NCBI GenBank assembly: GCA_964594635.1
Contig: CAZQMV010000008.1
Location: 59,813 to 123,812 of the forward strand
From: Uncultured Candidatus Berkiella sp.
GTDB taxonomy: Bacteria > Pseudomonadota > Gammaproteobacteria > Berkiellales > Berkiellaceae
Reading direction: 5' to 3'
DNA: 64,000 nt
Shown: positions 1 through 64,000 of the stretch, one piece after another
Numbering within the stretch: the first letter of the stretch is position 1
How the letters are laid out: each line of letters begins with the position of its first letter
Position numbers and translations under genes: made by a program
Notes under the pieces: generated by a model
Database searches by the model: none
What the model saw: the letters and a program-made list of their open reading frames with translations, nothing else
Told to the model about the DNA's origin: nothing

Positions 1-8398: not shown

Positions 8399-9745
8399 GT
8401 GCAAGAAATGAAGTGGCTGAAAAGATTTGTCGGAAGTTTCGTTAGTAAATTTGTTTTGCGTGCGCAACTTCTTCCTATTGGTGAACTCAAAGGATCCCGT
8501 TGGCTGTGGGCAAAATTTCATTATTCCGCAAAGGAAATTAAACGTTTAAATGATTTATGGCCAGATTTTGTGGCTAAAAACGAAAAATATACAAAAGAAC
8601 ATCCCGATCATTTTCTCACTATTAAACGCGAGCAATTAACCACCAAAGATAAATGTTCACTTGATACCGTTGAACTGTGCTCTTCTAAGAATGAAAAGAG
8701 TCAGGAATATGTGATTTATGGATGGGGTAGAAGTGACTGTTATGAATACTTTCTTCCCAGGCTCGCGACCGATGCCTTAAATCTCAATAAAAAAATCATT
8801 ACTTTTAATTTTCGAAATGTAGGGCATAGCACAGGCACGCTTAATCATGAGCAAGATCTGGTGAGAGACTATAAATTTCAAGTGAAACGATTGATTGATC
8901 AAGGAGTTGATCCTAAAAATATTAACTGTTACGGGCATTCATTGTGCGGTGCTATTGCTGCATTTGCCGTCAAAGAATTGCATGATGAAGGTTACCCCGT
9001 TCGGTTCTACAGTGATCGCTCATTCGCTAACTTGATGAACACGTCTATCAATTTATTTTTTCTACCCGATCGCCGTATTCGACGTTCGATCAACACCGTT
9101 GGAACGATTTTTTTCGGAGCACTGCTTTTAGCGGGATTATTTGTTTTCAGTTACATCACCGCACAAACGGCGCTGATTGCCGCACTCGTTGGTTTCGCAA
9201 GTATGTGGGTGCCTCCTATTTTCGCGCTTTATGACAAAGTCGTTGGCTGGGTTTTAGAGAAAAGTTTGCATGCCGTCATGGTTTATGGCGAATGGGTAAT
9301 GGAAATGGTGGATACCTATGAAGCTATCCCCTCAGAATATAAAACACATACGGTATTAAGAACCGCTCAAAAAAATCATTCCGAATATTTGGGAGAACGC
9401 AAAAAGGTAGAGCCAGGTCATGACAAAGTGATTTTATATCCCGATACCTTGTATAAGAATTTAAAGACTCATCCTGTGCGCAAAAAAGAGCTAAAAGCAA
9501 AATTGAATGCGGCATTGGCAAAAGGACTTAGCGAAGAAATCACGTTGTGCAAGCAGCGCTTAGAAGCTTTAGCGAATGTTAAAATGACGGGTGGGCATCA
9601 TACGGCTTGGCCCGATGAATTGTTAACACGTTACAAAACGCATCGTTCAGGTCGCTGGATCACAGGACAAGAGCATTTCTATCGTTTTGTTGAACCGCAA
9701 GGCAACCATGATCACAAAGACCCTATCCCATATTTAAAATTCTAG
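8399..9745 (+). CDS. Alpha/beta hydrolase with a TM hairpin, SidB/SdbA-like putative effector
   Basis: FNFRNVGHSTG, DLVRD..QVKRLIDQGVDPKNI, YGHSLCG elbow, DRSF motif and a central hydrophobic hairpin. Likely start is ATG 8408. Confidence 0.7.
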   Translation: MQEMKWLKRFVGSFVSKFVLRAQLLPIGELKGSRWLWAKFHYSAKEIKRLNDLWPDFVAKNEKYTKEHPDHFLTIKREQLTTKDKCSLDTVELCSSKNEKSQEYVIYGWGRSDCYEYFLPRLATDALNLNKKIITFNFRNVGHSTGTLNHEQDLVRDYKFQVKRLIDQGVDPKNINCYGHSLCGAIAAFAVKELHDEGYPVRFYSDRSFANLMNTSINLFFLPDRRIRRSINTVGTIFFGALLLAGLFVFSYITAQTALIAALVGFASMWVPPIFALYDKVVGWVLEKSLHAVMVYGEWVMEMVDTYEAIPSEYKTHTVLRTAQKNHSEYLGERKKVEPGHDKVILYPDTLYKNLKTHPVRKKELKAKLNAALAKGLSEEITLCKQRLEALANVKMTGGHHTAWPDELLTRYKTHRSGRWITGQEHFYRFVEPQGNHDHKDPIPYLKF

Positions 9746-9891
9746 TCTTGTACCGATTGATTCGACATCGTATGATTGAGCGCACTAAAAAGTGCGCTTA
9801 AAACTATCTGACTACCTTTGCGGCAAGGCAACATATTGGATAGTTTTATAACATCTAAGCAAGGATACGAATCAACAAGAATAGGTGTAAC

Positions 9892-10623
9892 GTGCAACAG
9901 GACAAGCAGAAAGAGGTTGCTTTTTTTGACAACCTCGCTTCTTCGCAAGAGTACAATGTCTTCACGGATGAAGCGAATAATAAGATTATTCATACTCTCG
10001 AAACACTGCTGGCGCTTGCGCCTGGTGCACGTCTTTTGGATCTCGGTTGTGGTTCAGGGATCTTTACGCAATTATTGCAAGCGCGTGGTTATGATTGTGT
10101 TGGTTTAGATCTGAGCCAAAAATTATTACAGCTTGGAAAGCAAGAAACACCGGCGATTCATTATGTGCAAGCCGATGTTGAAGCATTACCCTTTGCCTCG
10201 GGCAGTGTTGATTTTGTTATCTTGAGTTGTTTAGTCCATCACTTACCTAATCCACAACGTTGTGCCGAAGAAGTTTTTCGGGTTCTCAAACCCAATGGAA
10301 AGTTTGTTGCATTTGATCCTAACCGTCTCAATCCCTTTATGTATCTTTATCGCGATCGCTCTTCGCCGTTTTATAGTTCAAAAGGGGTTACGGAAAATGA
10401 GCGACCTGTTATGCCAACACAGGTGCGTCGTATATTTGAGAGAGTTGGTTTAAAAGCTGATTCGCATTTCGTCGATGGCTTAGCTTTTCGCTATGTTGCA
10501 TCATCGACTGCCAAAGGGTTGTTACCGATTTATAATTTCTTTGATCGCACCTTTTTTAAAGCAGCGATCCTTCGCACGTTTAGGGCCTTTGTTTTTACTT
10601 ATGGCATGAAGCCAGCAGTTTAG
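9892..10623 (+). CDS. Class I SAM-dependent methyltransferase
   Basis: LLDLGCGSG motif I, VGLDLS, QADVEALPFASGSVD, LHH-like LVHH, RVLKPNG. Confidence 0.9.
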   Translation: MQQDKQKEVAFFDNLASSQEYNVFTDEANNKIIHTLETLLALAPGARLLDLGCGSGIFTQLLQARGYDCVGLDLSQKLLQLGKQETPAIHYVQADVEALPFASGSVDFVILSCLVHHLPNPQRCAEEVFRVLKPNGKFVAFDPNRLNPFMYLYRDRSSPFYSSKGVTENERPVMPTQVRRIFERVGLKADSHFVDGLAFRYVASSTAKGLLPIYNFFDRTFFKAAILRTFRAFVFTYGMKPAV

Positions 10624-10624
10624 T

Positions 10625-12097
10625 ATGAAATTACAAAAGTCCACCGTCAGTCCCTTGTTTATCAATTTAGCTGCTTGGCTGGCTATCATCTTAGTTGCAA
10701 TGCGCTTTCTGCATATCTTTTCATTTAATGAACCGTTGCATGTTGTGACAAGTGGCTTTGAAGAAGAATCTTTATTTGCGCTTTTTAAAGTCGTTCATGG
10801 GATGAGTGTTTATACCGATCCTCATCAAGTACCCTTTGCAGCTTCGTATTTTAATTGGTTTTATTATGTTTTCTACGGAAAACTGACAGCACTAATAATT
10901 AATGGCTTTCATCTAAGCGATATCTGGATCCCAACGGTCGGACGATTGCTCACCTTTTTGACGGTGAGTGCTGGTTTTTTTCTGACCTATCGATTACTTC
11001 GCCGCTCACAAGCAAATGCCTTTGCCTTTGGTTTCAGTGCGCTTTTATGGTTTGGCCCATTAGTGGGCTATTGGGCAATGACTGTTCGGCCCGATAGCTT
11101 AGGATTATTTTTTGATGTTGCTGCGGCAGGGTGTTTATTGCATTTTTCCACAGAACGACGCTTTCAACTGATTATCTTGGCTGCCTTATTTTGTTATTTA
11201 TCGTGGGCCTGCAAACAAATTAATGTGATCATGCCAGGTGCCATAGGATTATTTTTGTTATGGCGTAGAAATTGGACCCCTTTATTTTTATTTAGTGCTG
11301 TGCTCATCAGCTTGTATGCCTTGACCTATCTCTACATGCCTTCGATGGCACGTAAAATGCTGTTCTTTGTTAATACGGCTATCCCACTATCGCTCTCAGT
11401 GTTATTGGGTAACGCGCTCACTTTCTTTAAAAAGACGTCACCGCTCTTTGTGCTGCTGCTGTTTATTGTTATCGAAGCGTTTAAAAACAAGACATATCGT
11501 CAGGCGCTATTAAACAACTCAGGCTTTCAATTTAGCCTCTGTGGTCTTATCACCTGGTCAATCATTTTGCTACCTGCTAGTAGCAAAGTCGGTAGTGCTG
11601 AAAATTATTATTTCATTGCTTATTTCTTTTTAACCTTATTGACTGCTATTGCGCTCTGCCAATTATCAACGGCTTCCCGACTCATTACCATTGGCACAAC
11701 CTTAGCAGGACTTTTGTTCATTGCCTCAATTAGTTTAGTCTTGTTGCAAGACAGGACTAAAACCTTAACATTACAACATCAGTCGATGACACAATTACAA
11801 CAATGTATTAAAACCTTACCTGGGCCCGTTTTTGTGATTAACCATTATGGTGCTTTGCCTTGGATGAACCCAGGCAATTCGCATTTTGTGCTCGCTTATA
11901 ATTACTGGTCCGATCGCCAAGCAGGGATTTCGTTTGAACAAAATGGTATTGGAGGCCTGATTGAAAAAGGGTATTTCAATGCGCTCATTTTACCCGGACC
12001 CGTCACCAATGAGTTTGATGGCGCGAATTTAGCCGACTTTGAACGACAATCCAGTTGCCAGGGCTACGCCGTGTTTACCCGCAAAGGATCCGCATGA
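10625..12097 (+). CDS. Polytopic membrane protein, probable GT-C (ArnT/PMT-like) glycosyltransferase
   Basis: About 11-12 hydrophobic segments, an acidic EEES in the first loop, RPD and KQ motifs and a C-terminal soluble domain. Located in an operon with GT2 and epimerases. Confidence 0.6.
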   Translation: MKLQKSTVSPLFINLAAWLAIILVAMRFLHIFSFNEPLHVVTSGFEEESLFALFKVVHGMSVYTDPHQVPFAASYFNWFYYVFYGKLTALIINGFHLSDIWIPTVGRLLTFLTVSAGFFLTYRLLRRSQANAFAFGFSALLWFGPLVGYWAMTVRPDSLGLFFDVAAAGCLLHFSTERRFQLIILAALFCYLSWACKQINVIMPGAIGLFLLWRRNWTPLFLFSAVLISLYALTYLYMPSMARKMLFFVNTAIPLSLSVLLGNALTFFKKTSPLFVLLLFIVIEAFKNKTYRQALLNNSGFQFSLCGLITWSIILLPASSKVGSAENYYFIAYFFLTLLTAIALCQLSTASRLITIGTTLAGLLFIASISLVLLQDRTKTLTLQHQSMTQLQQCIKTLPGPVFVINHYGALPWMNPGNSHFVLAYNYWSDRQAGISFEQNGIGGLIEKGYFNALILPGPVTNEFDGANLADFERQSSCQGYAVFTRKGSA

Positions 12098-13137
12098 AAA
12101 AAATATTAATCACAGGTGGAGCCGGTTTTGTTGGTTCCAGCCTTGCCATTGCTTTCAAACAGCATCATGAAAACACCACCGTTATTTGCTTAGATAATCT
12201 TAGTAGACGAGGCAGCGAATTAAACTTGCCACGTCTTCGCCAACATGGCGTTGAGTTTGTGCATGGCGATGTGAGAAATAGCGAAGATTTAGTTAAGGTG
12301 GGTAAAGTCGATTGGTTAATCGAATGCTCTGCTGAACCCAGTGTTCATGCAGGTTATGGCGATAGCCCCGCTTATTTGCTCAATACCAATTTAATTGGAT
12401 TGATCAATTGTTTAGAATTTTTGCGGCAAAACGGTGGAAATTTAGTTTTTTTATCAACCAGTCGGGTTTATCCGATTGCAGCGTTGCGCAATTTACCTTT
12501 AACAATTCAAAATCAGCGGTTTGAAGTACCAGAACAGTTGGGCATTGCTGAAAGCTTCTCACTTGAAGGTTATCGATCACTGTATGGTGCCACCAAATTA
12601 TGTGGTGAATTATTGATCCAAGAATACAGTCAAATGTATCAGATCCCAGCCATCATTAATCGTTGCGGAGTCCTCGCAGGCCCGTGGCAAATGGGCAAAG
12701 TCGATCAAGGATTTATGGCGCTATGGGTAGCAAGACATTTCTTTGGCGGCAATTTAACCTACATGGGGTTTGGTGGCGAAGGTTTACAAGTACGCGATGT
12801 ACTGCATGTTGCAGATTTATATCAATTGCTTATTCGACAAATGGCTGAGCCGCATCAACATCAAGGAGAGGTTTATAACGTTGGCGGTGGTTTAGCAAAT
12901 AGCGTTTCGCTGCGCGAACTCACCACGCTGGTTGAATCGATTACAGGTAAACAATGTGCAATCGGCTGCGATCCCACCACGCGCGAAGCAGATATTCCAT
13001 ACTATGTTAGTGATTTTGCCAAAGTGAATCAAAAAACGGAGTGGACACCCCAAATCAGCGTGCCGACCTTGGTTGAAGAGATTTATTCTTGGATGAGAAA
13101 TAACAAAGTTGTACTAGCTCCGCTCTTTTCGTTATAA
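12094..13137 (+). CDS. NAD-dependent epimerase/dehydratase (CDP-paratose 2-epimerase-like SDR)
   Basis: ILITGGAGFVGS, STSRVY, YGATK (YxxxK). ATG 12094 overlaps the upstream stop (ATGA). Confidence 0.9.
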   Translation: MKKILITGGAGFVGSSLAIAFKQHHENTTVICLDNLSRRGSELNLPRLRQHGVEFVHGDVRNSEDLVKVGKVDWLIECSAEPSVHAGYGDSPAYLLNTNLIGLINCLEFLRQNGGNLVFLSTSRVYPIAALRNLPLTIQNQRFEVPEQLGIAESFSLEGYRSLYGATKLCGELLIQEYSQMYQIPAIINRCGVLAGPWQMGKVDQGFMALWVARHFFGGNLTYMGFGGEGLQVRDVLHVADLYQLLIRQMAEPHQHQGEVYNVGGGLANSVSLRELTTLVESITGKQCAIGCDPTTREADIPYYVSDFAKVNQKTEWTPQISVPTLVEEIYSWMRNNKVVLAPLFSL

Positions 13138-13181
13138 AATGTACTACCGAGTTAGCTTTTTTATAGACAAAAGGACGCGTT

Positions 13182-14264
13182 ATGGCAGTAGCAATTATAA
13201 CCGGATCCGCAGGATTGATTGGATCAGAGGCAGTTAAGTTTTTTGCTGATAAAGGAATGTCAGTAGTCGGGATTGATAATAATTTGCGCAAGTCCTTTTT
13301 TGGTGACGAAGCCTGCACCCAGTGGAATCTTCAATCGTTACAGCGTCAAGTGCCAAGTTATCAGCACTACGATTGCGATATCCGCGATAATGACGCTTTA
13401 GAGAAAATTTTTTCTCATTATGCGAATGACATTACCGTGATCATTCATTGCGCAGCTCAACCGTCGCACGATTGGGCCGCAACCAATCCTCATGTTGATT
13501 TTACGGTGAATGCCAATGGCACATTAAACTTATTGGAATTGACACGTCAGCATTGTAAACATGCCACTTTTATTTTCCTCAGCACCAATAAAGTGTATGG
13601 CGATACCCCGAATTTTCTACCATTAGAAGAATTACCACGACGTTTTGAAGTGGCGCCGGATCATCCTTATCATGGTCATGGCATTGATGAATTGATGAGT
13701 ATCGATCATAACAAGCATAGTCTTTTTGGTGTTTCTAAAGCAGCTGCTGATTTAATGGTTCAAGAATATGGTCGTTATTTTGGGATGAATACCGTTTGTT
13801 TCAGGGGAGGCTGCCTGACAGGCCCTGCTCACTCAGGAACCAGGCTGCATGGATTTTTGGCTTACTTAATGCGTTGTGCCATTACTCACAAGCCTTACAG
13901 TATTTATGGTTATAAAGGTAAGCAAGTCCGCGACAATATTCACAGTTTCGATTTAGTGTCGGCGATGTGGGAATTTGTTCAAGCACCCAAATCAGGCGCT
14001 GTCTACAACTTGGGCGGCGGTTCGCAAAATAATTGCTCAGTGCTAGAAGCCATTAGCTTATGTCAAGAAATCAGTGGTGAAGAATTGATGTGGAGTTATG
14101 TGAACGAAAACCGGATCGGCGATCACATTTGGTGGGTGTCTGATGTGAGAAAGTTTAAGCAAGATTATCCGAATTGGGATTTTCAATATGATTTAGTCAC
14201 CACCTTGACCGAAATTTACCAAGCAATCAAAGAAACGCAAGGCATGCATTATGAGTATGCTTAG
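13182..14264 (+). CDS. NAD-dependent epimerase/dehydratase (CDP-paratose/tyvelose epimerase-like SDR)
   Basis: [52 protein letters not shown]. Confidence 0.9.
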
Positions 14265-14997
14265 TGTTGTGATCCCAGCATTCAATGAAGCGGGAAACCT
14301 GGCGAACTTATTGCCGGGTTTAATTGGGCACTTGAACCAAGCGAATATTGCGCATGAAATATTAGTGGTCAACGATAACAGCAGTGATAATACCGAAGAA
14401 ACATTGCAAATCTTGATGAAAAGTTACCCCACACTCACTTATGTGAATAATGCGCCACCCAATGGTTTTGGTTTAGCGGTGCGCCGTGGCTTAGCTGCTT
14501 TTAAGGGCGATGCAGTAGTGATAGTGATGGCTGATGGTTCCGATGCGCCTGAGGACGTCGTTAAATTTTATCGAAAACTGCAAGAAGGTTATGACTGTGT
14601 TTTTGGTTCACGATTTATGCCGGGCGGTAAAGCGGTTGATTACCCATTGCACAAGAAAATCCTGAATCGTTTAGCTAACAATTTTGTCAGAATATTGTTT
14701 CAATTTCGCTACAACGATATCACCAATGCCTTTAAATGCTATCGCCGTCATGTTATCGAAGGCTTACAGCCATTATTAGCCCATCATTTTAATTTAACGG
14801 TTGAATTACCCTTAAAAGCCATTATTCGCGGCTATCGTTATGCCGTTGTTCCGAATGCTTGGTATAACCGTAAAGAAGGGGTTTCAAAGCTTAAAATACG
14901 TGAAATGGGTAGTCGTTACTTATTTATCGTGCTTTATTGCCTCATCGAACGCCTGTTTTCGCGTGGCGACTACAAAATCGCTGATAAAAGCGTGTAA
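14251..14997 (+). CDS. GT2 family glycosyltransferase (polyprenyl-phosphate/DPM1-like)
   Basis: [24 protein letters not shown] (DxD), [17 protein letters not shown]. Confidence 0.9.
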
Positions 14998-15079
14998 CAC
15001 CCATCAAAAGCCATTGTGAACAGCACCCTGCATTATACTTATATAAATAGTATAAGTATTAAAGCTGGATGTTTACTCA

Positions 15080-18013
15080 ATGGCATCGCAAACTGTCTCT
15101 AAAATGCTTAAAGATGCGCATGAGCTTCGCGAAAAAAAAGATCATCGCGGCGCAATCCAATTAATGAAGCGCTGTCTCGCTGAATACCCTGATGTTGCCG
15201 ATGCGCAATGTTTATGGGCATTGTTGCAGCTTGATATCAAAAATTATACCAATGCCGAAAAGTCTATTAACACTGCAATCGCTCTAAGCCCTTCACAAAG
15301 TGAATATTACTATATCTGTGGGCAGATCCATAAAACACAAAATCATTTTATGCCAGCAGAGAATGCATTTTTACAATGTATTAAATTAAATCCGCAACAT
15401 GAAAGAGCCTATTTTAATTTAGGCAGTCTCTATGAGAGGCAAAAGAAATATCCTGAAGCCATTCAGATGTTTAATCAGGTGCTGGAGCTTAATCCTAACA
15501 ATATTAAAGCACATTATAACTTAGGCGTGATTCATCATGTGCAAAATAAACTCACCGATGCGATTGTCAGTTATGAAAAGGGTTATACGCTCGCGCCTAA
15601 TGATTTGCCGCTGTTAAGTAATTTGGGAGCGGCATTAACCATGGATAGGCAGTTATTAAAATCCATACCCTATTATGAGCGCGCTTTAAACATATCGCCT
15701 GATTATATTCCCGCTATAACCAATTTAGCTGGTACGTATATGGAATTAAACGAAATGAAAAAAGCGGAAGTTTTATTGCGCCGCTCATTGAGTTTAAACC
15801 CACGATTGCCAACCAATTGGCGAAATCTGACTTTATGTCGTGATTATGAGTTGTTAAATGATCCCGATCTGATAAAAATTTTGGAGCTTATCGAAGAAAA
15901 AATATCGCCAGAAGATAAAATGCATTATGATTTTGCACTTGGTAAAATATATCATGATTGTCAAGATTATAAGCAAGCCTTTTCATATTATGAAAAAGGT
16001 AATCAGCAGCAAGCCTCTAAAGTATTCTTTAAACCTGAAGCATTTGCTAACCATATTCAGCAAATTATAAAACTTGATTCAACATTACCCAAAAATAGAT
16101 TTCAATTTTCAGAAGATAAAGAGCCACAACCCCTTATTCTTGTTGGAACATCACGCTCAGGAAAAAGCTTATTGGAATCGTTATTAGCTCAGAACCCAGA
16201 AATTGCGGCAAAGGGAGAAGTGGGGATTGCGAATTTAGTTGATACTATTCCACTTGAGCAGAGGCCAGAAGGAAGTTACCCCTATTGGTTAAGAAGTTTG
16301 ACCGAAATACAAGCCACTTTGTTGCGTGAATTGTACCTTAAACGGTTATTGCGAGATGGCACCGAGGAGGCACAATATCTCACTGACACGATGCCAGGAA
16401 ATTTTATGTATTTGGGATTACTTAAATCATTATTTCCCAAAGCAAAGTTTATTTATTGTCAACGTTCACCATTGGATACTTGCGTCTTGTTATATTTCAA
16501 ATATTTCATTCAAGGGCATGCCTATAGCTATGATATGAAAAATTTGGCTAGCTATTATCAGCAACAAGCGTTATTAATGCATTATTGGCAGTCAACGCTT
16601 TCTGATTCAATGATAACAGTGGATTATGAGAAATTAGTAACAGATCCTGAAAAAGAATTATTAACGATCAACCGTTTTCTAGGTCTATCAAAACATTTTG
16701 TTTTTAATTCTAGGTCAATTCGAGCAGATGAAGTAGGCATTTTTAAACACTATGCCAAGTTCTTCGAACCTATCACTCATTTGTTAAATGAATCTGTGGA
16801 TGTGGCAGAGAATCAAACAATCTCTAATGATACGTTTCGATTAAAAGAATTCATGGCCAAAGCGTATTATCACTTTAATTTAGGTGAGTATGGAGCTGCG
16901 CAAAGTTTATGTAAGACGATTTTAACAGAAGATCCAACATTCTATGCGGCTTTGCATCTATTAGGTGTGATTGCTTTTAAATTAAATGCGATTGAAGAAG
17001 CGATTGAAAAATTGCAACAAGCGTTGGCATTTTCACCACCGAATCCACAATTACATTTGGATTTAGGTGCGTGTTGGCAAAAGTTGGGCAAGCAAGTGCA
17101 AGCAGAAGAGCAATTTGATATTGCGAATGATCTCAAAAAATCTAAATCAACGCAATCAAAAGTACTGAGTGAGCAAATGAAAAATATTCTCCTTGGCGCA
17201 TTGAGTGAACCTTTTGAGGTAGTTGATGAATATGAACGTCAATTGCTGGTGAAAGGACAACTTGCTAAAGACAACATGCAAGAGCTTATGCTTTCTCAGC
17301 CAGTGCAAGACTCATCTGATTTAAGTATGGGTAATTACCGCGACATTCAAGCTTGGCACAACTATTATCAAACTATCGCTTTTGTTGATCATTTACTGAA
17401 ACAGCCGAAAAGGCAATTACACATTTTAGAAGTGGGATGCTCTGTGGGGCATTTTCATCAATTTCTTGAACACAATCTAAAGAATGAGGATAACAAACAG
17501 CTCTTATATTGGGGACTCGATCTTCGAGAAGATAAACTGAAAAATATGCTGCAAGGGGGAGTAAGTGCAATTGCTTCACTCTTTACCTTGCATGATCTGC
17601 AATTTGGATTGCCTTATCAAAATAATTTTTTTGACTATCTTGTCAGCTTTGACACGATCTCTTATTTGACAATAGAAGAGGGGCGATTATTGTTAGCCCA
17701 AATGTATCGAGTATTAAATGAAAATGGGCATTTGGTTATCGGAGCCAATTACGAAGCAGATTATCCAGGGTTTATGCAAAGTGTTCCTCTTTCTCAATTT
17801 GAAAAAATGCTTTATGAAAATGGTTTTGAAATCATCTTGCGACGCGCTAGAGTAGGATCACTGCATTCCTTGATCAATCATGTTTCCAAAGAACACATGC
17901 TTTTGGTGAATGACTTGTTAAAGGTGCATCCAGAAGAGATGGTTGCTGCGATGATTGCGCCGTTATATCCAAATGTGTCAGAGAGTGTCACTTTTCTATG
18001 CAAAGTAAGATAG
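15080..18013 (+). CDS. TPR-sulfotransferase-TPR-methyltransferase fusion protein
   Basis: About 7 N-terminal TPRs. Sulfotransferase segment with VGTSRSGKSLLESLL, TDTMPGNF, R.PLD.C and VDYEKLV. Then 2-3 more TPRs and a C-terminal ILEVGCSVG / YRVLNENG methyltransferase. Confidence 0.82.
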   Translation: MASQTVSKMLKDAHELREKKDHRGAIQLMKRCLAEYPDVADAQCLWALLQLDIKNYTNAEKSINTAIALSPSQSEYYYICGQIHKTQNHFMPAENAFLQCIKLNPQHERAYFNLGSLYERQKKYPEAIQMFNQVLELNPNNIKAHYNLGVIHHVQNKLTDAIVSYEKGYTLAPNDLPLLSNLGAALTMDRQLLKSIPYYERALNISPDYIPAITNLAGTYMELNEMKKAEVLLRRSLSLNPRLPTNWRNLTLCRDYELLNDPDLIKILELIEEKISPEDKMHYDFALGKIYHDCQDYKQAFSYYEKGNQQQASKVFFKPEAFANHIQQIIKLDSTLPKNRFQFSEDKEPQPLILVGTSRSGKSLLESLLAQNPEIAAKGEVGIANLVDTIPLEQRPEGSYPYWLRSLTEIQATLLRELYLKRLLRDGTEEAQYLTDTMPGNFMYLGLLKSLFPKAKFIYCQRSPLDTCVLLYFKYFIQGHAYSYDMKNLASYYQQQALLMHYWQSTLSDSMITVDYEKLVTDPEKELLTINRFLGLSKHFVFNSRSIRADEVGIFKHYAKFFEPITHLLNESVDVAENQTISNDTFRLKEFMAKAYYHFNLGEYGAAQSLCKTILTEDPTFYAALHLLGVIAFKLNAIEEAIEKLQQALAFSPPNPQLHLDLGACWQKLGKQVQAEEQFDIANDLKKSKSTQSKVLSEQMKNILLGALSEPFEVVDEYERQLLVKGQLAKDNMQELMLSQPVQDSSDLSMGNYRDIQAWHNYYQTIAFVDHLLKQPKRQLHILEVGCSVGHFHQFLEHNLKNEDNKQLLYWGLDLREDKLKNMLQGGVSAIASLFTLHDLQFGLPYQNNFFDYLVSFDTISYLTIEEGRLLLAQMYRVLNENGHLVIGANYEADYPGFMQSVPLSQFEKMLYENGFEIILRRARVGSLHSLINHVSKEHMLLVNDLLKVHPEEMVAAMIAPLYPNVSESVTFLCKVR

Positions 18014-19141
18014 AAGTCCCATTAACAATTTATCTAAAGCCCTTTCATCATGCGAAGGATTTAAAGCGATCCGTAATCTTGATTGTGAGGCGGGTACCGA
18101 AGGTGGTCTAATAGCACTGACACGAATGCCTTGTTTTGCTAATGCACGTTGCGCCATTACCGTATTCAACGGTGTTTGCAAAATAAGGGGTATGATATGG
18201 GTAGAGGAATTTCCAGTTTTGATCCCTTGCGCTTGAAGTCGTGTTCTTAATACATCTGCTGCTGTGAATACTTTTTTTGCCACATCTTGTAATGAAGGAA
18301 CAAGTTCCCATGCTGTTTGCATTATCGCTATTTGAACTGGAGAAGGGGCTGTGGAATAAATAAAACCATTGGCGCGATTAATTAGAAAACGCTTTAAGGG
18401 TTTGGCGCATGTCACATAAGCGCCTTGGCTACCAAGCGCTTTACTAAAGGTTCCCATGCTGACATCAATGTCGTCTCCATAGTCACTCGTCAAGCCATAT
18501 CCTTTGTTACCTAATAATCCCGTAGCATGGGCTTCGTCAACATACAATAATGCATCATATTGTTTTGCCAAGCGAATGAGAGTTGCTAAACATGCCATAT
18601 CGCCATCCATACCATACACTGATTCGGTTAAAATAAAGCGTGGTTGATTAAGGGATTTTGTTTTGGATAATTGCCAAGCTAAGTGATCATAATCAAGGTG
18701 GTGATAACGATATTGTTTAGCTCTCGCTAATTGGCAGCCTACATGCATGCTGGCGTGATTGAGTCTATCTGAAAAAACCAACGGAGCTGTACCAAGTGCT
18801 TTGCTATCTAATAATGCACTTAAGACGGAAATATTCGCTTGATAACCTGTGGCAAAAACTAATGCAGCATCCGCATTCTTATCAATCGCGATTTGTGCTT
18901 CTAAGTCGAAGATCTGTGATCGGCAGTTTGCCACTAAGCGTGATGTTTGAGCGCCGACGCCATAGGTATTTGCACTAACGGCCGCTGCCTTAATAAGTGC
19001 AGGGTGCTGGCTAAGACCTAAATAATCATTACTGGAAAAATCATAATCATATGATCGATAATGGGGTAGGTGTCTTAATAAATCCGACTGACGCAGATTT
19101 GCACAAAATTGCGTGTAAGGACGAAGTATCGTTTTATTCAT
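17996..19141 (-). CDS. bioF: 8-amino-7-oxononanoate synthase (PLP-dependent, AOS family)
   Basis: DFSSNDYLGL, TGYQAN, SDRLNHASM, TESVYGMDGD, VDEAHATG, GTFSKALG, AIRPPSVP. Confidence 0.88.
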   Translation of the reverse strand: MNKTILRPYTQFCANLRQSDLLRHLPHYRSYDYDFSSNDYLGLSQHPALIKAAAVSANTYGVGAQTSRLVANCRSQIFDLEAQIAIDKNADAALVFATGYQANISVLSALLDSKALGTAPLVFSDRLNHASMHVGCQLARAKQYRYHHLDYDHLAWQLSKTKSLNQPRFILTESVYGMDGDMACLATLIRLAKQYDALLYVDEAHATGLLGNKGYGLTSDYGDDIDVSMGTFSKALGSQGAYVTCAKPLKRFLINRANGFIYSTAPSPVQIAIMQTAWELVPSLQDVAKKVFTAADVLRTRLQAQGIKTGNSSTHIIPLILQTPLNTVMAQRALAKQGIRVSAIRPPSVPASQSRLRIALNPSHDERALDKLLMGLLSYFA

Positions 19142-19166
19142 CCGCCTACGCTAAAGCTTCGGCGAG
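19142..19166. repeat. Short palindromic repeat (CGCC-TACGCTAAAGCTTC-GGCG)
   Basis: Hairpin immediately upstream of the bioF start. It shares its core with the elements near 3121, 25131 and 29124. Confidence 0.6.
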
Positions 19167-19191
19167 ATAAAATCAAGCTAGTTTTCATCCT

Positions 19192-20061
19192 TTAGCGAGA
19201 TGCAATTGCTAAATCACGACATTCCAGGGGTATTTCGATAATTTCCGGCCATTTTTCAATCCAGCCAGCATGATGTCCGGCATCAGACAGGATCTTCGCT
19301 TGGCAACAGCCAGGATTGTTTACTTTTTGCACAAATTGGTTGGATATCCAAGTTGGTACAATCGCATCTTTGCTTCCCGACCAATGTTGTTGTGGTAAGT
19401 GGTGTAGCTTCGATGCAACATCCATCGGATTCAACGATCCCGTTAAAGGGCTGGTATGGTGATGCTGATTCAGCGCCACATGATTCAAATCACCCGCCAC
19501 GGTGATCAAACCCACCACATCGTTCCGTTCACTGGCAATTAAGGCAGCAATACTCGCGCCTCCTGAAAAACCGATTAATAGAAATTTGGTATCACGTCTC
19601 TCTTTTATATGATCTAAGGTGACTTGAAAGGCTTGCACTACTTCTTTTGCATAACGATGACTTGACCAGTATTTAGGATTACAACTTGGGTCTAATGCAA
19701 GCGGCGTAAACTGACAAGGTCTGGCGACATAAATCACTTGCGGATGTTGATCGCGCAAGGCAAGCTGTAATGCAAGAGGTTGTTTGGGGGTTGGGTTATT
19801 TGAGAGTCGATGTTTTGTTTTCCAGCTGTTCCCATCGCCTTCTATATAGATATGACAGACAGGGGAAGGCCCTGTGTTTCGCTGATAGGTTGTGAGTGTG
19901 AAAGTCGATGTTGGATACCGGTATAAAGCGAATCCATTTTGTTCGGCTTGATTAACAACGTGTTGAGTTGCATCTGGAAGCATAGCAGAATGCTTGGTAC
20001 AACAACTCAGTGTACAAAACAGTAAAAACAAGATAAAGATAAGATGTCGATTTGCTAACAA
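19192..20061 (-). CDS. Lipoprotein alpha/beta hydrolase
   Basis: Lipobox-like LSCC after a hydrophobic stretch. HIYIEGDG, ARPCQF, LIGFSGG nucleophile elbow, DAIVP and a C-terminal AGH. Confidence 0.85.
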   Translation of the reverse strand: MLANRHLIFILFLLFCTLSCCTKHSAMLPDATQHVVNQAEQNGFALYRYPTSTFTLTTYQRNTGPSPVCHIYIEGDGNSWKTKHRLSNNPTPKQPLALQLALRDQHPQVIYVARPCQFTPLALDPSCNPKYWSSHRYAKEVVQAFQVTLDHIKERRDTKFLLIGFSGGASIAALIASERNDVVGLITVAGDLNHVALNQHHHTSPLTGSLNPMDVASKLHHLPQQHWSGSKDAIVPTWISNQFVQKVNNPGCCQAKILSDAGHHAGWIEKWPEIIEIPLECRDLAIASR

Positions 20062-20151
20062 GGCTTGAGACTCTGTCGTAAATCCTTATCATGACATAAA
20101 AGGATTTTTTTATGGTAGGATCGAGTAAAACGGGAACTGGAGAAAGGATAA

Positions 20152-21627
20152 ATGTCGTTGTTTAGGAAGAACACCCTTTTAGCGCTAGCACTAGCGAGCT
20201 TTTCCTCCATCAGCTGGGCAACATACTCGGATGTGAATGCGATGCTACAAGCATTGCGACCAAATGCTCCAGTTATTGCACCGCAACTTAACACGCTGAT
20301 TCTCTCACTCGATGGCTTAAATCCGTATCCCATCCAATATCGCGATGCGCTCTTTACTTTAGCGCCTGCAGCAGATGGTTCATTGCGAATGGTGTCAGAA
20401 ACCGCTAATCATGCCATGTATGCGACCATTTTTGATCGAGTTGAAAAGCTAAAATGTACTGAAGAGAAAACAGGGATTTCTTTTGGTGATCAACGCATTG
20501 CTTACAATCCCAAAGCATACTGGCAAAAAAACAAAGCAGCATCGACGACTGCTACCAGCACCACAACTAAAACAGCTACCACCGTAACCACAGACACGCC
20601 TGCAACGACTGTCAGTGATGATGTATTACCCGATCCAAAGGGCAAAGAAACCAAAGACAAGAATATCAATGTCTCAGACACATCAGACACATCAGACACT
20701 CCTGCGGTGGTGGATGTGGATACGCCTTTAATTGGTGATATTTTAAGCCAACCTAAGGGTGCCTGGATGCAAATCATAGGCGCTGATGTTTGGCAATATG
20801 AAAGACAAAATATACCCGGTTACCATGCGGATATGTTGGGTATGATTATTGGTCGCGATCATCAAATTAATGATGATTTATTTATTGGGATCGCCGGTGG
20901 TTATCAACAAGCCGATGTTGATACCAAAGGTTTATCGGGAAGCTATTTAGATGTGAAGCGCTATAACGCTACCGTATATGGTCGCTACGATTTCGATTTA
21001 GATTTCAAATGCTTACCCAAATTTCCCATGTTTGCACAATTAGGGCTGACACTCGCTTTAAATAACTTCGATAACAATCGCTATATTTTAGTGCCACCTG
21101 CTGCCGGTTTTGGTTATAGCAATATTGCGCATGGTGATTTTGATGGTTGGGAAACCAACGCGCATTTAGAGGTGGGTTATAACTTTGCTTGCCGATGCTT
21201 ACGCATTATTCCAAAAGCGATTATTGAATACTCGCACATGGAATTTAACAATTATGAAGAACATGATGCATTCTTCCTCGATTTAAATGTGAAATATGAC
21301 AACATGAATGCCTTTGATTTAGGCATTGGTGCACAAGTCGATTATCGCAGAGAGTTTGATAAAGTTGCTGTTATTCCAGAAGCGCATATTTACGTTTACC
21401 ACGACTTTATCAATGCGAATCAAGTTGCTACCGCCAACTTCTATAGTGGTGGGTGGGCATTCTTAAGCGAAGGGGCTACACCCAATTCGAATACCATGGA
21501 TTTTGGCGTTTCATTGAACGTTCATAGTAACAATCAAACCATGGTTAGAATTGAGTACGACTACGTAACCCGAAGTGATTATCGTCGTAATGAGGCGTTT
21601 ATCAAGCTACGACATGAGTGGGTATAA
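20152..21627 (+). CDS. Autotransporter beta-barrel protein with essentially no passenger domain
   Basis: Signal peptide ending SWA, helical linker, GISFGD, T/D-rich insert, then a barrel (GAWMQIIG, LFIGIAGGY, AHLEVGY, IIPKA, IPEAH..VYHDF) ending RHEWV. Confidence 0.85.
   Translation: MSLFRKNTLLALALASFSSISWATYSDVNAMLQALRPNAPVIAPQLNTLILSLDGLNPYPIQYRDALFTLAPAADGSLRMVSETANHAMYATIFDRVEKLKCTEEKTGISFGDQRIAYNPKAYWQKNKAASTTATSTTTKTATTVTTDTPATTVSDDVLPDPKGKETKDKNINVSDTSDTSDTPAVVDVDTPLIGDILSQPKGAWMQIIGADVWQYERQNIPGYHADMLGMIIGRDHQINDDLFIGIAGGYQQADVDTKGLSGSYLDVKRYNATVYGRYDFDLDFKCLPKFPMFAQLGLTLALNNFDNNRYILVPPAAGFGYSNIAHGDFDGWETNAHLEVGYNFACRCLRIIPKAIIEYSHMEFNNYEEHDAFFLDLNVKYDNMNAFDLGIGAQVDYRREFDKVAVIPEAHIYVYHDFINANQVATANFYSGGWAFLSEGATPNSNTMDFGVSLNVHSNNQTMVRIEYDYVTRSDYRRNEAFIKLRHEWV
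20674..20700 (+). repeat. 9-bp tandem repeat x3 (TCAGACAC[A/T]) encoding SDT-SDT-SDT
   Basis: tcagacaca tcagacaca tcagacact, inside the autotransporter insert. Confidence 0.85.
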
Positions 21628-21665
21628 AAAGGGATATTTGTAAACAAGGGACAAGAGTAGCGTAC

Positions 21666-24600
21666 ATGAAACAAGCATTTCGTCTTAGCCAAGCCGTTTT
21701 AGCCTCTACGCTGTTTATTGTACCGAGTATCAGCTGTGCCGATATCATCATTAACGGCGGCAACTCTGCGGCTAATATTGTTTATACCACTGGAGCGCCG
21801 GAAAATAACGGTAATATTCAAATTACCAATACCGGGTTTGTGGATACCACATTGCCAGGGGTTAACAACGGCGATGGTATTTTGGTTAATTCACAGAATG
21901 CCGTGATTACACTCGATCCCGCTAATATCAATGCAAACGCGATTTCAGCAGTCAATAACGGTATCACCATTACAGCGGGTAATAATGCCGCGATAACGGT
22001 TGGCAGTGGCACCACCAAAATTACGGCAACCAAAAGCGGTATTCAAGTTGATTCTAATACCGTTAATATTAATAACGCTGGTACCATTAATGGTGCGCCA
22101 GGTATCGAAGTCACTGCCAATGGTGCAACGTTCACCTTAGTTAACCAGGCAACAGGTTCTATTGGTATCGTACCCAATCAAGCGATAACGTTGAATGGCG
22201 CAGGCGCGAAGATCAATAACGCAGGTAGTATCGCAGGTTTAGGTGGTATTAACATTGGTGGCCAAAATGCAACCATTGTTAACCAAATTAGCACCAGCGC
22301 AATCACGGGTATCATATCGGGTACCACATTACCTGCTATCGCTGCGAATGCTACAGGTCTACAGTTAACCAACTCTGGCGTTATCCAAGGTACTGCTGCA
22401 GGTGGTGATGCCATTCAATTAAATCAGGATTTTAACGGTATCACGAATAATACGGGCGGTATTATCTCGTCTAATTTAAACAGTGGTATCAATATTACGG
22501 CTGGGATATCTGGTGATATTCAAAATAGTGGCATCATCGAAACGTCCGCCGTAGGCGGTTTAACCGCAGGTATTAGCATTGGTGGAAACTATATAGGCAC
22601 CATAAATAACAATGCAGGCGGTATCATCCAAACCTTAAGTGGTACTGGGAATGCAGATGCCATTGGTGTGACGGGTTCATTTGGCGTTATTAATAATAGC
22701 GGCAGTATTCTTGCCGTTGCAGGTGCTGGTAATGATAATGCGATTACGATTTTTCCAGGTTCAACAACCGGTATCATCAATAACAGCGGCAACATACTAA
22801 GCCAAAATAATTCAACCATTCTGTTAAATGGCAACATTACCCAAATTAATAATAATAGCGGTGGGACAATCGCTGCTTTAGGAAATGCTTCTGCCATTGT
22901 TGCTGACGCGGCTGGTGTTACATTGGTCAATGGGATCAACAACAGTGGCACAATTAGTAGTGGTGGTGGTCAAGCGATTGATTTACAAAGTGGTGGTGCT
23001 GCCATCAATATCAAATTGACCCAAACGGCTGGCACAATTGATGGCGATGTGTTGCTCGCTTCTGCTGGCGGTAACATTTTTGATATGAACGGCGGCACGA
23101 TAACAGGTAATGTTTTCACAAGCCCGTTGGCAAACAGCACGCTAAATTTAAATGGTGGCACGATCGCAGGTAATTTAACGCTGCAAAGTGCTGCAGGAAA
23201 TACCGTAAACATTGCAGGCACTGCCTTAAACACCGTTACCACTAGCCCTGGTGCCGATATCTTTAATTTAACTGGCGGTACTTTCAATACCATCACCGGT
23301 GGTGTGGGCGATATTTTAAATGTCAAAGCGACTTACAGCACGAGTGGCGACATCATTGATGTTCCCACTGTCAATGTGACAGCGGGTACGTTCAGTGTGA
23401 ATGATAAGCTAACAGGCTTTACCAATCTGAATGTTGGGCCCAATGCATCGATGGTGGTGAATTCAAATACCGTCACCGGTGTTCTTGCAAATGTGATCGT
23501 CAATGGTAATTCCTCTATATCTGTTACGAGTGGAAACCAATTAGATACGGGTGGCGGTGATATCACTTTAAATAACGGTGGTGTATTGAATCTGGCTAAT
23601 AGTGCAGTTCAAACAGGTGCTTTAGCGAATACCTTTACTGCCAATGCAGGTGGTGTTTACGGCGTGACAATCGAAGGGCCTGGTAATTTTGGCAAAATGG
23701 CATTAACGGGCAATGCAGATCTCAAAGCGGGTAGCTATATTGCGACACAACTAGGCACATCGGGTACTTTTATTCCAATGGGCACTCAGTTTGATATTAT
23801 TACGACGGCAGGAATGATAACAGATGCTTCAACACTGAATCAGCCTGGTTCATTAACGGTGTCTTTTGTTAAGTCACTCGAAGCGGGTGATACGATTTTA
23901 CGCTTAACATCACAACGAAGTGGTTATTCACCTTTTGCCAATAGTGACTCTTCACAAGGAGTTGCGGGTGCATTAGATGTGATTGCCGCTCAAGGGACAA
24001 CCAACCCTCAGCTGTTAGCGGTTTTAGGGCAATTGGATCTCATCACGAATCCATCTACGCTCCAAACGGAATTAGAAAGTCTAGCACCGCCTGTTAATTA
24101 TTCTCTGATTGCGGCAACCCATGTCAGCATGGATCAAATGTTTCGAAGCTTGCGTCGTCGTATCGAAGATATGCGTTACTTAAAAACGCTAGGTGCAGAA
24201 AGCTATCAAATCATTGGTCCAGATAACATGGAAGATCGCAATTCAGGTTCAGGCTATAGCTACGGTGATTCAATTCATGCCCCTGCTTCGCAAGGTGCAT
24301 GGGTACAAGGTTATGGCACGGTTCTTGATCAACGTCGTCGTCATCAAGTAGATGGCTACTTAGGAGATGCTACTGGTTTTGCTATCGGGATGGATTGGGG
24401 ACAACAAGGTGCCCTTGTCGGTGGAGCACTTAACTTTACACAAGCCCATATGGTGGGTAAGACAGAAGACGAGAATGTCCAAAATATTCAAAGTGTTCAA
24501 GGCTCTGTTTATAGCTGGATCGATCTCACAGATGATATCTACGTGGATACGATCGCAGGCTTTGCAATGCATCACTACAAAACACGCCGTAATATGGGCA

Positions 24601-25118
24601 TCGGTACATTTACAACCTCTGCGTTTGGTGACTTCTACGGTGTGCACTATGGCGTACAATCTGAAATTGGTTACGCATTCTTATTTGACTATCTCACCGT
24701 CTCTCCTATGACGCGCCTGCGTTATACTCGCATGTCAATTGATGATTATTCAGAGAGTGGTGCTGGCGGTGTGAGTTTAACGGTGCAAAACACGGGTTTG
24801 AACGAAGGCGTTGTTGGTGTTGGGATACGAGCACTTGGCAAAATAGAATATGCTCAAGCCATTTATGCTCCAGAGCTTTCATTCATGCTTGCTTATGATT
24901 TTTATGGTGAAGGCGAAAACACCACCTCACGTTTCTTAGGCGATGGACCGATGTTCCAAACGATTGGGATAAAACCTGCTCAAACAATGATGTTGATTGA
25001 TGCAGGCATCAATGTTCATACCTACGATTCTTATATCTTCACTGTCAAAGGTGAATTGGATCTACGCGATCATTTCTATGGCTACTCAGGTTGGGTGAAT
25101 CTATACCGCTCCTGGTAA
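21666..25118 (+). CDS. Autotransporter (type Va) with a G/N/T/I-rich beta-helical passenger
   Basis: Signal peptide from ATG 21666, repetitive INNSGxI passenger, GYSYGD, a barrel starting GAWVQGYG and a terminal W. Confidence 0.92.
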   Translation: MKQAFRLSQAVLASTLFIVPSISCADIIINGGNSAANIVYTTGAPENNGNIQITNTGFVDTTLPGVNNGDGILVNSQNAVITLDPANINANAISAVNNGITITAGNNAAITVGSGTTKITATKSGIQVDSNTVNINNAGTINGAPGIEVTANGATFTLVNQATGSIGIVPNQAITLNGAGAKINNAGSIAGLGGINIGGQNATIVNQISTSAITGIISGTTLPAIAANATGLQLTNSGVIQGTAAGGDAIQLNQDFNGITNNTGGIISSNLNSGINITAGISGDIQNSGIIETSAVGGLTAGISIGGNYIGTINNNAGGIIQTLSGTGNADAIGVTGSFGVINNSGSILAVAGAGNDNAITIFPGSTTGIINNSGNILSQNNSTILLNGNITQINNNSGGTIAALGNASAIVADAAGVTLVNGINNSGTISSGGGQAIDLQSGGAAINIKLTQTAGTIDGDVLLASAGGNIFDMNGGTITGNVFTSPLANSTLNLNGGTIAGNLTLQSAAGNTVNIAGTALNTVTTSPGADIFNLTGGTFNTITGGVGDILNVKATYSTSGDIIDVPTVNVTAGTFSVNDKLTGFTNLNVGPNASMVVNSNTVTGVLANVIVNGNSSISVTSGNQLDTGGGDITLNNGGVLNLANSAVQTGALANTFTANAGGVYGVTIEGPGNFGKMALTGNADLKAGSYIATQLGTSGTFIPMGTQFDIITTAGMITDASTLNQPGSLTVSFVKSLEAGDTILRLTSQRSGYSPFANSDSSQGVAGALDVIAAQGTTNPQLLAVLGQLDLITNPSTLQTELESLAPPVNYSLIAATHVSMDQMFRSLRRRIEDMRYLKTLGAESYQIIGPDNMEDRNSGSGYSYGDSIHAPASQGAWVQGYGTVLDQRRRHQVDGYLGDATGFAIGMDWGQQGALVGGALNFTQAHMVGKTEDENVQNIQSVQGSVYSWIDLTDDIYVDTIAGFAMHHYKTRRNMGIGTFTTSAFGDFYGVHYGVQSEIGYAFLFDYLTVSPMTRLRYTRMSIDDYSESGAGGVSLTVQNTGLNEGVVGVGIRALGKIEYAQAIYAPELSFMLAYDFYGEGENTTSRFLGDGPMFQTIGIKPAQTMMLIDAGINVHTYDSYIFTVKGELDLRDHFYGYSGWVNLYRSW

Positions 25119-25120
25119 GT

Positions 25121-25190
25121 AAATCCCCCTGCTCGCTAGCGCTCGCCGCCCCCTTTACAAAAGTGGGCTATGGGCGCTTCGCGCAGCAAG
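25121..25190. repeat. REP-like nested palindrome
   Basis: AATCCCCCT-GCTCGCTAGCGCTCG-CCGCCCCCTTTACAAAAGTGGG...GCGCTTCGCGC between convergent genes. Confidence 0.6.
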
Positions 25191-25194
25191 AGAA

Positions 25195-25782
25195 TTAACC
25201 TTCTTTCCCTGCTTTCTCGGCTTCCATCCATAACGCGACTCTTTCAGGAATAGGGGGTCTTGCTGGAGGCGTACTGAAGAGATCAAGCACTTCTTGCGGG
25301 GCAATTTTTCCTTCTTTACTAATAAACAGCATGCGCATTAAAGCGGTTACGCAGAGTTGTTCGCCTTTAAATATTTTTTGTTCAATAAAAATCCACTTTT
25401 CATCCCAGTAAATAACTTGGGTGGTTTGCGTAAATGTATCAAATACTTTTAAAGGGCGTAGATAATGCACTTTGATGTTACCTAAAAGAGGGGCCCATTT
25501 TCGCTCTTGAATGCGTTTTAACAGCCCCGTTACCACCATTAAATGCAATCGCCCTAAATCCATTAGCGACAAATAGCGCCCATTATTCACATGCAGATAA
25601 ACATCGAGATCATTGGGCATCACGCGCATTGATAATTTCGATGCCGCTAATACGTCGGATTGTTTGGGAAGCCAAGGAAAGCGCACAATGAGCCAAAGCA
25701 AACGAAGATACAAATTCATGGGATACCACACAAGCAAATTAAGTATGGCATCCATGATAGGTAATTTAGACAGCGCCTTCAA
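25195..25782 (-). CDS. Thioesterase family protein (hot-dog fold, 4HBT-like)
   Basis: MNLYLRLLW (likely start 25719), VMPNDLDVYLHVNNGRYLSLMDLGR, YLRPL, YWDEKWIFIEQ. Confidence 0.88.
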   Translation of the reverse strand: MKALSKLPIMDAILNLLVWYPMNLYLRLLWLIVRFPWLPKQSDVLAASKLSMRVMPNDLDVYLHVNNGRYLSLMDLGRLHLMVVTGLLKRIQERKWAPLLGNIKVHYLRPLKVFDTFTQTTQVIYWDEKWIFIEQKIFKGEQLCVTALMRMLFISKEGKIAPQEVLDLFSTPPARPPIPERVALWMEAEKAGKEG

Positions 25783-25788
25783 TCAACC

Positions 25789-26049
25789 TTAATGATTAGA
25801 ATCCGTCGTTGCTGGACGAGGCTTTGAAAGACGTGGATCTACCATTTCCCCTCTTCCTTGTAAGACGTGTAGCGAGTCTTGTGACTTGACTCGCTCTATC
25901 GCGGTTTGACTACTGGTTAGCGTAATCCGAGAACCTGATGTTGATCGACTATGTAAAAAATTGGGTACGATAGGTTCTGGGGTGTTTCCTTCAGATAAAC
26001 TTGGGAACATATCGTCTGTTGGGATCGTTTTTGCACCGTTGCTAGACAT
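25789..26049 (-). CDS. Small S/T/P-rich disordered hypothetical protein
   Basis: 86-aa ORF with a strong AAGGAG RBS 8 nt upstream of the ATG; it fills the gap between two co-oriented genes. Confidence 0.6.
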   Translation of the reverse strand: MSSNGAKTIPTDDMFPSLSEGNTPEPIVPNFLHSRSTSGSRITLTSSQTAIERVKSQDSLHVLQGRGEMVDPRLSKPRPATTDSNH

Positions 26050-26143
26050 CGCTGAAACTCCTTTTTCAGTTTAAATAAATAAGTAATTAGAGATAGGTCA
26101 TACATTAATATAGTAAGCATCTAAATTAAGTCAAACATGTGAT

Positions 26144-26515
26144 TTATTTTTTAAATAGGGGTAAAACTTTTAAGCGTTCAAGTTCTTCATGAATGGGAAC
26201 GAAGCTTCGTTCAATTAAGCCAAGTAAGTGCGGCAAGCTTTCTAGACGCATTTCTTGTGCCGCCATTTCTAAGCGTAAACAATCAAAAGAGAAAGAAATA
26301 GCACCAACATCAATGCTGCGCTGGCGCAATTCTCTTGCAGCATTTTTAAAATTGGCTAGATTTTGTTCTTCGATAGCTTTATGAAGTGTTAATACTTTTC
26401 TTTTAGCATCGGCTAAATACAAGTCGATGAGTTCCCTCACTTCTTTTTGAAAGATCTGCTGCAATTCTTTCAAGAAAGAGATCTGTATAAGGGGGGAACA
26501 GAGATCATTTCCCAT
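26144..26515 (-). CDS. Hpt-domain protein lacking the phospho-accepting His (pseudo-Hpt)
   Basis: LKELQQIF...ELIDLYLAD...L..AI.EQN...NAARELRQRSIDVGA...C..LE follows the Hpt pattern, but the canonical AHxLKGSS is ARELRQRS. Confidence 0.8.
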   Translation of the reverse strand: MGNDLCSPLIQISFLKELQQIFQKEVRELIDLYLADAKRKVLTLHKAIEEQNLANFKNAARELRQRSIDVGAISFSFDCLRLEMAAQEMRLESLPHLLGLIERSFVPIHEELERLKVLPLFKK

Positions 26516-26776
26516 AAAGCTACCTTAGTTTCTTATTTGCTAATATAGTGTATATACACAATGTTTGCTACCCGTCTTTTGCTGCCGTTCGTCCAGATAA
26601 GCTTGACTCAAAAGGGGGCAGAATTTAAAAGTAGATTGGGGTAGCCACACGAAATTGTGGTGGAAGGTTAACAAAGCCTTGTCGATTGGGCAAGTGGTTA
26701 TACTAAGGTAATGAACTGAAGATATTCAGTTTACTTGATTAATGTGTTTTGTTAAACTGACTGGATTGTCTAATAT

Positions 26777-27172
26777 ATGAAAGCCACCAAAAAAATGAAA
26801 AACCAACCAGATGACCAAGTACTCTTTCTAGAGAAATTAACCGATTTAGCAGAAAGACGCGGTTTTCGAGGCCCCATCCCTGGGGAGCCTATTTTACCCA
26901 ATGTCGGAGAAAGTCTGACTTTAAAACAAATTGCCAAGCTCAAAGTGATGATGGGTTTTCCCGATATTGCCGGAGCCGTTTTAGCAATGGGTGGTGAAGC
27001 TTCAAAAGAACTGATTGATTTAAATGATGCTCTAAAACCTGCACATGGCATCAAAGAGCACAAAGAAATGCAATTGTTGCTAAGTAAGCATAAAAAAGCA
27101 GATGATTTAATTAGCAACTATGAACCTGAGAGTGCCGCTAAAAAAACCAAGCCTCGTTCAACTAAAAGCTAA
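26777..27172 (+). CDS. Hypothetical protein with a basic C-terminus
   Basis: 131-aa ORF ending KKTKPRSTKS; no recognised family. Confidence 0.6.
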   Translation: MKATKKMKNQPDDQVLFLEKLTDLAERRGFRGPIPGEPILPNVGESLTLKQIAKLKVMMGFPDIAGAVLAMGGEASKELIDLNDALKPAHGIKEHKEMQLLLSKHKKADDLISNYEPESAAKKTKPRSTKS

Positions 27173-28016
27173 CATTATCCGATTTTTTAACTGGAATTGC
27201 GCTTTGCACTTTTTGTTTGCGTGCGTGATGATCGCTGATTTCGGCTTTTTTACGGATTTGGAGATCGTATTTGTTGGTGAGTAAAAACACCAATGACCAT
27301 GGTCCAATAATCATCAATAATGCTTCTGCTATTAATTCAACCCACACCTGGTTAATATGAATGTTTGCAAAATAATAGTTAAACATCATCGGTATTTTCA
27401 TGAAAAAAACAATCACCAAGACCGCAAATAAGCCATGGGAAAACGTTCGCCAATAATTGTTTTTGACAAGCAAATTGCTCATGGATTGCGCATCATTGGC
27501 ATCTAAACCATCACTAAAAATCAACCACGGCGCATAAAGCGTTGAAACGAGTGAAGCAAAAATCAATAAAGGTGAGAGCATCGCCCAAGCAAAAACCAGA
27601 TTAAAATTCATGTTGTAATAAAGCAGCGCAAAATTACCTAAAATACAAAGTCCTAGCAAAACCAATGGCAAAAATGCCATCGAAGCTAAAGCGCCAATAA
27701 ATGAGAGAAACCGCATTCCGGTTTCTTTTAAAATATCTATTGTACTCATTGTGGATGAGGTCGCAATTTTATCAATCGTTGAGATCATGGCACCAATCAA
27801 GGGCAGTGTTAGTACCAGTAATATCATGGCACCTTGTTGATAATAAGGTTGCATATCTAGGGGGAAATAGCTCGTTCCGTATCGAAAAAAATGCACAATA
27901 ATCACACAGAGAAAGCTGTAAGGTAATACTCGCAACAAACTGGTTGTGTATAAATGACAGGTTGTTTTTAACAACTCATGATCACTTAAAGGCTTCGCTA
28001 AAGGAAAAATTGGCAT
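27162..28016 (-). CDS. Hypothetical integral membrane protein (YciC-like, about 6-7 TM)
   Basis: Multiple hydrophobic segments; S..LVKNNYWRT motif typical of YciC/DUF-type membrane proteins. Confidence 0.7.
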   Translation of the reverse strand: MPIFPLAKPLSDHELLKTTCHLYTTSLLRVLPYSFLCVIIVHFFRYGTSYFPLDMQPYYQQGAMILLVLTLPLIGAMISTIDKIATSSTMSTIDILKETGMRFLSFIGALASMAFLPLVLLGLCILGNFALLYYNMNFNLVFAWAMLSPLLIFASLVSTLYAPWLIFSDGLDANDAQSMSNLLVKNNYWRTFSHGLFAVLVIVFFMKIPMMFNYYFANIHINQVWVELIAEALLMIIGPWSLVFLLTNKYDLQIRKKAEISDHHARKQKVQSAIPVKKSDNVSF

Positions 28017-28177
28017 AATTACACGGATCCCCAGCTAGGATTTATCTATAAAAGTATAGAAGTACTTGCCTCAGATTTGACTTAATTAGCTAGATAAATT
28101 TAACGTTAGGGTGAACATTTTCAAATAGCCAAGTATACTCACTACCTTTAATCGCATTAAAAGAGCATGAGTAAAAA

Positions 28178-29056
28178 ATGAAATACGCACAAGATGCCAC
28201 CCTAGCAAGACTCTTAATTACCTGTCCGGATGGTCCAGGCATTATTGCGAAAGTGACAACTTTTTTAAAAAATCAGGGTGCTAATATTACCGATTTGGAT
28301 CAACATTCAACCGATCCTGAAAATGGCACTTTTTTTATGCGTCTTGAATTTCAAACTTCACATCTTAGTGTTACTAATGAACAATTAGAAGCGGCTTTTG
28401 CGAGTGAAGTTGCACTCCCTTTCAAAATGCAATGGCAAATGCATTATGCGGCTAACCGTAAACGCATGGCAGTGTTTGTTTCCAAATATGATCATGCATT
28501 TTTAGAAATTCTCTGGCGTCAAGCACGAGACGAGTTGCCATTTATGATTCCCTTTATTATTTCCAATCATCCCGATTTGAAAAAAGCGGCTGATCACTTT
28601 GATATTCCGTTTCATTATGTTCCCGTCACACCAAGCACAAAGCAAGCAGCAGAAGCAAAAATGTTAGCATTGTGTGACAATCAAGTTGACGGTATTATTT
28701 TAGCGCGCTATATGCAAATTTTGTCTGAAGATTTTGTGAACCGTTATCCCAGTAAAATTATCAACATTCATCATTCATTCTTGCCTGCGTTTGTGGGCGC
28801 AAATCCGTATCAACAAGCCTATGATAAAGGTGTTAAATTAATTGGTGCTACCGCGCATTATGTGACTCAAGAATTAGATATGGGGCCAATCATCGCACAA
28901 GACGTGGTGAGAGTGTCACATCGCCAAAGCGCCGATAAATTACGTGAATTGGGGCAAGATGTGGAACGTACTGTATTAGCCAGAGCGGTGAGAGCGCATG
29001 TTGAGGACCGCATCATTGTCAACGGCACTAAAACAGTTGTCTTTGATCCTCATTAA
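28178..29056 (+). CDS. purU: Formyltetrahydrofolate deformylase
   Basis: ACT domain [73 protein letters not shown]. Confidence 0.97.
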
Positions 29057-29060
29057 AGAA

Positions 29061-29082
29061 GAAAAGGGTTAAACCCCTTTTC
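29061..29082 (+). terminator. Intrinsic terminator after purU
   Basis: GAAAAGGG-TTAAAC-CCCTTTTC. Confidence 0.6.
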
Positions 29083-29103
29083 ACTCTCATCCGTAACGCG
29101 CTG

Positions 29104-29185
29104 AATTCCCCCCACCCACACATCCTCGCTTTGCTCGTCTGTGTTACCCTCCCCCGCACGCGGGGGAGGGTTAGGGAGGGGGGAA
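29104..29185. repeat. Nested GC-rich palindrome (REP-like)
   Basis: Outer TTCCCCCC/GGGGGGAA; inner ACACA..CCTCGCTTTGCTCG..TGTGT; perfect 11-bp stem ACCCTCCCCCG-CACG-CGGGGGAGGGT (29146-29171). Confidence 0.75.
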
Positions 29186-29202
29186 CAATATTTGCGCAGG
29201 AA

Positions 29203-30711
29203 TTAATTGATCTTAGATGCCGCTGGTTTTACAACGCTGGGTGCAGCAGAGGTTTTTAACCCTTGCTTAATAGGCGTTTCACCCGCAGCCCAGGGCTCTT
29301 CAACCATTAACTGACACAGCTTATCTTCAATGCGTTTTAACTCATTAAAGTCTTTGGTGGAGTGGTTAATAATGAGCGAGAACAAATATTCATTCCCTTT
29401 CATGGTTGTAAAGTAACCAGAGAGTGCCGAAGTGCCGGTTGCGCTACCGGTTTTACCGACCACACGTCCCACCATATTTTTATCTTTTAAGCGTGTCGCT
29501 AAAGTGCCTGTTTGGCCTGAAGAACTTAAGCTTGCTTGATACACAGCAAAAGCAGGATCGTGATACATAAAATTCAGTAGCTGTGAAACAACTAAAGGCG
29601 ATATCAAGTTATAACGCGATTGCCCTGAGCCATCACTGAGCTTCATTTTGTTAAATTCAATACGCGACTCTTCGCCTAAAATGTCTTGAATGGCTAAGAT
29701 ACCGGCTTGGAAAGTGCCTTGACCACCGTAAGCTAAGCCTAACGCTTTGGTTAAGCTTTCTGCATAGATATTATTGGAGTCTGCTAAAACGCGTGGCAAT
29801 AGCATTTTTAACGGTGCCGATTTTTTCACAATGATAGCAGGGACATTTTGAGGGGCCTTGCCAAATTGGATAGTGCCTGAAAATTTAATATCGGCTTGTT
29901 TAAGCGCTGATTCAATTAACGTTTTGGCTAAGGCGCGTGTGTCATCAAGCGCAAGCTCAATCACAATCGGTGTTTTATCCATTGGCCAGCAGCCATTAAG
30001 ACTAATATCGTTATTTTTTACTTTCACATTCAGCTGACAAGTATGTTCAGCTTCTGCAGCAGTAACGGCGATCACTTTCGATTCTATTTTAAAATTGGGT
30101 AATTCTTTATCCACTTGTTCTACCTTAATCGGTGAGTTCAAGTCTTGTGGACGATTCAATTTTAAGCGAACTTTGTTTTCATTAATAATGATCGAGGTGA
30201 TTGGCGCTGAGTAATACCAAGGTAGTGAATCCCAAGTCCATCCTTGGGCATAATAAGGTTCAGCAAAAGCACTATCATCAATCACTAAATTGCCTTTGAT
30301 CTCATTAACGCCTTTTGTTTTTAACGTTTTGAAGAGCTCTAGAATATGTTTGACTTGAAAAGTAGGGTCGCCCCGAAAGACAAAATACAGATTATCACTC
30401 AACGTATTGCTAGTGAGTTTATCAAGCGGTGCTTGTAATGTAGTTTGATATTGAAAATTTTCGCCTAAATATTTTAACGCAGCAGCGGCGGTAAACAGTT
30501 TAGTGGTACTGGCAGGGTGAAAGGTTTCTTCAGCCCTGGCTTCATAAACAATATTGCCAGTTTTTGGATCTTGGATCACCAAACCAACGGCGGCATCTGG
30601 CAACTGTTGCTTGATAAATTGATCGAGCTGTTTGTCATTGGGAAGCTCTGCATAAGCTGCCGAAACCATAAACATGCTGAACATAACAAAGCGGGTTAAC
30701 ATTTTTTTCAT
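29203..30711 (-). CDS. dacB: D-alanyl-D-alanine carboxypeptidase/endopeptidase PBP4 (peptidase S13)
   Basis: Signal peptide; PASTTKL (SxxK), SNN (SxN), DGSGQSRYN, GKTG. Confidence 0.95.
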   Translation of the reverse strand: MKKMLTRFVMFSMFMVSAAYAELPNDKQLDQFIKQQLPDAAVGLVIQDPKTGNIVYEARAEETFHPASTTKLFTAAAALKYLGENFQYQTTLQAPLDKLTSNTLSDNLYFVFRGDPTFQVKHILELFKTLKTKGVNEIKGNLVIDDSAFAEPYYAQGWTWDSLPWYYSAPITSIIINENKVRLKLNRPQDLNSPIKVEQVDKELPNFKIESKVIAVTAAEAEHTCQLNVKVKNNDISLNGCWPMDKTPIVIELALDDTRALAKTLIESALKQADIKFSGTIQFGKAPQNVPAIIVKKSAPLKMLLPRVLADSNNIYAESLTKALGLAYGGQGTFQAGILAIQDILGEESRIEFNKMKLSDGSGQSRYNLISPLVVSQLLNFMYHDPAFAVYQASLSSSGQTGTLATRLKDKNMVGRVVGKTGSATGTSALSGYFTTMKGNEYLFSLIINHSTKDFNELKRIEDKLCQLMVEEPWAAGETPIKQGLKTSAAPSVVKPAASKIN

Positions 30712-31214
30712 AATTTGCCACTAATGATAATGTTGTTGGTTAAAAAGGAGGCATTGGGTATTAAAATTTCTTTATCTTCACATTGAAGATGTGTGTAGCG
30801 TAAGCTCATCTTACTAACAACGCCTTTGTATTTTCCTACTTGAATGTTATCACCAATTTTAAAGGGTTGGTAAAGCAAAACCATCATCCCTGCCATCAGG
30901 TTCGAGAAAGCATCTTTTGAAGCAAGGCCGACAGCTAACCCGGATATTCCAAGGCTGGCAACCATCGCGCTAACGTTCACGCCTGCAGAGCCCAAGGCGG
31001 TAATGGTCCCTATAACGAGAATAGCGATTTTACTGCTAATGGTGAATACCAGAAAAACCGGTTGCTTTTGTGGCGTACTTTTTTGTGCCAAACGATCAAC
31101 CATTGAAGCGCAAAATTTTGCCAAAAACCAAAAAAGCCCAAAAATAAAAATACTTATTAAAATGGCAGGAAGAGAGCTACCCACCTTAGTTAACATGGCT
31201 TGCATCATGTTCAT
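30708..31214 (-). CDS. mscS: Small mechanosensitive channel (truncated MscS family)
   Basis: GLAVGLASKDAFSNLMAG, PFKIGDNI...G.V..M.LRYT, IPNA; no C-terminal alpha/beta domain. Confidence 0.8.
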   Translation of the reverse strand: MNMMQAMLTKVGSSLPAILISIFIFGLFWFLAKFCASMVDRLAQKSTPQKQPVFLVFTISSKIAILVIGTITALGSAGVNVSAMVASLGISGLAVGLASKDAFSNLMAGMMVLLYQPFKIGDNIQVGKYKGVVSKMSLRYTHLQCEDKEILIPNASFLTNNIIISGKL

Positions 31215-31278
31215 AGGCGACTACTACTACAGTCAGGGGTTATGTGAAAGCTACTGTGACATTTTACAATTTAGAATG

Positions 31279-32568
31279 TCAACTTTTTGTTAAGGAGATA
31301 ACCAGTGGGGTAGGGATCAGCTGCGAGGTTGATTTGACGGTCAGTGATTTACACAAGCCAAAGGTCACTAGCGCTATTAAAGAAACATATAAGCTAGGGC
31401 CCATTAGCCAGTTGTAACGAATGGTGAGGATTTCAGCAATAAGAGGTGCAGTCCCTGCAAAAAGAGCAGCAGAAATACTCCATGCAAATGATACACCCGT
31501 ATAACGCACACTGGGCGGAAAGAGATCGCAGAGGATCTTAACCATAGGTCCACATGCCACACCATTTAAAACACCATAGATCACCATCGCTAGAGCAATA
31601 AGACCATAGTTGCCGGTATAGCAAAGCATAAAGGTAATAGGGGAAAACAACGCAACAAGACACAATCCAAGACGATATTGTCGGTAGGCATTGGTTTTAT
31701 CGGCTACATACGCCATAACGGGGATCATGATAGCGACAATGACTTCGCCAAAAATGGCAAATAACGTGGCATGATGCATCGGAAGCATGACAATTTTTTT
31801 CAAAAATACCACGATGTAAATGTTGCCGATGTAGACAAACACACCCGTGAATGCCGCAATGGCACCCGCTAGGATAAACGATTTGTGATATTGCATTAGC
31901 AAACGAAGCAATGGGATCCGTTTGGTTTTTTGATCTTTTTGTAAAAAATAGGGTGATTCACTTAAACCGCGACGACCCATGATCCCAATAAAGCAGCTTA
32001 AGCCGCCTAATAGAAAAGGGACACGCCATGCCCAATGGGGTGCACTGGGGTGACTTGTAATCAAGGCCGCTATGCCACCTAGCACCATTCCGCCAGCAGC
32101 CGATGCACTTACCCAGCTTCCCGCAAGGCAAGGATATTTTTCGGATTTTTCGACTAAAAAGATCCCCGCGCCATTATATTCGCCACTGATAGCCACACCT
32201 TGTAATAAGCGCATAATCAACAGTAACAAAGGGGCAAAAATGCCAATGGTGGCATACGTGGGCAAGCAGCCAATCGCAAAAGTCGCGAGTCCCATTAACC
32301 ACAGCGAAGCCATCAGTGCTGGTCTTCGTCCAAGGTTATCGCCTATGGCACCAAAGATAATGGCGCCTAAGGGGCGCATAATATAACCCACTGCAAAGAT
32401 GCCAAAGGTTTTCATTAAAGCTGCTTTAGTGTCGTTAGTGGGGAAAAACAAAGTAGACAAGGTGAGGGCCATGTATCCGTAAAACGTATATTCAGCCCAC
32501 TCAAGAAGTGTTCCTAATGAAACAATGCTAACCTGCCAAGGACCTTTGCTTTGCTGGTTTCCTATCAT
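31279..32568 (-). CDS. MFS transporter, MHS/ProP-like
   Basis: GTLLEWAEYTFYG, MRPLGAIIFG..GD..GRR, RLLQG..ISGEY.GA, WRVPFLLG, R.TG.SF. Confidence 0.92.
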   Translation of the reverse strand: MIGNQQSKGPWQVSIVSLGTLLEWAEYTFYGYMALTLSTLFFPTNDTKAALMKTFGIFAVGYIMRPLGAIIFGAIGDNLGRRPALMASLWLMGLATFAIGCLPTYATIGIFAPLLLLIMRLLQGVAISGEYNGAGIFLVEKSEKYPCLAGSWVSASAAGGMVLGGIAALITSHPSAPHWAWRVPFLLGGLSCFIGIMGRRGLSESPYFLQKDQKTKRIPLLRLLMQYHKSFILAGAIAAFTGVFVYIGNIYIVVFLKKIVMLPMHHATLFAIFGEVIVAIMIPVMAYVADKTNAYRQYRLGLCLVALFSPITFMLCYTGNYGLIALAMVIYGVLNGVACGPMVKILCDLFPPSVRYTGVSFAWSISAALFAGTAPLIAEILTIRYNWLMGPSLYVSLIALVTFGLCKSLTVKSTSQLIPTPLVISLTKS

Positions 32569-33899
32569 GCTTTCTTTTTAACCAACGTTTCTTTGGTAAA
32601 GAAGGCACACACAATAGCAAGACCTAAGCAAAGTGGCAGTACCAACGTTGAACGTTGATAATCTGTCACCGTATGTAACATAGTACCATTAGCCGTTAAA
32701 TGCATGGAAGCGTGCCAATCTAAGAGCCAGCCTAAAACTGGCATTAATAAAGAACCCAATAGAACAGAAAGCATGTTGGCAATGGCCATTGAGAACCCGC
32801 CCAGTTCCTTGGAGTGCAATTCACCCGCAACGGTATAGCTTGCAATAAGACCCGTATTGCTCACGCCATAGAGGAATAGGATCAGCATGATGAGTCCCAT
32901 GGGGATCCCTGGGACATAAAACACGAGGGGTAATAAAACAGTGCCAAGGATGGCCGATAAAATCATAACTGGTTTACGGCCCCAATGATCGGCCAGCCAA
33001 CCTGCACAAGGTCCACCAATCGCCCAGCCGATAAATAAGAAAGAGATTGCATGTGAGGCAGTATAGGGATTTAAGTGATGAATGTTTTGTAAAAATTCTT
33101 TGCCCCATAGTTCGCCTAAGACGTCAGTCGGTGCATAAATAAAGCCTGCATAAAGCGCGTTGATCCATGTGTAACGACTAAATATCACAGCTTTGAGCTG
33201 CAGAAAAGTCGCTCTATGAGGAAGTGAATCGCTACTGTTATTACCTTGGTAATTTTGGGGGCGATTACGGATCACACAATAAATTAAAATAGCCAACGCA
33301 AAAAAGACAATGCCGTACAGTTGAAACATTTTTTGCCAACCGATCACATCATTTAAGTAAGGTGCAAGGTGCGCACCGGTTGCGCCACCCACCATGCCTA
33401 GGGCTTGTGTGATCCCAACCAGTAACGCTAATTGCTTGGGTTCAAACCAAACGGTAATCAGTTTGAGTGCGCCAATAAAAGCGGTTGCCGAGCAAAAGCC
33501 AAGTAATACGCGAGAGACCATTGCTGTTCCAATCACTTCTGCACTTGCAAAAATGAGTGAGCTGGCACTACAAATAAAGACGGCAATTGTGAGTAATAAA
33601 CGCGAACCAAATCGATCGACAAGATATCCGACCGGCATTTGCATTAAAACGTAGGGTAAATAAAAGGCTGAGCCTAATACACCAAATTCGTATTTAGACG
33701 TTTGCACAAAGGCTGCTTGCAAAACTTCGCTGATATGCCCAGGTGTTACCCGCACGACATAGTGCGCAAAAAAGAAGAAGGCCGCTAATCCCCAGATGAG
33801 CCAAGGACGCAAAGAAGAGAGGGGTGGTTTGTTATTTTCGTTTTGCACGCGCACTTTCTCTTTCAAAAAAACAGCAATTATAAGTGAATCACAGAACAA
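32565..33899 (-). CDS. MFS transporter, Pht (phagosomal transporter)-like
   Basis: WLIWGLAAFFF..YVVRV.P, YLPY..MQMPVG.LVDRFG.R, WF.PKQ, G..ADHWGRK. Likely start is GTG at about 33848. Confidence 0.85.
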   Translation of the reverse strand: MFCDSLIIAVFLKEKVRVQNENNKPPLSSLRPWLIWGLAAFFFFAHYVVRVTPGHISEVLQAAFVQTSKYEFGVLGSAFYLPYVLMQMPVGYLVDRFGSRLLLTIAVFICSASSLIFASAEVIGTAMVSRVLLGFCSATAFIGALKLITVWFEPKQLALLVGITQALGMVGGATGAHLAPYLNDVIGWQKMFQLYGIVFFALAILIYCVIRNRPQNYQGNNSSDSLPHRATFLQLKAVIFSRYTWINALYAGFIYAPTDVLGELWGKEFLQNIHHLNPYTASHAISFLFIGWAIGGPCAGWLADHWGRKPVMILSAILGTVLLPLVFYVPGIPMGLIMLILFLYGVSNTGLIASYTVAGELHSKELGGFSMAIANMLSVLLGSLLMPVLGWLLDWHASMHLTANGTMLHTVTDYQRSTLVLPLCLGLAIVCAFFTKETLVKKKA

Positions 33900-34036
33900 A
33901 AAACATCATAATGGCTGATTCAGCCAATTTAATGATAAAAAATCCTCGCAAAATAAAGCTATATAACTTACGTTTACATTCCCTAGTCCCCATGGTAGAT
34001 TTCCTGCGCCAATTCTAAAGGCCCCGGGAGGCAAGT

Positions 34037-35476
34037 GTGGAGCGGCTACTTGTCGTTGTGATTCTCTTGTTCACCATAATGCCACTTTGCGCAAAGACGC
34101 TTGATTTACAGCAATCAATCAATATCGCCCTTGAAAACAATCTTGAATTGAAATTTGCAAAATTTGATGAAGATGTTCGTTTGCACGAATTAAAAATATT
34201 AAGACATAAATTTCATCCGCAACTCTTTTTTAATGCCAGTTTGACTGTCCATCACGAAACGTATTTCCAAGAAAGTTTTGATGAAAAGAAAATTCATACC
34301 TACCCCTCCTTAAAAATGCAAACGCCTTATGGCACACAGATTGAATTGTTTAGTGAGCAAAACGCTGGATATGAAAAATATCAGCGTAGCACGGGTTCGG
34401 CTTTGCGTTTTTCAATTGAACAACCCTTATTGCAGGGAAGAAAGAAGATTGTCAATACTTGGGAAATCTATAATGCCACGATATTAAATGATATCCAGGA
34501 ACTGCTCTACCAGCAGGCTAAAGACCAAGTTATCTATCAAGTGATCATCAATTTTTATGCGCTGCAACTTAGCATGGAAAATGTCAAATTACATGAATAT
34601 TGGTTAGAAAATGCCGAAAAATTTTATGATAGCATGCAGTCTAAAGTTGCAGCAGGTCGTGTTGCTTCTCATGATCTGGATGCTTCTTTATTGCAAGTTA
34701 AGCGTGCCATGAGCCAATTGATGCAGGCTCAATTTGACTATGTTCAAGCGAAAAGAAGATTTTTGGAAGAGCTAAATCTTGTTGATGAAACGATTACTTT
34801 CGTACCTTCATCGATTAAGAAGATCCCTGCTTTAGTGAATCAGCAAAAGGTCATCGAAGAAGTGGTAGCGAACGATATAGAAAGCAAAGTATTGGATTTA
34901 AACAAAGAACGTATTAAGCAACAATTAATTATAGCTAAAGATCAAAGCCGTCCTGAGTTAAAACTACGTGGTGATTGGACACTAGGTCGTTACCATGTTT
35001 ACGGAGAAAAAGCAGATTTTGCCAGTGATGAGAATGTCTTTGGTTATCCTTTCATTCATGATAACGGTAACTATACAGCCCAAATTTTGGTGAATATTCC
35101 TTTAAGCAATAAAGAACAAAAGTATCATCAAATTTTAGCTGCTCGAAGTGAAATCCAGAAAATAGAATGTGAGTGGCATTATCATCAGTTACGGATCAAA
35201 AATTTTGCAACGGATCTCTATGAACAAACTGAAGTTAAAAAAAGACAATTGCAACTGGCAGAAGAGTCGTTAAAGCTTGCAAAAAACAACTATGAAGATT
35301 CACTTGCTAAGTTAGAAGCAGGCAGAAGTTCTTTATTTGAATTAATCAGCTATCAAGAAAGACTCTTAAGTGCACAAATGGCAAAAACTGCTAATCAAAT
35401 TGCTTATTTTAATAGTATCGCTAATTTAGATCTCAATAAAGGAACGCTTTCTCATCAATGGGTAGGAACAGCATGA
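34037..35476 (+). CDS. TolC family outer membrane efflux protein
   Basis: Signal peptide, IALENNL, IEQPLLQG, KVAAGRVA, KLEAGRSSLFELI. Confidence 0.85.
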   Translation: MERLLVVVILLFTIMPLCAKTLDLQQSINIALENNLELKFAKFDEDVRLHELKILRHKFHPQLFFNASLTVHHETYFQESFDEKKIHTYPSLKMQTPYGTQIELFSEQNAGYEKYQRSTGSALRFSIEQPLLQGRKKIVNTWEIYNATILNDIQELLYQQAKDQVIYQVIINFYALQLSMENVKLHEYWLENAEKFYDSMQSKVAAGRVASHDLDASLLQVKRAMSQLMQAQFDYVQAKRRFLEELNLVDETITFVPSSIKKIPALVNQQKVIEEVVANDIESKVLDLNKERIKQQLIIAKDQSRPELKLRGDWTLGRYHVYGEKADFASDENVFGYPFIHDNGNYTAQILVNIPLSNKEQKYHQILAARSEIQKIECEWHYHQLRIKNFATDLYEQTEVKKRQLQLAEESLKLAKNNYEDSLAKLEAGRSSLFELISYQERLLSAQMAKTANQIAYFNSIANLDLNKGTLSHQWVGTA

Positions 35477-36663
35477 AGAAATGGATGATGGCTTTTTTAT
35501 TCGCGCTTGTGGTATTGAATGCTTACTCGATGCCACCGACTCAGTTGGTGGAAAATAAAAAGCAACAGGGAACAATTCAATATGATGGTCATTTGATTTC
35601 GACCCATCTGGTTGAAGTGCAAAGTCCGGCCAATGCAACGCTTGTTAAGAGTCATGTTAATTTAGGTGATAAAGTCAAACAAAATCAGCTATTATTTGAA
35701 TTTGTTTCACCTGAATTAGAGGTACAGCTGGCAGATGCCAATATGGCTGTATTAGAGTCGCAAGACGCTTTGCACAAACTCAAAACATGGTCGAAAAGTT
35801 ATGAAGCCATGCAGGCAATGGCTAATCTTGAAAAAGCCAAACACGAGAACTTACGAATTAAATCACGTTTATCACAAACCAAAGAATTATATCGTAAAGG
35901 CATTATTGCTAAAGAAGAATGTCTCAATGACGAACGCATATATAAAGATAGTGAGCAATATGTTGAGAATGCAAAAAGACAATTAGTAGAAATAAAAGCA
36001 AAAGCTAACCCAACAGCCTTAACTTTAGCAACATTACAACTAGAACAGGCCATGAGTAAAAAAGCGCTCCTTCAACAAAAAGTTGAGCAGTTAAAGGTTC
36101 GTTCCCCCATTGAGGGAACATTACTCGCGCCTAAAGCAAACGATAATAAGCAGGTCATGCCATTTTATCTGCAAAAGGTTTTTCATGGGCAAGAAGTCAT
36201 TGCATGGGTGGCAGATCTGACTAAATTATGTATCACTGTCAAGGTCGATGAATTTGATATTGTGAGATTACACAAAGACCAATCCGCAATGATAACCTTT
36301 GTGGCATTTGCCGAGCATAAGTTGCCAGGTAAAATTGTGGGAATTGCCGAAAGCAATTTTTCTGCAAAAGATAATGATGCAATGACTTATGAAGTTAAAG
36401 TGGCTTTAAATGCGATCCCATCACTATTACAAGATAAATTATTAATGGGAATGTCGGCTAAGGTCGCGTTAGAGCAAACCATGCCAGAAGGGCTCTGGAT
36501 CTCAAAAATGGCTGTGCAATATGAAAATGATGAACCTTATGTTGAAAAAATGAATGGTTCAAATACCCTTAAACAAAAAGTGGTGTTAGGAGATAATGCA
36601 AAAAATGACGTTTTGGTTTTAAGTGGATTAACGGCTGGAGATAAAGTAGTTGTCCATGGTTAG
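35473..36663 (+). CDS. Periplasmic adaptor (MacA/HlyD-like membrane fusion protein)
   Basis: Lipoyl halves (V.LGDKVK..QLL; VRSPIEG), coiled coil, VKVDEFDI.L...Q, LLMGMSA, GL..GDKVV. Confidence 0.85.
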   Translation: MKKWMMAFLFALVVLNAYSMPPTQLVENKKQQGTIQYDGHLISTHLVEVQSPANATLVKSHVNLGDKVKQNQLLFEFVSPELEVQLADANMAVLESQDALHKLKTWSKSYEAMQAMANLEKAKHENLRIKSRLSQTKELYRKGIIAKEECLNDERIYKDSEQYVENAKRQLVEIKAKANPTALTLATLQLEQAMSKKALLQQKVEQLKVRSPIEGTLLAPKANDNKQVMPFYLQKVFHGQEVIAWVADLTKLCITVKVDEFDIVRLHKDQSAMITFVAFAEHKLPGKIVGIAESNFSAKDNDAMTYEVKVALNAIPSLLQDKLLMGMSAKVALEQTMPEGLWISKMAVQYENDEPYVEKMNGSNTLKQKVVLGDNAKNDVLVLSGLTAGDKVVVHG

Positions 36664-37315
36664 ATTAGAAGGGATCACTAAGCGTTTCCCCAATGCGCGT
36701 GCCTCCCTTTACCATCAATTTAATTTAGCGCTAGGTGCTAATCAAACGCTAGCGATGATGGGACCATCAGGTTCAGGTAAGAGTACGTTACTGAATATAT
36801 TAGGTTTGCTTGATCCGCCTTGTCATGGTCACTATTTTTTTAATGACGTTGAACTGTTAACGCTTAATAAGAAAGAAAAAGCGACTTTTCGTAATATTCA
36901 TTTAGGCTTTGTCTTTCAGTCGCACTTATTGATCCCTCATTTAACAGTCTTGCAAAATCTCATGTTACCTCTTATTTACCGAGGGTTAAGTGATGAAAAG
37001 GCCAAATGTTGTGCAAGAACGCAGTTAAAGCGACTTGATCTTGAAAATTTACAACAGCGCTTGCCTCATCAGCTCTCAGGTGGTCAGCAACAACGTATTG
37101 CCATTTTACGCGCGTTGATTGGTGAGCCTAAATTGTTACTCGCCGATGAGCCCACTTCTGCTTTAGACGAAGCAACCAAACAGGATATTTTAGCATTACT
37201 CTTTACGTTGCAAAAAGAGCAGCAGTTTTCCATGATTATTGCGACGCACGATGCCAGTATTGCACGTCTTTGCGATAAACATTTAGATCTCGGTCAAATA
37301 CAACATGAAACTTAA
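36650..37315 (+). CDS. ABC transporter ATP-binding protein (MacB/LolD-like)
   Basis: GPSGSGKST, LGFVFQ, LSGGQQQR, LLADEPT, IATHD. Confidence 0.95.
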   Translation: MSMVRLEGITKRFPNARASLYHQFNLALGANQTLAMMGPSGSGKSTLLNILGLLDPPCHGHYFFNDVELLTLNKKEKATFRNIHLGFVFQSHLLIPHLTVLQNLMLPLIYRGLSDEKAKCCARTQLKRLDLENLQQRLPHQLSGGQQQRIAILRALIGEPKLLLADEPTSALDEATKQDILALLFTLQKEQQFSMIIATHDASIARLCDKHLDLGQIQHET

Positions 37316-38444
37316 GTACTGGTTAAAAGATGGCTGGGCGTTATTTTGCTTTTATCGCGTGCGGTTACTATTTGGTTTACTTGGCATCACAATTGGTATT
37401 GGTGCTGCTTCGGCGCTGTGTGCGATTAATTTTGTGGTGGCAAAAAATAGCGAAACTGTGTTAGAGAAATATGGTCAATCGCGTTTTGTGGCAACAGTAA
37501 TGCCCAACTCACTTTTAGAAAAAAAACAAGCAAAACAAAACTTAAGCGCTACCCCGCTCACTTTATTTTGTCATAAGCACAATCATGATCTGGCATTGAT
37601 CCCTTATCATGTGGTGAATTTAAAAAATAAAAAGGTTGTCGTTGGCACCTTAAGTGGTATTGATCAGCATTTACAATGGCCTATCAATACAGGTAGACCA
37701 TTACATCGATTAGATGAGCAAGCGAAAGTGGCGATGGTAGGATCGGCTGTGGGAGCCTTTGTTGGCACAAAGCTCAGCCTATTTGGGACTTATGTCGAAG
37801 TGGTTGGGGTACTTCAAGAAATAGAACCCAACCCGTTGTTAGAATTTGATGTCAATCATTCCATTTTTGTTGGTATAGAAACCTTAGCGAGGATCAAACC
37901 CTTTGCATGGGTTGATTCATTTATCGTACAAAATAACAAAGCTTCACTTCAAGAAACGAAGAATCAGTTCAATGCCACGCTAAAAAACTGGTTTCTACTT
38001 TCGCAAGTGTTTATACGTGACGCTACGCTTTTTCAACTGGCAATGCTAAAGCAAGTGAGCATGACCGTGCAAATGCTCAAGATCATTGCTTTAACCACGT
38101 TACTGCTGGGAACGCTGTCGATCGTGAATTTGTTGGTTATCCTGATTGATGAGCGGAAAAAGGAAATGGGATTACGGCTTGCTATGGGGGCTACCGCTTT
38201 AACCATTGGGTGGCAGTTTTTTCGAGAAATCATGATGTTATGTTGCCTAGGAGCGGTTTTTGGGATTGTTTTTGGCCATATAGCCGCCTATATTATAGTA
38301 ATGAAGCTGGGATTAATTTATTATTTTGGCTGGTTTTCATGGGTAGTTGGTTTTGTTGTTGCCATAGCCATGGGAATCGTAGCGGGGATCCTGCCCCTGA
38401 TTTTTGCTGCTAAGAGTCATCCGGTTAAGCTATTAAACAGTTAA
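37305..38444 (+). CDS. ABC transporter permease (MacB/FtsX-like)
   Basis: TM1 LLGITIGIGA, periplasmic domain, I.ER.KEMGLRLAMGA, three C-terminal TMs, PVKLL. Confidence 0.88.
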   Translation: MKLKYWLKDGWALFCFYRVRLLFGLLGITIGIGAASALCAINFVVAKNSETVLEKYGQSRFVATVMPNSLLEKKQAKQNLSATPLTLFCHKHNHDLALIPYHVVNLKNKKVVVGTLSGIDQHLQWPINTGRPLHRLDEQAKVAMVGSAVGAFVGTKLSLFGTYVEVVGVLQEIEPNPLLEFDVNHSIFVGIETLARIKPFAWVDSFIVQNNKASLQETKNQFNATLKNWFLLSQVFIRDATLFQLAMLKQVSMTVQMLKIIALTTLLLGTLSIVNLLVILIDERKKEMGLRLAMGATALTIGWQFFREIMMLCCLGAVFGIVFGHIAAYIIVMKLGLIYYFGWFSWVVGFVVAIAMGIVAGILPLIFAAKSHPVKLLNS

Positions 38445-38450
38445 TAGTTA

Positions 38451-38571
38451 ACACGCATAGCAGTCGATTTTTAGGTTAGGCGCAGAGTCTCGAGCAACAG
38501 GAGTGCACTCTTGTGCATGACTGTTGGGAGATGGCGAATGCAACAACACATAAAATTTGAATGCGAAGAGT
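38451..38571 (+). mobile_element. ERIC-like palindromic miniature element, copy 1 (degenerate left end)
   Basis: Core CAACAGGAGTGCACTCTTGTGCATGACTGTTG and flanks AGGTTAGGCG / CAACAACACATAAAA..GAAGAGT align with the copies at 53551, 63054 and 63910. Confidence 0.8.
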
Positions 38572-38574
38572 GAA

Positions 38575-39348
38575 ATGTGCGAATTATTAGGAATGAGCTC
38601 CAATAGCCCTGCAGATATTTGCTTTAGCTTTACCGGGCTAATGCAAAGAGGCGGCAAAACAGGACCTCATAAAGATGGTTGGGGTATCGCCTTCTATGAA
38701 GGACGAGGCTGCCGCACTTTCCATGATCCTTTTCCTAGCGCAGATTCAGAGATTGCGAAACTCGTGAAGCGCTATCCCATTAAAAGCCGTAATGTGATTT
38801 GCCATATCCGCAAAGCCAATAGTGGTAAAGTGTGTTTAGAAAATACACACCCTTTTGTCAGAGAATTGTGGGGACGTAATTGGAGTTTCGCGCATAACGG
38901 GCAGCTAAGAAGCATCAAAAAGAAATTGAAGCTTGTTCATTATTTTCCGGTTGGCACAACCGATAGTGAGCATGCTTTTTGTTGGATACTCGATCAGATT
39001 TATACTAAATTTCCCAAACCTCCTAAAAAAGATGAAAAAGTGGCAGCGTTAATTAAAGAACTCTGTGCAACGTTAACGCAGTTTGGCGTCGTTAACTTTT
39101 TAATGTGTGATTCTAAATATCTGTATGCTCATTGTTCTACCAAGTTAGTATGGATCACAAGACGAGCGCCCTTTGGTAAAGCCAAATTGGTGGATGATGA
39201 TTTGACCATTGATTTTTGCTCGCAAAATTCACCCAATGATATTATTACGGTATTGGCGACGGAGCCTTTAACGGATAATGAGAATTGGCAGAGATGTCAT
39301 AAGGGAGAGTTTATGGTTTTTAAAGAAGGCCTCCGACAGTCTGATTAA
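38575..39348 (+). CDS. Class II glutamine amidotransferase (YafJ/EgtC-like Ntn hydrolase)
   Basis: MCELLGMS (N-terminal Cys nucleophile), [36 protein letters not shown]. Confidence 0.92.
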
Positions 39349-39382
39349 AGAGATCTATTAAAATTTGAGAGAAAAAGTAGTG

Positions 39383-40909
39383 TTACATCGCCTCTTTAAA
39401 ATGCAGATTCATATAAATATCCATCCACTTTTCTAATTCTTTTTGTTCGTGCGGTTGTAAGAATAAGCCAAGTTTTGTTCTGCGCCACAAAATATCGTCT
39501 ACTTTACGGGCCCATTCCTTTTCGATGAGATAAACCACTTCTTTTTCGTAAAGCCCATGACCAAAGTGGAAACCTAGATCGCTGAGTTGTTTAGCATCTT
39601 TTAACACTTGATAGGTGAGCGTGCCATAATTTTGCGCGTAGCGTAATGCTAATGGCGTGGGCAACCAAGAAAAATCTTGACCCAAGGTTTCTAAAAAAGC
39701 AGTTAGCTCATGTACTCTAAAATCACCGCCAGGCAATGGACAAGTGCTGGTCCATTCGTGCCCCATATGGGTGAAAAAAGGGGCTAACAGATCAACTGTT
39801 TTTTCAGCAAGCAGGCGATAGGTAGTGAGTTTACCGCCCAGGACATTCAGAAGTGGCGCTTTACCTTGCTCGTTTACGTTCAGCTCAAGTTTATATTCAC
39901 GGCTATTCCCAGAAATGCTTGAGGTTTGATCGTCAACAAGGGGACGAACGCCAGACCAAGCATAAATGATTTGTTCTGGTTTCAGTGCATGGTGAAAATA
40001 ATCACTGACCACTTCACATAAATATTCGATTTCATCAAAGGTAATTTTGGCTTTTGAAGGGGAGCCTTGGTATACGATTTCGGTCGTGCCTATTAAGGTA
40101 AATTGTTTTAAATAGGGGATCACAAAGACAACCCTACCATCTTTATGTTGTAAAACATATGCTTCTTCGCGCTGATGTATTTTAGGGACAATGATATGGC
40201 TGCCTTTAATTAATTTGATGTTATATTGGCTTGGAATTTTCAAAACCTTATTTAAAATCTCACCCATAAAAGGGCCACCCGCATTGATGAGTGCTTTACA
40301 TTTGATCGTATAAGTTTGTTGATTTAACTGATTTTGCAGCTGCACTTGCCAATGGTCGTTCATGCGTGTTGCGCTAACGCAACGAGTATAGGAGGCAACA
40401 ACCCCACCAGCGCGTGCAAGACGTAAAGCATTGGTAATGACTAGCCTGGCATCATCGACGGTAGCGTCAGAGTAAATAAAACCTTTACGAATGGAGTGCT
40501 TTAAAGGGTTTGCAGGGTTGGGTTTTAAGAAAATCATTTTTGATCTTTTGAAAAAACGACCATAACCAAACAGATCATAAATAAACAATCCTATCCGAAT
40601 AAGACAAAAAGAACGTCGCAGCCGATTATAGGGCACAACGAAACGTAACGGACGTACAAGGTGAGGGGCGGTTTGAAGGAGTATTTCTCTTTCTTTAAGG
40701 GAATCTCGCACCAGGTTGAAGTGATAGCTTTCTAAGTATCGCAGTCCACCATGGATCAGCTTGCTACTGGCGCTGGAAGTTGCGCTTGCTAAATCATTTT
40801 GCTCACATAGAAATACGGACAGCCCACGGCCTGCAGCATCGGCCGCTATGCCTGTGCCATTGATACCCCCACCAATGACGACCACATCGACGAAGCTTTC
40901 CGTGTACAA
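39383..40909 (-). CDS. glpD: Aerobic glycerol-3-phosphate dehydrogenase
   Basis: VIGGGINGTGIA.DAAGRGL, SSASSKLIHGGLRYLE, DDARLV, KGSHIIVP, WSGVRPL, GGKLTTYR, WRRTKLG. Confidence 0.97.
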   Translation of the reverse strand: MYTESFVDVVVIGGGINGTGIAADAAGRGLSVFLCEQNDLASATSSASSKLIHGGLRYLESYHFNLVRDSLKEREILLQTAPHLVRPLRFVVPYNRLRRSFCLIRIGLFIYDLFGYGRFFKRSKMIFLKPNPANPLKHSIRKGFIYSDATVDDARLVITNALRLARAGGVVASYTRCVSATRMNDHWQVQLQNQLNQQTYTIKCKALINAGGPFMGEILNKVLKIPSQYNIKLIKGSHIIVPKIHQREEAYVLQHKDGRVVFVIPYLKQFTLIGTTEIVYQGSPSKAKITFDEIEYLCEVVSDYFHHALKPEQIIYAWSGVRPLVDDQTSSISGNSREYKLELNVNEQGKAPLLNVLGGKLTTYRLLAEKTVDLLAPFFTHMGHEWTSTCPLPGGDFRVHELTAFLETLGQDFSWLPTPLALRYAQNYGTLTYQVLKDAKQLSDLGFHFGHGLYEKEVVYLIEKEWARKVDDILWRRTKLGLFLQPHEQKELEKWMDIYMNLHFKEAM

Positions 40910-41011
40910 TGAAATACCTCATGATAAAAAGAGGATTGCTCTATTAAGAATAGATCAATTCCTTTATGATGGGATTAATTGTTTGATAACTAAGATACTT
41001 TAACAGGATAG

Positions 41012-42838
41012 ATGATGATTGAATACGATGTTTTAGGGAGTCAGCCGCTTAGCCACCAGTTTACGGTTTGCTTAACTATTCCTCGTCCCAGTCCTTCAGG
41101 GCAAAAAGTATCGTTACCAACCTGGATCCCGGGCAGCTATTTTATTCGTGACTTTGCCAGACATATCGTTGAGATCAACGCTTATGCGGGCAATGACAGC
41201 AAAAGTCCCTCTGTCGCACTTGAAAAATTGAACAGCCATGTTTGGCAAGCGTCCAAAGTAGATGGTCCCTTATTTTTTGAATACACCGTTTACGCTTTTG
41301 ACACGTCGGTCAGAGGCGCTTACTTAGATGATGAACAAGCTTTTTTTAATCCTTGCAGTTTACTGTTAATGGTCCATGAACAAGAAGATGCCCCTTGTCT
41401 TGTGAATTTATCACCGCCTGCCATTGCTGGTAGTGAAAAATGGCGCGTCGCGACGACATTAACACCTATTGATGCAAAACCCATGGGATATGGTCGATAC
41501 CAAGCAGCCAATTATGATGAATTAATTGACAAGCCCGTGCAAATGGGCAATTTTGATTTCATTGAATTTCAAGCAAAAGGGATCCCGCATGCCGTTGCGA
41601 TCACTGGCAAGCATTCCGGTGATTTAAAGCGTTTAGCAACCGATTTACAAAAAATTTGTGAAGAGCATTTAGCACTATTTTCTGCGCCGTATCCTTTTTC
41701 GCGTTATTTGTTTTTGCTGAATTTACGCAAAGATAGTTATGGCGGCTTAGAGCATCGTGATTCAACCGCTTTGCAAATTCAAAAAGAATATCTACCAGAA
41801 GCAGGTGAAACGGGAGTTTCACCTTATTATCTGGTTTTACTCGGACTATTTAGCCACGAATATTTTCATGCATGGAACATCAAACGCATTAAACCACATG
41901 GCTTTATGCCTTATGTGTTAAGTGAAAAATCTTATACCAGACAATTATGGGCTTTTGAGGGGATCACGTCTTATTTCGATGAATTAGCCCTTGTGCGTTC
42001 AAAAGTGATTACGCTCGAACAATATTTGGATATTTTGTCGCAGACCATTACGCGCTTAATGCGAAACCCAGGTCGTTTAAAACAAACCGTTTTAGATGCA
42101 AGCTTTGATGCCTGGATTAAATTTTATCAGCCTAATGAAAACTCGGTTAACGCACAAGTGAGTTATTATGTAAAAGGTGCGATCATTGCTTTGGCCATTG
42201 ATCTGTCCTTAAGAGCAAACTCAAACAGCAAAGTGTCATTAGATGAAGTGATGCAACGCTTGTGGCGTGAATTTGGTCAAACCTCTCTTGGCGTACCTGA
42301 AGATAAAATAGAAGCGCTGATTCTAGAATTGGGTGGGCAAACGCAAAAAGCATTACTGCAACAAGCGCTTTACACCACAGAAGATATTGATCTTAAACCA
42401 TTGCTCGGGGCTTTTGGTTTAACGTTGAACTTTAGGCAAGCGATTGCATCAGATGATGTGGGTGGAAAAAGACCACTTCCATCAACATCTGTTAAAGGGG
42501 CTTATCTCGGTGTAAATTATACGAAGAATCAAGGTAAAGTGATTGTTTCACAAGTATTAGAAGGTACCAGCGCAGCCAAAGCAGGTCTTGGTGTACAAGA
42601 TGAGATTGTCGCCATTGATAATGTGAAAGTCGATGTGGATTCTTATGAAAAAATGCTTAAAAAGTATCAACCGGGTAATACGGTTGACATTCATGTCTTT
42701 CGTCAAGACAGGCTTAAAGTATTGACAGTCACTTTCAGTGCATTGCCATTTGATACCGCTGAAATTACCGTCAATCCAAAATTAACAGACGCCGAAAACA
42801 CGCTGTTAAGTAGTTGGTTAAAAAGTAGCTTGTCGTAA
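41012..42838 (+). CDS. M61 family glycyl aminopeptidase with a C-terminal PDZ domain
   Basis: PTWIPGSY, YGGLEH..S, HEYFHAWNIKRI (HExxH), WAFEG.TSY, YYVKG, PDZ GAYLGV. Confidence 0.93.
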   Translation: MMIEYDVLGSQPLSHQFTVCLTIPRPSPSGQKVSLPTWIPGSYFIRDFARHIVEINAYAGNDSKSPSVALEKLNSHVWQASKVDGPLFFEYTVYAFDTSVRGAYLDDEQAFFNPCSLLLMVHEQEDAPCLVNLSPPAIAGSEKWRVATTLTPIDAKPMGYGRYQAANYDELIDKPVQMGNFDFIEFQAKGIPHAVAITGKHSGDLKRLATDLQKICEEHLALFSAPYPFSRYLFLLNLRKDSYGGLEHRDSTALQIQKEYLPEAGETGVSPYYLVLLGLFSHEYFHAWNIKRIKPHGFMPYVLSEKSYTRQLWAFEGITSYFDELALVRSKVITLEQYLDILSQTITRLMRNPGRLKQTVLDASFDAWIKFYQPNENSVNAQVSYYVKGAIIALAIDLSLRANSNSKVSLDEVMQRLWREFGQTSLGVPEDKIEALILELGGQTQKALLQQALYTTEDIDLKPLLGAFGLTLNFRQAIASDDVGGKRPLPSTSVKGAYLGVNYTKNQGKVIVSQVLEGTSAAKAGLGVQDEIVAIDNVKVDVDSYEKMLKKYQPGNTVDIHVFRQDRLKVLTVTFSALPFDTAEITVNPKLTDAENTLLSSWLKSSLS

Positions 42839-42847
42839 TCAAAACTT

Positions 42848-45800
42848 ATGTTAGAGATAAAAGAACACATTCAGCATTGTCTTCGTAAAGATCAATTTAT
42901 TCTGCGAAGACGCTTGGTGCAAATTGAAAAAATTGACGATATCGATGTTCGTCAACAAAAGCTTATCGCGCTACAAGAAAAAATATTACGCTCCAGCGAA
43001 CTTCGCACTAAACGCCAATCATTGATACCAACGATTACTTATCCTGATTTGCCTATTATGGCCAAGAAGCAAGAAATTATTGATGCCCTGCTCTATCATC
43101 AAATTATTATTGTGGCAGGTGAAACAGGCTCAGGAAAAACGACTCAACTTCCTAAATTTTGTTTAGAAGCCGGTCTGGGTGTGAGTGGATTTATTGGTCA
43201 TACTCAGCCCAGGCGCCTTGCTGCGCGATCCGTTGCTAGTCGAATTGCAAGTGAGCTTAATAGTGAAATAGGGCATTTGGTTGGATTTCAAGTGCGATTT
43301 TCTGATAAAACCAGCCCTACAACACTAATTAAATTGATGACAGATGGAATATTATTGAGTGGAACTCAAAACGATAAATGGCTCAACGACTATGACTGCA
43401 TTATTATCGATGAAGCACATGAGCGTAGCTTAAACATTGATTTTTTGTTGGGTTTTTTGAAGAATCTCTGTCAAAGACGCCCCGATCTGAAAGTGATCGT
43501 GACTTCCGCAACCATCGATGTAGAAAGGTTTTCCTCGTTTTTTAATCAAGCACCTTTGATCAAAGTTGAAGGTCGTGCCTTTCCTGTTGAAGTGCGTTAT
43601 TTAGATCAGGGTATGAGTGAAAGTGACGATCCAGTACAAGCGGTTCAAGATGCGGTGGCGTTAGCTTATCAAGATGGTCCAGGCGATATTTTAATCTTTC
43701 AAAGTGGTGAGAAAGAGATCCGTGAAGTTGCAGAAGCCTTACGAGCACAAGAGCTTCCCAACACGGTGGTGCTGCCGTTGTTTTCAAGGCAAAGCGTGGG
43801 TGAGCAACAAAAAATCTTTCAAACCATGCATAAACGAAAAATTATTATTGCAACCAATGTGGCTGAAACTTCGATTACGGTTCCCAATATTCGTTTTGTG
43901 ATTGATGGCGGTTTGCATAGAATCAGCCGATATAATTATCGTAATAAACTGCAACGATTGCCCATTGAGCCCATATCACAGGCCAGTAGCGAACAGCGTA
44001 AGGGGCGTTGTGGCCGAGTGGGGCCTGGCATTTGTTATCGGCTTTATTCCGAGGAAGATCTGCTCACACGAGATCTCTATACCGAACCGGAAATTCTACG
44101 AACCAATTTGGCTGGGGTTATTTTAAAGATGTTATCGTTAGGATGGAAATCGATACCGCATTTCCCATTCCTTGACGCGCCCGATAGCCGTTATATAAAA
44201 GATGGTTATGCCTTACTTGAACGATTAGGAGCGGTATCACCTGATGCGACAATCACGAAGATTGGCCAGCAGTTAGCGATGATCCCAATTGAACCAAAGC
44301 TGGGTCGGATTATTATCGGTGCCAATCAATATGGTGCACTCAGTGAAATGCTAATCATTGTGAGTGGTTTAAGTATTATTGATCCACGGGAATATCCCGC
44401 TGAGTGCAAAGAGAAAGCAAACTTAAGCCATGCACAGTTTGCTGATCCTGCATCTGATTTTTTATCTTACTTAAATTTATGGAATTTCATTAACGAATAT
44501 AAGCAAAAGTTATCGAATCAGAAATTCAGAAAGTTGTGCCGTACAAATTTTCTTTCTTATTTAAGAATTTGTGAATGGCTGGATGTGCACGCACAATTAC
44601 AAGATATTGTTAAAGAATTGCAATTTAAAGTAAATCAAGTCGCAGCAGATCCGAGCCAGATCCACAAGTCATTGTTAACCGGATTTATCGATGGGATTGG
44701 TTTAAAAGAACAAAAAACGGAATATCAAGGAGCTAGAGGGGTTAAGTTTTTCTTACACCCAGGCTCTGGGCTCTTTAAAAAACCACCAACCTGGGTGGTT
44801 GCCGGTGAAATTGTACATACCTCTAAGACCTATGCACGAACCAATGCAGAAATTGAATTAAAATGGATAGAAGAAGTTGCGAAGCCCTTACTGAAGCGTC
44901 AATACGTTGAGCCTCATTTTGATCTCAAAGATCAAAGAGTGGTTGCTTTTGAACGCGCTACCCTGTTTGGCTTGGAAATTGTTAGTCGGCGTAAAGTGAG
45001 TTATGAAAAGATCGATCCCGTTGAAGCAAGAAAATTATTTATATTGCAAGGACTAATCGAACAGCAAGTAAAAAGCCGATGTGCTTTTTATGCCAAAAAT
45101 AACCAAACCATTCAAGAACTTCGATCATTAGAAGATAGAACGCGTCGTCAAATAATCATGGTGGATGAAAGCTTGGTTGCTGCATTTTATGAAGCTCACT
45201 TACCGATGGATGTTATGTCGACTGCAAGCTTAGAAGAGTGGGCAAAGCAATATGATGACAGTCAGTTATTGTTTAAAGAATCGGACATTGGCATCGATAA
45301 ATCAAAAGCAGATTGGTGGGAGAAAAATTTCCCATTACAATTAGGGTACGATGATCAAACGTATCAACTCATATATAAATTTGATTTAACAGCAGATGAC
45401 GATGGCGTCACATTACAGATCCCAGTTGAATCACTGGCGTTATTACAAGCGTGTGATTTTTCGTGGTTAGTCGATGGATTAGTTACCGAGAAAATTGCGC
45501 TGTATTTTAAATCGTTACCTAAACGATTACGCGTATTATTAAATCCTTTACCTGAAACCATAGCACATGCCAGAGAGCATATTAATCGCCAGCTCCCCTT
45601 TGATAATGCCTTACGGGTTTATTTAGAAAAAAGGTTGGGGTTAGCATTACCCCCTTCATTGTGGGAAAACGTGTTGTTGCCCACGCATTTAAAAATGCAC
45701 TTTATCGTTCTTGGAACAAAAAAAGAACTTTTAGCTCATGGAGATAAGTTGGCTACTTTGTATGAACAGCTGCGCGAAAAATTTACCGACAAAATGACGC

Positions 45801-46687
45801 AAAATGATACATTAGAAAGAAAAAATATCACGAGCTGGGATTTTGACAACTTAGTAGAGCGCCATGTTGTCTTGAGAAATCGTTTAGAGCTTATTTATTA
45901 TCCAGCACTCGTCGATGCGGGGAGTAGCGTTTCAATTGGACTTTTTGATACGCAAGTTTTAGCGCGCTATCATCATTTTTTAGGGGTTGCGAGGATTTAT
46001 TTATTAACTTTAAAAGACGCAAGTACTTTTATTAAAAAGCAAATTATCGCCAACAAAAAAAGCTTCCAAGTGCAAAACAGCCCGCTAGGTGAGTATGCTG
46101 TTTTAACGGAAGAGTTGTTATTGAGCGCTGTTGTGAATACTTTTCCTGATCTGCATATTCGAACTTTGGAAGCCTTTAACGCACAATTAGCACAACATCG
46201 TAACGACTTAGTGGGTAAAGCCAATATCTTAATTGCAGCAGCAAAAGAATGGATCCCGCTCAATCAGCAAATAGAAAATCTCCTGTATCGTTTAGCCGAT
46301 AAACCCTCAAAAGAAATGCAAATGGTATTAACCGATGTGCAAAATCAGCTGAAAAACTTATTTGAGCAACATTTTTTAACCCGCGTTCCTTTCACCACGT
46401 TGTTGCGCTACACAACCTATTTAAAGGCGATTTTAATTCGTTTGGAAAAATTACCGCGTCTTGTAGAGCGAGATAAAGAAGCGATGGTTATTTTAGGTAG
46501 GGTCCAAAAAGCATATGAAAGTAAACTTGCTTCAAAAGATCTGAGGGAAATGAACTGGGATGATCCTTTGATATTGTTCCGTTTTAAGATAGAAGAACTC
46601 CGTATTTCCTTGTTTGCTGAAAAGCTCGGTACTGAAGGGCCAGTCTCAGAGGTGAGATTACTTAAACTATTAGAAAAATTAAGGTAG
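42848..46687 (+). CDS. hrpA: ATP-dependent RNA helicase HrpA
   Basis: GETGSGKTTQLP, TQPRRLAA, DEAHERS, SAT, ATNVAETS, QRKGRCGR, plus the long HrpA-type C-terminal region. Confidence 0.96.
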   Translation: MLEIKEHIQHCLRKDQFILRRRLVQIEKIDDIDVRQQKLIALQEKILRSSELRTKRQSLIPTITYPDLPIMAKKQEIIDALLYHQIIIVAGETGSGKTTQLPKFCLEAGLGVSGFIGHTQPRRLAARSVASRIASELNSEIGHLVGFQVRFSDKTSPTTLIKLMTDGILLSGTQNDKWLNDYDCIIIDEAHERSLNIDFLLGFLKNLCQRRPDLKVIVTSATIDVERFSSFFNQAPLIKVEGRAFPVEVRYLDQGMSESDDPVQAVQDAVALAYQDGPGDILIFQSGEKEIREVAEALRAQELPNTVVLPLFSRQSVGEQQKIFQTMHKRKIIIATNVAETSITVPNIRFVIDGGLHRISRYNYRNKLQRLPIEPISQASSEQRKGRCGRVGPGICYRLYSEEDLLTRDLYTEPEILRTNLAGVILKMLSLGWKSIPHFPFLDAPDSRYIKDGYALLERLGAVSPDATITKIGQQLAMIPIEPKLGRIIIGANQYGALSEMLIIVSGLSIIDPREYPAECKEKANLSHAQFADPASDFLSYLNLWNFINEYKQKLSNQKFRKLCRTNFLSYLRICEWLDVHAQLQDIVKELQFKVNQVAADPSQIHKSLLTGFIDGIGLKEQKTEYQGARGVKFFLHPGSGLFKKPPTWVVAGEIVHTSKTYARTNAEIELKWIEEVAKPLLKRQYVEPHFDLKDQRVVAFERATLFGLEIVSRRKVSYEKIDPVEARKLFILQGLIEQQVKSRCAFYAKNNQTIQELRSLEDRTRRQIIMVDESLVAAFYEAHLPMDVMSTASLEEWAKQYDDSQLLFKESDIGIDKSKADWWEKNFPLQLGYDDQTYQLIYKFDLTADDDGVTLQIPVESLALLQACDFSWLVDGLVTEKIALYFKSLPKRLRVLLNPLPETIAHAREHINRQLPFDNALRVYLEKRLGLALPPSLWENVLLPTHLKMHFIVLGTKKELLAHGDKLATLYEQLREKFTDKMTQNDTLERKNITSWDFDNLVERHVVLRNRLELIYYPALVDAGSSVSIGLFDTQVLARYHHFLGVARIYLLTLKDASTFIKKQIIANKKSFQVQNSPLGEYAVLTEELLLSAVVNTFPDLHIRTLEAFNAQLAQHRNDLVGKANILIAAAKEWIPLNQQIENLLYRLADKPSKEMQMVLTDVQNQLKNLFEQHFLTRVPFTTLLRYTTYLKAILIRLEKLPRLVERDKEAMVILGRVQKAYESKLASKDLREMNWDDPLILFRFKIEELRISLFAEKLGTEGPVSEVRLLKLLEKLR

Positions 46688-46743
46688 ATTGTAGAAGATG
46701 CTACTTAGTAGTTTCTAACTTGGTTATCTAAAGGAATAGATCC

Positions 46744-49700
46744 ATGAAAACTGCCCTTCGCTGCTGGTTGCTGTTTATTTGCTGTTGTCTCACTGTATGG
46801 AACGTTACCGCAGCTCCTGATGACAAATCCATTCCTGAGATCTTAACTCCCTGGAAAGGCTGGGTTCTAAAAGGACATGAGATAGCGCTTTGTCCCATTC
46901 CTTATAATAACCAAGATCAACATTTTTGTGTTTGGCCAACCGATCTCAAATTGAATGTGGGACGAGAAAAAGGGTCTTTTACACTCAAAGTCGTGAATTA
47001 TATGGAAGCTTGGGTTGTTTTACCCGGTAGCAATGAGTATTGGCCGCAAGAGATCAAAGTTAACCAAAAAGTGTTTCCTGTGAGTACGCATCAAGGATCT
47101 CCCGCCGTTTTATTACCTTTGGGCGAATATACCATCGAAGGCGTTTTACATTGGGAGCGAGTACCTGATTTCATCCAGATCCCAGTCAATGTGGGAACAG
47201 TCAATTTAACGATAGAAGATAAAGTTATCGAACAACCCGATCGTGATAGAACAGGTAAGATTTGGTTAACGCGTCAAAATCAACCTCAGGTTGAACACAA
47301 AGAGCAAGATTCACTCAATGTACAAGTTTATCGACTCTTTAAAGACGATGTTCCATTAGAGCAAACCCTATTGTTACGTCTTAGAGTCTCGGGGCAATCG
47401 CGCGAAGTGACTTTAGGCCCCGTATTGTTAGCCGATTCTCTGCCACTTTCTATTATAAGTCGTTTACCATCGCGTTTAGAAGACAATGGTTTACTGCGCT
47501 TGCAAGTCAAACCAGGTGTTTGGGATGTGAGTATTAAAAGTCGCTTTGTGGGTAAACAAGATAAAATTGATTTCCAAAGTTTAGCCTCGCCTTGGCCCGC
47601 TAATGAGATTTGGTCTTTTGCGCAACAGAATGCTTTAAGGTTAGTGGATATTCAAGGCGCACAAAGCATCGATCCTCAGCAAACCGATATGCCAATGGCA
47701 TGGCGAGAATATCCGGCGTATTTGCTCGATAAAGGCAAGTCTTTGACCTTCAAAGAAATGCGTCGTGGACAAGAAGCACGGCGTGCAGAACAACTTAATT
47801 TACAACGTAGAATGTGGTTGGATTTTGAAGGGAAAGGCTATACGTTACAAGATACGATGACGGGTACGATTGAGCAGCATTGGCGTCTCAGCCAATTGCC
47901 GCCTTATCAGTTAGGTCGGGTCAGTATCGATGGTCATGATAGATTAATTACGCAAGTCGGTGATGGCGTTCCAGGCGTTGAAATTCGTCAGGGAATTCTA
48001 AATTTAACTGCAGTGAGCCGTATCAATGAAGTGCCCTCTAAGTTACCAGCAGTAGGTTGGGATGTTGATGTGAAATCGCTTTCTACGCAACTTCATTTAC
48101 CGCCGGGCTGGATGTTGCTTGGTGCGTGGGGAGTTGATACGGCGAATGAAGCTTGGATCCAACAGTGGACCTTGCTCGATCTTTTCTTGGTGCTCATTAT
48201 CGCAGCGGCAGTTTTGAAACTATTAGGATGGCGTTGGGGATTAGTCGCCTTATTGATGATCACAATGACTTATCAAGAACGTAGCGCTCCTGTGTATAGT
48301 TGGTTAAACCTCATTGCAGCGCTAGCCTTGATTGTCGTGCTACCGCCCACCAGCAAAGCCAAACGTTGGATCACATATTATTTCGGATTGAGTTTTATTG
48401 TTCTGTTGTTTTGGGCCTTACCGTTTATGGCGATGCAGATCCGCAATGCTATTTACCCTCAGCTGACGTTACCTAATGGATATCCGATGGCGATCCAAGA
48501 AGGAATTGTGATGAGTAAAATGGCGGGAGCACCTCAGGTTGCCATGGAAGCGTTGAATGCACCATTAGGCAGACAAAAAATGTTTGAAGATCGAGGCGTT
48601 GCAGGCAGCAGTGCAAATGTTCAAGATCAAATCGCTAAAGAAGAAAAACAATTAGATGATTATGATCCGAATGCAAAACGACAAACAGGTCCTTCAGTAC
48701 CAATTTGGTATTGGAACCAATATAACTTAACGTGGAATGGTCCGGTGCAGATGGATCAAACGCTTAAATTGTGGTTGTTAAGTGCCAGGGTGACCTCAGT
48801 GTTAAAAGTATTACAAGTGTTGTTAATGTTTGCTTTGATTTACGGATTGTTTAAAGCATCACGAGTAGAAGCGAGAAATATCACGCCACCTGAAAATAGG
48901 AAGGTTCCCCAAGTTGCAGCAATCGCCTTATTCTTTTTAGGCATGTTGTCATTTGGACTGTTGGCGCCAGATGCTATGGCTTCAGATATTCCTGATGAAG
49001 CTTTATTAACACAATTGCGTGAGCGGTTATTAGAACCTCCAACGTGTTTGCCAGAATGTGCCGAGATAAGCCGGATGCAAGTAGAAGCGAATGCCAATAA
49101 TCTCGTATTGCGCATTAAGGCAAATATCACCTCAAACGTGGCACTTCCCATTCCAAGTACGTTAGACAAATGGGTGCCTCGCACAGTTCTTGTGAATAAC
49201 GTGATCGCTAAAAATTTGCAATATGATGCCAATCAACAATTGTGGTTAAACTTACCAGCAGGCGTGCACGATGTCGTGATGGAAGGTTTAATTGGTGATC
49301 AAGATAAATTTGAAATTGGGATCCCTTTAAAACCAAAAGACATTTCACAATCAGCGAATGGTTGGACCATTGAAGGTATTAATCGCCACCAGTTGCAAGG
49401 TAATCACTTATATTTTAATCGCGTTAAACAGGCAGATGAACCAACAAAAACACCAAATGCGAATTTACAAGCCAGCAGAATTCCCCCTTTTGTGATTCTA
49501 ACGAAAACACTCAAGCTGGGTTTAGACTGGGAAGTGATTAATCAATTGCAACGCGTTGCGCCAACGCAAGGTGCAATCGATATTAGCATTCCATTGTTAG
49601 CGGGTGAGTCGGTCCTTTCTGACAAAGTGCAAATGAAAGATGGCAAAGCGTGGGTAACCCTTGGAACGCAAGAGAACCAAGTCGTTTGGCGATCTAAGCT

Positions 49701-50850
49701 CAGTCCCAGTAAAACGATCAAATTAGTGGCAGTGAACGATCCCAGTCTTAAACAAATATGGCAAGTCGATGCGATTTCGCAGTGGCATATTGCGTTTGAA
49801 GGCATTCCCATGATTCATCAAAGTAATCAAGCAAATCGCTATATGCCGCGCTTTGAACCCTGGAATGGCGAAACAGTGACTATCGAAGTCACAAGGCCAC
49901 TGCCAGTTGCAGGAAACACAGTGACCATTGACGATAGCCGTTTAGCCGTTGCGCCAGGTAAACGCATCAGTCAAGGCTCGCTTGGGTTTACAGCACGAGC
50001 CAGTGAAGGCGGAGCACATGTCTTTAAAATTCCAGCAAGCGCTGTTTTGCAGGATGTTTTGATTAATGGATTGAGCCAACCAATCAATATGAAACAAGGT
50101 GAGATCACGGTTCCGCTGAATCCAGGCAGCCAAAGAATTGAAGTGAAATGGCAAGAACCGCACCCGATCTCGATGTTTTACCGCACCCCAGCAATTGATT
50201 TAGAAATGCTAAGTAGCAACGGTGTGATCGATCTCAATATAAGTAAAGATCGCTGGATTTTATTATTAGGAGGATCCGTGGTGGGTCCTGCCGTTTTATT
50301 TTGGGGATTATTAGGCATTATCCTTGTAGCGGCAATTGCTTTGGGACGTTCAAGTTTAACTCCTTTGCGTAGTTGGCAATGGTTTTTATTGGCAATCGGA
50401 TTAACTTTGGCAACACCCATGGCAATCATCATTGTAATAGCCTGGTTTGTTGCAATGAACAAAAGAAGAGATGTTTCTGCAACAATGTCAATCAGTGCGT
50501 TTCAATGGATGCAAGTTGGACTTGTGTTGTTAACACTGATATTCATAGTTAGCTTATTTACAAGTATATCTGATGGACTTCTTGGATCACCCCGAATGCA
50601 GCTTGCAGGTCCTGTCATCAATATTGTGCAATCTCAATTTACCGATCCACAAATGTATCAATTACAGTGGTATCAAGACATGTCGAAGGGAGAGCTCGCA
50701 CAAGCGTGGGTCATTTCATTACCAATGTATATATATAGGATTTTAATGCTGCTATGGGCATTATGGCTTGCTTTCTCGTTAGTGAAATGGATACGTTGGG
50801 GTTGGGAGAGCTTTGCTACACAAGGCTATTGGAAAGAACGGCCTAGATGA
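46744..50850 (+). CDS. Large uncharacterised membrane protein (1368 aa, two homologous halves)
   Basis: Signal peptide, beta-rich soluble domain and TM cluster, followed by an internal signal-like segment, a second soluble domain and a second TM cluster. Confidence 0.85.
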   Translation: MKTALRCWLLFICCCLTVWNVTAAPDDKSIPEILTPWKGWVLKGHEIALCPIPYNNQDQHFCVWPTDLKLNVGREKGSFTLKVVNYMEAWVVLPGSNEYWPQEIKVNQKVFPVSTHQGSPAVLLPLGEYTIEGVLHWERVPDFIQIPVNVGTVNLTIEDKVIEQPDRDRTGKIWLTRQNQPQVEHKEQDSLNVQVYRLFKDDVPLEQTLLLRLRVSGQSREVTLGPVLLADSLPLSIISRLPSRLEDNGLLRLQVKPGVWDVSIKSRFVGKQDKIDFQSLASPWPANEIWSFAQQNALRLVDIQGAQSIDPQQTDMPMAWREYPAYLLDKGKSLTFKEMRRGQEARRAEQLNLQRRMWLDFEGKGYTLQDTMTGTIEQHWRLSQLPPYQLGRVSIDGHDRLITQVGDGVPGVEIRQGILNLTAVSRINEVPSKLPAVGWDVDVKSLSTQLHLPPGWMLLGAWGVDTANEAWIQQWTLLDLFLVLIIAAAVLKLLGWRWGLVALLMITMTYQERSAPVYSWLNLIAALALIVVLPPTSKAKRWITYYFGLSFIVLLFWALPFMAMQIRNAIYPQLTLPNGYPMAIQEGIVMSKMAGAPQVAMEALNAPLGRQKMFEDRGVAGSSANVQDQIAKEEKQLDDYDPNAKRQTGPSVPIWYWNQYNLTWNGPVQMDQTLKLWLLSARVTSVLKVLQVLLMFALIYGLFKASRVEARNITPPENRKVPQVAAIALFFLGMLSFGLLAPDAMASDIPDEALLTQLRERLLEPPTCLPECAEISRMQVEANANNLVLRIKANITSNVALPIPSTLDKWVPRTVLVNNVIAKNLQYDANQQLWLNLPAGVHDVVMEGLIGDQDKFEIGIPLKPKDISQSANGWTIEGINRHQLQGNHLYFNRVKQADEPTKTPNANLQASRIPPFVILTKTLKLGLDWEVINQLQRVAPTQGAIDISIPLLAGESVLSDKVQMKDGKAWVTLGTQENQVVWRSKLSPSKTIKLVAVNDPSLKQIWQVDAISQWHIAFEGIPMIHQSNQANRYMPRFEPWNGETVTIEVTRPLPVAGNTVTIDDSRLAVAPGKRISQGSLGFTARASEGGAHVFKIPASAVLQDVLINGLSQPINMKQGEITVPLNPGSQRIEVKWQEPHPISMFYRTPAIDLEMLSSNGVIDLNISKDRWILLLGGSVVGPAVLFWGLLGIILVAAIALGRSSLTPLRSWQWFLLAIGLTLATPMAIIIVIAWFVAMNKRRDVSATMSISAFQWMQVGLVLLTLIFIVSLFTSISDGLLGSPRMQLAGPVINIVQSQFTDPQMYQLQWYQDMSKGELAQAWVISLPMYIYRILMLLWALWLAFSLVKWIRWGWESFATQGYWKERPR

Positions 50851-51012
50851 TTGCTAATAACGGTGCTCCGCATATTGAAGAGTCGTAGCGACAGCGGTAT
50901 ATTATGCATCGTTAAGTTTTTTAACGTGGGTTTGGTTTAATGCACTTTCATAATCATTTGATGTTAGTCGCAATGCCATTAACCGTTATGCATTCCAATG
51001 GAGAGTTTGTAG

Positions 51013-52392
51013 ATGAGCAAAATGACAAATAGTAGGTTGGCCATGTTGGCTCTAGCGGGCCTAGGCGCCGTCGCATCAGGGTCAGCATTTGCTGATAGCA
51101 TGACGGTTGGCTCAAGAGGCGGCTTGGAAGTATTCGAAACCAGTTCTAAAGATTACTGGTTCCGTTTCGGTGGTCGAATGATGTTAGACCAAGCTTGGTT
51201 TGATACTGGTGAAAACGTTCTCGGTTTCCCAAGCGGTGCACAAATTCGTAATGCTCGTATCACTCTCAAAGGTGGCGTAGGCGCACATTGGGTTTATAAG
51301 TTAGACGTAGATTTAATTGATGCGCCAGGCGAAGCCGGCACATCACGTTTTGGTGAAGCTTGGTTAGGTTATGATGCTTGCGATACTTTCTTCTTCGCAC
51401 TCGGTCAAGTGAGCGTTCCATTTGGTTTAGAAAACTGGGGTAGCTCAAGCGATACGCCATTCATGGAACTTTCATTGCCTTCAAATGCTTTCTCACCTTA
51501 CTACGGTTTAGGTTTGTATGCTGAATGGCATGGTCAAATGATCACTGCTTCCGGTGCAATTTATCATCCTTATGGCGCTGGCCACAGACAAACGGGTGAC
51601 GTTATTGCGTCCCCACCCGTTATTGCTGGTGTAGCACAACCAGGCAGCGGTCCGTTTGGTAGCACAGCAGGCAGCGATACCCTCGGTGCTGCAGCGCGTA
51701 TCACTTTCTCACCGGTTCATGACAACTATACTGTTTACCATTTAGGTGCGTCTGGTCGTTATGAAGATTTCCATAACGAAGCAAATGGCTTCGACTATTT
51801 CACCGGTATGGAAGTTCGTGCACGTAACACGCCAGTTCTGTTCACCAACATTCCACCTAATTCTGCTCAAGACAACCAAGTCTATGGCTTAGAATTAGCT
51901 GGCCGTTGGGGACCAATGATTCTGCAAGGCGAATACATGTGGGCTCGTATTAACCGTGATGACATTTACCCAGTGGGCGACTTACGTAACCCAGCTGGCG
52001 ACCAAAAATATCATGGTTACTATGTAGAAGGTTCTTATGTATTAACCGGCGAAATCAAAGAATACGATTTTGACAGCGGAACATTCGGTACAGTACATCC
52101 TAGATGCCGTACTGGTGCATGGGAAATTGCAGCGCGTCACAGTTATGTAAACTTGTTAGATAACCAATCGTTAGCTAGTAACCCGTACGCATTCTTTGTC
52201 GACTGGCCAAACAGCAGATTCACCAACTCGGTTGATTCTTTAGATCTCGTTGGTTCTGCACATGCAACAACAGTAGGATTGAATTGGTACGTAAACGACA
52301 ATGTTAGGTTTATGGCCAACTACAATCGTACCTCCTTGCCTGCTGATTCCAGCGTAAGCATCTTAGGCTTACGTGGTCAGGTAATCTGGTAA
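51013..52392 (+). CDS. OprO/OprP family phosphate-selective porin
   Basis: Signal peptide ending AFA, FRFGGRMMLD, RNARITLKG, GQVSVPFGLE, GYY...SYVLTGE, GAWEIAAR, GLNWY.N..RFM.NY, terminal W. Confidence 0.9.
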   Translation: MSKMTNSRLAMLALAGLGAVASGSAFADSMTVGSRGGLEVFETSSKDYWFRFGGRMMLDQAWFDTGENVLGFPSGAQIRNARITLKGGVGAHWVYKLDVDLIDAPGEAGTSRFGEAWLGYDACDTFFFALGQVSVPFGLENWGSSSDTPFMELSLPSNAFSPYYGLGLYAEWHGQMITASGAIYHPYGAGHRQTGDVIASPPVIAGVAQPGSGPFGSTAGSDTLGAAARITFSPVHDNYTVYHLGASGRYEDFHNEANGFDYFTGMEVRARNTPVLFTNIPPNSAQDNQVYGLELAGRWGPMILQGEYMWARINRDDIYPVGDLRNPAGDQKYHGYYVEGSYVLTGEIKEYDFDSGTFGTVHPRCRTGAWEIAARHSYVNLLDNQSLASNPYAFFVDWPNSRFTNSVDSLDLVGSAHATTVGLNWYVNDNVRFMANYNRTSLPADSSVSILGLRGQVIW

Positions 52393-52402
52393 CCAAACTA
52401 AT

Positions 52403-52433
52403 AAAAAAGCCCTGTTTTACAGGGCTTTTTTTT
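52403..52433 (+). terminator. Intrinsic terminator after the porin
   Basis: AAAAAAGCCCTGT-TTT-ACAGGGCTTTTTTTT. Confidence 0.9.
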
Positions 52434-52507
52434 GTGAAAAATAAAATCACGGTTGTACTTATTCGTTCTACAGCTAAACTGATAACAGAAAGATTCTACT
52501 TTATTGG

Positions 52508-53569
52508 ATGAGAAATATGCGTCGCTTATTGTCTTGTGCACTGCTTAGCGCCATGTTATGGGGATGTCAAAAGACAAATCCGCATCCAATGGATCCATTT
52601 GAAGGCGTTAACCGTGAAATTTACGCGTTAAACAAAACCCTCGACAAAGCTGTTGTTAGACCCGTTGCTTATGCCTATTGGAAATATTTGCCAACACCCT
52701 TTCAAATGGGGATTGGTAATTTTTATGACAATCTAAGAGAAATCTCGAACATCGCGAATGATATTTTGCAGGGCAAACTTGGTTATGCTTCACACGACGC
52801 GAGCCGTTTCTTTATTAATTCTACTCTCGGTTTAGGCGGTTTTTTTGATGTTGCAGGCAATTTAGGGCTGATGCACCGCAGGGAAGATTTTGGACAAACG
52901 TTATATATTTGGGGTTATGAGTGCTCCGCTTATATCGTATTGCCACTCCTTGGACCCAGTACTATCCGTGATACAGCAGGTTTGGTTGTTGATTATTATG
53001 CCTTCAGTGTCTGGCCATGGATTGGGGATGATGAATGGCGTTATGGTCTCTTAACATTAGATCTTATCGATCTCAGAGCAAGATTATTAAGACATGATAC
53101 CGTATTGAGTACGGTTGCTGTCGATGAATACGCTTTCATGCGTGATGCTTATTTCCAACGACGCCTCTATCTCATTAACAATGAATTTGACAATGATGCA
53201 GATGGCGATGGCACAGCAGATCTCGATCCTTATGATGCTTCCAATAGCAGCAGTGATGCGAAGCTTTCTATTGAAAGCGCTAAGACGAAAAATGATAGCA
53301 GCACAGAGGTCACGGTTGTTAAAGATTTGCCTGCGGTTAAGGAACCTGCTGTTAAAACAACAGAGCCTGTTAAAGACAGCGATTTACCCGATCCCAAAGC
53401 GGATGCAGGTAAGACCAATCTCAAACCCGCTACGGTTAAGACCAAAACGGATAAAGATGTTTATCCTCTAAAAGTTGAGGGTGCTAGCAAGCCCAAAGCG
53501 GAAGTCACGAGTAAGCCAAAAGCTGAAAGCTCTAATACTCAAAAAATTTCAATGCTCAAACCAGTTTGA
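52508..53569 (+). CDS. mlaA: MlaA/VacJ lipoprotein with a long acidic then K/P/T-rich C-terminal tail
   Basis: Lipobox LWGC, DPFEGVNR, NSTLGLGGFFDVA, EDFGQTL..WG, LPLLGPSTIRD, D.YAFMRDAY.QRR. Confidence 0.92.
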   Translation: MRNMRRLLSCALLSAMLWGCQKTNPHPMDPFEGVNREIYALNKTLDKAVVRPVAYAYWKYLPTPFQMGIGNFYDNLREISNIANDILQGKLGYASHDASRFFINSTLGLGGFFDVAGNLGLMHRREDFGQTLYIWGYECSAYIVLPLLGPSTIRDTAGLVVDYYAFSVWPWIGDDEWRYGLLTLDLIDLRARLLRHDTVLSTVAVDEYAFMRDAYFQRRLYLINNEFDNDADGDGTADLDPYDASNSSSDAKLSIESAKTKNDSSTEVTVVKDLPAVKEPAVKTTEPVKDSDLPDPKADAGKTNLKPATVKTKTDKDVYPLKVEGASKPKAEVTSKPKAESSNTQKISMLKPV

Positions 53570-53678
53570 TTTTAGGCTAGGCGACAAGTCCTCGAACAAC
53601 AGGAATGTACTAAAGTACATGACTGTTTGTGAGATGGACGAAGTCAACAACGCCTAAAACCAAAATGGGAAGAGCATT
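53551..53678 (+). mobile_element. ERIC-like palindromic miniature element, copy 2 (128 bp)
   Basis: Termini AATGCTC/GAGCATT, subterminal TTTGATTTTAGGC/GCCTAAAACCAAA, core CAACAGGAATGTACTAAAGTACATGACTGTT. Confidence 0.88.
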
Positions 53679-54961
53679 TAACAGAATTTAGCGGCGGCGG
53701 TCACCCAATATTTACGGGTATCAGCATAACCATATTCTTTACGGCCAGAAAAATCAGCGTATTCCACTCCCAAAAAGTAATTTTTAAAGATGGGGCGTTT
53801 AATACCAAAATCCCATTCATGTCCAAAAGTTGTGCCACCTGATTGCGCTTTAAAATGATGGTACGTTGCTTCTAGAACAACTTCCCAAGCGGTGATTTGT
53901 GCACTGGCATAGAGATCTTTTAAGCCATCGTCGGGCGTTCTCGTAAACTTTCCGGCATAACCATTAAATTCATGCAAACTGGCAAAAGGTGTTTTAAAGG
54001 CTTTACCAAAGGTTCGGTCATCGCCACTCAATACTTCAAGACCGCCACTGAGATCGAAGCAAAGCCAGGTCAACCCGCCGTTAAGGTGATAATAGTTTGC
54101 GCGGTAATCAACCGGGTTAGGATTTTTAGCATTTTGTCTGGCATATTCCATCACGCTATAAAGCGTGAAATCTGCAAAGGGATAATCACCTTCATATCGC
54201 AATCCATAAGTGTTGGCTGAGAAAGTGGGGAAATCAAAATCATGCACTAAGTAGCCGTAAGCAATTAAATCTCCAAAAGGAAATATTGTTGCTGACACAT
54301 TGATAAGATGTGTGGTGTTAGCGCGTTGTGGGAAATAAGCACTTTGATTACCTTGATAAATGGTGTTCACTTGATCGACAAAAGCATAAAACAATTCAAC
54401 ATTGGTCAGTGAGCGATTGACGAGGCTAACTGCATCATAGGTTTTTGGCATTTGTCTAAAATCAGAGGTGCCAACAAAACGTTCGTTATCAAGATTAATG
54501 TTTTGTCTTCCAACCAGAATTTGGGTTTCAGGAATACCGTCAAATGCGACCAAAGCTTGAACCAATGCCGTTCCTTTAGGATCGGGTATGATTGCGTAAT
54601 GGGTTTTTGAAGGACTGGTATTACTTCCGCTATTATGATGATTATTAAAATAAGACGTCACATTATTGAAATCCAATAACCCATAAACATGATAAAAAGG
54701 GGCCGTATTATACGTTAAGCGAGTCGAGAGCGTGCTAGCTCTCCCTGGAAAGTCGGGATCGCGGCTTAATTGTGGCCAACTTTTATCATTCACCTGTTCT
54801 TGGCGAAAGCGCAGCTTTAAACGGGTGTCCCCCTGGAAGAAGATGTCTTCTAGACAGTTTGCTTGTCCTTGGGGGGTAGGTGTATCGGTTGTATAAAAAC
54901 CTACACTCAGGGTAGGGTAGGCGAGAAAGAGTGCTAATAGGCTAGTTGTTCTTTTGTTCAT
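53678..54961 (-). CDS. Alginate-export (AlgE-like) family outer membrane beta-barrel
   Basis: LRFRQE, RLTYNTA, VGRQ.INLDNERFVG...RQ...YDA, F.TP.ASLH.FNGYA.KF, G.EWD; ends AKFC. Confidence 0.8.
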   Translation of the reverse strand: MNKRTTSLLALFLAYPTLSVGFYTTDTPTPQGQANCLEDIFFQGDTRLKLRFRQEQVNDKSWPQLSRDPDFPGRASTLSTRLTYNTAPFYHVYGLLDFNNVTSYFNNHHNSGSNTSPSKTHYAIIPDPKGTALVQALVAFDGIPETQILVGRQNINLDNERFVGTSDFRQMPKTYDAVSLVNRSLTNVELFYAFVDQVNTIYQGNQSAYFPQRANTTHLINVSATIFPFGDLIAYGYLVHDFDFPTFSANTYGLRYEGDYPFADFTLYSVMEYARQNAKNPNPVDYRANYYHLNGGLTWLCFDLSGGLEVLSGDDRTFGKAFKTPFASLHEFNGYAGKFTRTPDDGLKDLYASAQITAWEVVLEATYHHFKAQSGGTTFGHEWDFGIKRPIFKNYFLGVEYADFSGRKEYGYADTRKYWVTAAAKFC

Positions 54962-55000
54962 TATTTTCCCCGTTTCTACTACACGGTATAAGAATTAGTT

Positions 55001-55019
55001 GCCAATCATAATGATTGGC
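55001..55019. promoter_or_regulatory. Perfect 9-1-9 inverted repeat, operator candidate
   Basis: GCCAATCAT-A-ATGATTGGC in the divergent promoter region. Confidence 0.5.
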
Positions 55020-55145
55020 TTACCGGATATCCAGTATTTTACACCGTAAGCTCTATTGTTTTGCCGAACTATCCGATTAAGGGATAGGGGCTATTCTCTT
55101 TGGTCCAGACTATTTATAAACTATTGAGCTAACATTAGGCTGTAA

Positions 55146-56336
55146 ATGAAGACAGATAGCATGATTTCATATGGACGCATTCTCAGCGCAGATGCTGAGG
55201 TCCAATTTCGTAAAACCATTGTCGACTATTTAGAAGACAGCGGGTTTACTATGTATGAAGCCTCAGCCGGTGAAGAGGCACTAGCGGTGTTTCGAGATAA
55301 AAAACCCGATTTAGTTCTGAGTAGTTTAGCGATGACAGGGTTGAATGGTTTAACCTTGCTGGAATCGATTAAAAGAGAATCACCTGAAACCCCTGTTGTG
55401 ATTGTCGCCGAATCACATGCTACCGATGATTTAATTGAGGCCTTGCGCTTAGGTGCACAAGATTATGTATTGAAACCTGTTGTGAATATGACCGTGCTTG
55501 AGCATGCGGTTTGTCGTGCATTAGAAGGTGGACGTCTTGTTAGCGAGAATAAGAAGTATCGGCAAGAATTAGAAGCTAAAAATATTCAGTTGGCGCACAG
55601 TTTAGAACAACTCAAAGAAGATCAAGAAGCAGGGAAAAGTGTGCAACAACAACTCCTTCCAAAAGAAGAAATGACATTTTCAGATTATCACTTTACCCAT
55701 CGCGTGATCCCTTCTCTTTATTTAAGCGGTGATTTTATTGATTACTTCGAAATCAGTGATGACAAGATTGTCTTTTATATCGCCGATGTATCGGGGCATG
55801 GTGCCTCTTCTGCTTTCGTCACTGTGCTGCTGAAAAGTTTTATTGAAAAAATGGTTTTGAATTTTGAAATGGGGTATGACGAATTTATCTTACATCCAGA
55901 AAAAGTGTTGAAGCTTCTGAGTGATGAAATTTTGAAAGCAAAACTCGGTAAATATTTGACAATGGTTTATGGCGTGATTGATCTCACTCGAAACGTGCTT
56001 GTGTATAGCATAGGTGGGCATTGCCCAAATCCACTCATATGGGATGGTCATAAAAGTGGTTTTTTACCAGGCCGTGGTTTTGCGGTAGGGATTTTTAAAG
56101 GCGCTGAATATGAGCAATATCAATACCCGTTACAAGAATCATTTGGTATCGCCATGTTTTCAGATGGTATTTTTGAAATTATGAAAGGAAAAGATCTGGC
56201 AGAAAAGGAAAAGGAGCTTCTGTCACTAATGGAAAAGCCAGATATCACTGTACAGCAAATGTTAACTGAACTTGGAGTACGTCCTGAGACGAGTTATCCC
56301 GATGATATTTCATTAGTCATGGTGCGTAAGGGTTGA
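55146..56336 (+). CDS. rssB: Receiver-PP2C/SpoIIE phosphatase (Pseudomonas RssB/PA2798-like) with a degenerate receiver
   Basis: YLEDSGF, ALRLGAQDYVLKP, LEH.V.RAL, EDQEAGKSVQ..LLP, SGDFIDY, IADVSGHG, FSDG, DDI. The phospho-Asp position reads DLVLSSLAM. Confidence 0.85.
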   Translation: MKTDSMISYGRILSADAEVQFRKTIVDYLEDSGFTMYEASAGEEALAVFRDKKPDLVLSSLAMTGLNGLTLLESIKRESPETPVVIVAESHATDDLIEALRLGAQDYVLKPVVNMTVLEHAVCRALEGGRLVSENKKYRQELEAKNIQLAHSLEQLKEDQEAGKSVQQQLLPKEEMTFSDYHFTHRVIPSLYLSGDFIDYFEISDDKIVFYIADVSGHGASSAFVTVLLKSFIEKMVLNFEMGYDEFILHPEKVLKLLSDEILKAKLGKYLTMVYGVIDLTRNVLVYSIGGHCPNPLIWDGHKSGFLPGRGFAVGIFKGAEYEQYQYPLQESFGIAMFSDGIFEIMKGKDLAEKEKELLSLMEKPDITVQQMLTELGVRPETSYPDDISLVMVRKG

Positions 56337-56836
56337 ATATGCAAACTTATCCTATTTTATATCTCAATAAAAAAGACTTTTTTGTGTTAAAACTGATAGG
56401 TGAGCTTCGGTTCAACATTGCTCCAACCTTAGAAGCAGTGCTTAAACTGTGCAACCCTTATGAAGCGAAAAAGGATATTTTAATTGATATGACCCAAACC
56501 ACGATGGTGGATAGTACGGTTTTGGGGACATTATTAAATTTCTTTTTAGCTGAGGAGCATCGTCCTTTATTCACAATGGAGCCACCCAGCATTGTTTGTA
56601 ATAATGATGACATAAAAAGAATATTAAGAGACATAGGCTTTACCCAGCTTTTTAAAGTGAAAGAATTCGATGAGCGGTTGGCAGACATCTGGGATGAATA
56701 TACGATGGTTGAAGAAAGCACAGTTGAAAAGGGGGTGATTGAGGAATGCATTCGACACTCTCATTTAACCTTAAGCCAATTACATCGACCTCGTTCGGAC
56801 ATGGATTTAGTGGTGCGAACCTTAAAAGATAAATAA
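56333..56836 (+). CDS. rssC: STAS-domain anti-sigma-factor antagonist (RssC/PA2797-like)
   Basis: VLKLIGELR, IDMTQT..VDSTVLG with the conserved phospho-Ser, H..L..L C-terminal motif. Translationally coupled to the upstream gene (TTG 56333 or ATG 56339). Confidence 0.8.
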   Translation: MNMQTYPILYLNKKDFFVLKLIGELRFNIAPTLEAVLKLCNPYEAKKDILIDMTQTTMVDSTVLGTLLNFFLAEEHRPLFTMEPPSIVCNNDDIKRILRDIGFTQLFKVKEFDERLADIWDEYTMVEESTVEKGVIEECIRHSHLTLSQLHRPRSDMDLVVRTLKDK

Positions 56837-56865
56837 TGACTAGTATGTTGGAGAAATAAGTAATT

Positions 56866-59184
56866 ATGGATCAACCCAGCGATTCATCCAAAAAGAAAAA
56901 GGATAAGTCTGATAAAAAGTCAGAGGGAACACCTATTGAAAATGCGATTGGTGAGGTTGGTTCTATTGGTATGGCAGGTAACCTAATTAAGGAAACCGCT
57001 GATGAGAGTCAAAAACCTGAAGAGCCTGAAGTTGAACAATGGCGAATACCGGCTGCTCATCATATCGCGCATGATCCTCTGCTTGCTTGCTTAGTGGTGC
57101 TAACACGTTTAGAGCATAATCCTTTTTCGCCAGAAACACTGATAGCAGGTCTGCCGCTTGTTGAAAATAAGTTAACACCGGAGCTCTTTATTCGAGCAGC
57201 TGCTAGAGCCGGATTGTCTGCGCAAATTGTGTCGCGAACTATCCCTGATATCTCACCTTTAGTATTACCTGCCGTTCTTTTATTGAAAAACCGTCAAGCG
57301 TGTATTTTAGTGGCAAAGAATGATGCTAAAGGTACCGCCACTATCATTCAACCTGAATCTAAACAAGGCGAAAAAGTTGTCTCTATTGCTGAATTATCAA
57401 AGCAATATACAGGTTATTCTATTTTTACGCGTCCAGCTTATCGTTTTGATAAGCGCAGTGATGAAGGTTTTAAAGAGCGTCCTAAGAATTGGTTTTGGAG
57501 TGTCATTGCCACGACGTGGAAAATTTACTCAGAAGTATTAGTGGCTTCTTTCTTTATTAACATCTTTGCGATTGGTTCTTCCTTGTTTGTGATGAACGTA
57601 TACGACAGAGTGGTACCCAATAACGCGATGGATACCTTAACGGTACTGGCGATTGGGGTACTCATCATCTTTACCTTCGATTTTATTATGAAAATGCTAC
57701 GGGGTTATTTCATCGATATTGCCGGTAAGAAGACCGATGTCATGTTATCTTCTAATATCTTTGAACAAATGATGGGCATTCGAATGGAGGCGCGCCCAGA
57801 ATCGGTAGGGAACTTTGCCAATAATATGCAACAGTTCGATTCGTTTAGAGATTTTTTTACTTCAACTACGATTAGTGCCTTAATCGATTTGCCATTTGTC
57901 TTATTTTTCATCGCAATTATCTTTACGTTAGGCGGTTACGTTGTCATTGTGCCCATTTTGGCGGTACCCTTAGTGATATTAGTGGGTTTTCTAATTCAAG
58001 CACCTCTGAACAAAGCAGTGAAGGAATCGTATCGCTACTCTGGTCAAAAACATGCGATGTTGATTGAATCGTTATCTGCTGTTGAAACGATTAAAAGTCT
58101 TTCAGCGGAAAGCCCATTGCAACGCAAATGGGAACATGCAGTGGGTATGGCAGCAAAGATCGGCACAAGAGTGCGTGGTTGGTCATCAACAGCAGTTAAC
58201 TTCTCGGTTTTTGTACAACAAGTTGCAGGTGTATTAGTTGTGATATTAGGTGTAAACCGTATTGCAGATGGTGATATGACCATGGGGGCGTTGATAGCTT
58301 GTACTATCTTGACGGGTAGAGCGCTGGCACCCTTATCGCAAATTGCAGGTTTAATGACGCGCTATCATCAATCAGTAGCGGCATTACAATCGCTTGATAA
58401 TGTGATGAAAATGCCAACTGACAGGTTAAGAGGACGCACACCATTACATCGTCCTCAGTTAACGGGTGATATTGAAATTAGAGACGTGACATTTAAATAT
58501 CCTCGCCAACAAGTCCCTGCGTTAAGCAATATCACGTTTAGTATTGCACCTGGTGAAAAAGTGGGGATCATTGGTCGCATTGGCTCAGGTAAGACCACCA
58601 TTGAAAAACTCATTTTGGGCTTATATCAAACGACTGAAGGCACGGTATTGATGGATGGCACAGAGATCAGTCAGTTAGATCCCGCTTCAATGCGTCGCAA
58701 TATTGGTTATGTGCCCCAAGATGTGATTTTGTTTTATGGTTCAGTGAAAGAAAACATTACTTACGGGGCACCCTTTGCAGATGATGTGTCGGTGTTAAGA
58801 GCAGCGAAAATTGCCGGTGTGACAGATTTTGTTGCCAAACATCCACAGGGCTTTGATATGCCCGTGGGTGAAAGAGGTGAGAAGCTTTCTGGCGGTCAAA
58901 GACAAGCTGTGGCGATTGCCAGAGCGTTGATTCTGGATCCCCCTATTTTGGTCTTAGATGAGCCGACCAATATGATGGATAATCGAACTGAAGAAATATT
59001 TAAAAATCAGTTGATTGAAGCATCAAAGGGTAAAACCTTACTTTTAGTGACGCATAAAGGTTCTTTGCTATCACTCGTCGATCGCTTGATCTTGATGGAT
59101 GGGGGTAAGGTCATTGCAGATGGCCCAAGAGATTTGGTTTTAAAAGCACTAGCAGAGGGGAAGTTGCACTCAAATGCGCGATAA
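56866..59184 (+). CDS. Type I secretion ABC transporter with a C39-like domain (LapB-like)
   Basis: DPLL..L, LPAVLLL, NWFW, MNVYDRVVPN, GRIGSGKTT, LSGGQRQ, LDEPT.MMD. Confidence 0.93.
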   Translation: MDQPSDSSKKKKDKSDKKSEGTPIENAIGEVGSIGMAGNLIKETADESQKPEEPEVEQWRIPAAHHIAHDPLLACLVVLTRLEHNPFSPETLIAGLPLVENKLTPELFIRAAARAGLSAQIVSRTIPDISPLVLPAVLLLKNRQACILVAKNDAKGTATIIQPESKQGEKVVSIAELSKQYTGYSIFTRPAYRFDKRSDEGFKERPKNWFWSVIATTWKIYSEVLVASFFINIFAIGSSLFVMNVYDRVVPNNAMDTLTVLAIGVLIIFTFDFIMKMLRGYFIDIAGKKTDVMLSSNIFEQMMGIRMEARPESVGNFANNMQQFDSFRDFFTSTTISALIDLPFVLFFIAIIFTLGGYVVIVPILAVPLVILVGFLIQAPLNKAVKESYRYSGQKHAMLIESLSAVETIKSLSAESPLQRKWEHAVGMAAKIGTRVRGWSSTAVNFSVFVQQVAGVLVVILGVNRIADGDMTMGALIACTILTGRALAPLSQIAGLMTRYHQSVAALQSLDNVMKMPTDRLRGRTPLHRPQLTGDIEIRDVTFKYPRQQVPALSNITFSIAPGEKVGIIGRIGSGKTTIEKLILGLYQTTEGTVLMDGTEISQLDPASMRRNIGYVPQDVILFYGSVKENITYGAPFADDVSVLRAAKIAGVTDFVAKHPQGFDMPVGERGEKLSGGQRQAVAIARALILDPPILVLDEPTNMMDNRTEEIFKNQLIEASKGKTLLLVTHKGSLLSLVDRLILMDGGKVIADGPRDLVLKALAEGKLHSNAR

Positions 59185-60562
59185 ATTCTTACAATTACGA
59201 GACGCGGTCAATGAATTGGCAGAGACCAAGAAAAAGGCAGAAATCCAAGAGGTTGATATTGAGTTCATGACCGACTCCAGCGCCGCGATGCTCCAAGGCG
59301 TGCCATTTCGCTATCACATGATTTTGATTGCGGCAGCAGGGTTTTTATTTGTGGCGGGTATTTGGGCAAGTTTTGCAACCTTAGACGTTGTTACCGTCGC
59401 GCAGGGGAAAGTGATCCCTTCACGTAGTATGCAAGTGGTGCAAAATTTAGAAGGTGGTATTGTCAAAGATATTCGTGTGAAGGTGGGCGAAGTTGTCGAA
59501 CGTGGACAAGTCGTGATGATTATCGATGACACACGCTTTGTGTCTTCCATGAAAGAAGGTGAAGTGCAAAGCGATGCCTTGCAAGCTAAAATTGAGCGTT
59601 TAACCTCAGAGACTTCTGGAGCGACTTTGAAATTCTCGAAAGAGTTGACCGAGAGTTCACCCGAGACGGTTAAAAATGAAACTAGCTTATATGAAAACCG
59701 CAAGCATGAATTGGAAGTCAAATTAAATATTTTAAAAGATGATGTAGAGCAGCGTAAGCAAGAGTTATCGGCGGCGTTAGGTAAAAAAGATCAAGTTGAA
59801 CGTAGCTTAACCTTAGTCAAAAAAGAATTATCACTTACTAAACCTTTAGTGGCACAGGGTGCAGTTTCTGAAGTAGATGTTCTACGCTTAGAAAGAACGG
59901 TGAACGACTTACAGGGCGATTTAGAGCAAACACAGCTCTCTATCCCTAAGTTAGAAGCAAGTTTAACCGGAGCGCAACGCAAAATTGAGGAATTGCTTTT
60001 AGGATTTAAATCCGATGCCTTTAAAGAGTTGAATACCGCTAAAGCTGAATATTCTCGATTATTTGAAAGCAATAAAGCAGCGGCCGATAGAGTGACACGA
60101 ACCATTGTGCGATCGCCCGTGCGAGGGACCGTTAACCAAGTTAAAGTAGCCACCATCGGCGGGATTGTTCAGCCAGGTCAAGATTTAATGGACATCGTTC
60201 CTTTGGATGACACGTTGTTGATCGAGGCAAATGTAAGACCTTCTGATATCGGGTTTTTAAGACCGGGCTTACCCGCGACGGTTAAAATTTCTGCTTATGA
60301 CTTTTCTATTTATGGTGGTTTAAAAGCCGTGGTTGAACATATCAGTGCTGATACCATCACGGATGAAAAAGGGAATGCATTTTACCAAATTCGCGTTCGC
60401 ACGACAGAAGCAAGCTACTTAGTAGGCAAGCATGGCGAACGCTTGCAAATTATTCCGGGGATGAGTGCAACGGTAGACATCTTAACGGGTGAAAAGACCG
60501 TATTAGAATATTTACTCAAACCAATCATTAAAGCAAAACGTAACGCGATGAGAGAGCGCTAA
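59174..60562 (+). CDS. HlyD family type I secretion membrane fusion protein (LapC-like)
   Basis: One TM, GKVIPS...QVVQNLEGG, RSPVRG.V, GGIVQPG, YDFSIYGGL, IIPGM...DILTG.KTVL.YLLKP. Confidence 0.95.
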   Translation: MRDKFLQLRDAVNELAETKKKAEIQEVDIEFMTDSSAAMLQGVPFRYHMILIAAAGFLFVAGIWASFATLDVVTVAQGKVIPSRSMQVVQNLEGGIVKDIRVKVGEVVERGQVVMIIDDTRFVSSMKEGEVQSDALQAKIERLTSETSGATLKFSKELTESSPETVKNETSLYENRKHELEVKLNILKDDVEQRKQELSAALGKKDQVERSLTLVKKELSLTKPLVAQGAVSEVDVLRLERTVNDLQGDLEQTQLSIPKLEASLTGAQRKIEELLLGFKSDAFKELNTAKAEYSRLFESNKAAADRVTRTIVRSPVRGTVNQVKVATIGGIVQPGQDLMDIVPLDDTLLIEANVRPSDIGFLRPGLPATVKISAYDFSIYGGLKAVVEHISADTITDEKGNAFYQIRVRTTEASYLVGKHGERLQIIPGMSATVDILTGEKTVLEYLLKPIIKAKRNAMRER

Positions 60563-60566
60563 ACCG

Positions 60567-61283
60567 ATGATATTGATTGCTTCGTCAGATACGGAAATGG
60601 GAGCACGCTGGCATGCGCTATTGTCTCCCATCTATCCTATGTATGAAGTCGATGTCCATGACAGGCGCGCATTGGAGTTGTGTTTAAAAAAGGTGATCTT
60701 TGATGTTTTGATCGTTGATTTGCAATTACTCGGTGAATCGGGCGTAAATGAGATTGCAAGCCTGCGTGAAATCCAACCCCAGCTTAATATTGTTATCATG
60801 GCAAGAGCCCCTGATGAGCGTGAAGAAATCTCAGCGATTATTTTTGGTGCCAAAGCCTATTGCAGTTTTAATATTGAGTTGACTATCCTGCCGAAAGTGA
60901 TCAAAACCGTCATGGAAAATGAGCTATGGGTTGATCGTAAGTTTGTCACTCGATTACTTTCTGAGATTGAAGATATTACGCATGCCAAACATCAAGAAGC
61001 AAAGCATTTGGATAAAGGTATTGCAACGATGACGCCAAGGGAATGTGAAATTGCAGCATTGGTTGCAACCGGATCCAGTAATAGGAAAATAGCCGAACAA
61101 CTCAGTATTTCCGAAAGAACCGTTAAAGCACATCTAGGTGTGATATTTCGCAAAATTGGTATTAGTGATCGTCTTCAGTTGGCTCTATATATGAATCGTC
61201 ACCAACAACTTTCTTCTATATGGCATGGCAATAAAGCTCCTCGACTTGGCCCTCATACGGTTGATCCGAACCGCAAACATTGA
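60567..61283 (+). CDS. LuxR/NarL family response regulator
   Basis: Receiver with IVDL (Asp retained); HTH MTPRE.EIA.LVA.G.SN.KIA.QL.ISERTVKAHL..IFRK. Confidence 0.92.
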   Translation: MILIASSDTEMGARWHALLSPIYPMYEVDVHDRRALELCLKKVIFDVLIVDLQLLGESGVNEIASLREIQPQLNIVIMARAPDEREEISAIIFGAKAYCSFNIELTILPKVIKTVMENELWVDRKFVTRLLSEIEDITHAKHQEAKHLDKGIATMTPRECEIAALVATGSSNRKIAEQLSISERTVKAHLGVIFRKIGISDRLQLALYMNRHQQLSSIWHGNKAPRLGPHTVDPNRKH

Positions 61284-61600
61284 TTTCATTTCACTTTTTT
61301 CAAAAATTGACTTGTACCCATCGTCATGTTTATGTAACTTCTAAGAAGCTTAGAACGAATGAATATTTTTTTAGTTAGCAAGCAGCGAACACTGTCTAGA
61401 TAATTAATAATATTTAAATTAAGATAGGCTGAATAAATTCCCTTTCATCAGATGGCAGGGTATATTACAGAGGGTGGACAAGGTAGCAACCCTGTTCTGC
61501 AGATAAGTAGCTAACCAGCTGTATCAAGGTTAACTCGTGCAGAGCAACGAAGCTTGTGTCCTATGGGCGTTTAAGGATAGACGGAAGAGCGAACACAGTC

Positions 61601-63043
61601 ATGTCAAAAAACAGATTTCTAAAAATACTCTTACCTTCAATCGCGTTAACATTTGGTACACAAGCCTATGCGTATACCGTACATGATGCGGTAGCTCATT
61701 CGCTTGCAACCTCTCCTGATTTTTTAATCAGCACGAACGTTCGTGACGAAGTAGATAAACAATTGCGCGAATCATATGCAGGTTATTTGCCCTCTGTCGA
61801 TTTGACAGCAGGCTTAGGTCAACAATACACAAATAACTCTACTACGCGTGCAGTGGCTGGTTTTAATGGTGTCATCACTACTGGGCCTATACCAACTTCA
61901 TTAGTTCCTCCAGTTGCGTCCCTTGGTACAACAACAATGACACGAACAGAATTTGCGTTAACAGCAACGCAAATGTTATTCGATGGCTTTGCCGTCTATA
62001 ACGATGTTGAAGGCCACAAAGCGCGTGTGAGAGCTGAGTCATGGCGTGTGAACGGTAATGCTCAAGATACTGCGTTGAGAGTCGTTGAAGCTTACTTAAA
62101 TGTTCTGCAAAACAGAGATTTAGTAGTGAATACGAAAGAAAATCTTGCCACTATCGAACGCATTTATGGTCAAATTCAAAAACGTAGTGAAGGTGGTATT
62201 GGTCGTAAAGCAGATTTAGACCAAGCAGAAGCGCGTGTTGCTTTAGCTCGTGTAAATCATTTAGCACAACAAGGGTTGCTAAGAGATGCTGAAACAGCAT
62301 TTTTACGTCAAATCGGCATCCCAACACCTTCTCATTTAGTTTTACCGGAAACCCCACAAGGCTTTCCAAACTCTGAAAACGCTGCAGTTGAACATGGCTT
62401 AAAATGTCATCCTATCTTGCGCGCTTCAGTAGAAGACGTACAAGTCACTCGTAATGAATACAAAGGCACAAGAGCACCTTTTGTTCCTAGAGTTGACCTG
62501 CAACTTGGACATACCCGTAACCACAACGTTGATGGTAATCATGGCGACAGCGATGATAATACGGCAATGTTACGTGCACGTTGGAACCTGTTTAAAGGCG
62601 GCCAAGATTTAGCACGAGTCTGTGAAAAAGCGTCCAAAATGCAAGAAGCTCAAGAAGTGTCAAATCGTGCACAACGACAAGTGGTTGAAACCGTTCGCTT
62701 AGCTTGGAACTTATACCAAACAGCGGTTAATCAGTTACCACCACTTAAAGATCACGTTGATTCTTCTGTCAAAACTCGTGACGCTTATCAAAAGCAATTT
62801 AATATCGGCCAACGTACGTTGCTCGATTTATTAGATTCTGAAAATGAGTTGTTCGGCGCAAGACAAGATTACATCCAAGGTAAATACAAACGTATTTTGG
62901 GTCAATATCGTGTTATGAACGCAACGGGTGATCTCACTCGCTCAGTGGGTGTGTCATTACCTCGCCAAGCAGAACCCAGAGCTACTGGTGTGATGGATGG
63001 TGCAATGCGCTTCTTTGACAAAACCAGCACATTGTTTGACTAA
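61601..63043 (+). CDS. TolC family type I secretion outer membrane protein (LapE/AggA-like)
   Basis: Signal peptide from ATG 61601, GYLPSVDL, MLFDGF, KADLDQA.AR, QFNIGQRTLLDLLDSENELF. Confidence 0.93.
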   Translation: MSKNRFLKILLPSIALTFGTQAYAYTVHDAVAHSLATSPDFLISTNVRDEVDKQLRESYAGYLPSVDLTAGLGQQYTNNSTTRAVAGFNGVITTGPIPTSLVPPVASLGTTTMTRTEFALTATQMLFDGFAVYNDVEGHKARVRAESWRVNGNAQDTALRVVEAYLNVLQNRDLVVNTKENLATIERIYGQIQKRSEGGIGRKADLDQAEARVALARVNHLAQQGLLRDAETAFLRQIGIPTPSHLVLPETPQGFPNSENAAVEHGLKCHPILRASVEDVQVTRNEYKGTRAPFVPRVDLQLGHTRNHNVDGNHGDSDDNTAMLRARWNLFKGGQDLARVCEKASKMQEAQEVSNRAQRQVVETVRLAWNLYQTAVNQLPPLKDHVDSSVKTRDAYQKQFNIGQRTLLDLLDSENELFGARQDYIQGKYKRILGQYRVMNATGDLTRSVGVSLPRQAEPRATGVMDGAMRFFDKTSTLFD

Positions 63044-63053
63044 TAAAGGAATA

Positions 63054-63178
63054 TTACTCGAAACAATTTGATTTCAGGCGAGGCGACGAAGCCTCGAACA
63101 ACAGGAGTGTGCTTTAGTACATGACTGTTGAGAGATGGATGAAGTCAACAAAGCATGAAGTCAAAGTGTAAAGAGTAA
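63054..63178 (+). mobile_element. ERIC-like palindromic miniature element, copy 3 (125 bp)
   Basis: Termini TTACTC/GAGTAA, subterminal ACAATTTGATTTCA/TGAAGTCAAAGTGT, core CAACAGGAGTGTGCTTTAGTACATGACTGTTG. Confidence 0.88.
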
Positions 63179-63191
63179 AATAGGTATTAAG

Positions 63192-63215
63192 AGAGGGGCA
63201 ATGGCCCCTCTTTTT
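63192..63215 (+). terminator. Intrinsic terminator
   Basis: AGAGGGGC-AATG-GCCCCTCT-TTTT. Confidence 0.8.
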
Positions 63216-63249
63216 GTTTCCAAATGGATTCTTGGGACTTACCTGATAC

Positions 63250-63909
63250 ATGCGAAGTCGATATTTTTTGATTTTAATACTGGCATCTTTCATATGCCTT
63301 GTTAGCGCACTTGAATTTAGCCAAGATTATCTTGATCAAATTGGTAAGCAATATGGCGAATATGCAAAGCGCCGTATTATCACATGGCAGAATTTACTCA
63401 AAAATAATAAAAATGAAAGCGACCTTAAAAAACTCGAGGTTGTTAATCAATTTTTCAATTTATTAGACTATCGTTCTGATATTCATCAGTGGGGAAGGGA
63501 AGATTATTGGGCAACCCCGTTAGAATTTTTGGTGACCGGTGGTGGAGATTGTGAAGACTTTACGGTTGCTAAATACTTCACTTTAATTGAACTTGGCGTG
63601 CCTGACGATAAACTACTGATTACCTATGTTAAGCATTTACAACTTAATGTAGCCCACATGGTACTTTCCTATTATCCAACACCTGATAGCACGCCATTAA
63701 TTTTGGATAATTATAACAAAGAAATTTTACCCGCCGATAAAAGAACAGATTTGCAACCAATCTATGGTTTTAACGGTAAAGGACTATGGGCAGCAAAGCA
63801 GTTAGGCTTAGGGAATAAAATTGGTGAAGCGACGGATTTAAAGAGATGGTCGGATCTTGAAGCGCGAATGAAGGAAGGGAAAATCGGCAAGTTCATCAAT
63901 GCCGACTAA
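63250..63909 (+). CDS. lapG: Transglutaminase-like periplasmic cysteine protease (BTLCP, LapG-like)
   Basis: Signal peptide, VNQFFN, DYWATPLEF, GDCEDF (Cys), AHMVL (His), LILDN (Asp), L.PIYGFN. Confidence 0.9.
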   Translation: MRSRYFLILILASFICLVSALEFSQDYLDQIGKQYGEYAKRRIITWQNLLKNNKNESDLKKLEVVNQFFNLLDYRSDIHQWGREDYWATPLEFLVTGGGDCEDFTVAKYFTLIELGVPDDKLLITYVKHLQLNVAHMVLSYYPTPDSTPLILDNYNKEILPADKRTDLQPIYGFNGKGLWAAKQLGLGNKIGEATDLKRWSDLEARMKEGKIGKFINAD

Positions 63910-64000
63910 TTGCTCTGCCTTCTTTCGCCTTAGGCGTTGTTGACTACGGCTTTGAAAAACAGTCGTGTATTAAGTATACACTCCTATTTTCCAAAACCTT
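63910..64000 (-). mobile_element. ERIC-like element, copy 4 (inverted, cut by the window end)
   Basis: Reverse complement reads AGGAGTGTATACTTAATACACGACTGTT...GTCAACAACGCCTAA...GAGCAA; GTCAACAACGCCTAA is identical to copy 2. Confidence 0.82.

Follow-up and report, generated by a model that had tools for sequence, protein, structure and literature searches.

A conserved passenger-less autotransporter with a hypervariable low-complexity insert is encoded ahead of full-length autotransporters in Candidatus Berkiella and its relatives

We analyzed a 64,000-nucleotide stretch of a contig from an uncultured Candidatus Berkiella sp., referred to here as the window, which encodes a short type Va autotransporter directly upstream of a full-length one (Table 1). 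The short protein has a four-part layout: a signal peptide, a 90-residue helical module, a disordered insert of about 90 residues, and a β-barrel. By inspection, the signal peptide is of the Sec type, MSLFRKNTLLALALASFSSISWA followed by TY, with a basic n-region and a hydrophobic core; the AlphaFold model has a hydrophobic helix at residues 6 to 16, and the position of the signal peptide is kept in the orthologue alignment. A plausible ribosome-binding site and a promoter-like site precede the gene. The promoter-like match falls in the 90-nt divergent intergenic region 5′ of the short gene, and sigma-70-like sites in this upstream region show no excess over the number expected from shuffling. 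The probable ATG of the partner lies 38 nt past the stop codon of the short gene, and we found no terminator-like site between the two. We found no RNA runs with this sequence, which matched DNA metagenome runs only, and no protein expression data. Two antisense ORFs, at 20055-20333 and at 20502-20777, fall within or opposite the coding region and were taken as mechanical ORFs.

Table 1. Features of the short autotransporter gene and its surroundings, in window positions
Feature	Positions	Strand	Basis
Sigma-70-like promoter match, TTGAGA-16-TATCAT, 10/12	20065..20092	+	Consensus match only
Short (passenger-less) type Va autotransporter gene, 491 aa	20152..21627 (including stop codon)	+	ORF; PF03797; orthologues; dN/dS
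Signal peptide, aa 1-23	20152..20220	+	Inspection; probable cleavage between SWA and TY
Helical linker module at the N terminus, aa 24-113, through GISFGD	20221..20490	+	hhalign; collinear alignment; model helices
Long helix, aa 77-100, candidate α-linker (pore-spanning) helix	20380..20451	+	AlphaFold pLDDT 74-78
Hypervariable disordered low-complexity insert, aa 114-202	20491..20757	+	pLDDT ~30; length and composition across orthologues
Perfect tandem repeat, 9 bp x 2.9, encoding SDTSDTSDT, within the insert	20674..20699	+	Repeat detection
12-strand autotransporter β-barrel, aa 203-491	20758..21624	+	PF03797; Foldseek; strand map of insert-less model
Partner, full-length type Va autotransporter, 1150 aa	21666..25118	+	Probable ATG 21666; mechanical ORF from GTG 21618
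Partner pre-barrel linker module, through GYSYGD	23961..24269	+	hhalign target 766-837; alignments
Partner β-barrel	24294..25115	+	PF03797, E = 2.5e-37
Divergent lipoprotein α/β-hydrolase, conserved neighbor	19192..20061	-	Adjoins the short gene upstream in every locus examined

The hydrolase gene and a BioF-like gene belong to a neighborhood that is syntenic as a whole across the clade. All 12 hydrolase N termini inspected carry a lipobox cysteine, and family matches to the hydrolase were weak only. We rejected a BioH-like esterase as its identity, given the lipoprotein signal in those 12 orthologues.

We found that the short protein matches PF03797 over the full length of the model (1 to 255 of 255; residues 204 to 470; E = 7e-44) and also matches TIGR01414 of NCBIfam (E = 3e-21). 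In Foldseek searches with the model of the short protein, the matches included EstA (5e-13), AaaA, EspP, Hbp, NalP, BrkA, and AIDA-I, and the top matches were all type Va barrels. The strand map, taken from an insert-less model, has 12 strands plus a hairpin in loop 5. The short protein ends in ...FIKLRHEWV, in which the penultimate W is invariant and the final residue is V or A across the family; the partner ends in ...LYRSW. The next gene encodes a full autotransporter, as originally predicted, with a PF03797 barrel of its own. The two barrels share 23% identity (E = 8e-19), and the short barrel is about 30% identical to those of some unrelated mid-size autotransporters. Pfam and NCBIfam scans found no domain outside the barrel of the short protein, peptidoglycan-binding domains included, so we rejected an OmpA/Pal-type peptidoglycan tether. 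Two-partner secretion was likewise rejected on domain content, as PF03797 was the only match and no POTRA or Omp85 match was found.

The original prediction held that the short protein consists of linker and barrel only and that its linker aligns with the pre-barrel linker of the next gene. Both points held. When a profile built from short-form N-domains alone was compared by hhalign with an alignment of six partner proteins, there was one match (probability 87%, E = 4e-6), at the pre-barrel position of the partner (residues 766 to 837, numbered from ATG 21666); the next match had an E value of 0.71. By BLASTP, residues 44 to 101 of the short protein aligned with residues 797 to 853 of the partner (29% identity, E = 0.02). 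In a collinear alignment of short and long forms, L9, L30, L44, L47, P49, R73, G85, G89, and D90 are invariant in both, and GISFGD stands opposite GYSYGD, as had been noticed. G863, G867, and D868 of the partner are invariant in the long-form alignment. The homologous region had been thought to begin at P44; we found instead that the module begins at T24, the first mature residue, directly after the signal peptide. No residues lie between signal peptide and module, and a passenger is thus absent from that position. Natural family members of 395 to 405 residues carry nothing beyond linker and barrel, and the N-terminal region of the window protein is a linker module and not a true passenger fold.

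A module profile searched against 1.84 billion representatives matched only 34 proteins. These were either short, with the module at about residues 25 to 120, or long proteins and fragments of them, with the module just before the barrel. This profile included one long-form row, and the long-form matches are therefore partly by construction; independent support for the short/long homology comes from the hhalign comparison with the short-form-only profile. PDB sequence searches with the whole protein, the family profile, and the C-terminal 400 residues of the partner returned nothing for the linker module and a single marginal barrel match (AaaA, E = 5e-7 with the profile). Thus, the helix position cannot be anchored to a solved structure by sequence.

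AlphaFold places helices in the module at residues 28 to 35, 39 to 42, 44 to 54, 60 to 70, and 77 to 100, the last of which aligns with the partner segment ...MFRSLRRRIEDMR. About 100 residues separate this long helix from strand 1 in the window protein, and only 7 do so in orthologue P0030. Homology and spacing suggest that helix 77-100 is the pore, or plug, helix. The AlphaFold model of the insert-less orthologue P0019 has a pTM of 0.82 and module pLDDT values of 86 to 91, and Foldseek aligns it with full-length EstA, AaaA, and pre-cleavage EspP over 335 to 381 columns. Since these exceed the 283-residue barrel, the alignments reach into the linker. Conservation of the barrel is 0.70 to 0.76 in the extracellular loops, matching the strands, and lowest in the periplasmic turns (0.42 to 0.54); the conserved loops fit a cap docked on the extracellular face.

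The insert, predicted as a T/D/K-rich stretch of about 90 residues with three SDT units, was found as described. Its 90 residues between GD113 and G203 have the composition T19, D11, K9, A8, P7, and S7, and pLDDT is about 30 over residues 103 to 200. Across 36 orthologues, insert length ranges continuously from 6 to 168 residues, and the pooled composition is 18% T, 15% K, 15% A, 9% D, and 8% E. The insertion site is the same in all of them, after the invariant GD and before strand 1. The inserts of the family are 8 to 25% K+R and charge balanced, and Thr reaches 35% in that of P0023. Basic residues make up 15% of the insert versus 1.5% of the secreted passenger of the partner. GD is separated from strand 1 by 5 to 9 residues in the partner and in the unrelated full autotransporters P0069 and P0070, so the insert occupies a site at the periplasmic rim where the connection is usually tight. 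Some natural short forms have just 6 to 12 residues there. Orthologues P0019 and P0024 share 69% identity, and their inserts differ in length by about 150 residues; the helix, GxxxGD, and DLSK motifs are unchanged despite this difference. A short motif, (D)LSKAxxIxG, is kept directly before strand 1. The insert has a dN/dS of 0.17 to 0.5 and numerous indels, and the tandem repeat within it is consistent with growth by replication slippage.

About 45 orthologues of the short gene, the most divergent at about 31% identity, were found in Candidatus Berkiella and in uncultured Gammaproteobacteria related to it, together a clade of family-to-order level. They encode 374 to 578 residues, and nearly all of this variation comes from the insert. 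Module and barrel, with dN/dS values of 0.064 and 0.060, respectively, are both under strong purifying selection. The short-then-long order occurs in all 20 distinct loci with enough flank, the window included, and the pairing whose conservation the original prediction had proposed checking is thus upheld. The gap to the downstream autotransporter, which is 1084 to 1209 residues long, is 1 to about 50 nt, or the mechanically called ORFs overlap; 7 of the 20 loci have a second long autotransporter. The short gene was kept in every locus examined, through divergence to about 31 to 45% identity, and the downstream genes vary.

We propose, with moderate confidence, that the short protein represents a bare transport unit, with its pore plugged by its own helix and its insert forming a periplasmic loop, and that it is accessory to the downstream autotransporter or autotransporters. 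We infer the topology, namely, the placement of helix, cap, and insert, and, with lower confidence, the function as an accessory subunit. In this model, the long helix would sit in the pore of the protein's own barrel as in canonical autotransporters, and the four short helices (residues 24 to 70) would pack into a small cap over the conserved extracellular face. The 90-residue insert would be a flexible loop on the periplasmic side, with both of its ends at the periplasmic rim. It could lengthen and shorten by slippage, being free to grow and shrink because no passenger needs threading. The short protein would be cotranslated with the downstream autotransporter or autotransporters and serve them as an accessory outer-membrane subunit, most likely through side-by-side contact between the paralogous barrels and between their linker caps, with an effect on assembly, stability, or anchoring. 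By itself, it is probably no adhesin.

A periplasmic insert, which the original prediction called established, is the placement we favor. The GD-strand 1 site is tight elsewhere, the helix and its flanking motifs are the same with or without an insert, the content of basic residues differs from that of a secreted passenger, and the insert-less orthologue has a confident model. On the other side, AlphaFold may simply reproduce the canonical autotransporter arrangement, and the Thr-rich tracts resemble surface stalks. The hairpin model of autotransport would also allow the insert to be drawn outside, because entry into the pore begins with the segment adjoining strand 1 and the N-terminal rest is exported, which would put both insert and module outside.

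This last possibility underlies the alternative that survives best: the short protein would be a tiny autotransporter with a low-complexity passenger, like Bordetella TcfA or TynE. The segment next to strand 1 would form the hairpin, the insert would be threaded out through the pore, and the helical module would end up exposed at the far end of a flexible stalk that may be glycosylated. Export in the C-to-N direction by way of a hairpin is the accepted type Va model (PMC6555100), and (D)LSKAxxIxG, by its position, could be the pore segment. EspP exports disordered segments of more than 200 residues, and export of disordered passengers is efficient (PMC4174580). There are tiny autotransporters whose passengers are of low complexity and proline-rich (PMC3419190), and the inserts here are Thr-rich and hypervariable, as is frequent in surface stalks. 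Against this, the low-complexity region follows the linker helix and does not precede it as in TcfA and TynE. The helix and GxxxGD are equally conserved with a 6-residue or a 168-residue spacer, which fits poorly with a move from pore to solvent, and the extracellular loops of the barrel are conserved and not variable. The inserts are also 15% Lys and charge balanced, versus 1.5% K+R in the partner passenger; acidic residues are reported to be critical for autotransport of a disordered segment, and natural passengers to be mostly acidic (PMC4174580). We regard such a stalk as possible but rather unlikely.

For the role, the original prediction offered a helper barrel or hetero-oligomer, a gated pore, or an envelope tether. 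The first of these fits the invariant operon pairing. Nothing specific speaks for the gated pore or the envelope tether, since the Pfam and NCBIfam scans revealed no domain in the N-terminal part, peptidoglycan-binding or otherwise. Tandem autotransporter genes can arise by simple duplication, and the whole neighborhood is syntenic; adjacency alone is therefore weak evidence. A stronger version of the accessory role would make the short protein a trans-acting, hetero-oligomeric partner or assembly primer required for secretion or anchoring of the partner, with the loop contributing, for instance, through recruitment of chaperones or BAM or as a spacer in the complex. We think it unlikely that so much is true; if it were, this would be a two-component form of "auto"-transport.

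In a further alternative, the module and insert never cross the membrane, and the barrel serves as an anchor or pore of the usual outer-membrane kind. The leashed module would act in the periplasm, for example, by binding the homologous linker or barrel of the partner during assembly; being homologous to the partner linker, it could compete or pair with it. This would suit the free variation in leash length, the operon coupling of short and long genes, and the fact that no passenger folding is available to drive export. It is hard to reconcile with the canonical helix-to-strand 1 spacing of the insert-less forms and with their confident model, whose structural alignments to EstA, AaaA, and EspP reach into the linker, and it leaves the conserved extracellular face unexplained. 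We judge it quite unlikely.

The short gene could also be an independent leftover, a tandem duplicate that lost its passenger and now encodes a generic outer-membrane protein, with inherited adjacency and an insert that reflects neutral slippage. Tandem autotransporter copies do occur in the same loci, the flanking hydrolase and BioF-like genes are just as syntenic, and the insert contains a tandem repeat. Yet the N-terminal module, of no use to a generic porin, is selected as strongly as the barrel, the short gene is present in every locus examined despite the varying downstream genes, and the intergenic gaps are very tight or the genes overlap. These observations make a leftover very unlikely. 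A degenerate pseudogene or miscalled ORF, suggested by the missing passenger and nothing else, can be dismissed: the signal peptide, module, barrel, and C-terminal motif are intact in about 45 orthologues, the dN/dS is about 0.06, and the gene is preceded by a promoter-like site and a plausible ribosome-binding site.

The proteins described here come from Berkiella-like bacteria, which are obligate intracellular bacteria of amoebae. An autotransporter, by definition, brings its own cargo. A natural, selected family of linker and barrel, always ahead of cargo-bearing paralogues, raises the question of whether autotransporter barrels act for one another. The natural series of 6 to 168 residues between linker motif and strand 1 could also be used for testing linker capture by the nascent barrel, to our knowledge an unresolved step of type V secretion. 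In the literature we found no description of a passenger-less autotransporter or of a passenger-less/full pairing, and the only text found on "lacking a passenger domain" concerns inverse autotransporters. A term search of the comparative genomics paper on the two named Berkiella species gave no mention of autotransporters (PMC9803151).

The short protein shares the 12-strand barrel fold of EstA (3KVN), AaaA (9OQA), EspP, Hbp, NalP, BrkA, and the AIDA-I transport unit (4MEE), with Foldseek E values of 5e-13 to 1e-8. It also shares with solved type Va autotransporters a Sec signal peptide and, before the barrel, a helix positionally homologous to the α-linker. In contrast, those proteins carry a passenger N-terminal to the linker and the short protein has none, and the short family has 6 to 168 residues between linker and strand 1, whereas the partner and the other full autotransporters compared have 5 to 9 after GD. 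Bordetella TynE (491 aa) and TcfA are similar in size, and all have a low-complexity region N-terminal to the barrel (Celik et al. 2012, PMC3419190). There, the proline-rich region of TynE and TcfA is described as the passenger, and the passages considered mention no conserved pairing of either with a full autotransporter. Because the passenger precedes the linker in the type Va domain order, their low-complexity region is N-terminal to the linker; that of the short protein is C-terminal to the linker helix, between GD113 and strand 1 (G203). The short-family insert is rich in Thr, Lys, Ala, and Asp rather than proline, and, unlike TynE and TcfA, the family has forms of 395 to 405 residues without any low-complexity region.

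Engineered "transport units," which consist of linker and β-core and represent the minimal assembling unit, are laboratory truncations made for surface display and mechanistic work. They have the same domain content as the short protein, linker and barrel (the role of the α-linker is discussed in PMC3419190). The short gene, in contrast, occurs in nature, is kept by selection, and is coupled genetically to full-length paralogues. In two-partner secretion (type Vb) and with Slam-type helpers, a barrel gene adjoins the gene for a large surface protein in the same orientation, as it does here. Type Vb TpsB/Omp85 transporters have a 16-strand Omp85 barrel with periplasmic POTRA domains. The short protein differs from type Vb and Slam proteins in fold: its 12-strand barrel belongs to PF03797, not to Omp85 or DUF560, and it has neither a POTRA nor a TPR domain. 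The arrangement also differs from both in that the partner of the short gene has a barrel of its own.

We found that the short protein carries a Sec signal peptide of typical make-up at its N-terminus, with probable cleavage after SISWA and before TY. An autotransporter beta-domain covers aa 204 to 470 (Pfam; full-length match, E 7e-44), the autotransporter barrel model TIGR01414 (NCBIfam) also matches, and Pfam and NCBIfam scans of the protein gave no other domain match. The original prediction was that the protein lacks a passenger and that its mature N-terminus is homologous to the pre-barrel linker of the next gene. By BLASTP, the barrels of the short protein and of this downstream partner are 23% identical (E 8e-19), and aa 44 to 101 match partner residues 797 to 853 with 29% identity (E 0.02). 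Using hhalign, we compared a profile of short-form N-domains only, from 18 orthologues, with six aligned partner proteins. The single match lay in the partner's pre-barrel region, residues 766 to 837 from the ATG (probability 87%, E 4e-6); the runner-up had an E value of 0.71. A joint alignment of short and long forms is collinear across all 90 aa, beginning at the first mature residue. In this module, nine positions are invariant in both forms, among them the GxxxGD motif, which had been predicted to be common to the two proteins. The linker homology thus stands, with its start corrected from P44 to T24. Since T24 is the first mature residue, no residues remain for a passenger, and the mature protein is linker plus barrel with an insert between them, as predicted.

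The next gene is indeed a full autotransporter, with its own barrel. Its start is likely the ATG rather than the mechanically called GTG; from the ATG, the protein reads MKQAFRL and has a signal peptide of its own. The partner passenger is composed of many short N-N-x-G-x-I type repeats, contains 1.5% K+R (11 residues) and 4.2% D+E (31 residues), and matched no Pfam family. There is a promoter-like match upstream of the short gene and no terminator-like site in the 38-nt gap between the genes. ORFs of 90 to 120 aa lie antisense to both genes, and the one facing the Thr-rich insert reads V/S/T-rich; we treated these ORFs as mechanical by-products of composition.

Features of the window and of fetched loci of relatives (L handles)
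Feature	Location	Strand	Remarks
Short autotransporter gene	20152-21627	+	ORF, 491 aa
Partner, full autotransporter	mechanical start GTG 21618, likely start ATG 21666	+	barrel E 2.5e-37
Partner passenger	21741-23945	+	735 aa
Antisense ORFs	20055-20333; 20502-20777	-	several more opposite 21618-25118
Alpha/beta-hydrolase, uncharacterised	19192-20061	-	divergent, upstream of short gene in every locus examined
Hydrolase orthologues, examples	L002 2592-3443; L009 225-1061; L018 4991-5830		
BioF/Kbl-family PLP-dependent acyltransferase	17996-19141	-	downstream of lipoprotein hydrolase, same strand
TPR repeats + sulfotransferase domain + C-terminal methyltransferase domain	15080-18013	+	977-aa fusion
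Fic-domain gene	L005 1236-2747		between glycosyltransferase and TPR-sulfotransferase genes, one Berkiella MAG
Second long autotransporter	L008 7341-9980; L010 10736-13327; L012 7601-10573; L013 8209-10854; L015 10910-13582; L017 10931-13549; L018 10885-13470		

The original prediction had asked whether such pairs are conserved in relatives. After duplicate fetches of an identical contig or sequence were dropped, the order short then long on the same strand was found in 20/20 distinct loci with enough flank, the window included; their short forms are roughly 40 to 80% identical to the window's. The partner-type long autotransporter that follows has 1084 to 1209 aa, across a gap of 1 to about 50 nt or an overlap of mechanically called ORFs. 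A second long autotransporter, also of the partner type, is the third gene in 7 distinct loci (L009 contains the same proteins as L010). This arrangement occurs in more distant relatives; in the window and its closest relatives, a single long gene is followed by an opposite-strand 4HBT thioesterase gene. No further copy of either form was found in the 64-kb window. A short-form family HMM separated the forms cleanly (570 to 760 bits on short forms versus 140 to 200 bits on long forms), so they split before these lineages diverged.

An initial protein search gave 19 relatives, short forms only (405 to 541 aa), one of them named as from a Candidatus Berkiella MAG, and more short forms came from a second search that used a wider alignment. 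A module profile searched against 1.84 billion representative proteins matched only 34 at E <= 1e-3. About 20 were short forms (374 to 578 aa), in which the module lies around aa 25 to 120, and the rest were long forms (mostly 1028 to 1153 aa) or their fragments, in which it lies around aa 660 to 870, directly before the barrel. Since one row of that profile was a long form, independent evidence that the short and long forms are homologous still comes from the hhalign match. With each GTDB species represented by one genome, a scan gave 13 loci, all of them in MAGs labeled Candidatus Berkiella or unclassified Gammaproteobacteria or Proteobacteria. In the NCBI taxonomy, Berkiella has a separate order, Berkiellales. 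Against L020, the closest orthologue with DNA, dN/dS was 0.064 in the module, 0.060 in the barrel, and 0.17 in the insert, the last with 43 gapped columns. More distant pairs gave the same ranking, with dS saturated. Strong selection acts on module and barrel alike. The gene belongs to a conserved family and is not a remnant, contrary to the alternative of a degenerate pseudogene that the original prediction had named.

The insert has the predicted length (90 aa between GD113 and G203) and the predicted abundance of T, D, and K, along with much A, P, and S; a perfect tandem repeat (9 bp x 2.9) in it encodes SDTSDTSDT. Among 36 aligned short forms, the spacer from the invariant GD to strand 1 ranges from 6 to 168 aa with nearly all lengths represented. 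Naturally short spacers are those of P0041 (6 aa), P0066 (11), and P0019 (12), and in P0030 only seven residues separate the long helix from strand 1. Pooled, the spacers contain T 18%, K 15%, A 15%, D 9%, E 8%, S 7%, and P 7%; R, G, C, and aromatics are nearly absent. Conserved motifs border the insertion point, GxxxGD before it and (D)LSKAxxIxGxW after it. In the partner and two unrelated mid-size full autotransporters (P0069 and P0070), GD lies 5 to 9 aa before strand 1, so the insert occupies a normally tight junction. A separate 7-aa insertion (aa 282 to 288, window about 20995 to 21015, ...DLDFKCLPKF...) occurs in the window protein and in P0002 and P0003, its two closest relatives, and is missing from all other family members; the model puts it in the periplasmic turn that joins strands 4 and 5.

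The AlphaFold model of the window protein (18 sequences) was mediocre (pLDDT 61.5, pTM 0.61), with helices at 28-35, 39-42, 44-54, and 60-70, a long helix at 77-100 (pLDDT 74 to 78), predicted disorder over aa 103 to 200 (pLDDT about 30), and a barrel beginning at aa 203. The insert-less orthologue P0019 (36 sequences) gave pLDDT 83.5 and pTM 0.82, with the module at 86 to 91 and values below 50 only in the 24 residues preceding strand 1. By Foldseek, both models group with the type Va barrels of EstA, AaaA, EspP, Hbp, NalP, BrkA, and AIDA-I. Against full-length EstA, AaaA, and pre-cleavage EspP, the P0019 model aligns over 335 to 381 columns, more than its 283-residue barrel; the window model aligns over about 292 to 310. 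Indirectly, the greater length agrees with what would be expected if the modeled helix sits at the pore-helix position of those structures. It is established, as summarized in PMC3419190, that solved type Va structures have a linker helix that runs down the pore and meets strand 1 at the periplasmic rim. An insertion between linker and strand 1 would thus be periplasmic, provided that the helix stays in the pore.

P0019 and its close relative P0024 are 69% identical, yet their inserts differ in length by about 150 aa, with the helix and both flanking motifs unchanged. In the barrel, extracellular loops are as conserved as strands (0.70 to 0.76) and periplasmic turns least (0.42 to 0.54), the reverse of what is generally expected of outer-membrane proteins. 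Such a pattern agrees with a cap that is docked to the outer face. The inserts are 8 to 25% basic and charge-balanced, compared with 1.5% K+R in the partner passenger; PMC4174580 reports that autotransport of a disordered segment depends critically on acidic residues and that natural passengers are mostly acidic. The tight junction, the P0019/P0024 pair, the confident insert-less model, the conserved outer loops, and the inserts' charge all favor a periplasmic loop, which is probably what the insert forms; the original prediction of a periplasmic topology is plausible. Export of the insert to the surface as a stalk seems rather unlikely, even though the hairpin model would naturally export everything N-terminal to strand 1 (PMC6555100), disordered segments export well, and Thr-rich tracts look like surface stalks. 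That the short protein's entire N-terminus, module included, stays in the periplasm is improbable.

The most economical reading is that the short protein would be a co-expressed accessory outer-membrane subunit of the downstream full-length autotransporters. It draws on the strong selection on module and barrel, the conserved extracellular face, the absence of a passenger, and a gene that is always first, operon-like, before one or two full-length paralogues, which have the same clade-specific linker module. The insert's variability may be tolerated because no passenger must thread past it. The putative helper role gains weight from the invariant pairing, and the short protein possibly acts in trans in secretion, which would be the most interesting outcome. 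It is also possible that the protein is functionally independent and merely in an ancestral position.

The divergent hydrolase had a lipoprotein signal peptide with a lipobox cysteine in 12/12 N-termini inspected and matched families weakly (FSH1, esterase EstD, and PHA depolymerase). It could be functionally linked to the pair or reflect inherited synteny. The BioF/Kbl-family gene is kept in most loci; it scored 375 bits on TIGR00858 (bioF), under the cut-off of 426, and so need not be biotin BioF. Upstream of the TPR-sulfotransferase gene are epimerase/dehydratase and GT2 glycosyltransferase genes, and L001, L005, L006, and L020, all loci of the Berkiella clade, have kept this arrangement. 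These genes form a glycan or surface-modification cluster, which in the window adjoins the gene of the Thr-rich envelope protein. The Fic-domain gene of L005 is missing from the glycosyltransferase/TPR-sulfotransferase junction in the window.

In the non-subscription literature searched, we found no description of natural passenger-less classical autotransporters or of conserved short/long autotransporter pairs, and no mention of autotransporters came up when the Berkiella comparative genomics paper (PMC9803151) was searched by term. By barrel and linker, the short protein is a relative of type Va autotransporters, but it lacks one of their defining features, the passenger. Another such feature is a linker lodged beside strand 1; the window protein has the homologous helix, with about 100 aa between it and strand 1. 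In the survey of 1523 autotransporters by Celik et al. (PMC3419190), TynE, a protein of 491 aa whose passenger is short and proline-rich, is reported among the smallest. In contrast, the short-form family goes down to 395 to 405 aa, and its low-complexity region lies on the opposite side of the linker from that of TynE.

Follow-up and report, generated by a model that had tools for sequence, protein, structure and literature searches.

The repeats of one bacterial locus raise the question of whether ERIC, a mobile hairpin element of enteric bacteria, has relatives in a host that is far from the enterobacteria, and if so, how such elements spread. ERIC (also IRU or RU-1, listed in ISfinder as MITEEc1) is a 127-bp repeat of E. 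coli, Salmonella, Klebsiella, and Yersinia, with a Photorhabdus form named MITEPlu5. It has been known since 1990–91, and ERIC-PCR typing is used worldwide. In the literature, the distribution of ERIC is restricted to Enterobacteriaceae and Vibrionaceae (PMC10969869, PMC3184786). The locus is a 64-kb stretch of DNA (referred to as the window), in which an initial annotation had recognized ERIC-like repeats. On the basis of the analysis below, these repeats are most probably diverged ERIC-family members, i.e., MITE-like mobile repeats, in an uncultured Berkiellales-like gammaproteobacterium.

Copies in the window and their neighbors

An nhmmer profile built from the copies yields exactly four matches in the window (E-values of 2e-36 to 9e-21), one of them inverted, which is the number given by the initial annotation, and zero matches within positions 1–38000. 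Three copies are full length (c1–c3; 125–128 nt), the fourth (c4) is cut at the window end, and all are intergenic (Table 1). The short spacer into which c1 was inserted is preceded by an FtsX/MacB-type permease gene (stop at 38444) and followed by a YafJ-like class-II amidotransferase gene (ATG at 38575; N-terminus MCELLGMS), and the right end of c1, GAAGAGTGAA, lies immediately 5′ of the amidotransferase start codon. c2 lies between convergent genes such that the MlaA stop codon (53567–53569) falls inside its left arm and the stop codon of a minus-strand 427-aa ORF (53678–53680) overlaps its right end by 1 base. c4 starts at the stop codon of a BTLCP/LapG-like protease gene.

A TolC-like outer-membrane gene has c3 in its 3′ untranslated region, where the element is flanked by the stop codon (63043) and a terminator-like hairpin. 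This hairpin is kept in two related loci (L081 and L082), both of which lack c3, and is not among the calls of a simple terminator scan. Its location downstream of c3 places the element inside the predicted transcript of the TolC-like gene, and a position between stop codon and terminator would imply transcription. The window copies are mutually only ~80% identical and have decayed ends. This genome has seen no recent burst, which counts against the main reading.

Table 1. Coordinates of the repeats and associated features in the window
Feature	Position	Strand	Description
Empty site	13138-13162	.	Filled in a syntenic Ca. Berkiella MAG contig, L053 (full element at L053:4430-4552)
c1	about 38450-38574	+	Full length; nhmmer E 2e-35; CM R1 122 bits; fold -42.9 kcal/mol
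Apical core of c1	38497-38525		Same module as the c2 apical core
c2	about 53551-53678	+	Full length; nhmmer E 2.5e-36; CM 137 bits
Apical core of c2	53599-53627	+	Pattern match; invariant alignment columns
c3	about 63053-63179	+	Full length; nhmmer E 2.3e-35; CM 124 bits
Apical core of c3	63101-63129		Same module as the c2 apical core
Intrinsic-terminator-like hairpin and U-tract	63189-63220	+	Fold -18.5 kcal/mol, z -4.0; adjoins the 3′ side of c3
c4	63908-64000	-	Inverted; ~93 of 127 nt visible; nhmmer E 9e-21, profile positions 36-126; CM 32.5 bits (visible part)

Hairpin structure and covariation

Each full copy forms one long imperfect hairpin with a folding energy of −43 to −52 kcal/mol (z −4.6 to −8.2 versus shuffles), and the consensus hairpin comprises 42 pairs. 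In an alignment of 35 copies, compensatory changes are found in 33 of these 42 pairs and 95.4% of cells are paired. None of 500 shuffles equals the observed covariation, and slid controls pair only 29–42%. The initial annotation had noted both that base changes often preserve pairing and that the copies share a central palindrome. The first observation is borne out by these counts, and the second by the pattern AGGARTG-N10-CAYGACTGTT, which matches c1–c3 exactly against a chance expectation of 0.41 matches.

The apical core is built from a CAG/CUG helix, a 2 × 2 GA/GA internal loop, a second helix of 6 bp, and a loop of 4 nt. No other part of the new family is as conserved; the core is common to ERIC, and its GA/GA loop is never compensated. 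Conservation of the centre rather than of the ends is unusual for a MITE recognized by a transposase and counts against an IS630/MITE mechanism.

G.U pairs number 90, against 21 A.C pairs. In 33 of 35 new-family copies and in all seven ERICs, the + strand is the more stable, folding ~11 kcal/mol better as RNA. The better RNA fold of one strand, together with the fixed GA/GA loop, suggests that the selected form is single-stranded (RNA or ssDNA) rather than duplex DNA.

Relationship to authentic ERIC

When a profile of seven enterobacterial ERIC copies is searched against the 64-kb window, the best match is c3 (E 4.7e-4), followed by a second match at E 2.7e-3 and the next at ~8, with ERIC positions 4–100 aligning with the first ~97 nt of the element. 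A search with just one E. coli ERIC copy ranks c3 and c2 first and second in the window. Conversely, a covariance model (CM R1) built from 35 new-family copies matches seven of seven ERICs over model positions 1–133 of 133 with 39–93 bits. The ERICs still score 37–92.5 bits with a control model (CM R2) from which two copies with an ERIC-like core were left out, and the E-values of the new-family models on ERICs reach down to 1e-18 to 6e-21. CM R2 assigns only 14–18 bits to loci that have the exact core without the palindrome, and reverse strands score 10–15 bits with CM R1.

The consensus of the new family is 68% identical to that of ERIC over 129 nt. Compared with structure-preserving shuffled palindromes, this similarity reaches z-values of 7.0, 10.6, 13.2, and 18.6, such that the ERIC homology proposed earlier holds against shuffled palindromes as well as in the CM searches. 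It covers the full length of the element, holds for structure as well as for sequence, and keeps the orientation.

The ERIC strings that the initial annotation had given occur in real E. coli DNA. The 44-nt ERIC core, rebuilt from the ERIC1R/ERIC2 primers, is present in 5424 of 5426 E. coli genomes, and an authentic E. coli copy contains AGGCGACAAGT. The apical module of E. coli ERIC, CAG-GA-GCUUAC...GUAAGU-GA-CUG, is the same module as that of the window copies. In the central inverted repeat, which is the ERIC1R/ERIC2 primer region, CAGGAG...TGACTG..TGAG is kept together with the GA/GA loop, and the flanking helix bases differ. Two bridging copies in one MAG (L028:147–282 and L035:4403–4538) harbor the ERIC-type CCCCAG...CTGGGG helix.

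Host and distribution

The window has a GC content of 41% and is syntenic with a Ca. Berkiella MAG at 72–80% DNA identity over 6 kb. Its closest named protein homologues belong to Ca. Berkiella and Berkiellales, and MlaA shares 64% identity with the Ca. Berkiella aquae protein. Berkiella, earlier placed in Legionellales, is now classed in its own order, adjoining Legionellales. These sequence features support a Berkiellales-like host that is far from enterobacteria and neither enterobacterial nor vibrio, in agreement with the non-enterobacterial origin claimed at the outset.

Approximately 45 more copies are found in Berkiella-like MAGs, and related copies occur in Thiomicrospira, Thiotrichales, and Methyloglobulus MAGs, consistent with the earlier suggestion that the family is wider than thought. 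Among 45 copies, those with co-directional neighbors run with them in 10 cases and against them in 8; another 6 lie between convergent and 5 between divergent genes, and the flanks are incomplete in 14 cases. Two of the 45 fall in crude ORF calls that are probably spurious, and none is clearly intragenic. Orientation relative to co-directional neighbors is thus about even, which excludes a function in every host mRNA as the source of the strand asymmetry. The occurrence of ERIC relatives in amoeba-associated Berkiellales-like bacteria and in the Thiomicrospira, Thiotrichales, and Methyloglobulus MAGs shows that either the age or the horizontal mobility of the family has been greatly underestimated.

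Gain, loss, and decay at orthologous sites

Among close relatives, the elements are gained, deleted, and decaying at orthologous sites. Relatives with 93% and 85% protein identity (L088–L093) cleanly lack c1; their operon is otherwise syntenic, and the spacer is just 6 or 18 nt long. At the c2 site, the element is absent in L094 and L095, and the orthologue in L096 is gutted, with both ends retained and the centre lost. A copy at a non-orthologous site (L067) in a Ca. Berkiella MAG, i.e., in another species, shares 94% identity with c2. Both c3 and c4 are missing in L081 and L082, and an 18-nt remnant of the c3 right end persists in L081. The empty site at the left of the window (Table 1) was assigned from blastn synteny, alignment, and an nhmmer match in the filled contig. 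A search for empty-site alleles, as the initial annotation had proposed, thus succeeds for c1, c3, and c4, but the spacers there are too diverged for the junction of a TA target duplication to be read.

Ends and proposed mobilization

The ends of the family are TA-TACTC...GAGTA-TA (in general form, TA-TACYC...GRGTA-TA). A flanking TA is present on the 5′ side in 25 of 35 copies, on the 3′ side in 22, and on both sides in 20, against a background of 7%. The terminal flanks of the three full window copies are decayed (AA/TT, AA/AA, and AT/AA). In three copies, AA...TT replaces the flanking TA...TA such that complementarity is kept and direct repetition is lost, suggesting that the terminal dinucleotide may belong to the inverted repeat. 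ERIC itself is described with a 7-bp TIR and a terminal TA (PMC2229807). The ERIC-related MITEPlu5 of Photorhabdus is reported to duplicate TA and to resemble IS630-type transposons at its ends, and a comparison of two strains revealed 47 insertion/deletion differences (PMC6267812).

The copies are probably mobilized in trans, by a transposase whose gene lies elsewhere. For this role, the TA-flanked ends and the published link between MITEPlu5 and IS630-type ends make an IS630/Tc1-mariner-type DDE enzyme that targets TA the likeliest candidate. Neither a transposase nor an IS with matching ends was found among the large ORFs of the window and in 36 related 8-kb loci (~290 kb), and the 98 ORFs of these 36 loci include no transposase family matching at least two ORFs, in a listing that covered families with a single ORF in part. 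The guess of the initial annotation that this genome encodes the mobilizer therefore finds no support in the window or the related loci. The accompanying statement that the mobilizer of ERIC is unknown is slightly out of date, as the ends of MITEPlu5 have been reported to resemble those of IS630-type elements (PMC6267812). The element-carrying genomes can now be intersected for a co-occurring transposase.

A different route, which is considered unlikely, is that an ERIC-family element spreads via a single-stranded hairpin intermediate (ssDNA or RNA) instead of a TIR-binding DDE (IS630-type) transposase, its apical module being recognized by another enzyme or host factor, e.g., of the HUH/Y1 type. 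Such a route would be in line with the apical hairpin and its never-compensated GA/GA loop being the most conserved part and common to ERIC, with ends that vary by subfamily (TATACYC here versus TTAAGCC in the Thiomicrospira/Thiotrichales copies), and with the AA...TT variants of the terminal dinucleotide. The ~11 kcal/mol strand asymmetry and the G.U excess, which hold whatever the gene orientation, fit a constraint on the propagating strand, and the same core is central in palindromic repeats of other phyla (see below). However, the ends are TA-flanked 7-bp inverted repeats like those of IS630-derived MITEs, MITEPlu5 is reported to combine a TA duplication with IS630-type end similarity (PMC6267812), and no HUH or other candidate mobilizer gene was seen near any copy in the window and the 36 related 8-kb loci.

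Proposed role in RNA

Copies inserted beside genes would be transcribed within mRNA and fold into a hairpin of ~60 bp, which could alter mRNA processing, stability, termination, or ribosome access. This effect is proposed on the basis of their positions: c1 abuts a start codon, c2 and c4 each overlap a stop codon, and c3 is bracketed by a stop codon and a terminator. The sole RNA run that holds related sequence shows zero coverage of the elements.

The same placement, with stop codons, a start codon, and a terminator adjoining the copies, would also suit regulation by non-mobile structured RNA modules that are encoded by the host and selected as cis-regulatory or stability elements, their similarity reflecting function and not transposition. 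The very strong covariation, the conserved unpaired motifs, and a strand bias suited to RNA folding are compatible with such modules, and the 94% identity between copies of different species could be due to purifying selection. Nevertheless, this reading is highly improbable, as the neighboring genes are unrelated and both orientations occur, c1 shows clean presence or absence in an otherwise syntenic operon, remnants and gutted copies are found at orthologous sites, near-identical copies occupy non-orthologous sites in different species, and MITEPlu5 differs by 47 insertions/deletions between two strains (PMC6267812). As for a convergence of unrelated palindromes or an enterobacterial or vibrio contamination of the window, its probability is negligible: a structure model does give any long A/T-rich hairpin some score (10–22 bits for reverse strands across both CM tests), but it is already contradicted by bit scores (37–93 bits for full-length matches of like orientation), by z-values of 7–19 versus structure-preserving shuffles, by an ERIC profile that matches nothing else in the window, and by the host tests (41% GC, Berkiella synteny, and nearest protein homologues in Berkiella).

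A possible cross-phylum superfamily

The diverged ERIC family may in turn have more distant kin. It is conceivable, though rather less than an even prospect, that ERIC is one branch of a cross-phylum superfamily of ~100–135-nt hairpin repeats sharing a fixed apical module that serves as a handle for a copying or processing machinery. This module may comprise a CAG/CUG helix, a tandem G.A internal loop, a 6-bp GUGUAC-type helix, and a short loop. The same 28-nt core is located exactly at the centre of near-perfect palindromes at 16 loci of gut Firmicutes MAGs, at 3 loci of a Bacteroidaceae MAG, and in one Flavobacteriales MAG, all of these loci having been selected by that very core pattern. 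The Firmicutes/Bacteroidota repeats have the same folding strand bias as the new family and similar bases adjacent to the core (GCA before and G.GAG after), and their arms show no significant alignment with the new family. It is very improbable that an unrelated palindrome family would agree by chance with ~11 independent core bases at its centre; the motif, as a stable RNA fold, may have arisen by convergence.

Comparison with known systems

In Coxiella burnetii, a member of the neighboring order Legionellales, two MITEs have been described, QMITE1 (300–400 bp) and QMITE2 (150–190 bp), the latter with a GTAG REP, 7–11-nt direct repeats, and a role as IS1111 target (PMC5896051). Like the new family, the QMITEs are MITE-like and located at gene 3′ ends, and their host is an intracellular gammaproteobacterium (PMC5896051). 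In contrast, the published descriptions of QMITE1 and QMITE2 bear no resemblance to the window element.

IS630/Tc1-mariner-derived bacterial MITEs, such as RUP of S. pneumoniae and MITEPlu5 with ISPlu3/8/19, are likewise small and have terminal inverted repeats, with a TA at either end (PMC2229807, PMC6267812). The new family differs in that it is conserved at the centre rather than at the ends and in that neither the window nor the related loci yielded an IS630-type gene or a matching IS end.

The Rfam family RF02818 (V_AS5, Vibrio RNA AS5; 129-nt model) gives full-length, sub-threshold matches on enterobacterial ERICs (22–46 bits versus a gathering score of 96) and appears to be an ERIC-like copy in Vibrio. 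The V_AS5 model has no match to window positions 53400–53800 even at E ≤ 5, and no family reaches its gathering score in an Rfam scan of the window.

The closest known system is ERIC itself. Both are repeats of 125–130 bp that form one long imperfect hairpin and share the apical CAG / GA-GA loop / 6-bp helix module, a mid-stem loop in which AGGCG.CAAG is opposite CAAC, and TA-TACYC...GRGTA-TA ends. Both are intergenic and dispersed in both orientations, fold better as RNA on the same strand, and turn over between close relatives. They differ in host (Berkiellales-like versus Enterobacterales/Vibrionaceae) and in helix sequence, where the new family has a CAACAG/CTGTTG flanking helix and a GTGTAY apical helix in place of the CCCCAG/CTGGGG and GCTTAC of ERIC. 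With these helices changed, the 22-nt ERIC-PCR primer sites are not conserved in the new family. Thus, over the distance between Berkiellales and ERIC, most helix sequences have drifted, and what has stayed fixed is the apical GA/GA hairpin, the AGGCG.CAAG/CAAC loop, the TA-TACYC ends, and the strand bias. These fixed parts provide concrete targets for finding a mobilizer or binding protein.

Repeats in the window and their neighbours

A profile built from the copies finds only four matches in the 64-kb window (E 2e-36 to 9e-21), in the same four places where the initial annotation had noticed related stretches and nowhere else. The full-length repeats c1, c2, and c3 carry exactly the central motif described at that stage, for which the chance expectation is 0.41 matches, and each forms one long, imperfect hairpin (−43 to −52 kcal/mol) that no shuffle matches in stability. 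The first 38 kb of the window yielded zero copies in the same profile search, and all four, including the inverted and incomplete c4, lie within the last 26 kb (1-38000 versus 38000-64000). Because exact copies of the core, a 28-nt apical module with a 2x2 GA/GA loop, number only 6-9 per related assembly, this part of the window is locally dense in elements.

Every copy is intergenic and tight against gene ends. c1 separates an FtsX/MacB-type permease gene from a YafJ-like amidotransferase gene, filling the spacer and ending one base upstream of the ATG of the latter. c2 is flanked by convergent genes and overlaps both stop codons. c3 follows the stop codon of a TolC-like gene and precedes a terminator hairpin that is seen by folding and missed by a simple terminator scan, and c4 begins at the stop codon of a BTLCP/LapG-like protease gene. 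This protease gene is bracketed by c3 and c4; an exact look-up of its product returned no identical sequence on record. It belongs to a cluster that also encodes a C39-peptidase ABC exporter, an HlyD-type adaptor, a LuxR-type response regulator, and the TolC-like outer-membrane protein, and that looks like a type I secretion/LapG-type system. The only RNA run with related sequence, metatranscriptome X5, gave one contig inside the TolC-like gene and zero coverage of the elements.

Elsewhere in the window, the C-terminal domain of an 854-aa ORF is a ribonuclease of the colicin-E3 "Cytotoxic" type (Pfam PF09000, E 4e-25), and the product looks like a polymorphic toxin. Neither the 1368-aa nor the 427-aa ORF matches a Pfam family; the gene of the latter is kept beside mlaA in two relatives (L094 and L095).

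The initial annotation had taken the genome to be non-enteric, and this holds: the window genome is neither enterobacterial nor vibrio. The window derives from a metagenome; its GC content is 41%, and a segment is syntenic with L053, a locus of an "uncultured Candidatus Berkiella sp." MAG, at 72-80% DNA identity. Among named sequences, the amidotransferase is closest to homologues in "Gammaproteobacteria bacterium 39-13" (77%) and "Candidatus Berkiellales bacterium" (76%), and MlaA to homologues in Ca. Berkiella sp. (70%) and Ca. Berkiella aquae (64%). Berkiella was earlier classified in Legionellales; NCBI assigns it to a separate order, Berkiellales.

Coordinates and loci of the repeats, related elements, control loci, and other features
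Feature	Sequence	Position	Strand	Basis or remark
c1	window	38451-38575	+	profile from the copies
c2	window	53552-53679	+	profile from the copies
c3	window	63054-63179	+	profile from the copies
c4	window	63908-64000	-	profile from the copies; clipped by window end
854-aa ORF	window	37-2601	+	
Sulfatase gene and FGE-type maturase gene	window	3281-6158		
Segment syntenic with L053	window	9748-15822		
Site empty in window, occupied in L053	window	13138-13162		
977-aa TPR/sulfotransferase/methyltransferase domain fusion	window	15080-18013		
Two adjacent autotransporter genes	window	20152-25118		
1368-aa ORF	window	46744-50850	+	
427-aa ORF	window	53678-54961	-	
Secretion-type gene cluster	window	56866-63909		
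Thiomicrospira cyclica/Thiotrichales/Methyloglobulus relatives	L019	830-960		R1
Same	L052	5738-5867, 6813-6943		R1
Same	L060	268-397		R1
Same	L026	5557-5677		R1
Same	L007	144-270		R1
New-type arms with ERIC-type helix	L028	147-282		
Same	L035	4403-4538		
Copies with extra inserts	L062	105-242		
Same	L021	6061-6203		
Same	L024	4786-4929		
Same	L059	2502-2644		
Core-centred palindromes, gut Firmicutes MAGs	L003, L004, L008, L009, L010, L012, L013, L027, L039, L047, L057, L065, L070, L071, L074			
Core-centred palindromes, Bacteroidaceae MAG	L014, L022, L042			
Core-centred palindrome, Flavobacteriales MAG	L072			
Chance core matches	L005, L015, L018, L023, L032, L045, L046, L049, L051, L058, L063, L073			palindrome absent

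Relationship to ERIC

ERIC, the ~127-bp enterobacterial repeat, was represented by authentic DNA copies. Of 5426 complete E. coli genomes, 5424 contain the 44-nt core that follows from the ERIC1R/ERIC2 primers, and seven copies were used (one from the E. coli chromosome and six from Rahnella, Klebsiella, Citrobacter, and E. coli plasmids). When a single E. coli ERIC is the nhmmer query against the whole window, the best two matches are c3 and c2, collinear from the first bases. The seven-copy profile again selects c3 and c2 (E 4.7e-4 and 2.7e-3), the next match lying at E~8.

The reverse search gives the same relationship. R1, a covariance model made only from 35 copies of the new family to which the window repeats belong, finds all seven enterobacterial ERICs at 39-93 bits, over the full model (1-133 of 133) and in identical orientation; reverse strands score 10-15 bits. 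R2, a control model from which two copies with an ERIC-like core were removed, scores them at 37-92.5 bits, and control loci with the exact 28-nt core and no palindrome reach only 14-18 bits.

Over 129 aligned positions, the ERIC and new-family consensus sequences share 68% identity. Shuffled palindromes were made by permuting the pairs and loops of the ERIC consensus, retaining hairpin and composition. In this comparison, which the initial annotation had named as a refuting test, the alignments exceed the shuffled mean by 7.0 (c1), 10.6 (c2), 13.2 (c3), and 18.6 (family consensus) SD, which upholds the ERIC homology proposed at that stage. Together with the structural features common to both groups, these searches lead to the conclusion that the window repeats are ERIC-family elements.

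Rfam does not name the repeats: the whole window has zero matches at the gathering score, and the lone match of c2 at E<=5 is a meaningless lncRNA. The ERIC copies themselves (L001 and L075-L080) show overlapping sub-threshold matches to the Rfam sRNAs V_AS5, sraL, Ysr49, isrH, and CssrA, families that seem to include or be built on ERIC copies.

Hairpin structure and strand bias

The consensus hairpin of the 35 copies contains 42 pairs, with 95.4% of cells paired. The claim that base changes preserve pairing is borne out by two-sided changes in 33 of the 42 pairs; none of 500 shuffles reaches any of these measures, and pairing falls to 29-42% when the partner is shifted by 1-3 columns. Covariation extends to the ends (TACTC/GAGTA, TAGTC/GACTA, TACCC/GGGTA, TGCTC/GAGCA). 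The 2x2 GA/GA loop shows zero conversions to Watson-Crick pairs in any subfamily.

The two strands are not equivalent. G.U pairs outnumber A.C pairs by 90 to 21, or 57 to 21 when one invariant G.U is left out, and the strand in the sense of the ERIC consensus exceeds its complement in stability, as RNA, by ~11 kcal/mol; the difference is seen in 33 of 35 new-family copies and in 7/7 ERICs. An orientation bias relative to transcription is ruled out as the source of the G.U excess, as orientation with respect to flanking genes is even (10 versus 8). Thus, the strand bias belongs to the element as a single-stranded molecule, not to host mRNAs.

Presence, absence, and turnover

Close relatives from other metagenomes were gathered via flanking proteins. 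At the c1 site, two sets of contigs with amidotransferases 93% (L088-L090) and 85% (L091-L093) identical share the window's gene order over 12 kb, with a spacer of only 6 or 18 nt and no element anywhere on the contigs. Neither c3 nor c4 is present in L081 and L082 (87% and 82% DNA identity). L081 retains an 18-nt piece of the right end of c3, which points to a 110-nt deletion. At the c2 site, L096 (MlaA 82% identical) keeps both element ends around a centre of 45 unrelated bases, and in L094 and L095 (78%) the spacer measures 54 nt and includes a terminator-like hairpin. Conversely, L053 carries a copy where the window is empty.

Another species carries, between unrelated flanks, a copy (L067) that is 94% identical to c2; the window's own copies share only about 80% identity. 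On the basis of these presence/absence patterns, remnants, and identities, the elements are inserted, deleted, and eroded over a time scale of ~10% genome divergence. The copies in the window genome represent several old subfamilies, not one recent burst.

Empty-site alleles, envisaged as a means of defining the target duplication, exist for c1, c3, and c4, but their spacers have diverged too far for junction reading. Reads of runs X1-X3 compared with the window gave contigs that end at repeats and no clean empty-site joint, the joints seen being cross-mappings between copies. All-against-all blastn of the 73 loci of the core-pattern scan for presence/absence pairs returned distant synteny only, too diverged for junctions.

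Ends, target site, and mobiliser

TA occurs at the 5' flank of 25 of 35 copies and at the 3' flank of 22 of 35, over a background of 7%. ERIC has been described with flanking TA (PMC2229807), and in MITEPlu5, an ERIC-related element of Photorhabdus, the reported target duplication is TA (PMC6267812). In three new-family copies, AA...TT replaces TA...TA, so that complementarity is kept and direct repetition is not.

Pfam searches of 28 large window ORFs found no transposase. Across 36 related loci with 98 ORFs, no transposase family had matches in two or more ORFs, single-member families being covered in part; the two sets are too small a sample to exclude a transposase elsewhere in the genome. 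Isolated element ends ~1 kb apart, the mark of a parent IS, did not appear in the transposase search.

Distribution

A core-pattern scan of 185,579 species-representative genomes gave 73 loci, which were then sorted by profile and model searches. About 12 of the 73 were rejected as chance matches and served as negative controls. The new family comprises ~45 full-length copies from Ca. Berkiella MAGs and further gammaproteobacterial MAGs with the same element. Relatives alignable over their full length (R1, 33-63 bits) occur in Thiotrichales, Thiomicrospira cyclica, and Methyloglobulus MAGs. In the Thiomicrospira/Thiotrichales copies, the ends differ (TTAAGCC...GGCTTAA), but the arms are still recognisable (CTAGGCGG, CCAACAACGC). 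Two copies of one MAG (L028 and L035) combine new-type arms with the ERIC-type helix CCCCAG...CTGGGG and bridge the new-family and ERIC forms.

Four copies (L062, L021, L024, and L059) have an additional 18-20 nt inserted at one shared arm position; some of these inserts are small hairpins themselves (e.g., CCCCTCAAGGGGG, GCCCTTAAGGGT). A distant-mode search of c2 against a plasmid collection gave no match. Viral contigs contained 0 matches to the core pattern, hence no sign of a phage vector.

The core (ACAGGAGTGTAC-loop-GTACATGACTGT, with the GA/GA loop) is also the exact centre of near-perfect 100-135-nt palindromes in other phyla, namely at 16 loci of gut Firmicutes MAGs, three of one Bacteroidaceae MAG, and one of a Flavobacteriales MAG. 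These palindromes (−50 to −81 kcal/mol) are multi-copy and mostly intergenic, frequently between convergent genes, with a strand bias as in the new family and similar core-adjacent bases. R1 scores them at 39-50 bits, versus 14-18 bits for the core alone. However, they were chosen by the core pattern itself, and core-less arm profiles found no significant match to the Firmicutes, Bacteroidota, or Thiomicrospira/Methyloglobulus elements, so arm homology across those groups is unsupported by sequence alone. A common origin with the new family can thus be entertained only tentatively.

In several Firmicutes-type loci (L047, L009/L071, L003, and L057), the outermost ~10 bp of the stem vary by copy and are complementary within each, which is unexpected in an element whose terminal repeats are fixed. 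Such copies may have inserted into hairpins that already existed, or compensatory evolution may be fast. Between the orthologues L009 and L071, identity is ~95% for the copies and 71-85% for the flanking genes.

Comparison with known elements

The QMITEs of Coxiella, MITEs of a neighbouring order, were rejected as the identity of the repeats, being set apart by their published description. A literature search found no ERIC-like element for Berkiella or Legionella, and the passages on host range available from PMC10969869 (citing Zo 2011), PMC3184786, and PMC2229807 give Enterobacteriaceae and Vibrionaceae only. The suggestion that the family is wider than thought is strengthened by the Berkiella, Thiotrichales, Thiomicrospira cyclica, and Methyloglobulus MAG copies. 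What is new here is the host range of ERIC and a subfamily; the element type is already known. ERIC and the new family have in common the ends TA-TACYC...GRGTA-TA, a mid-stem loop in which AGGCG.CAAG faces CAAC, and the apical module of CAG, GA-GA loop, and 6-bp helix. The window repeats offer a comparative handle on what ERIC needs to function or move.
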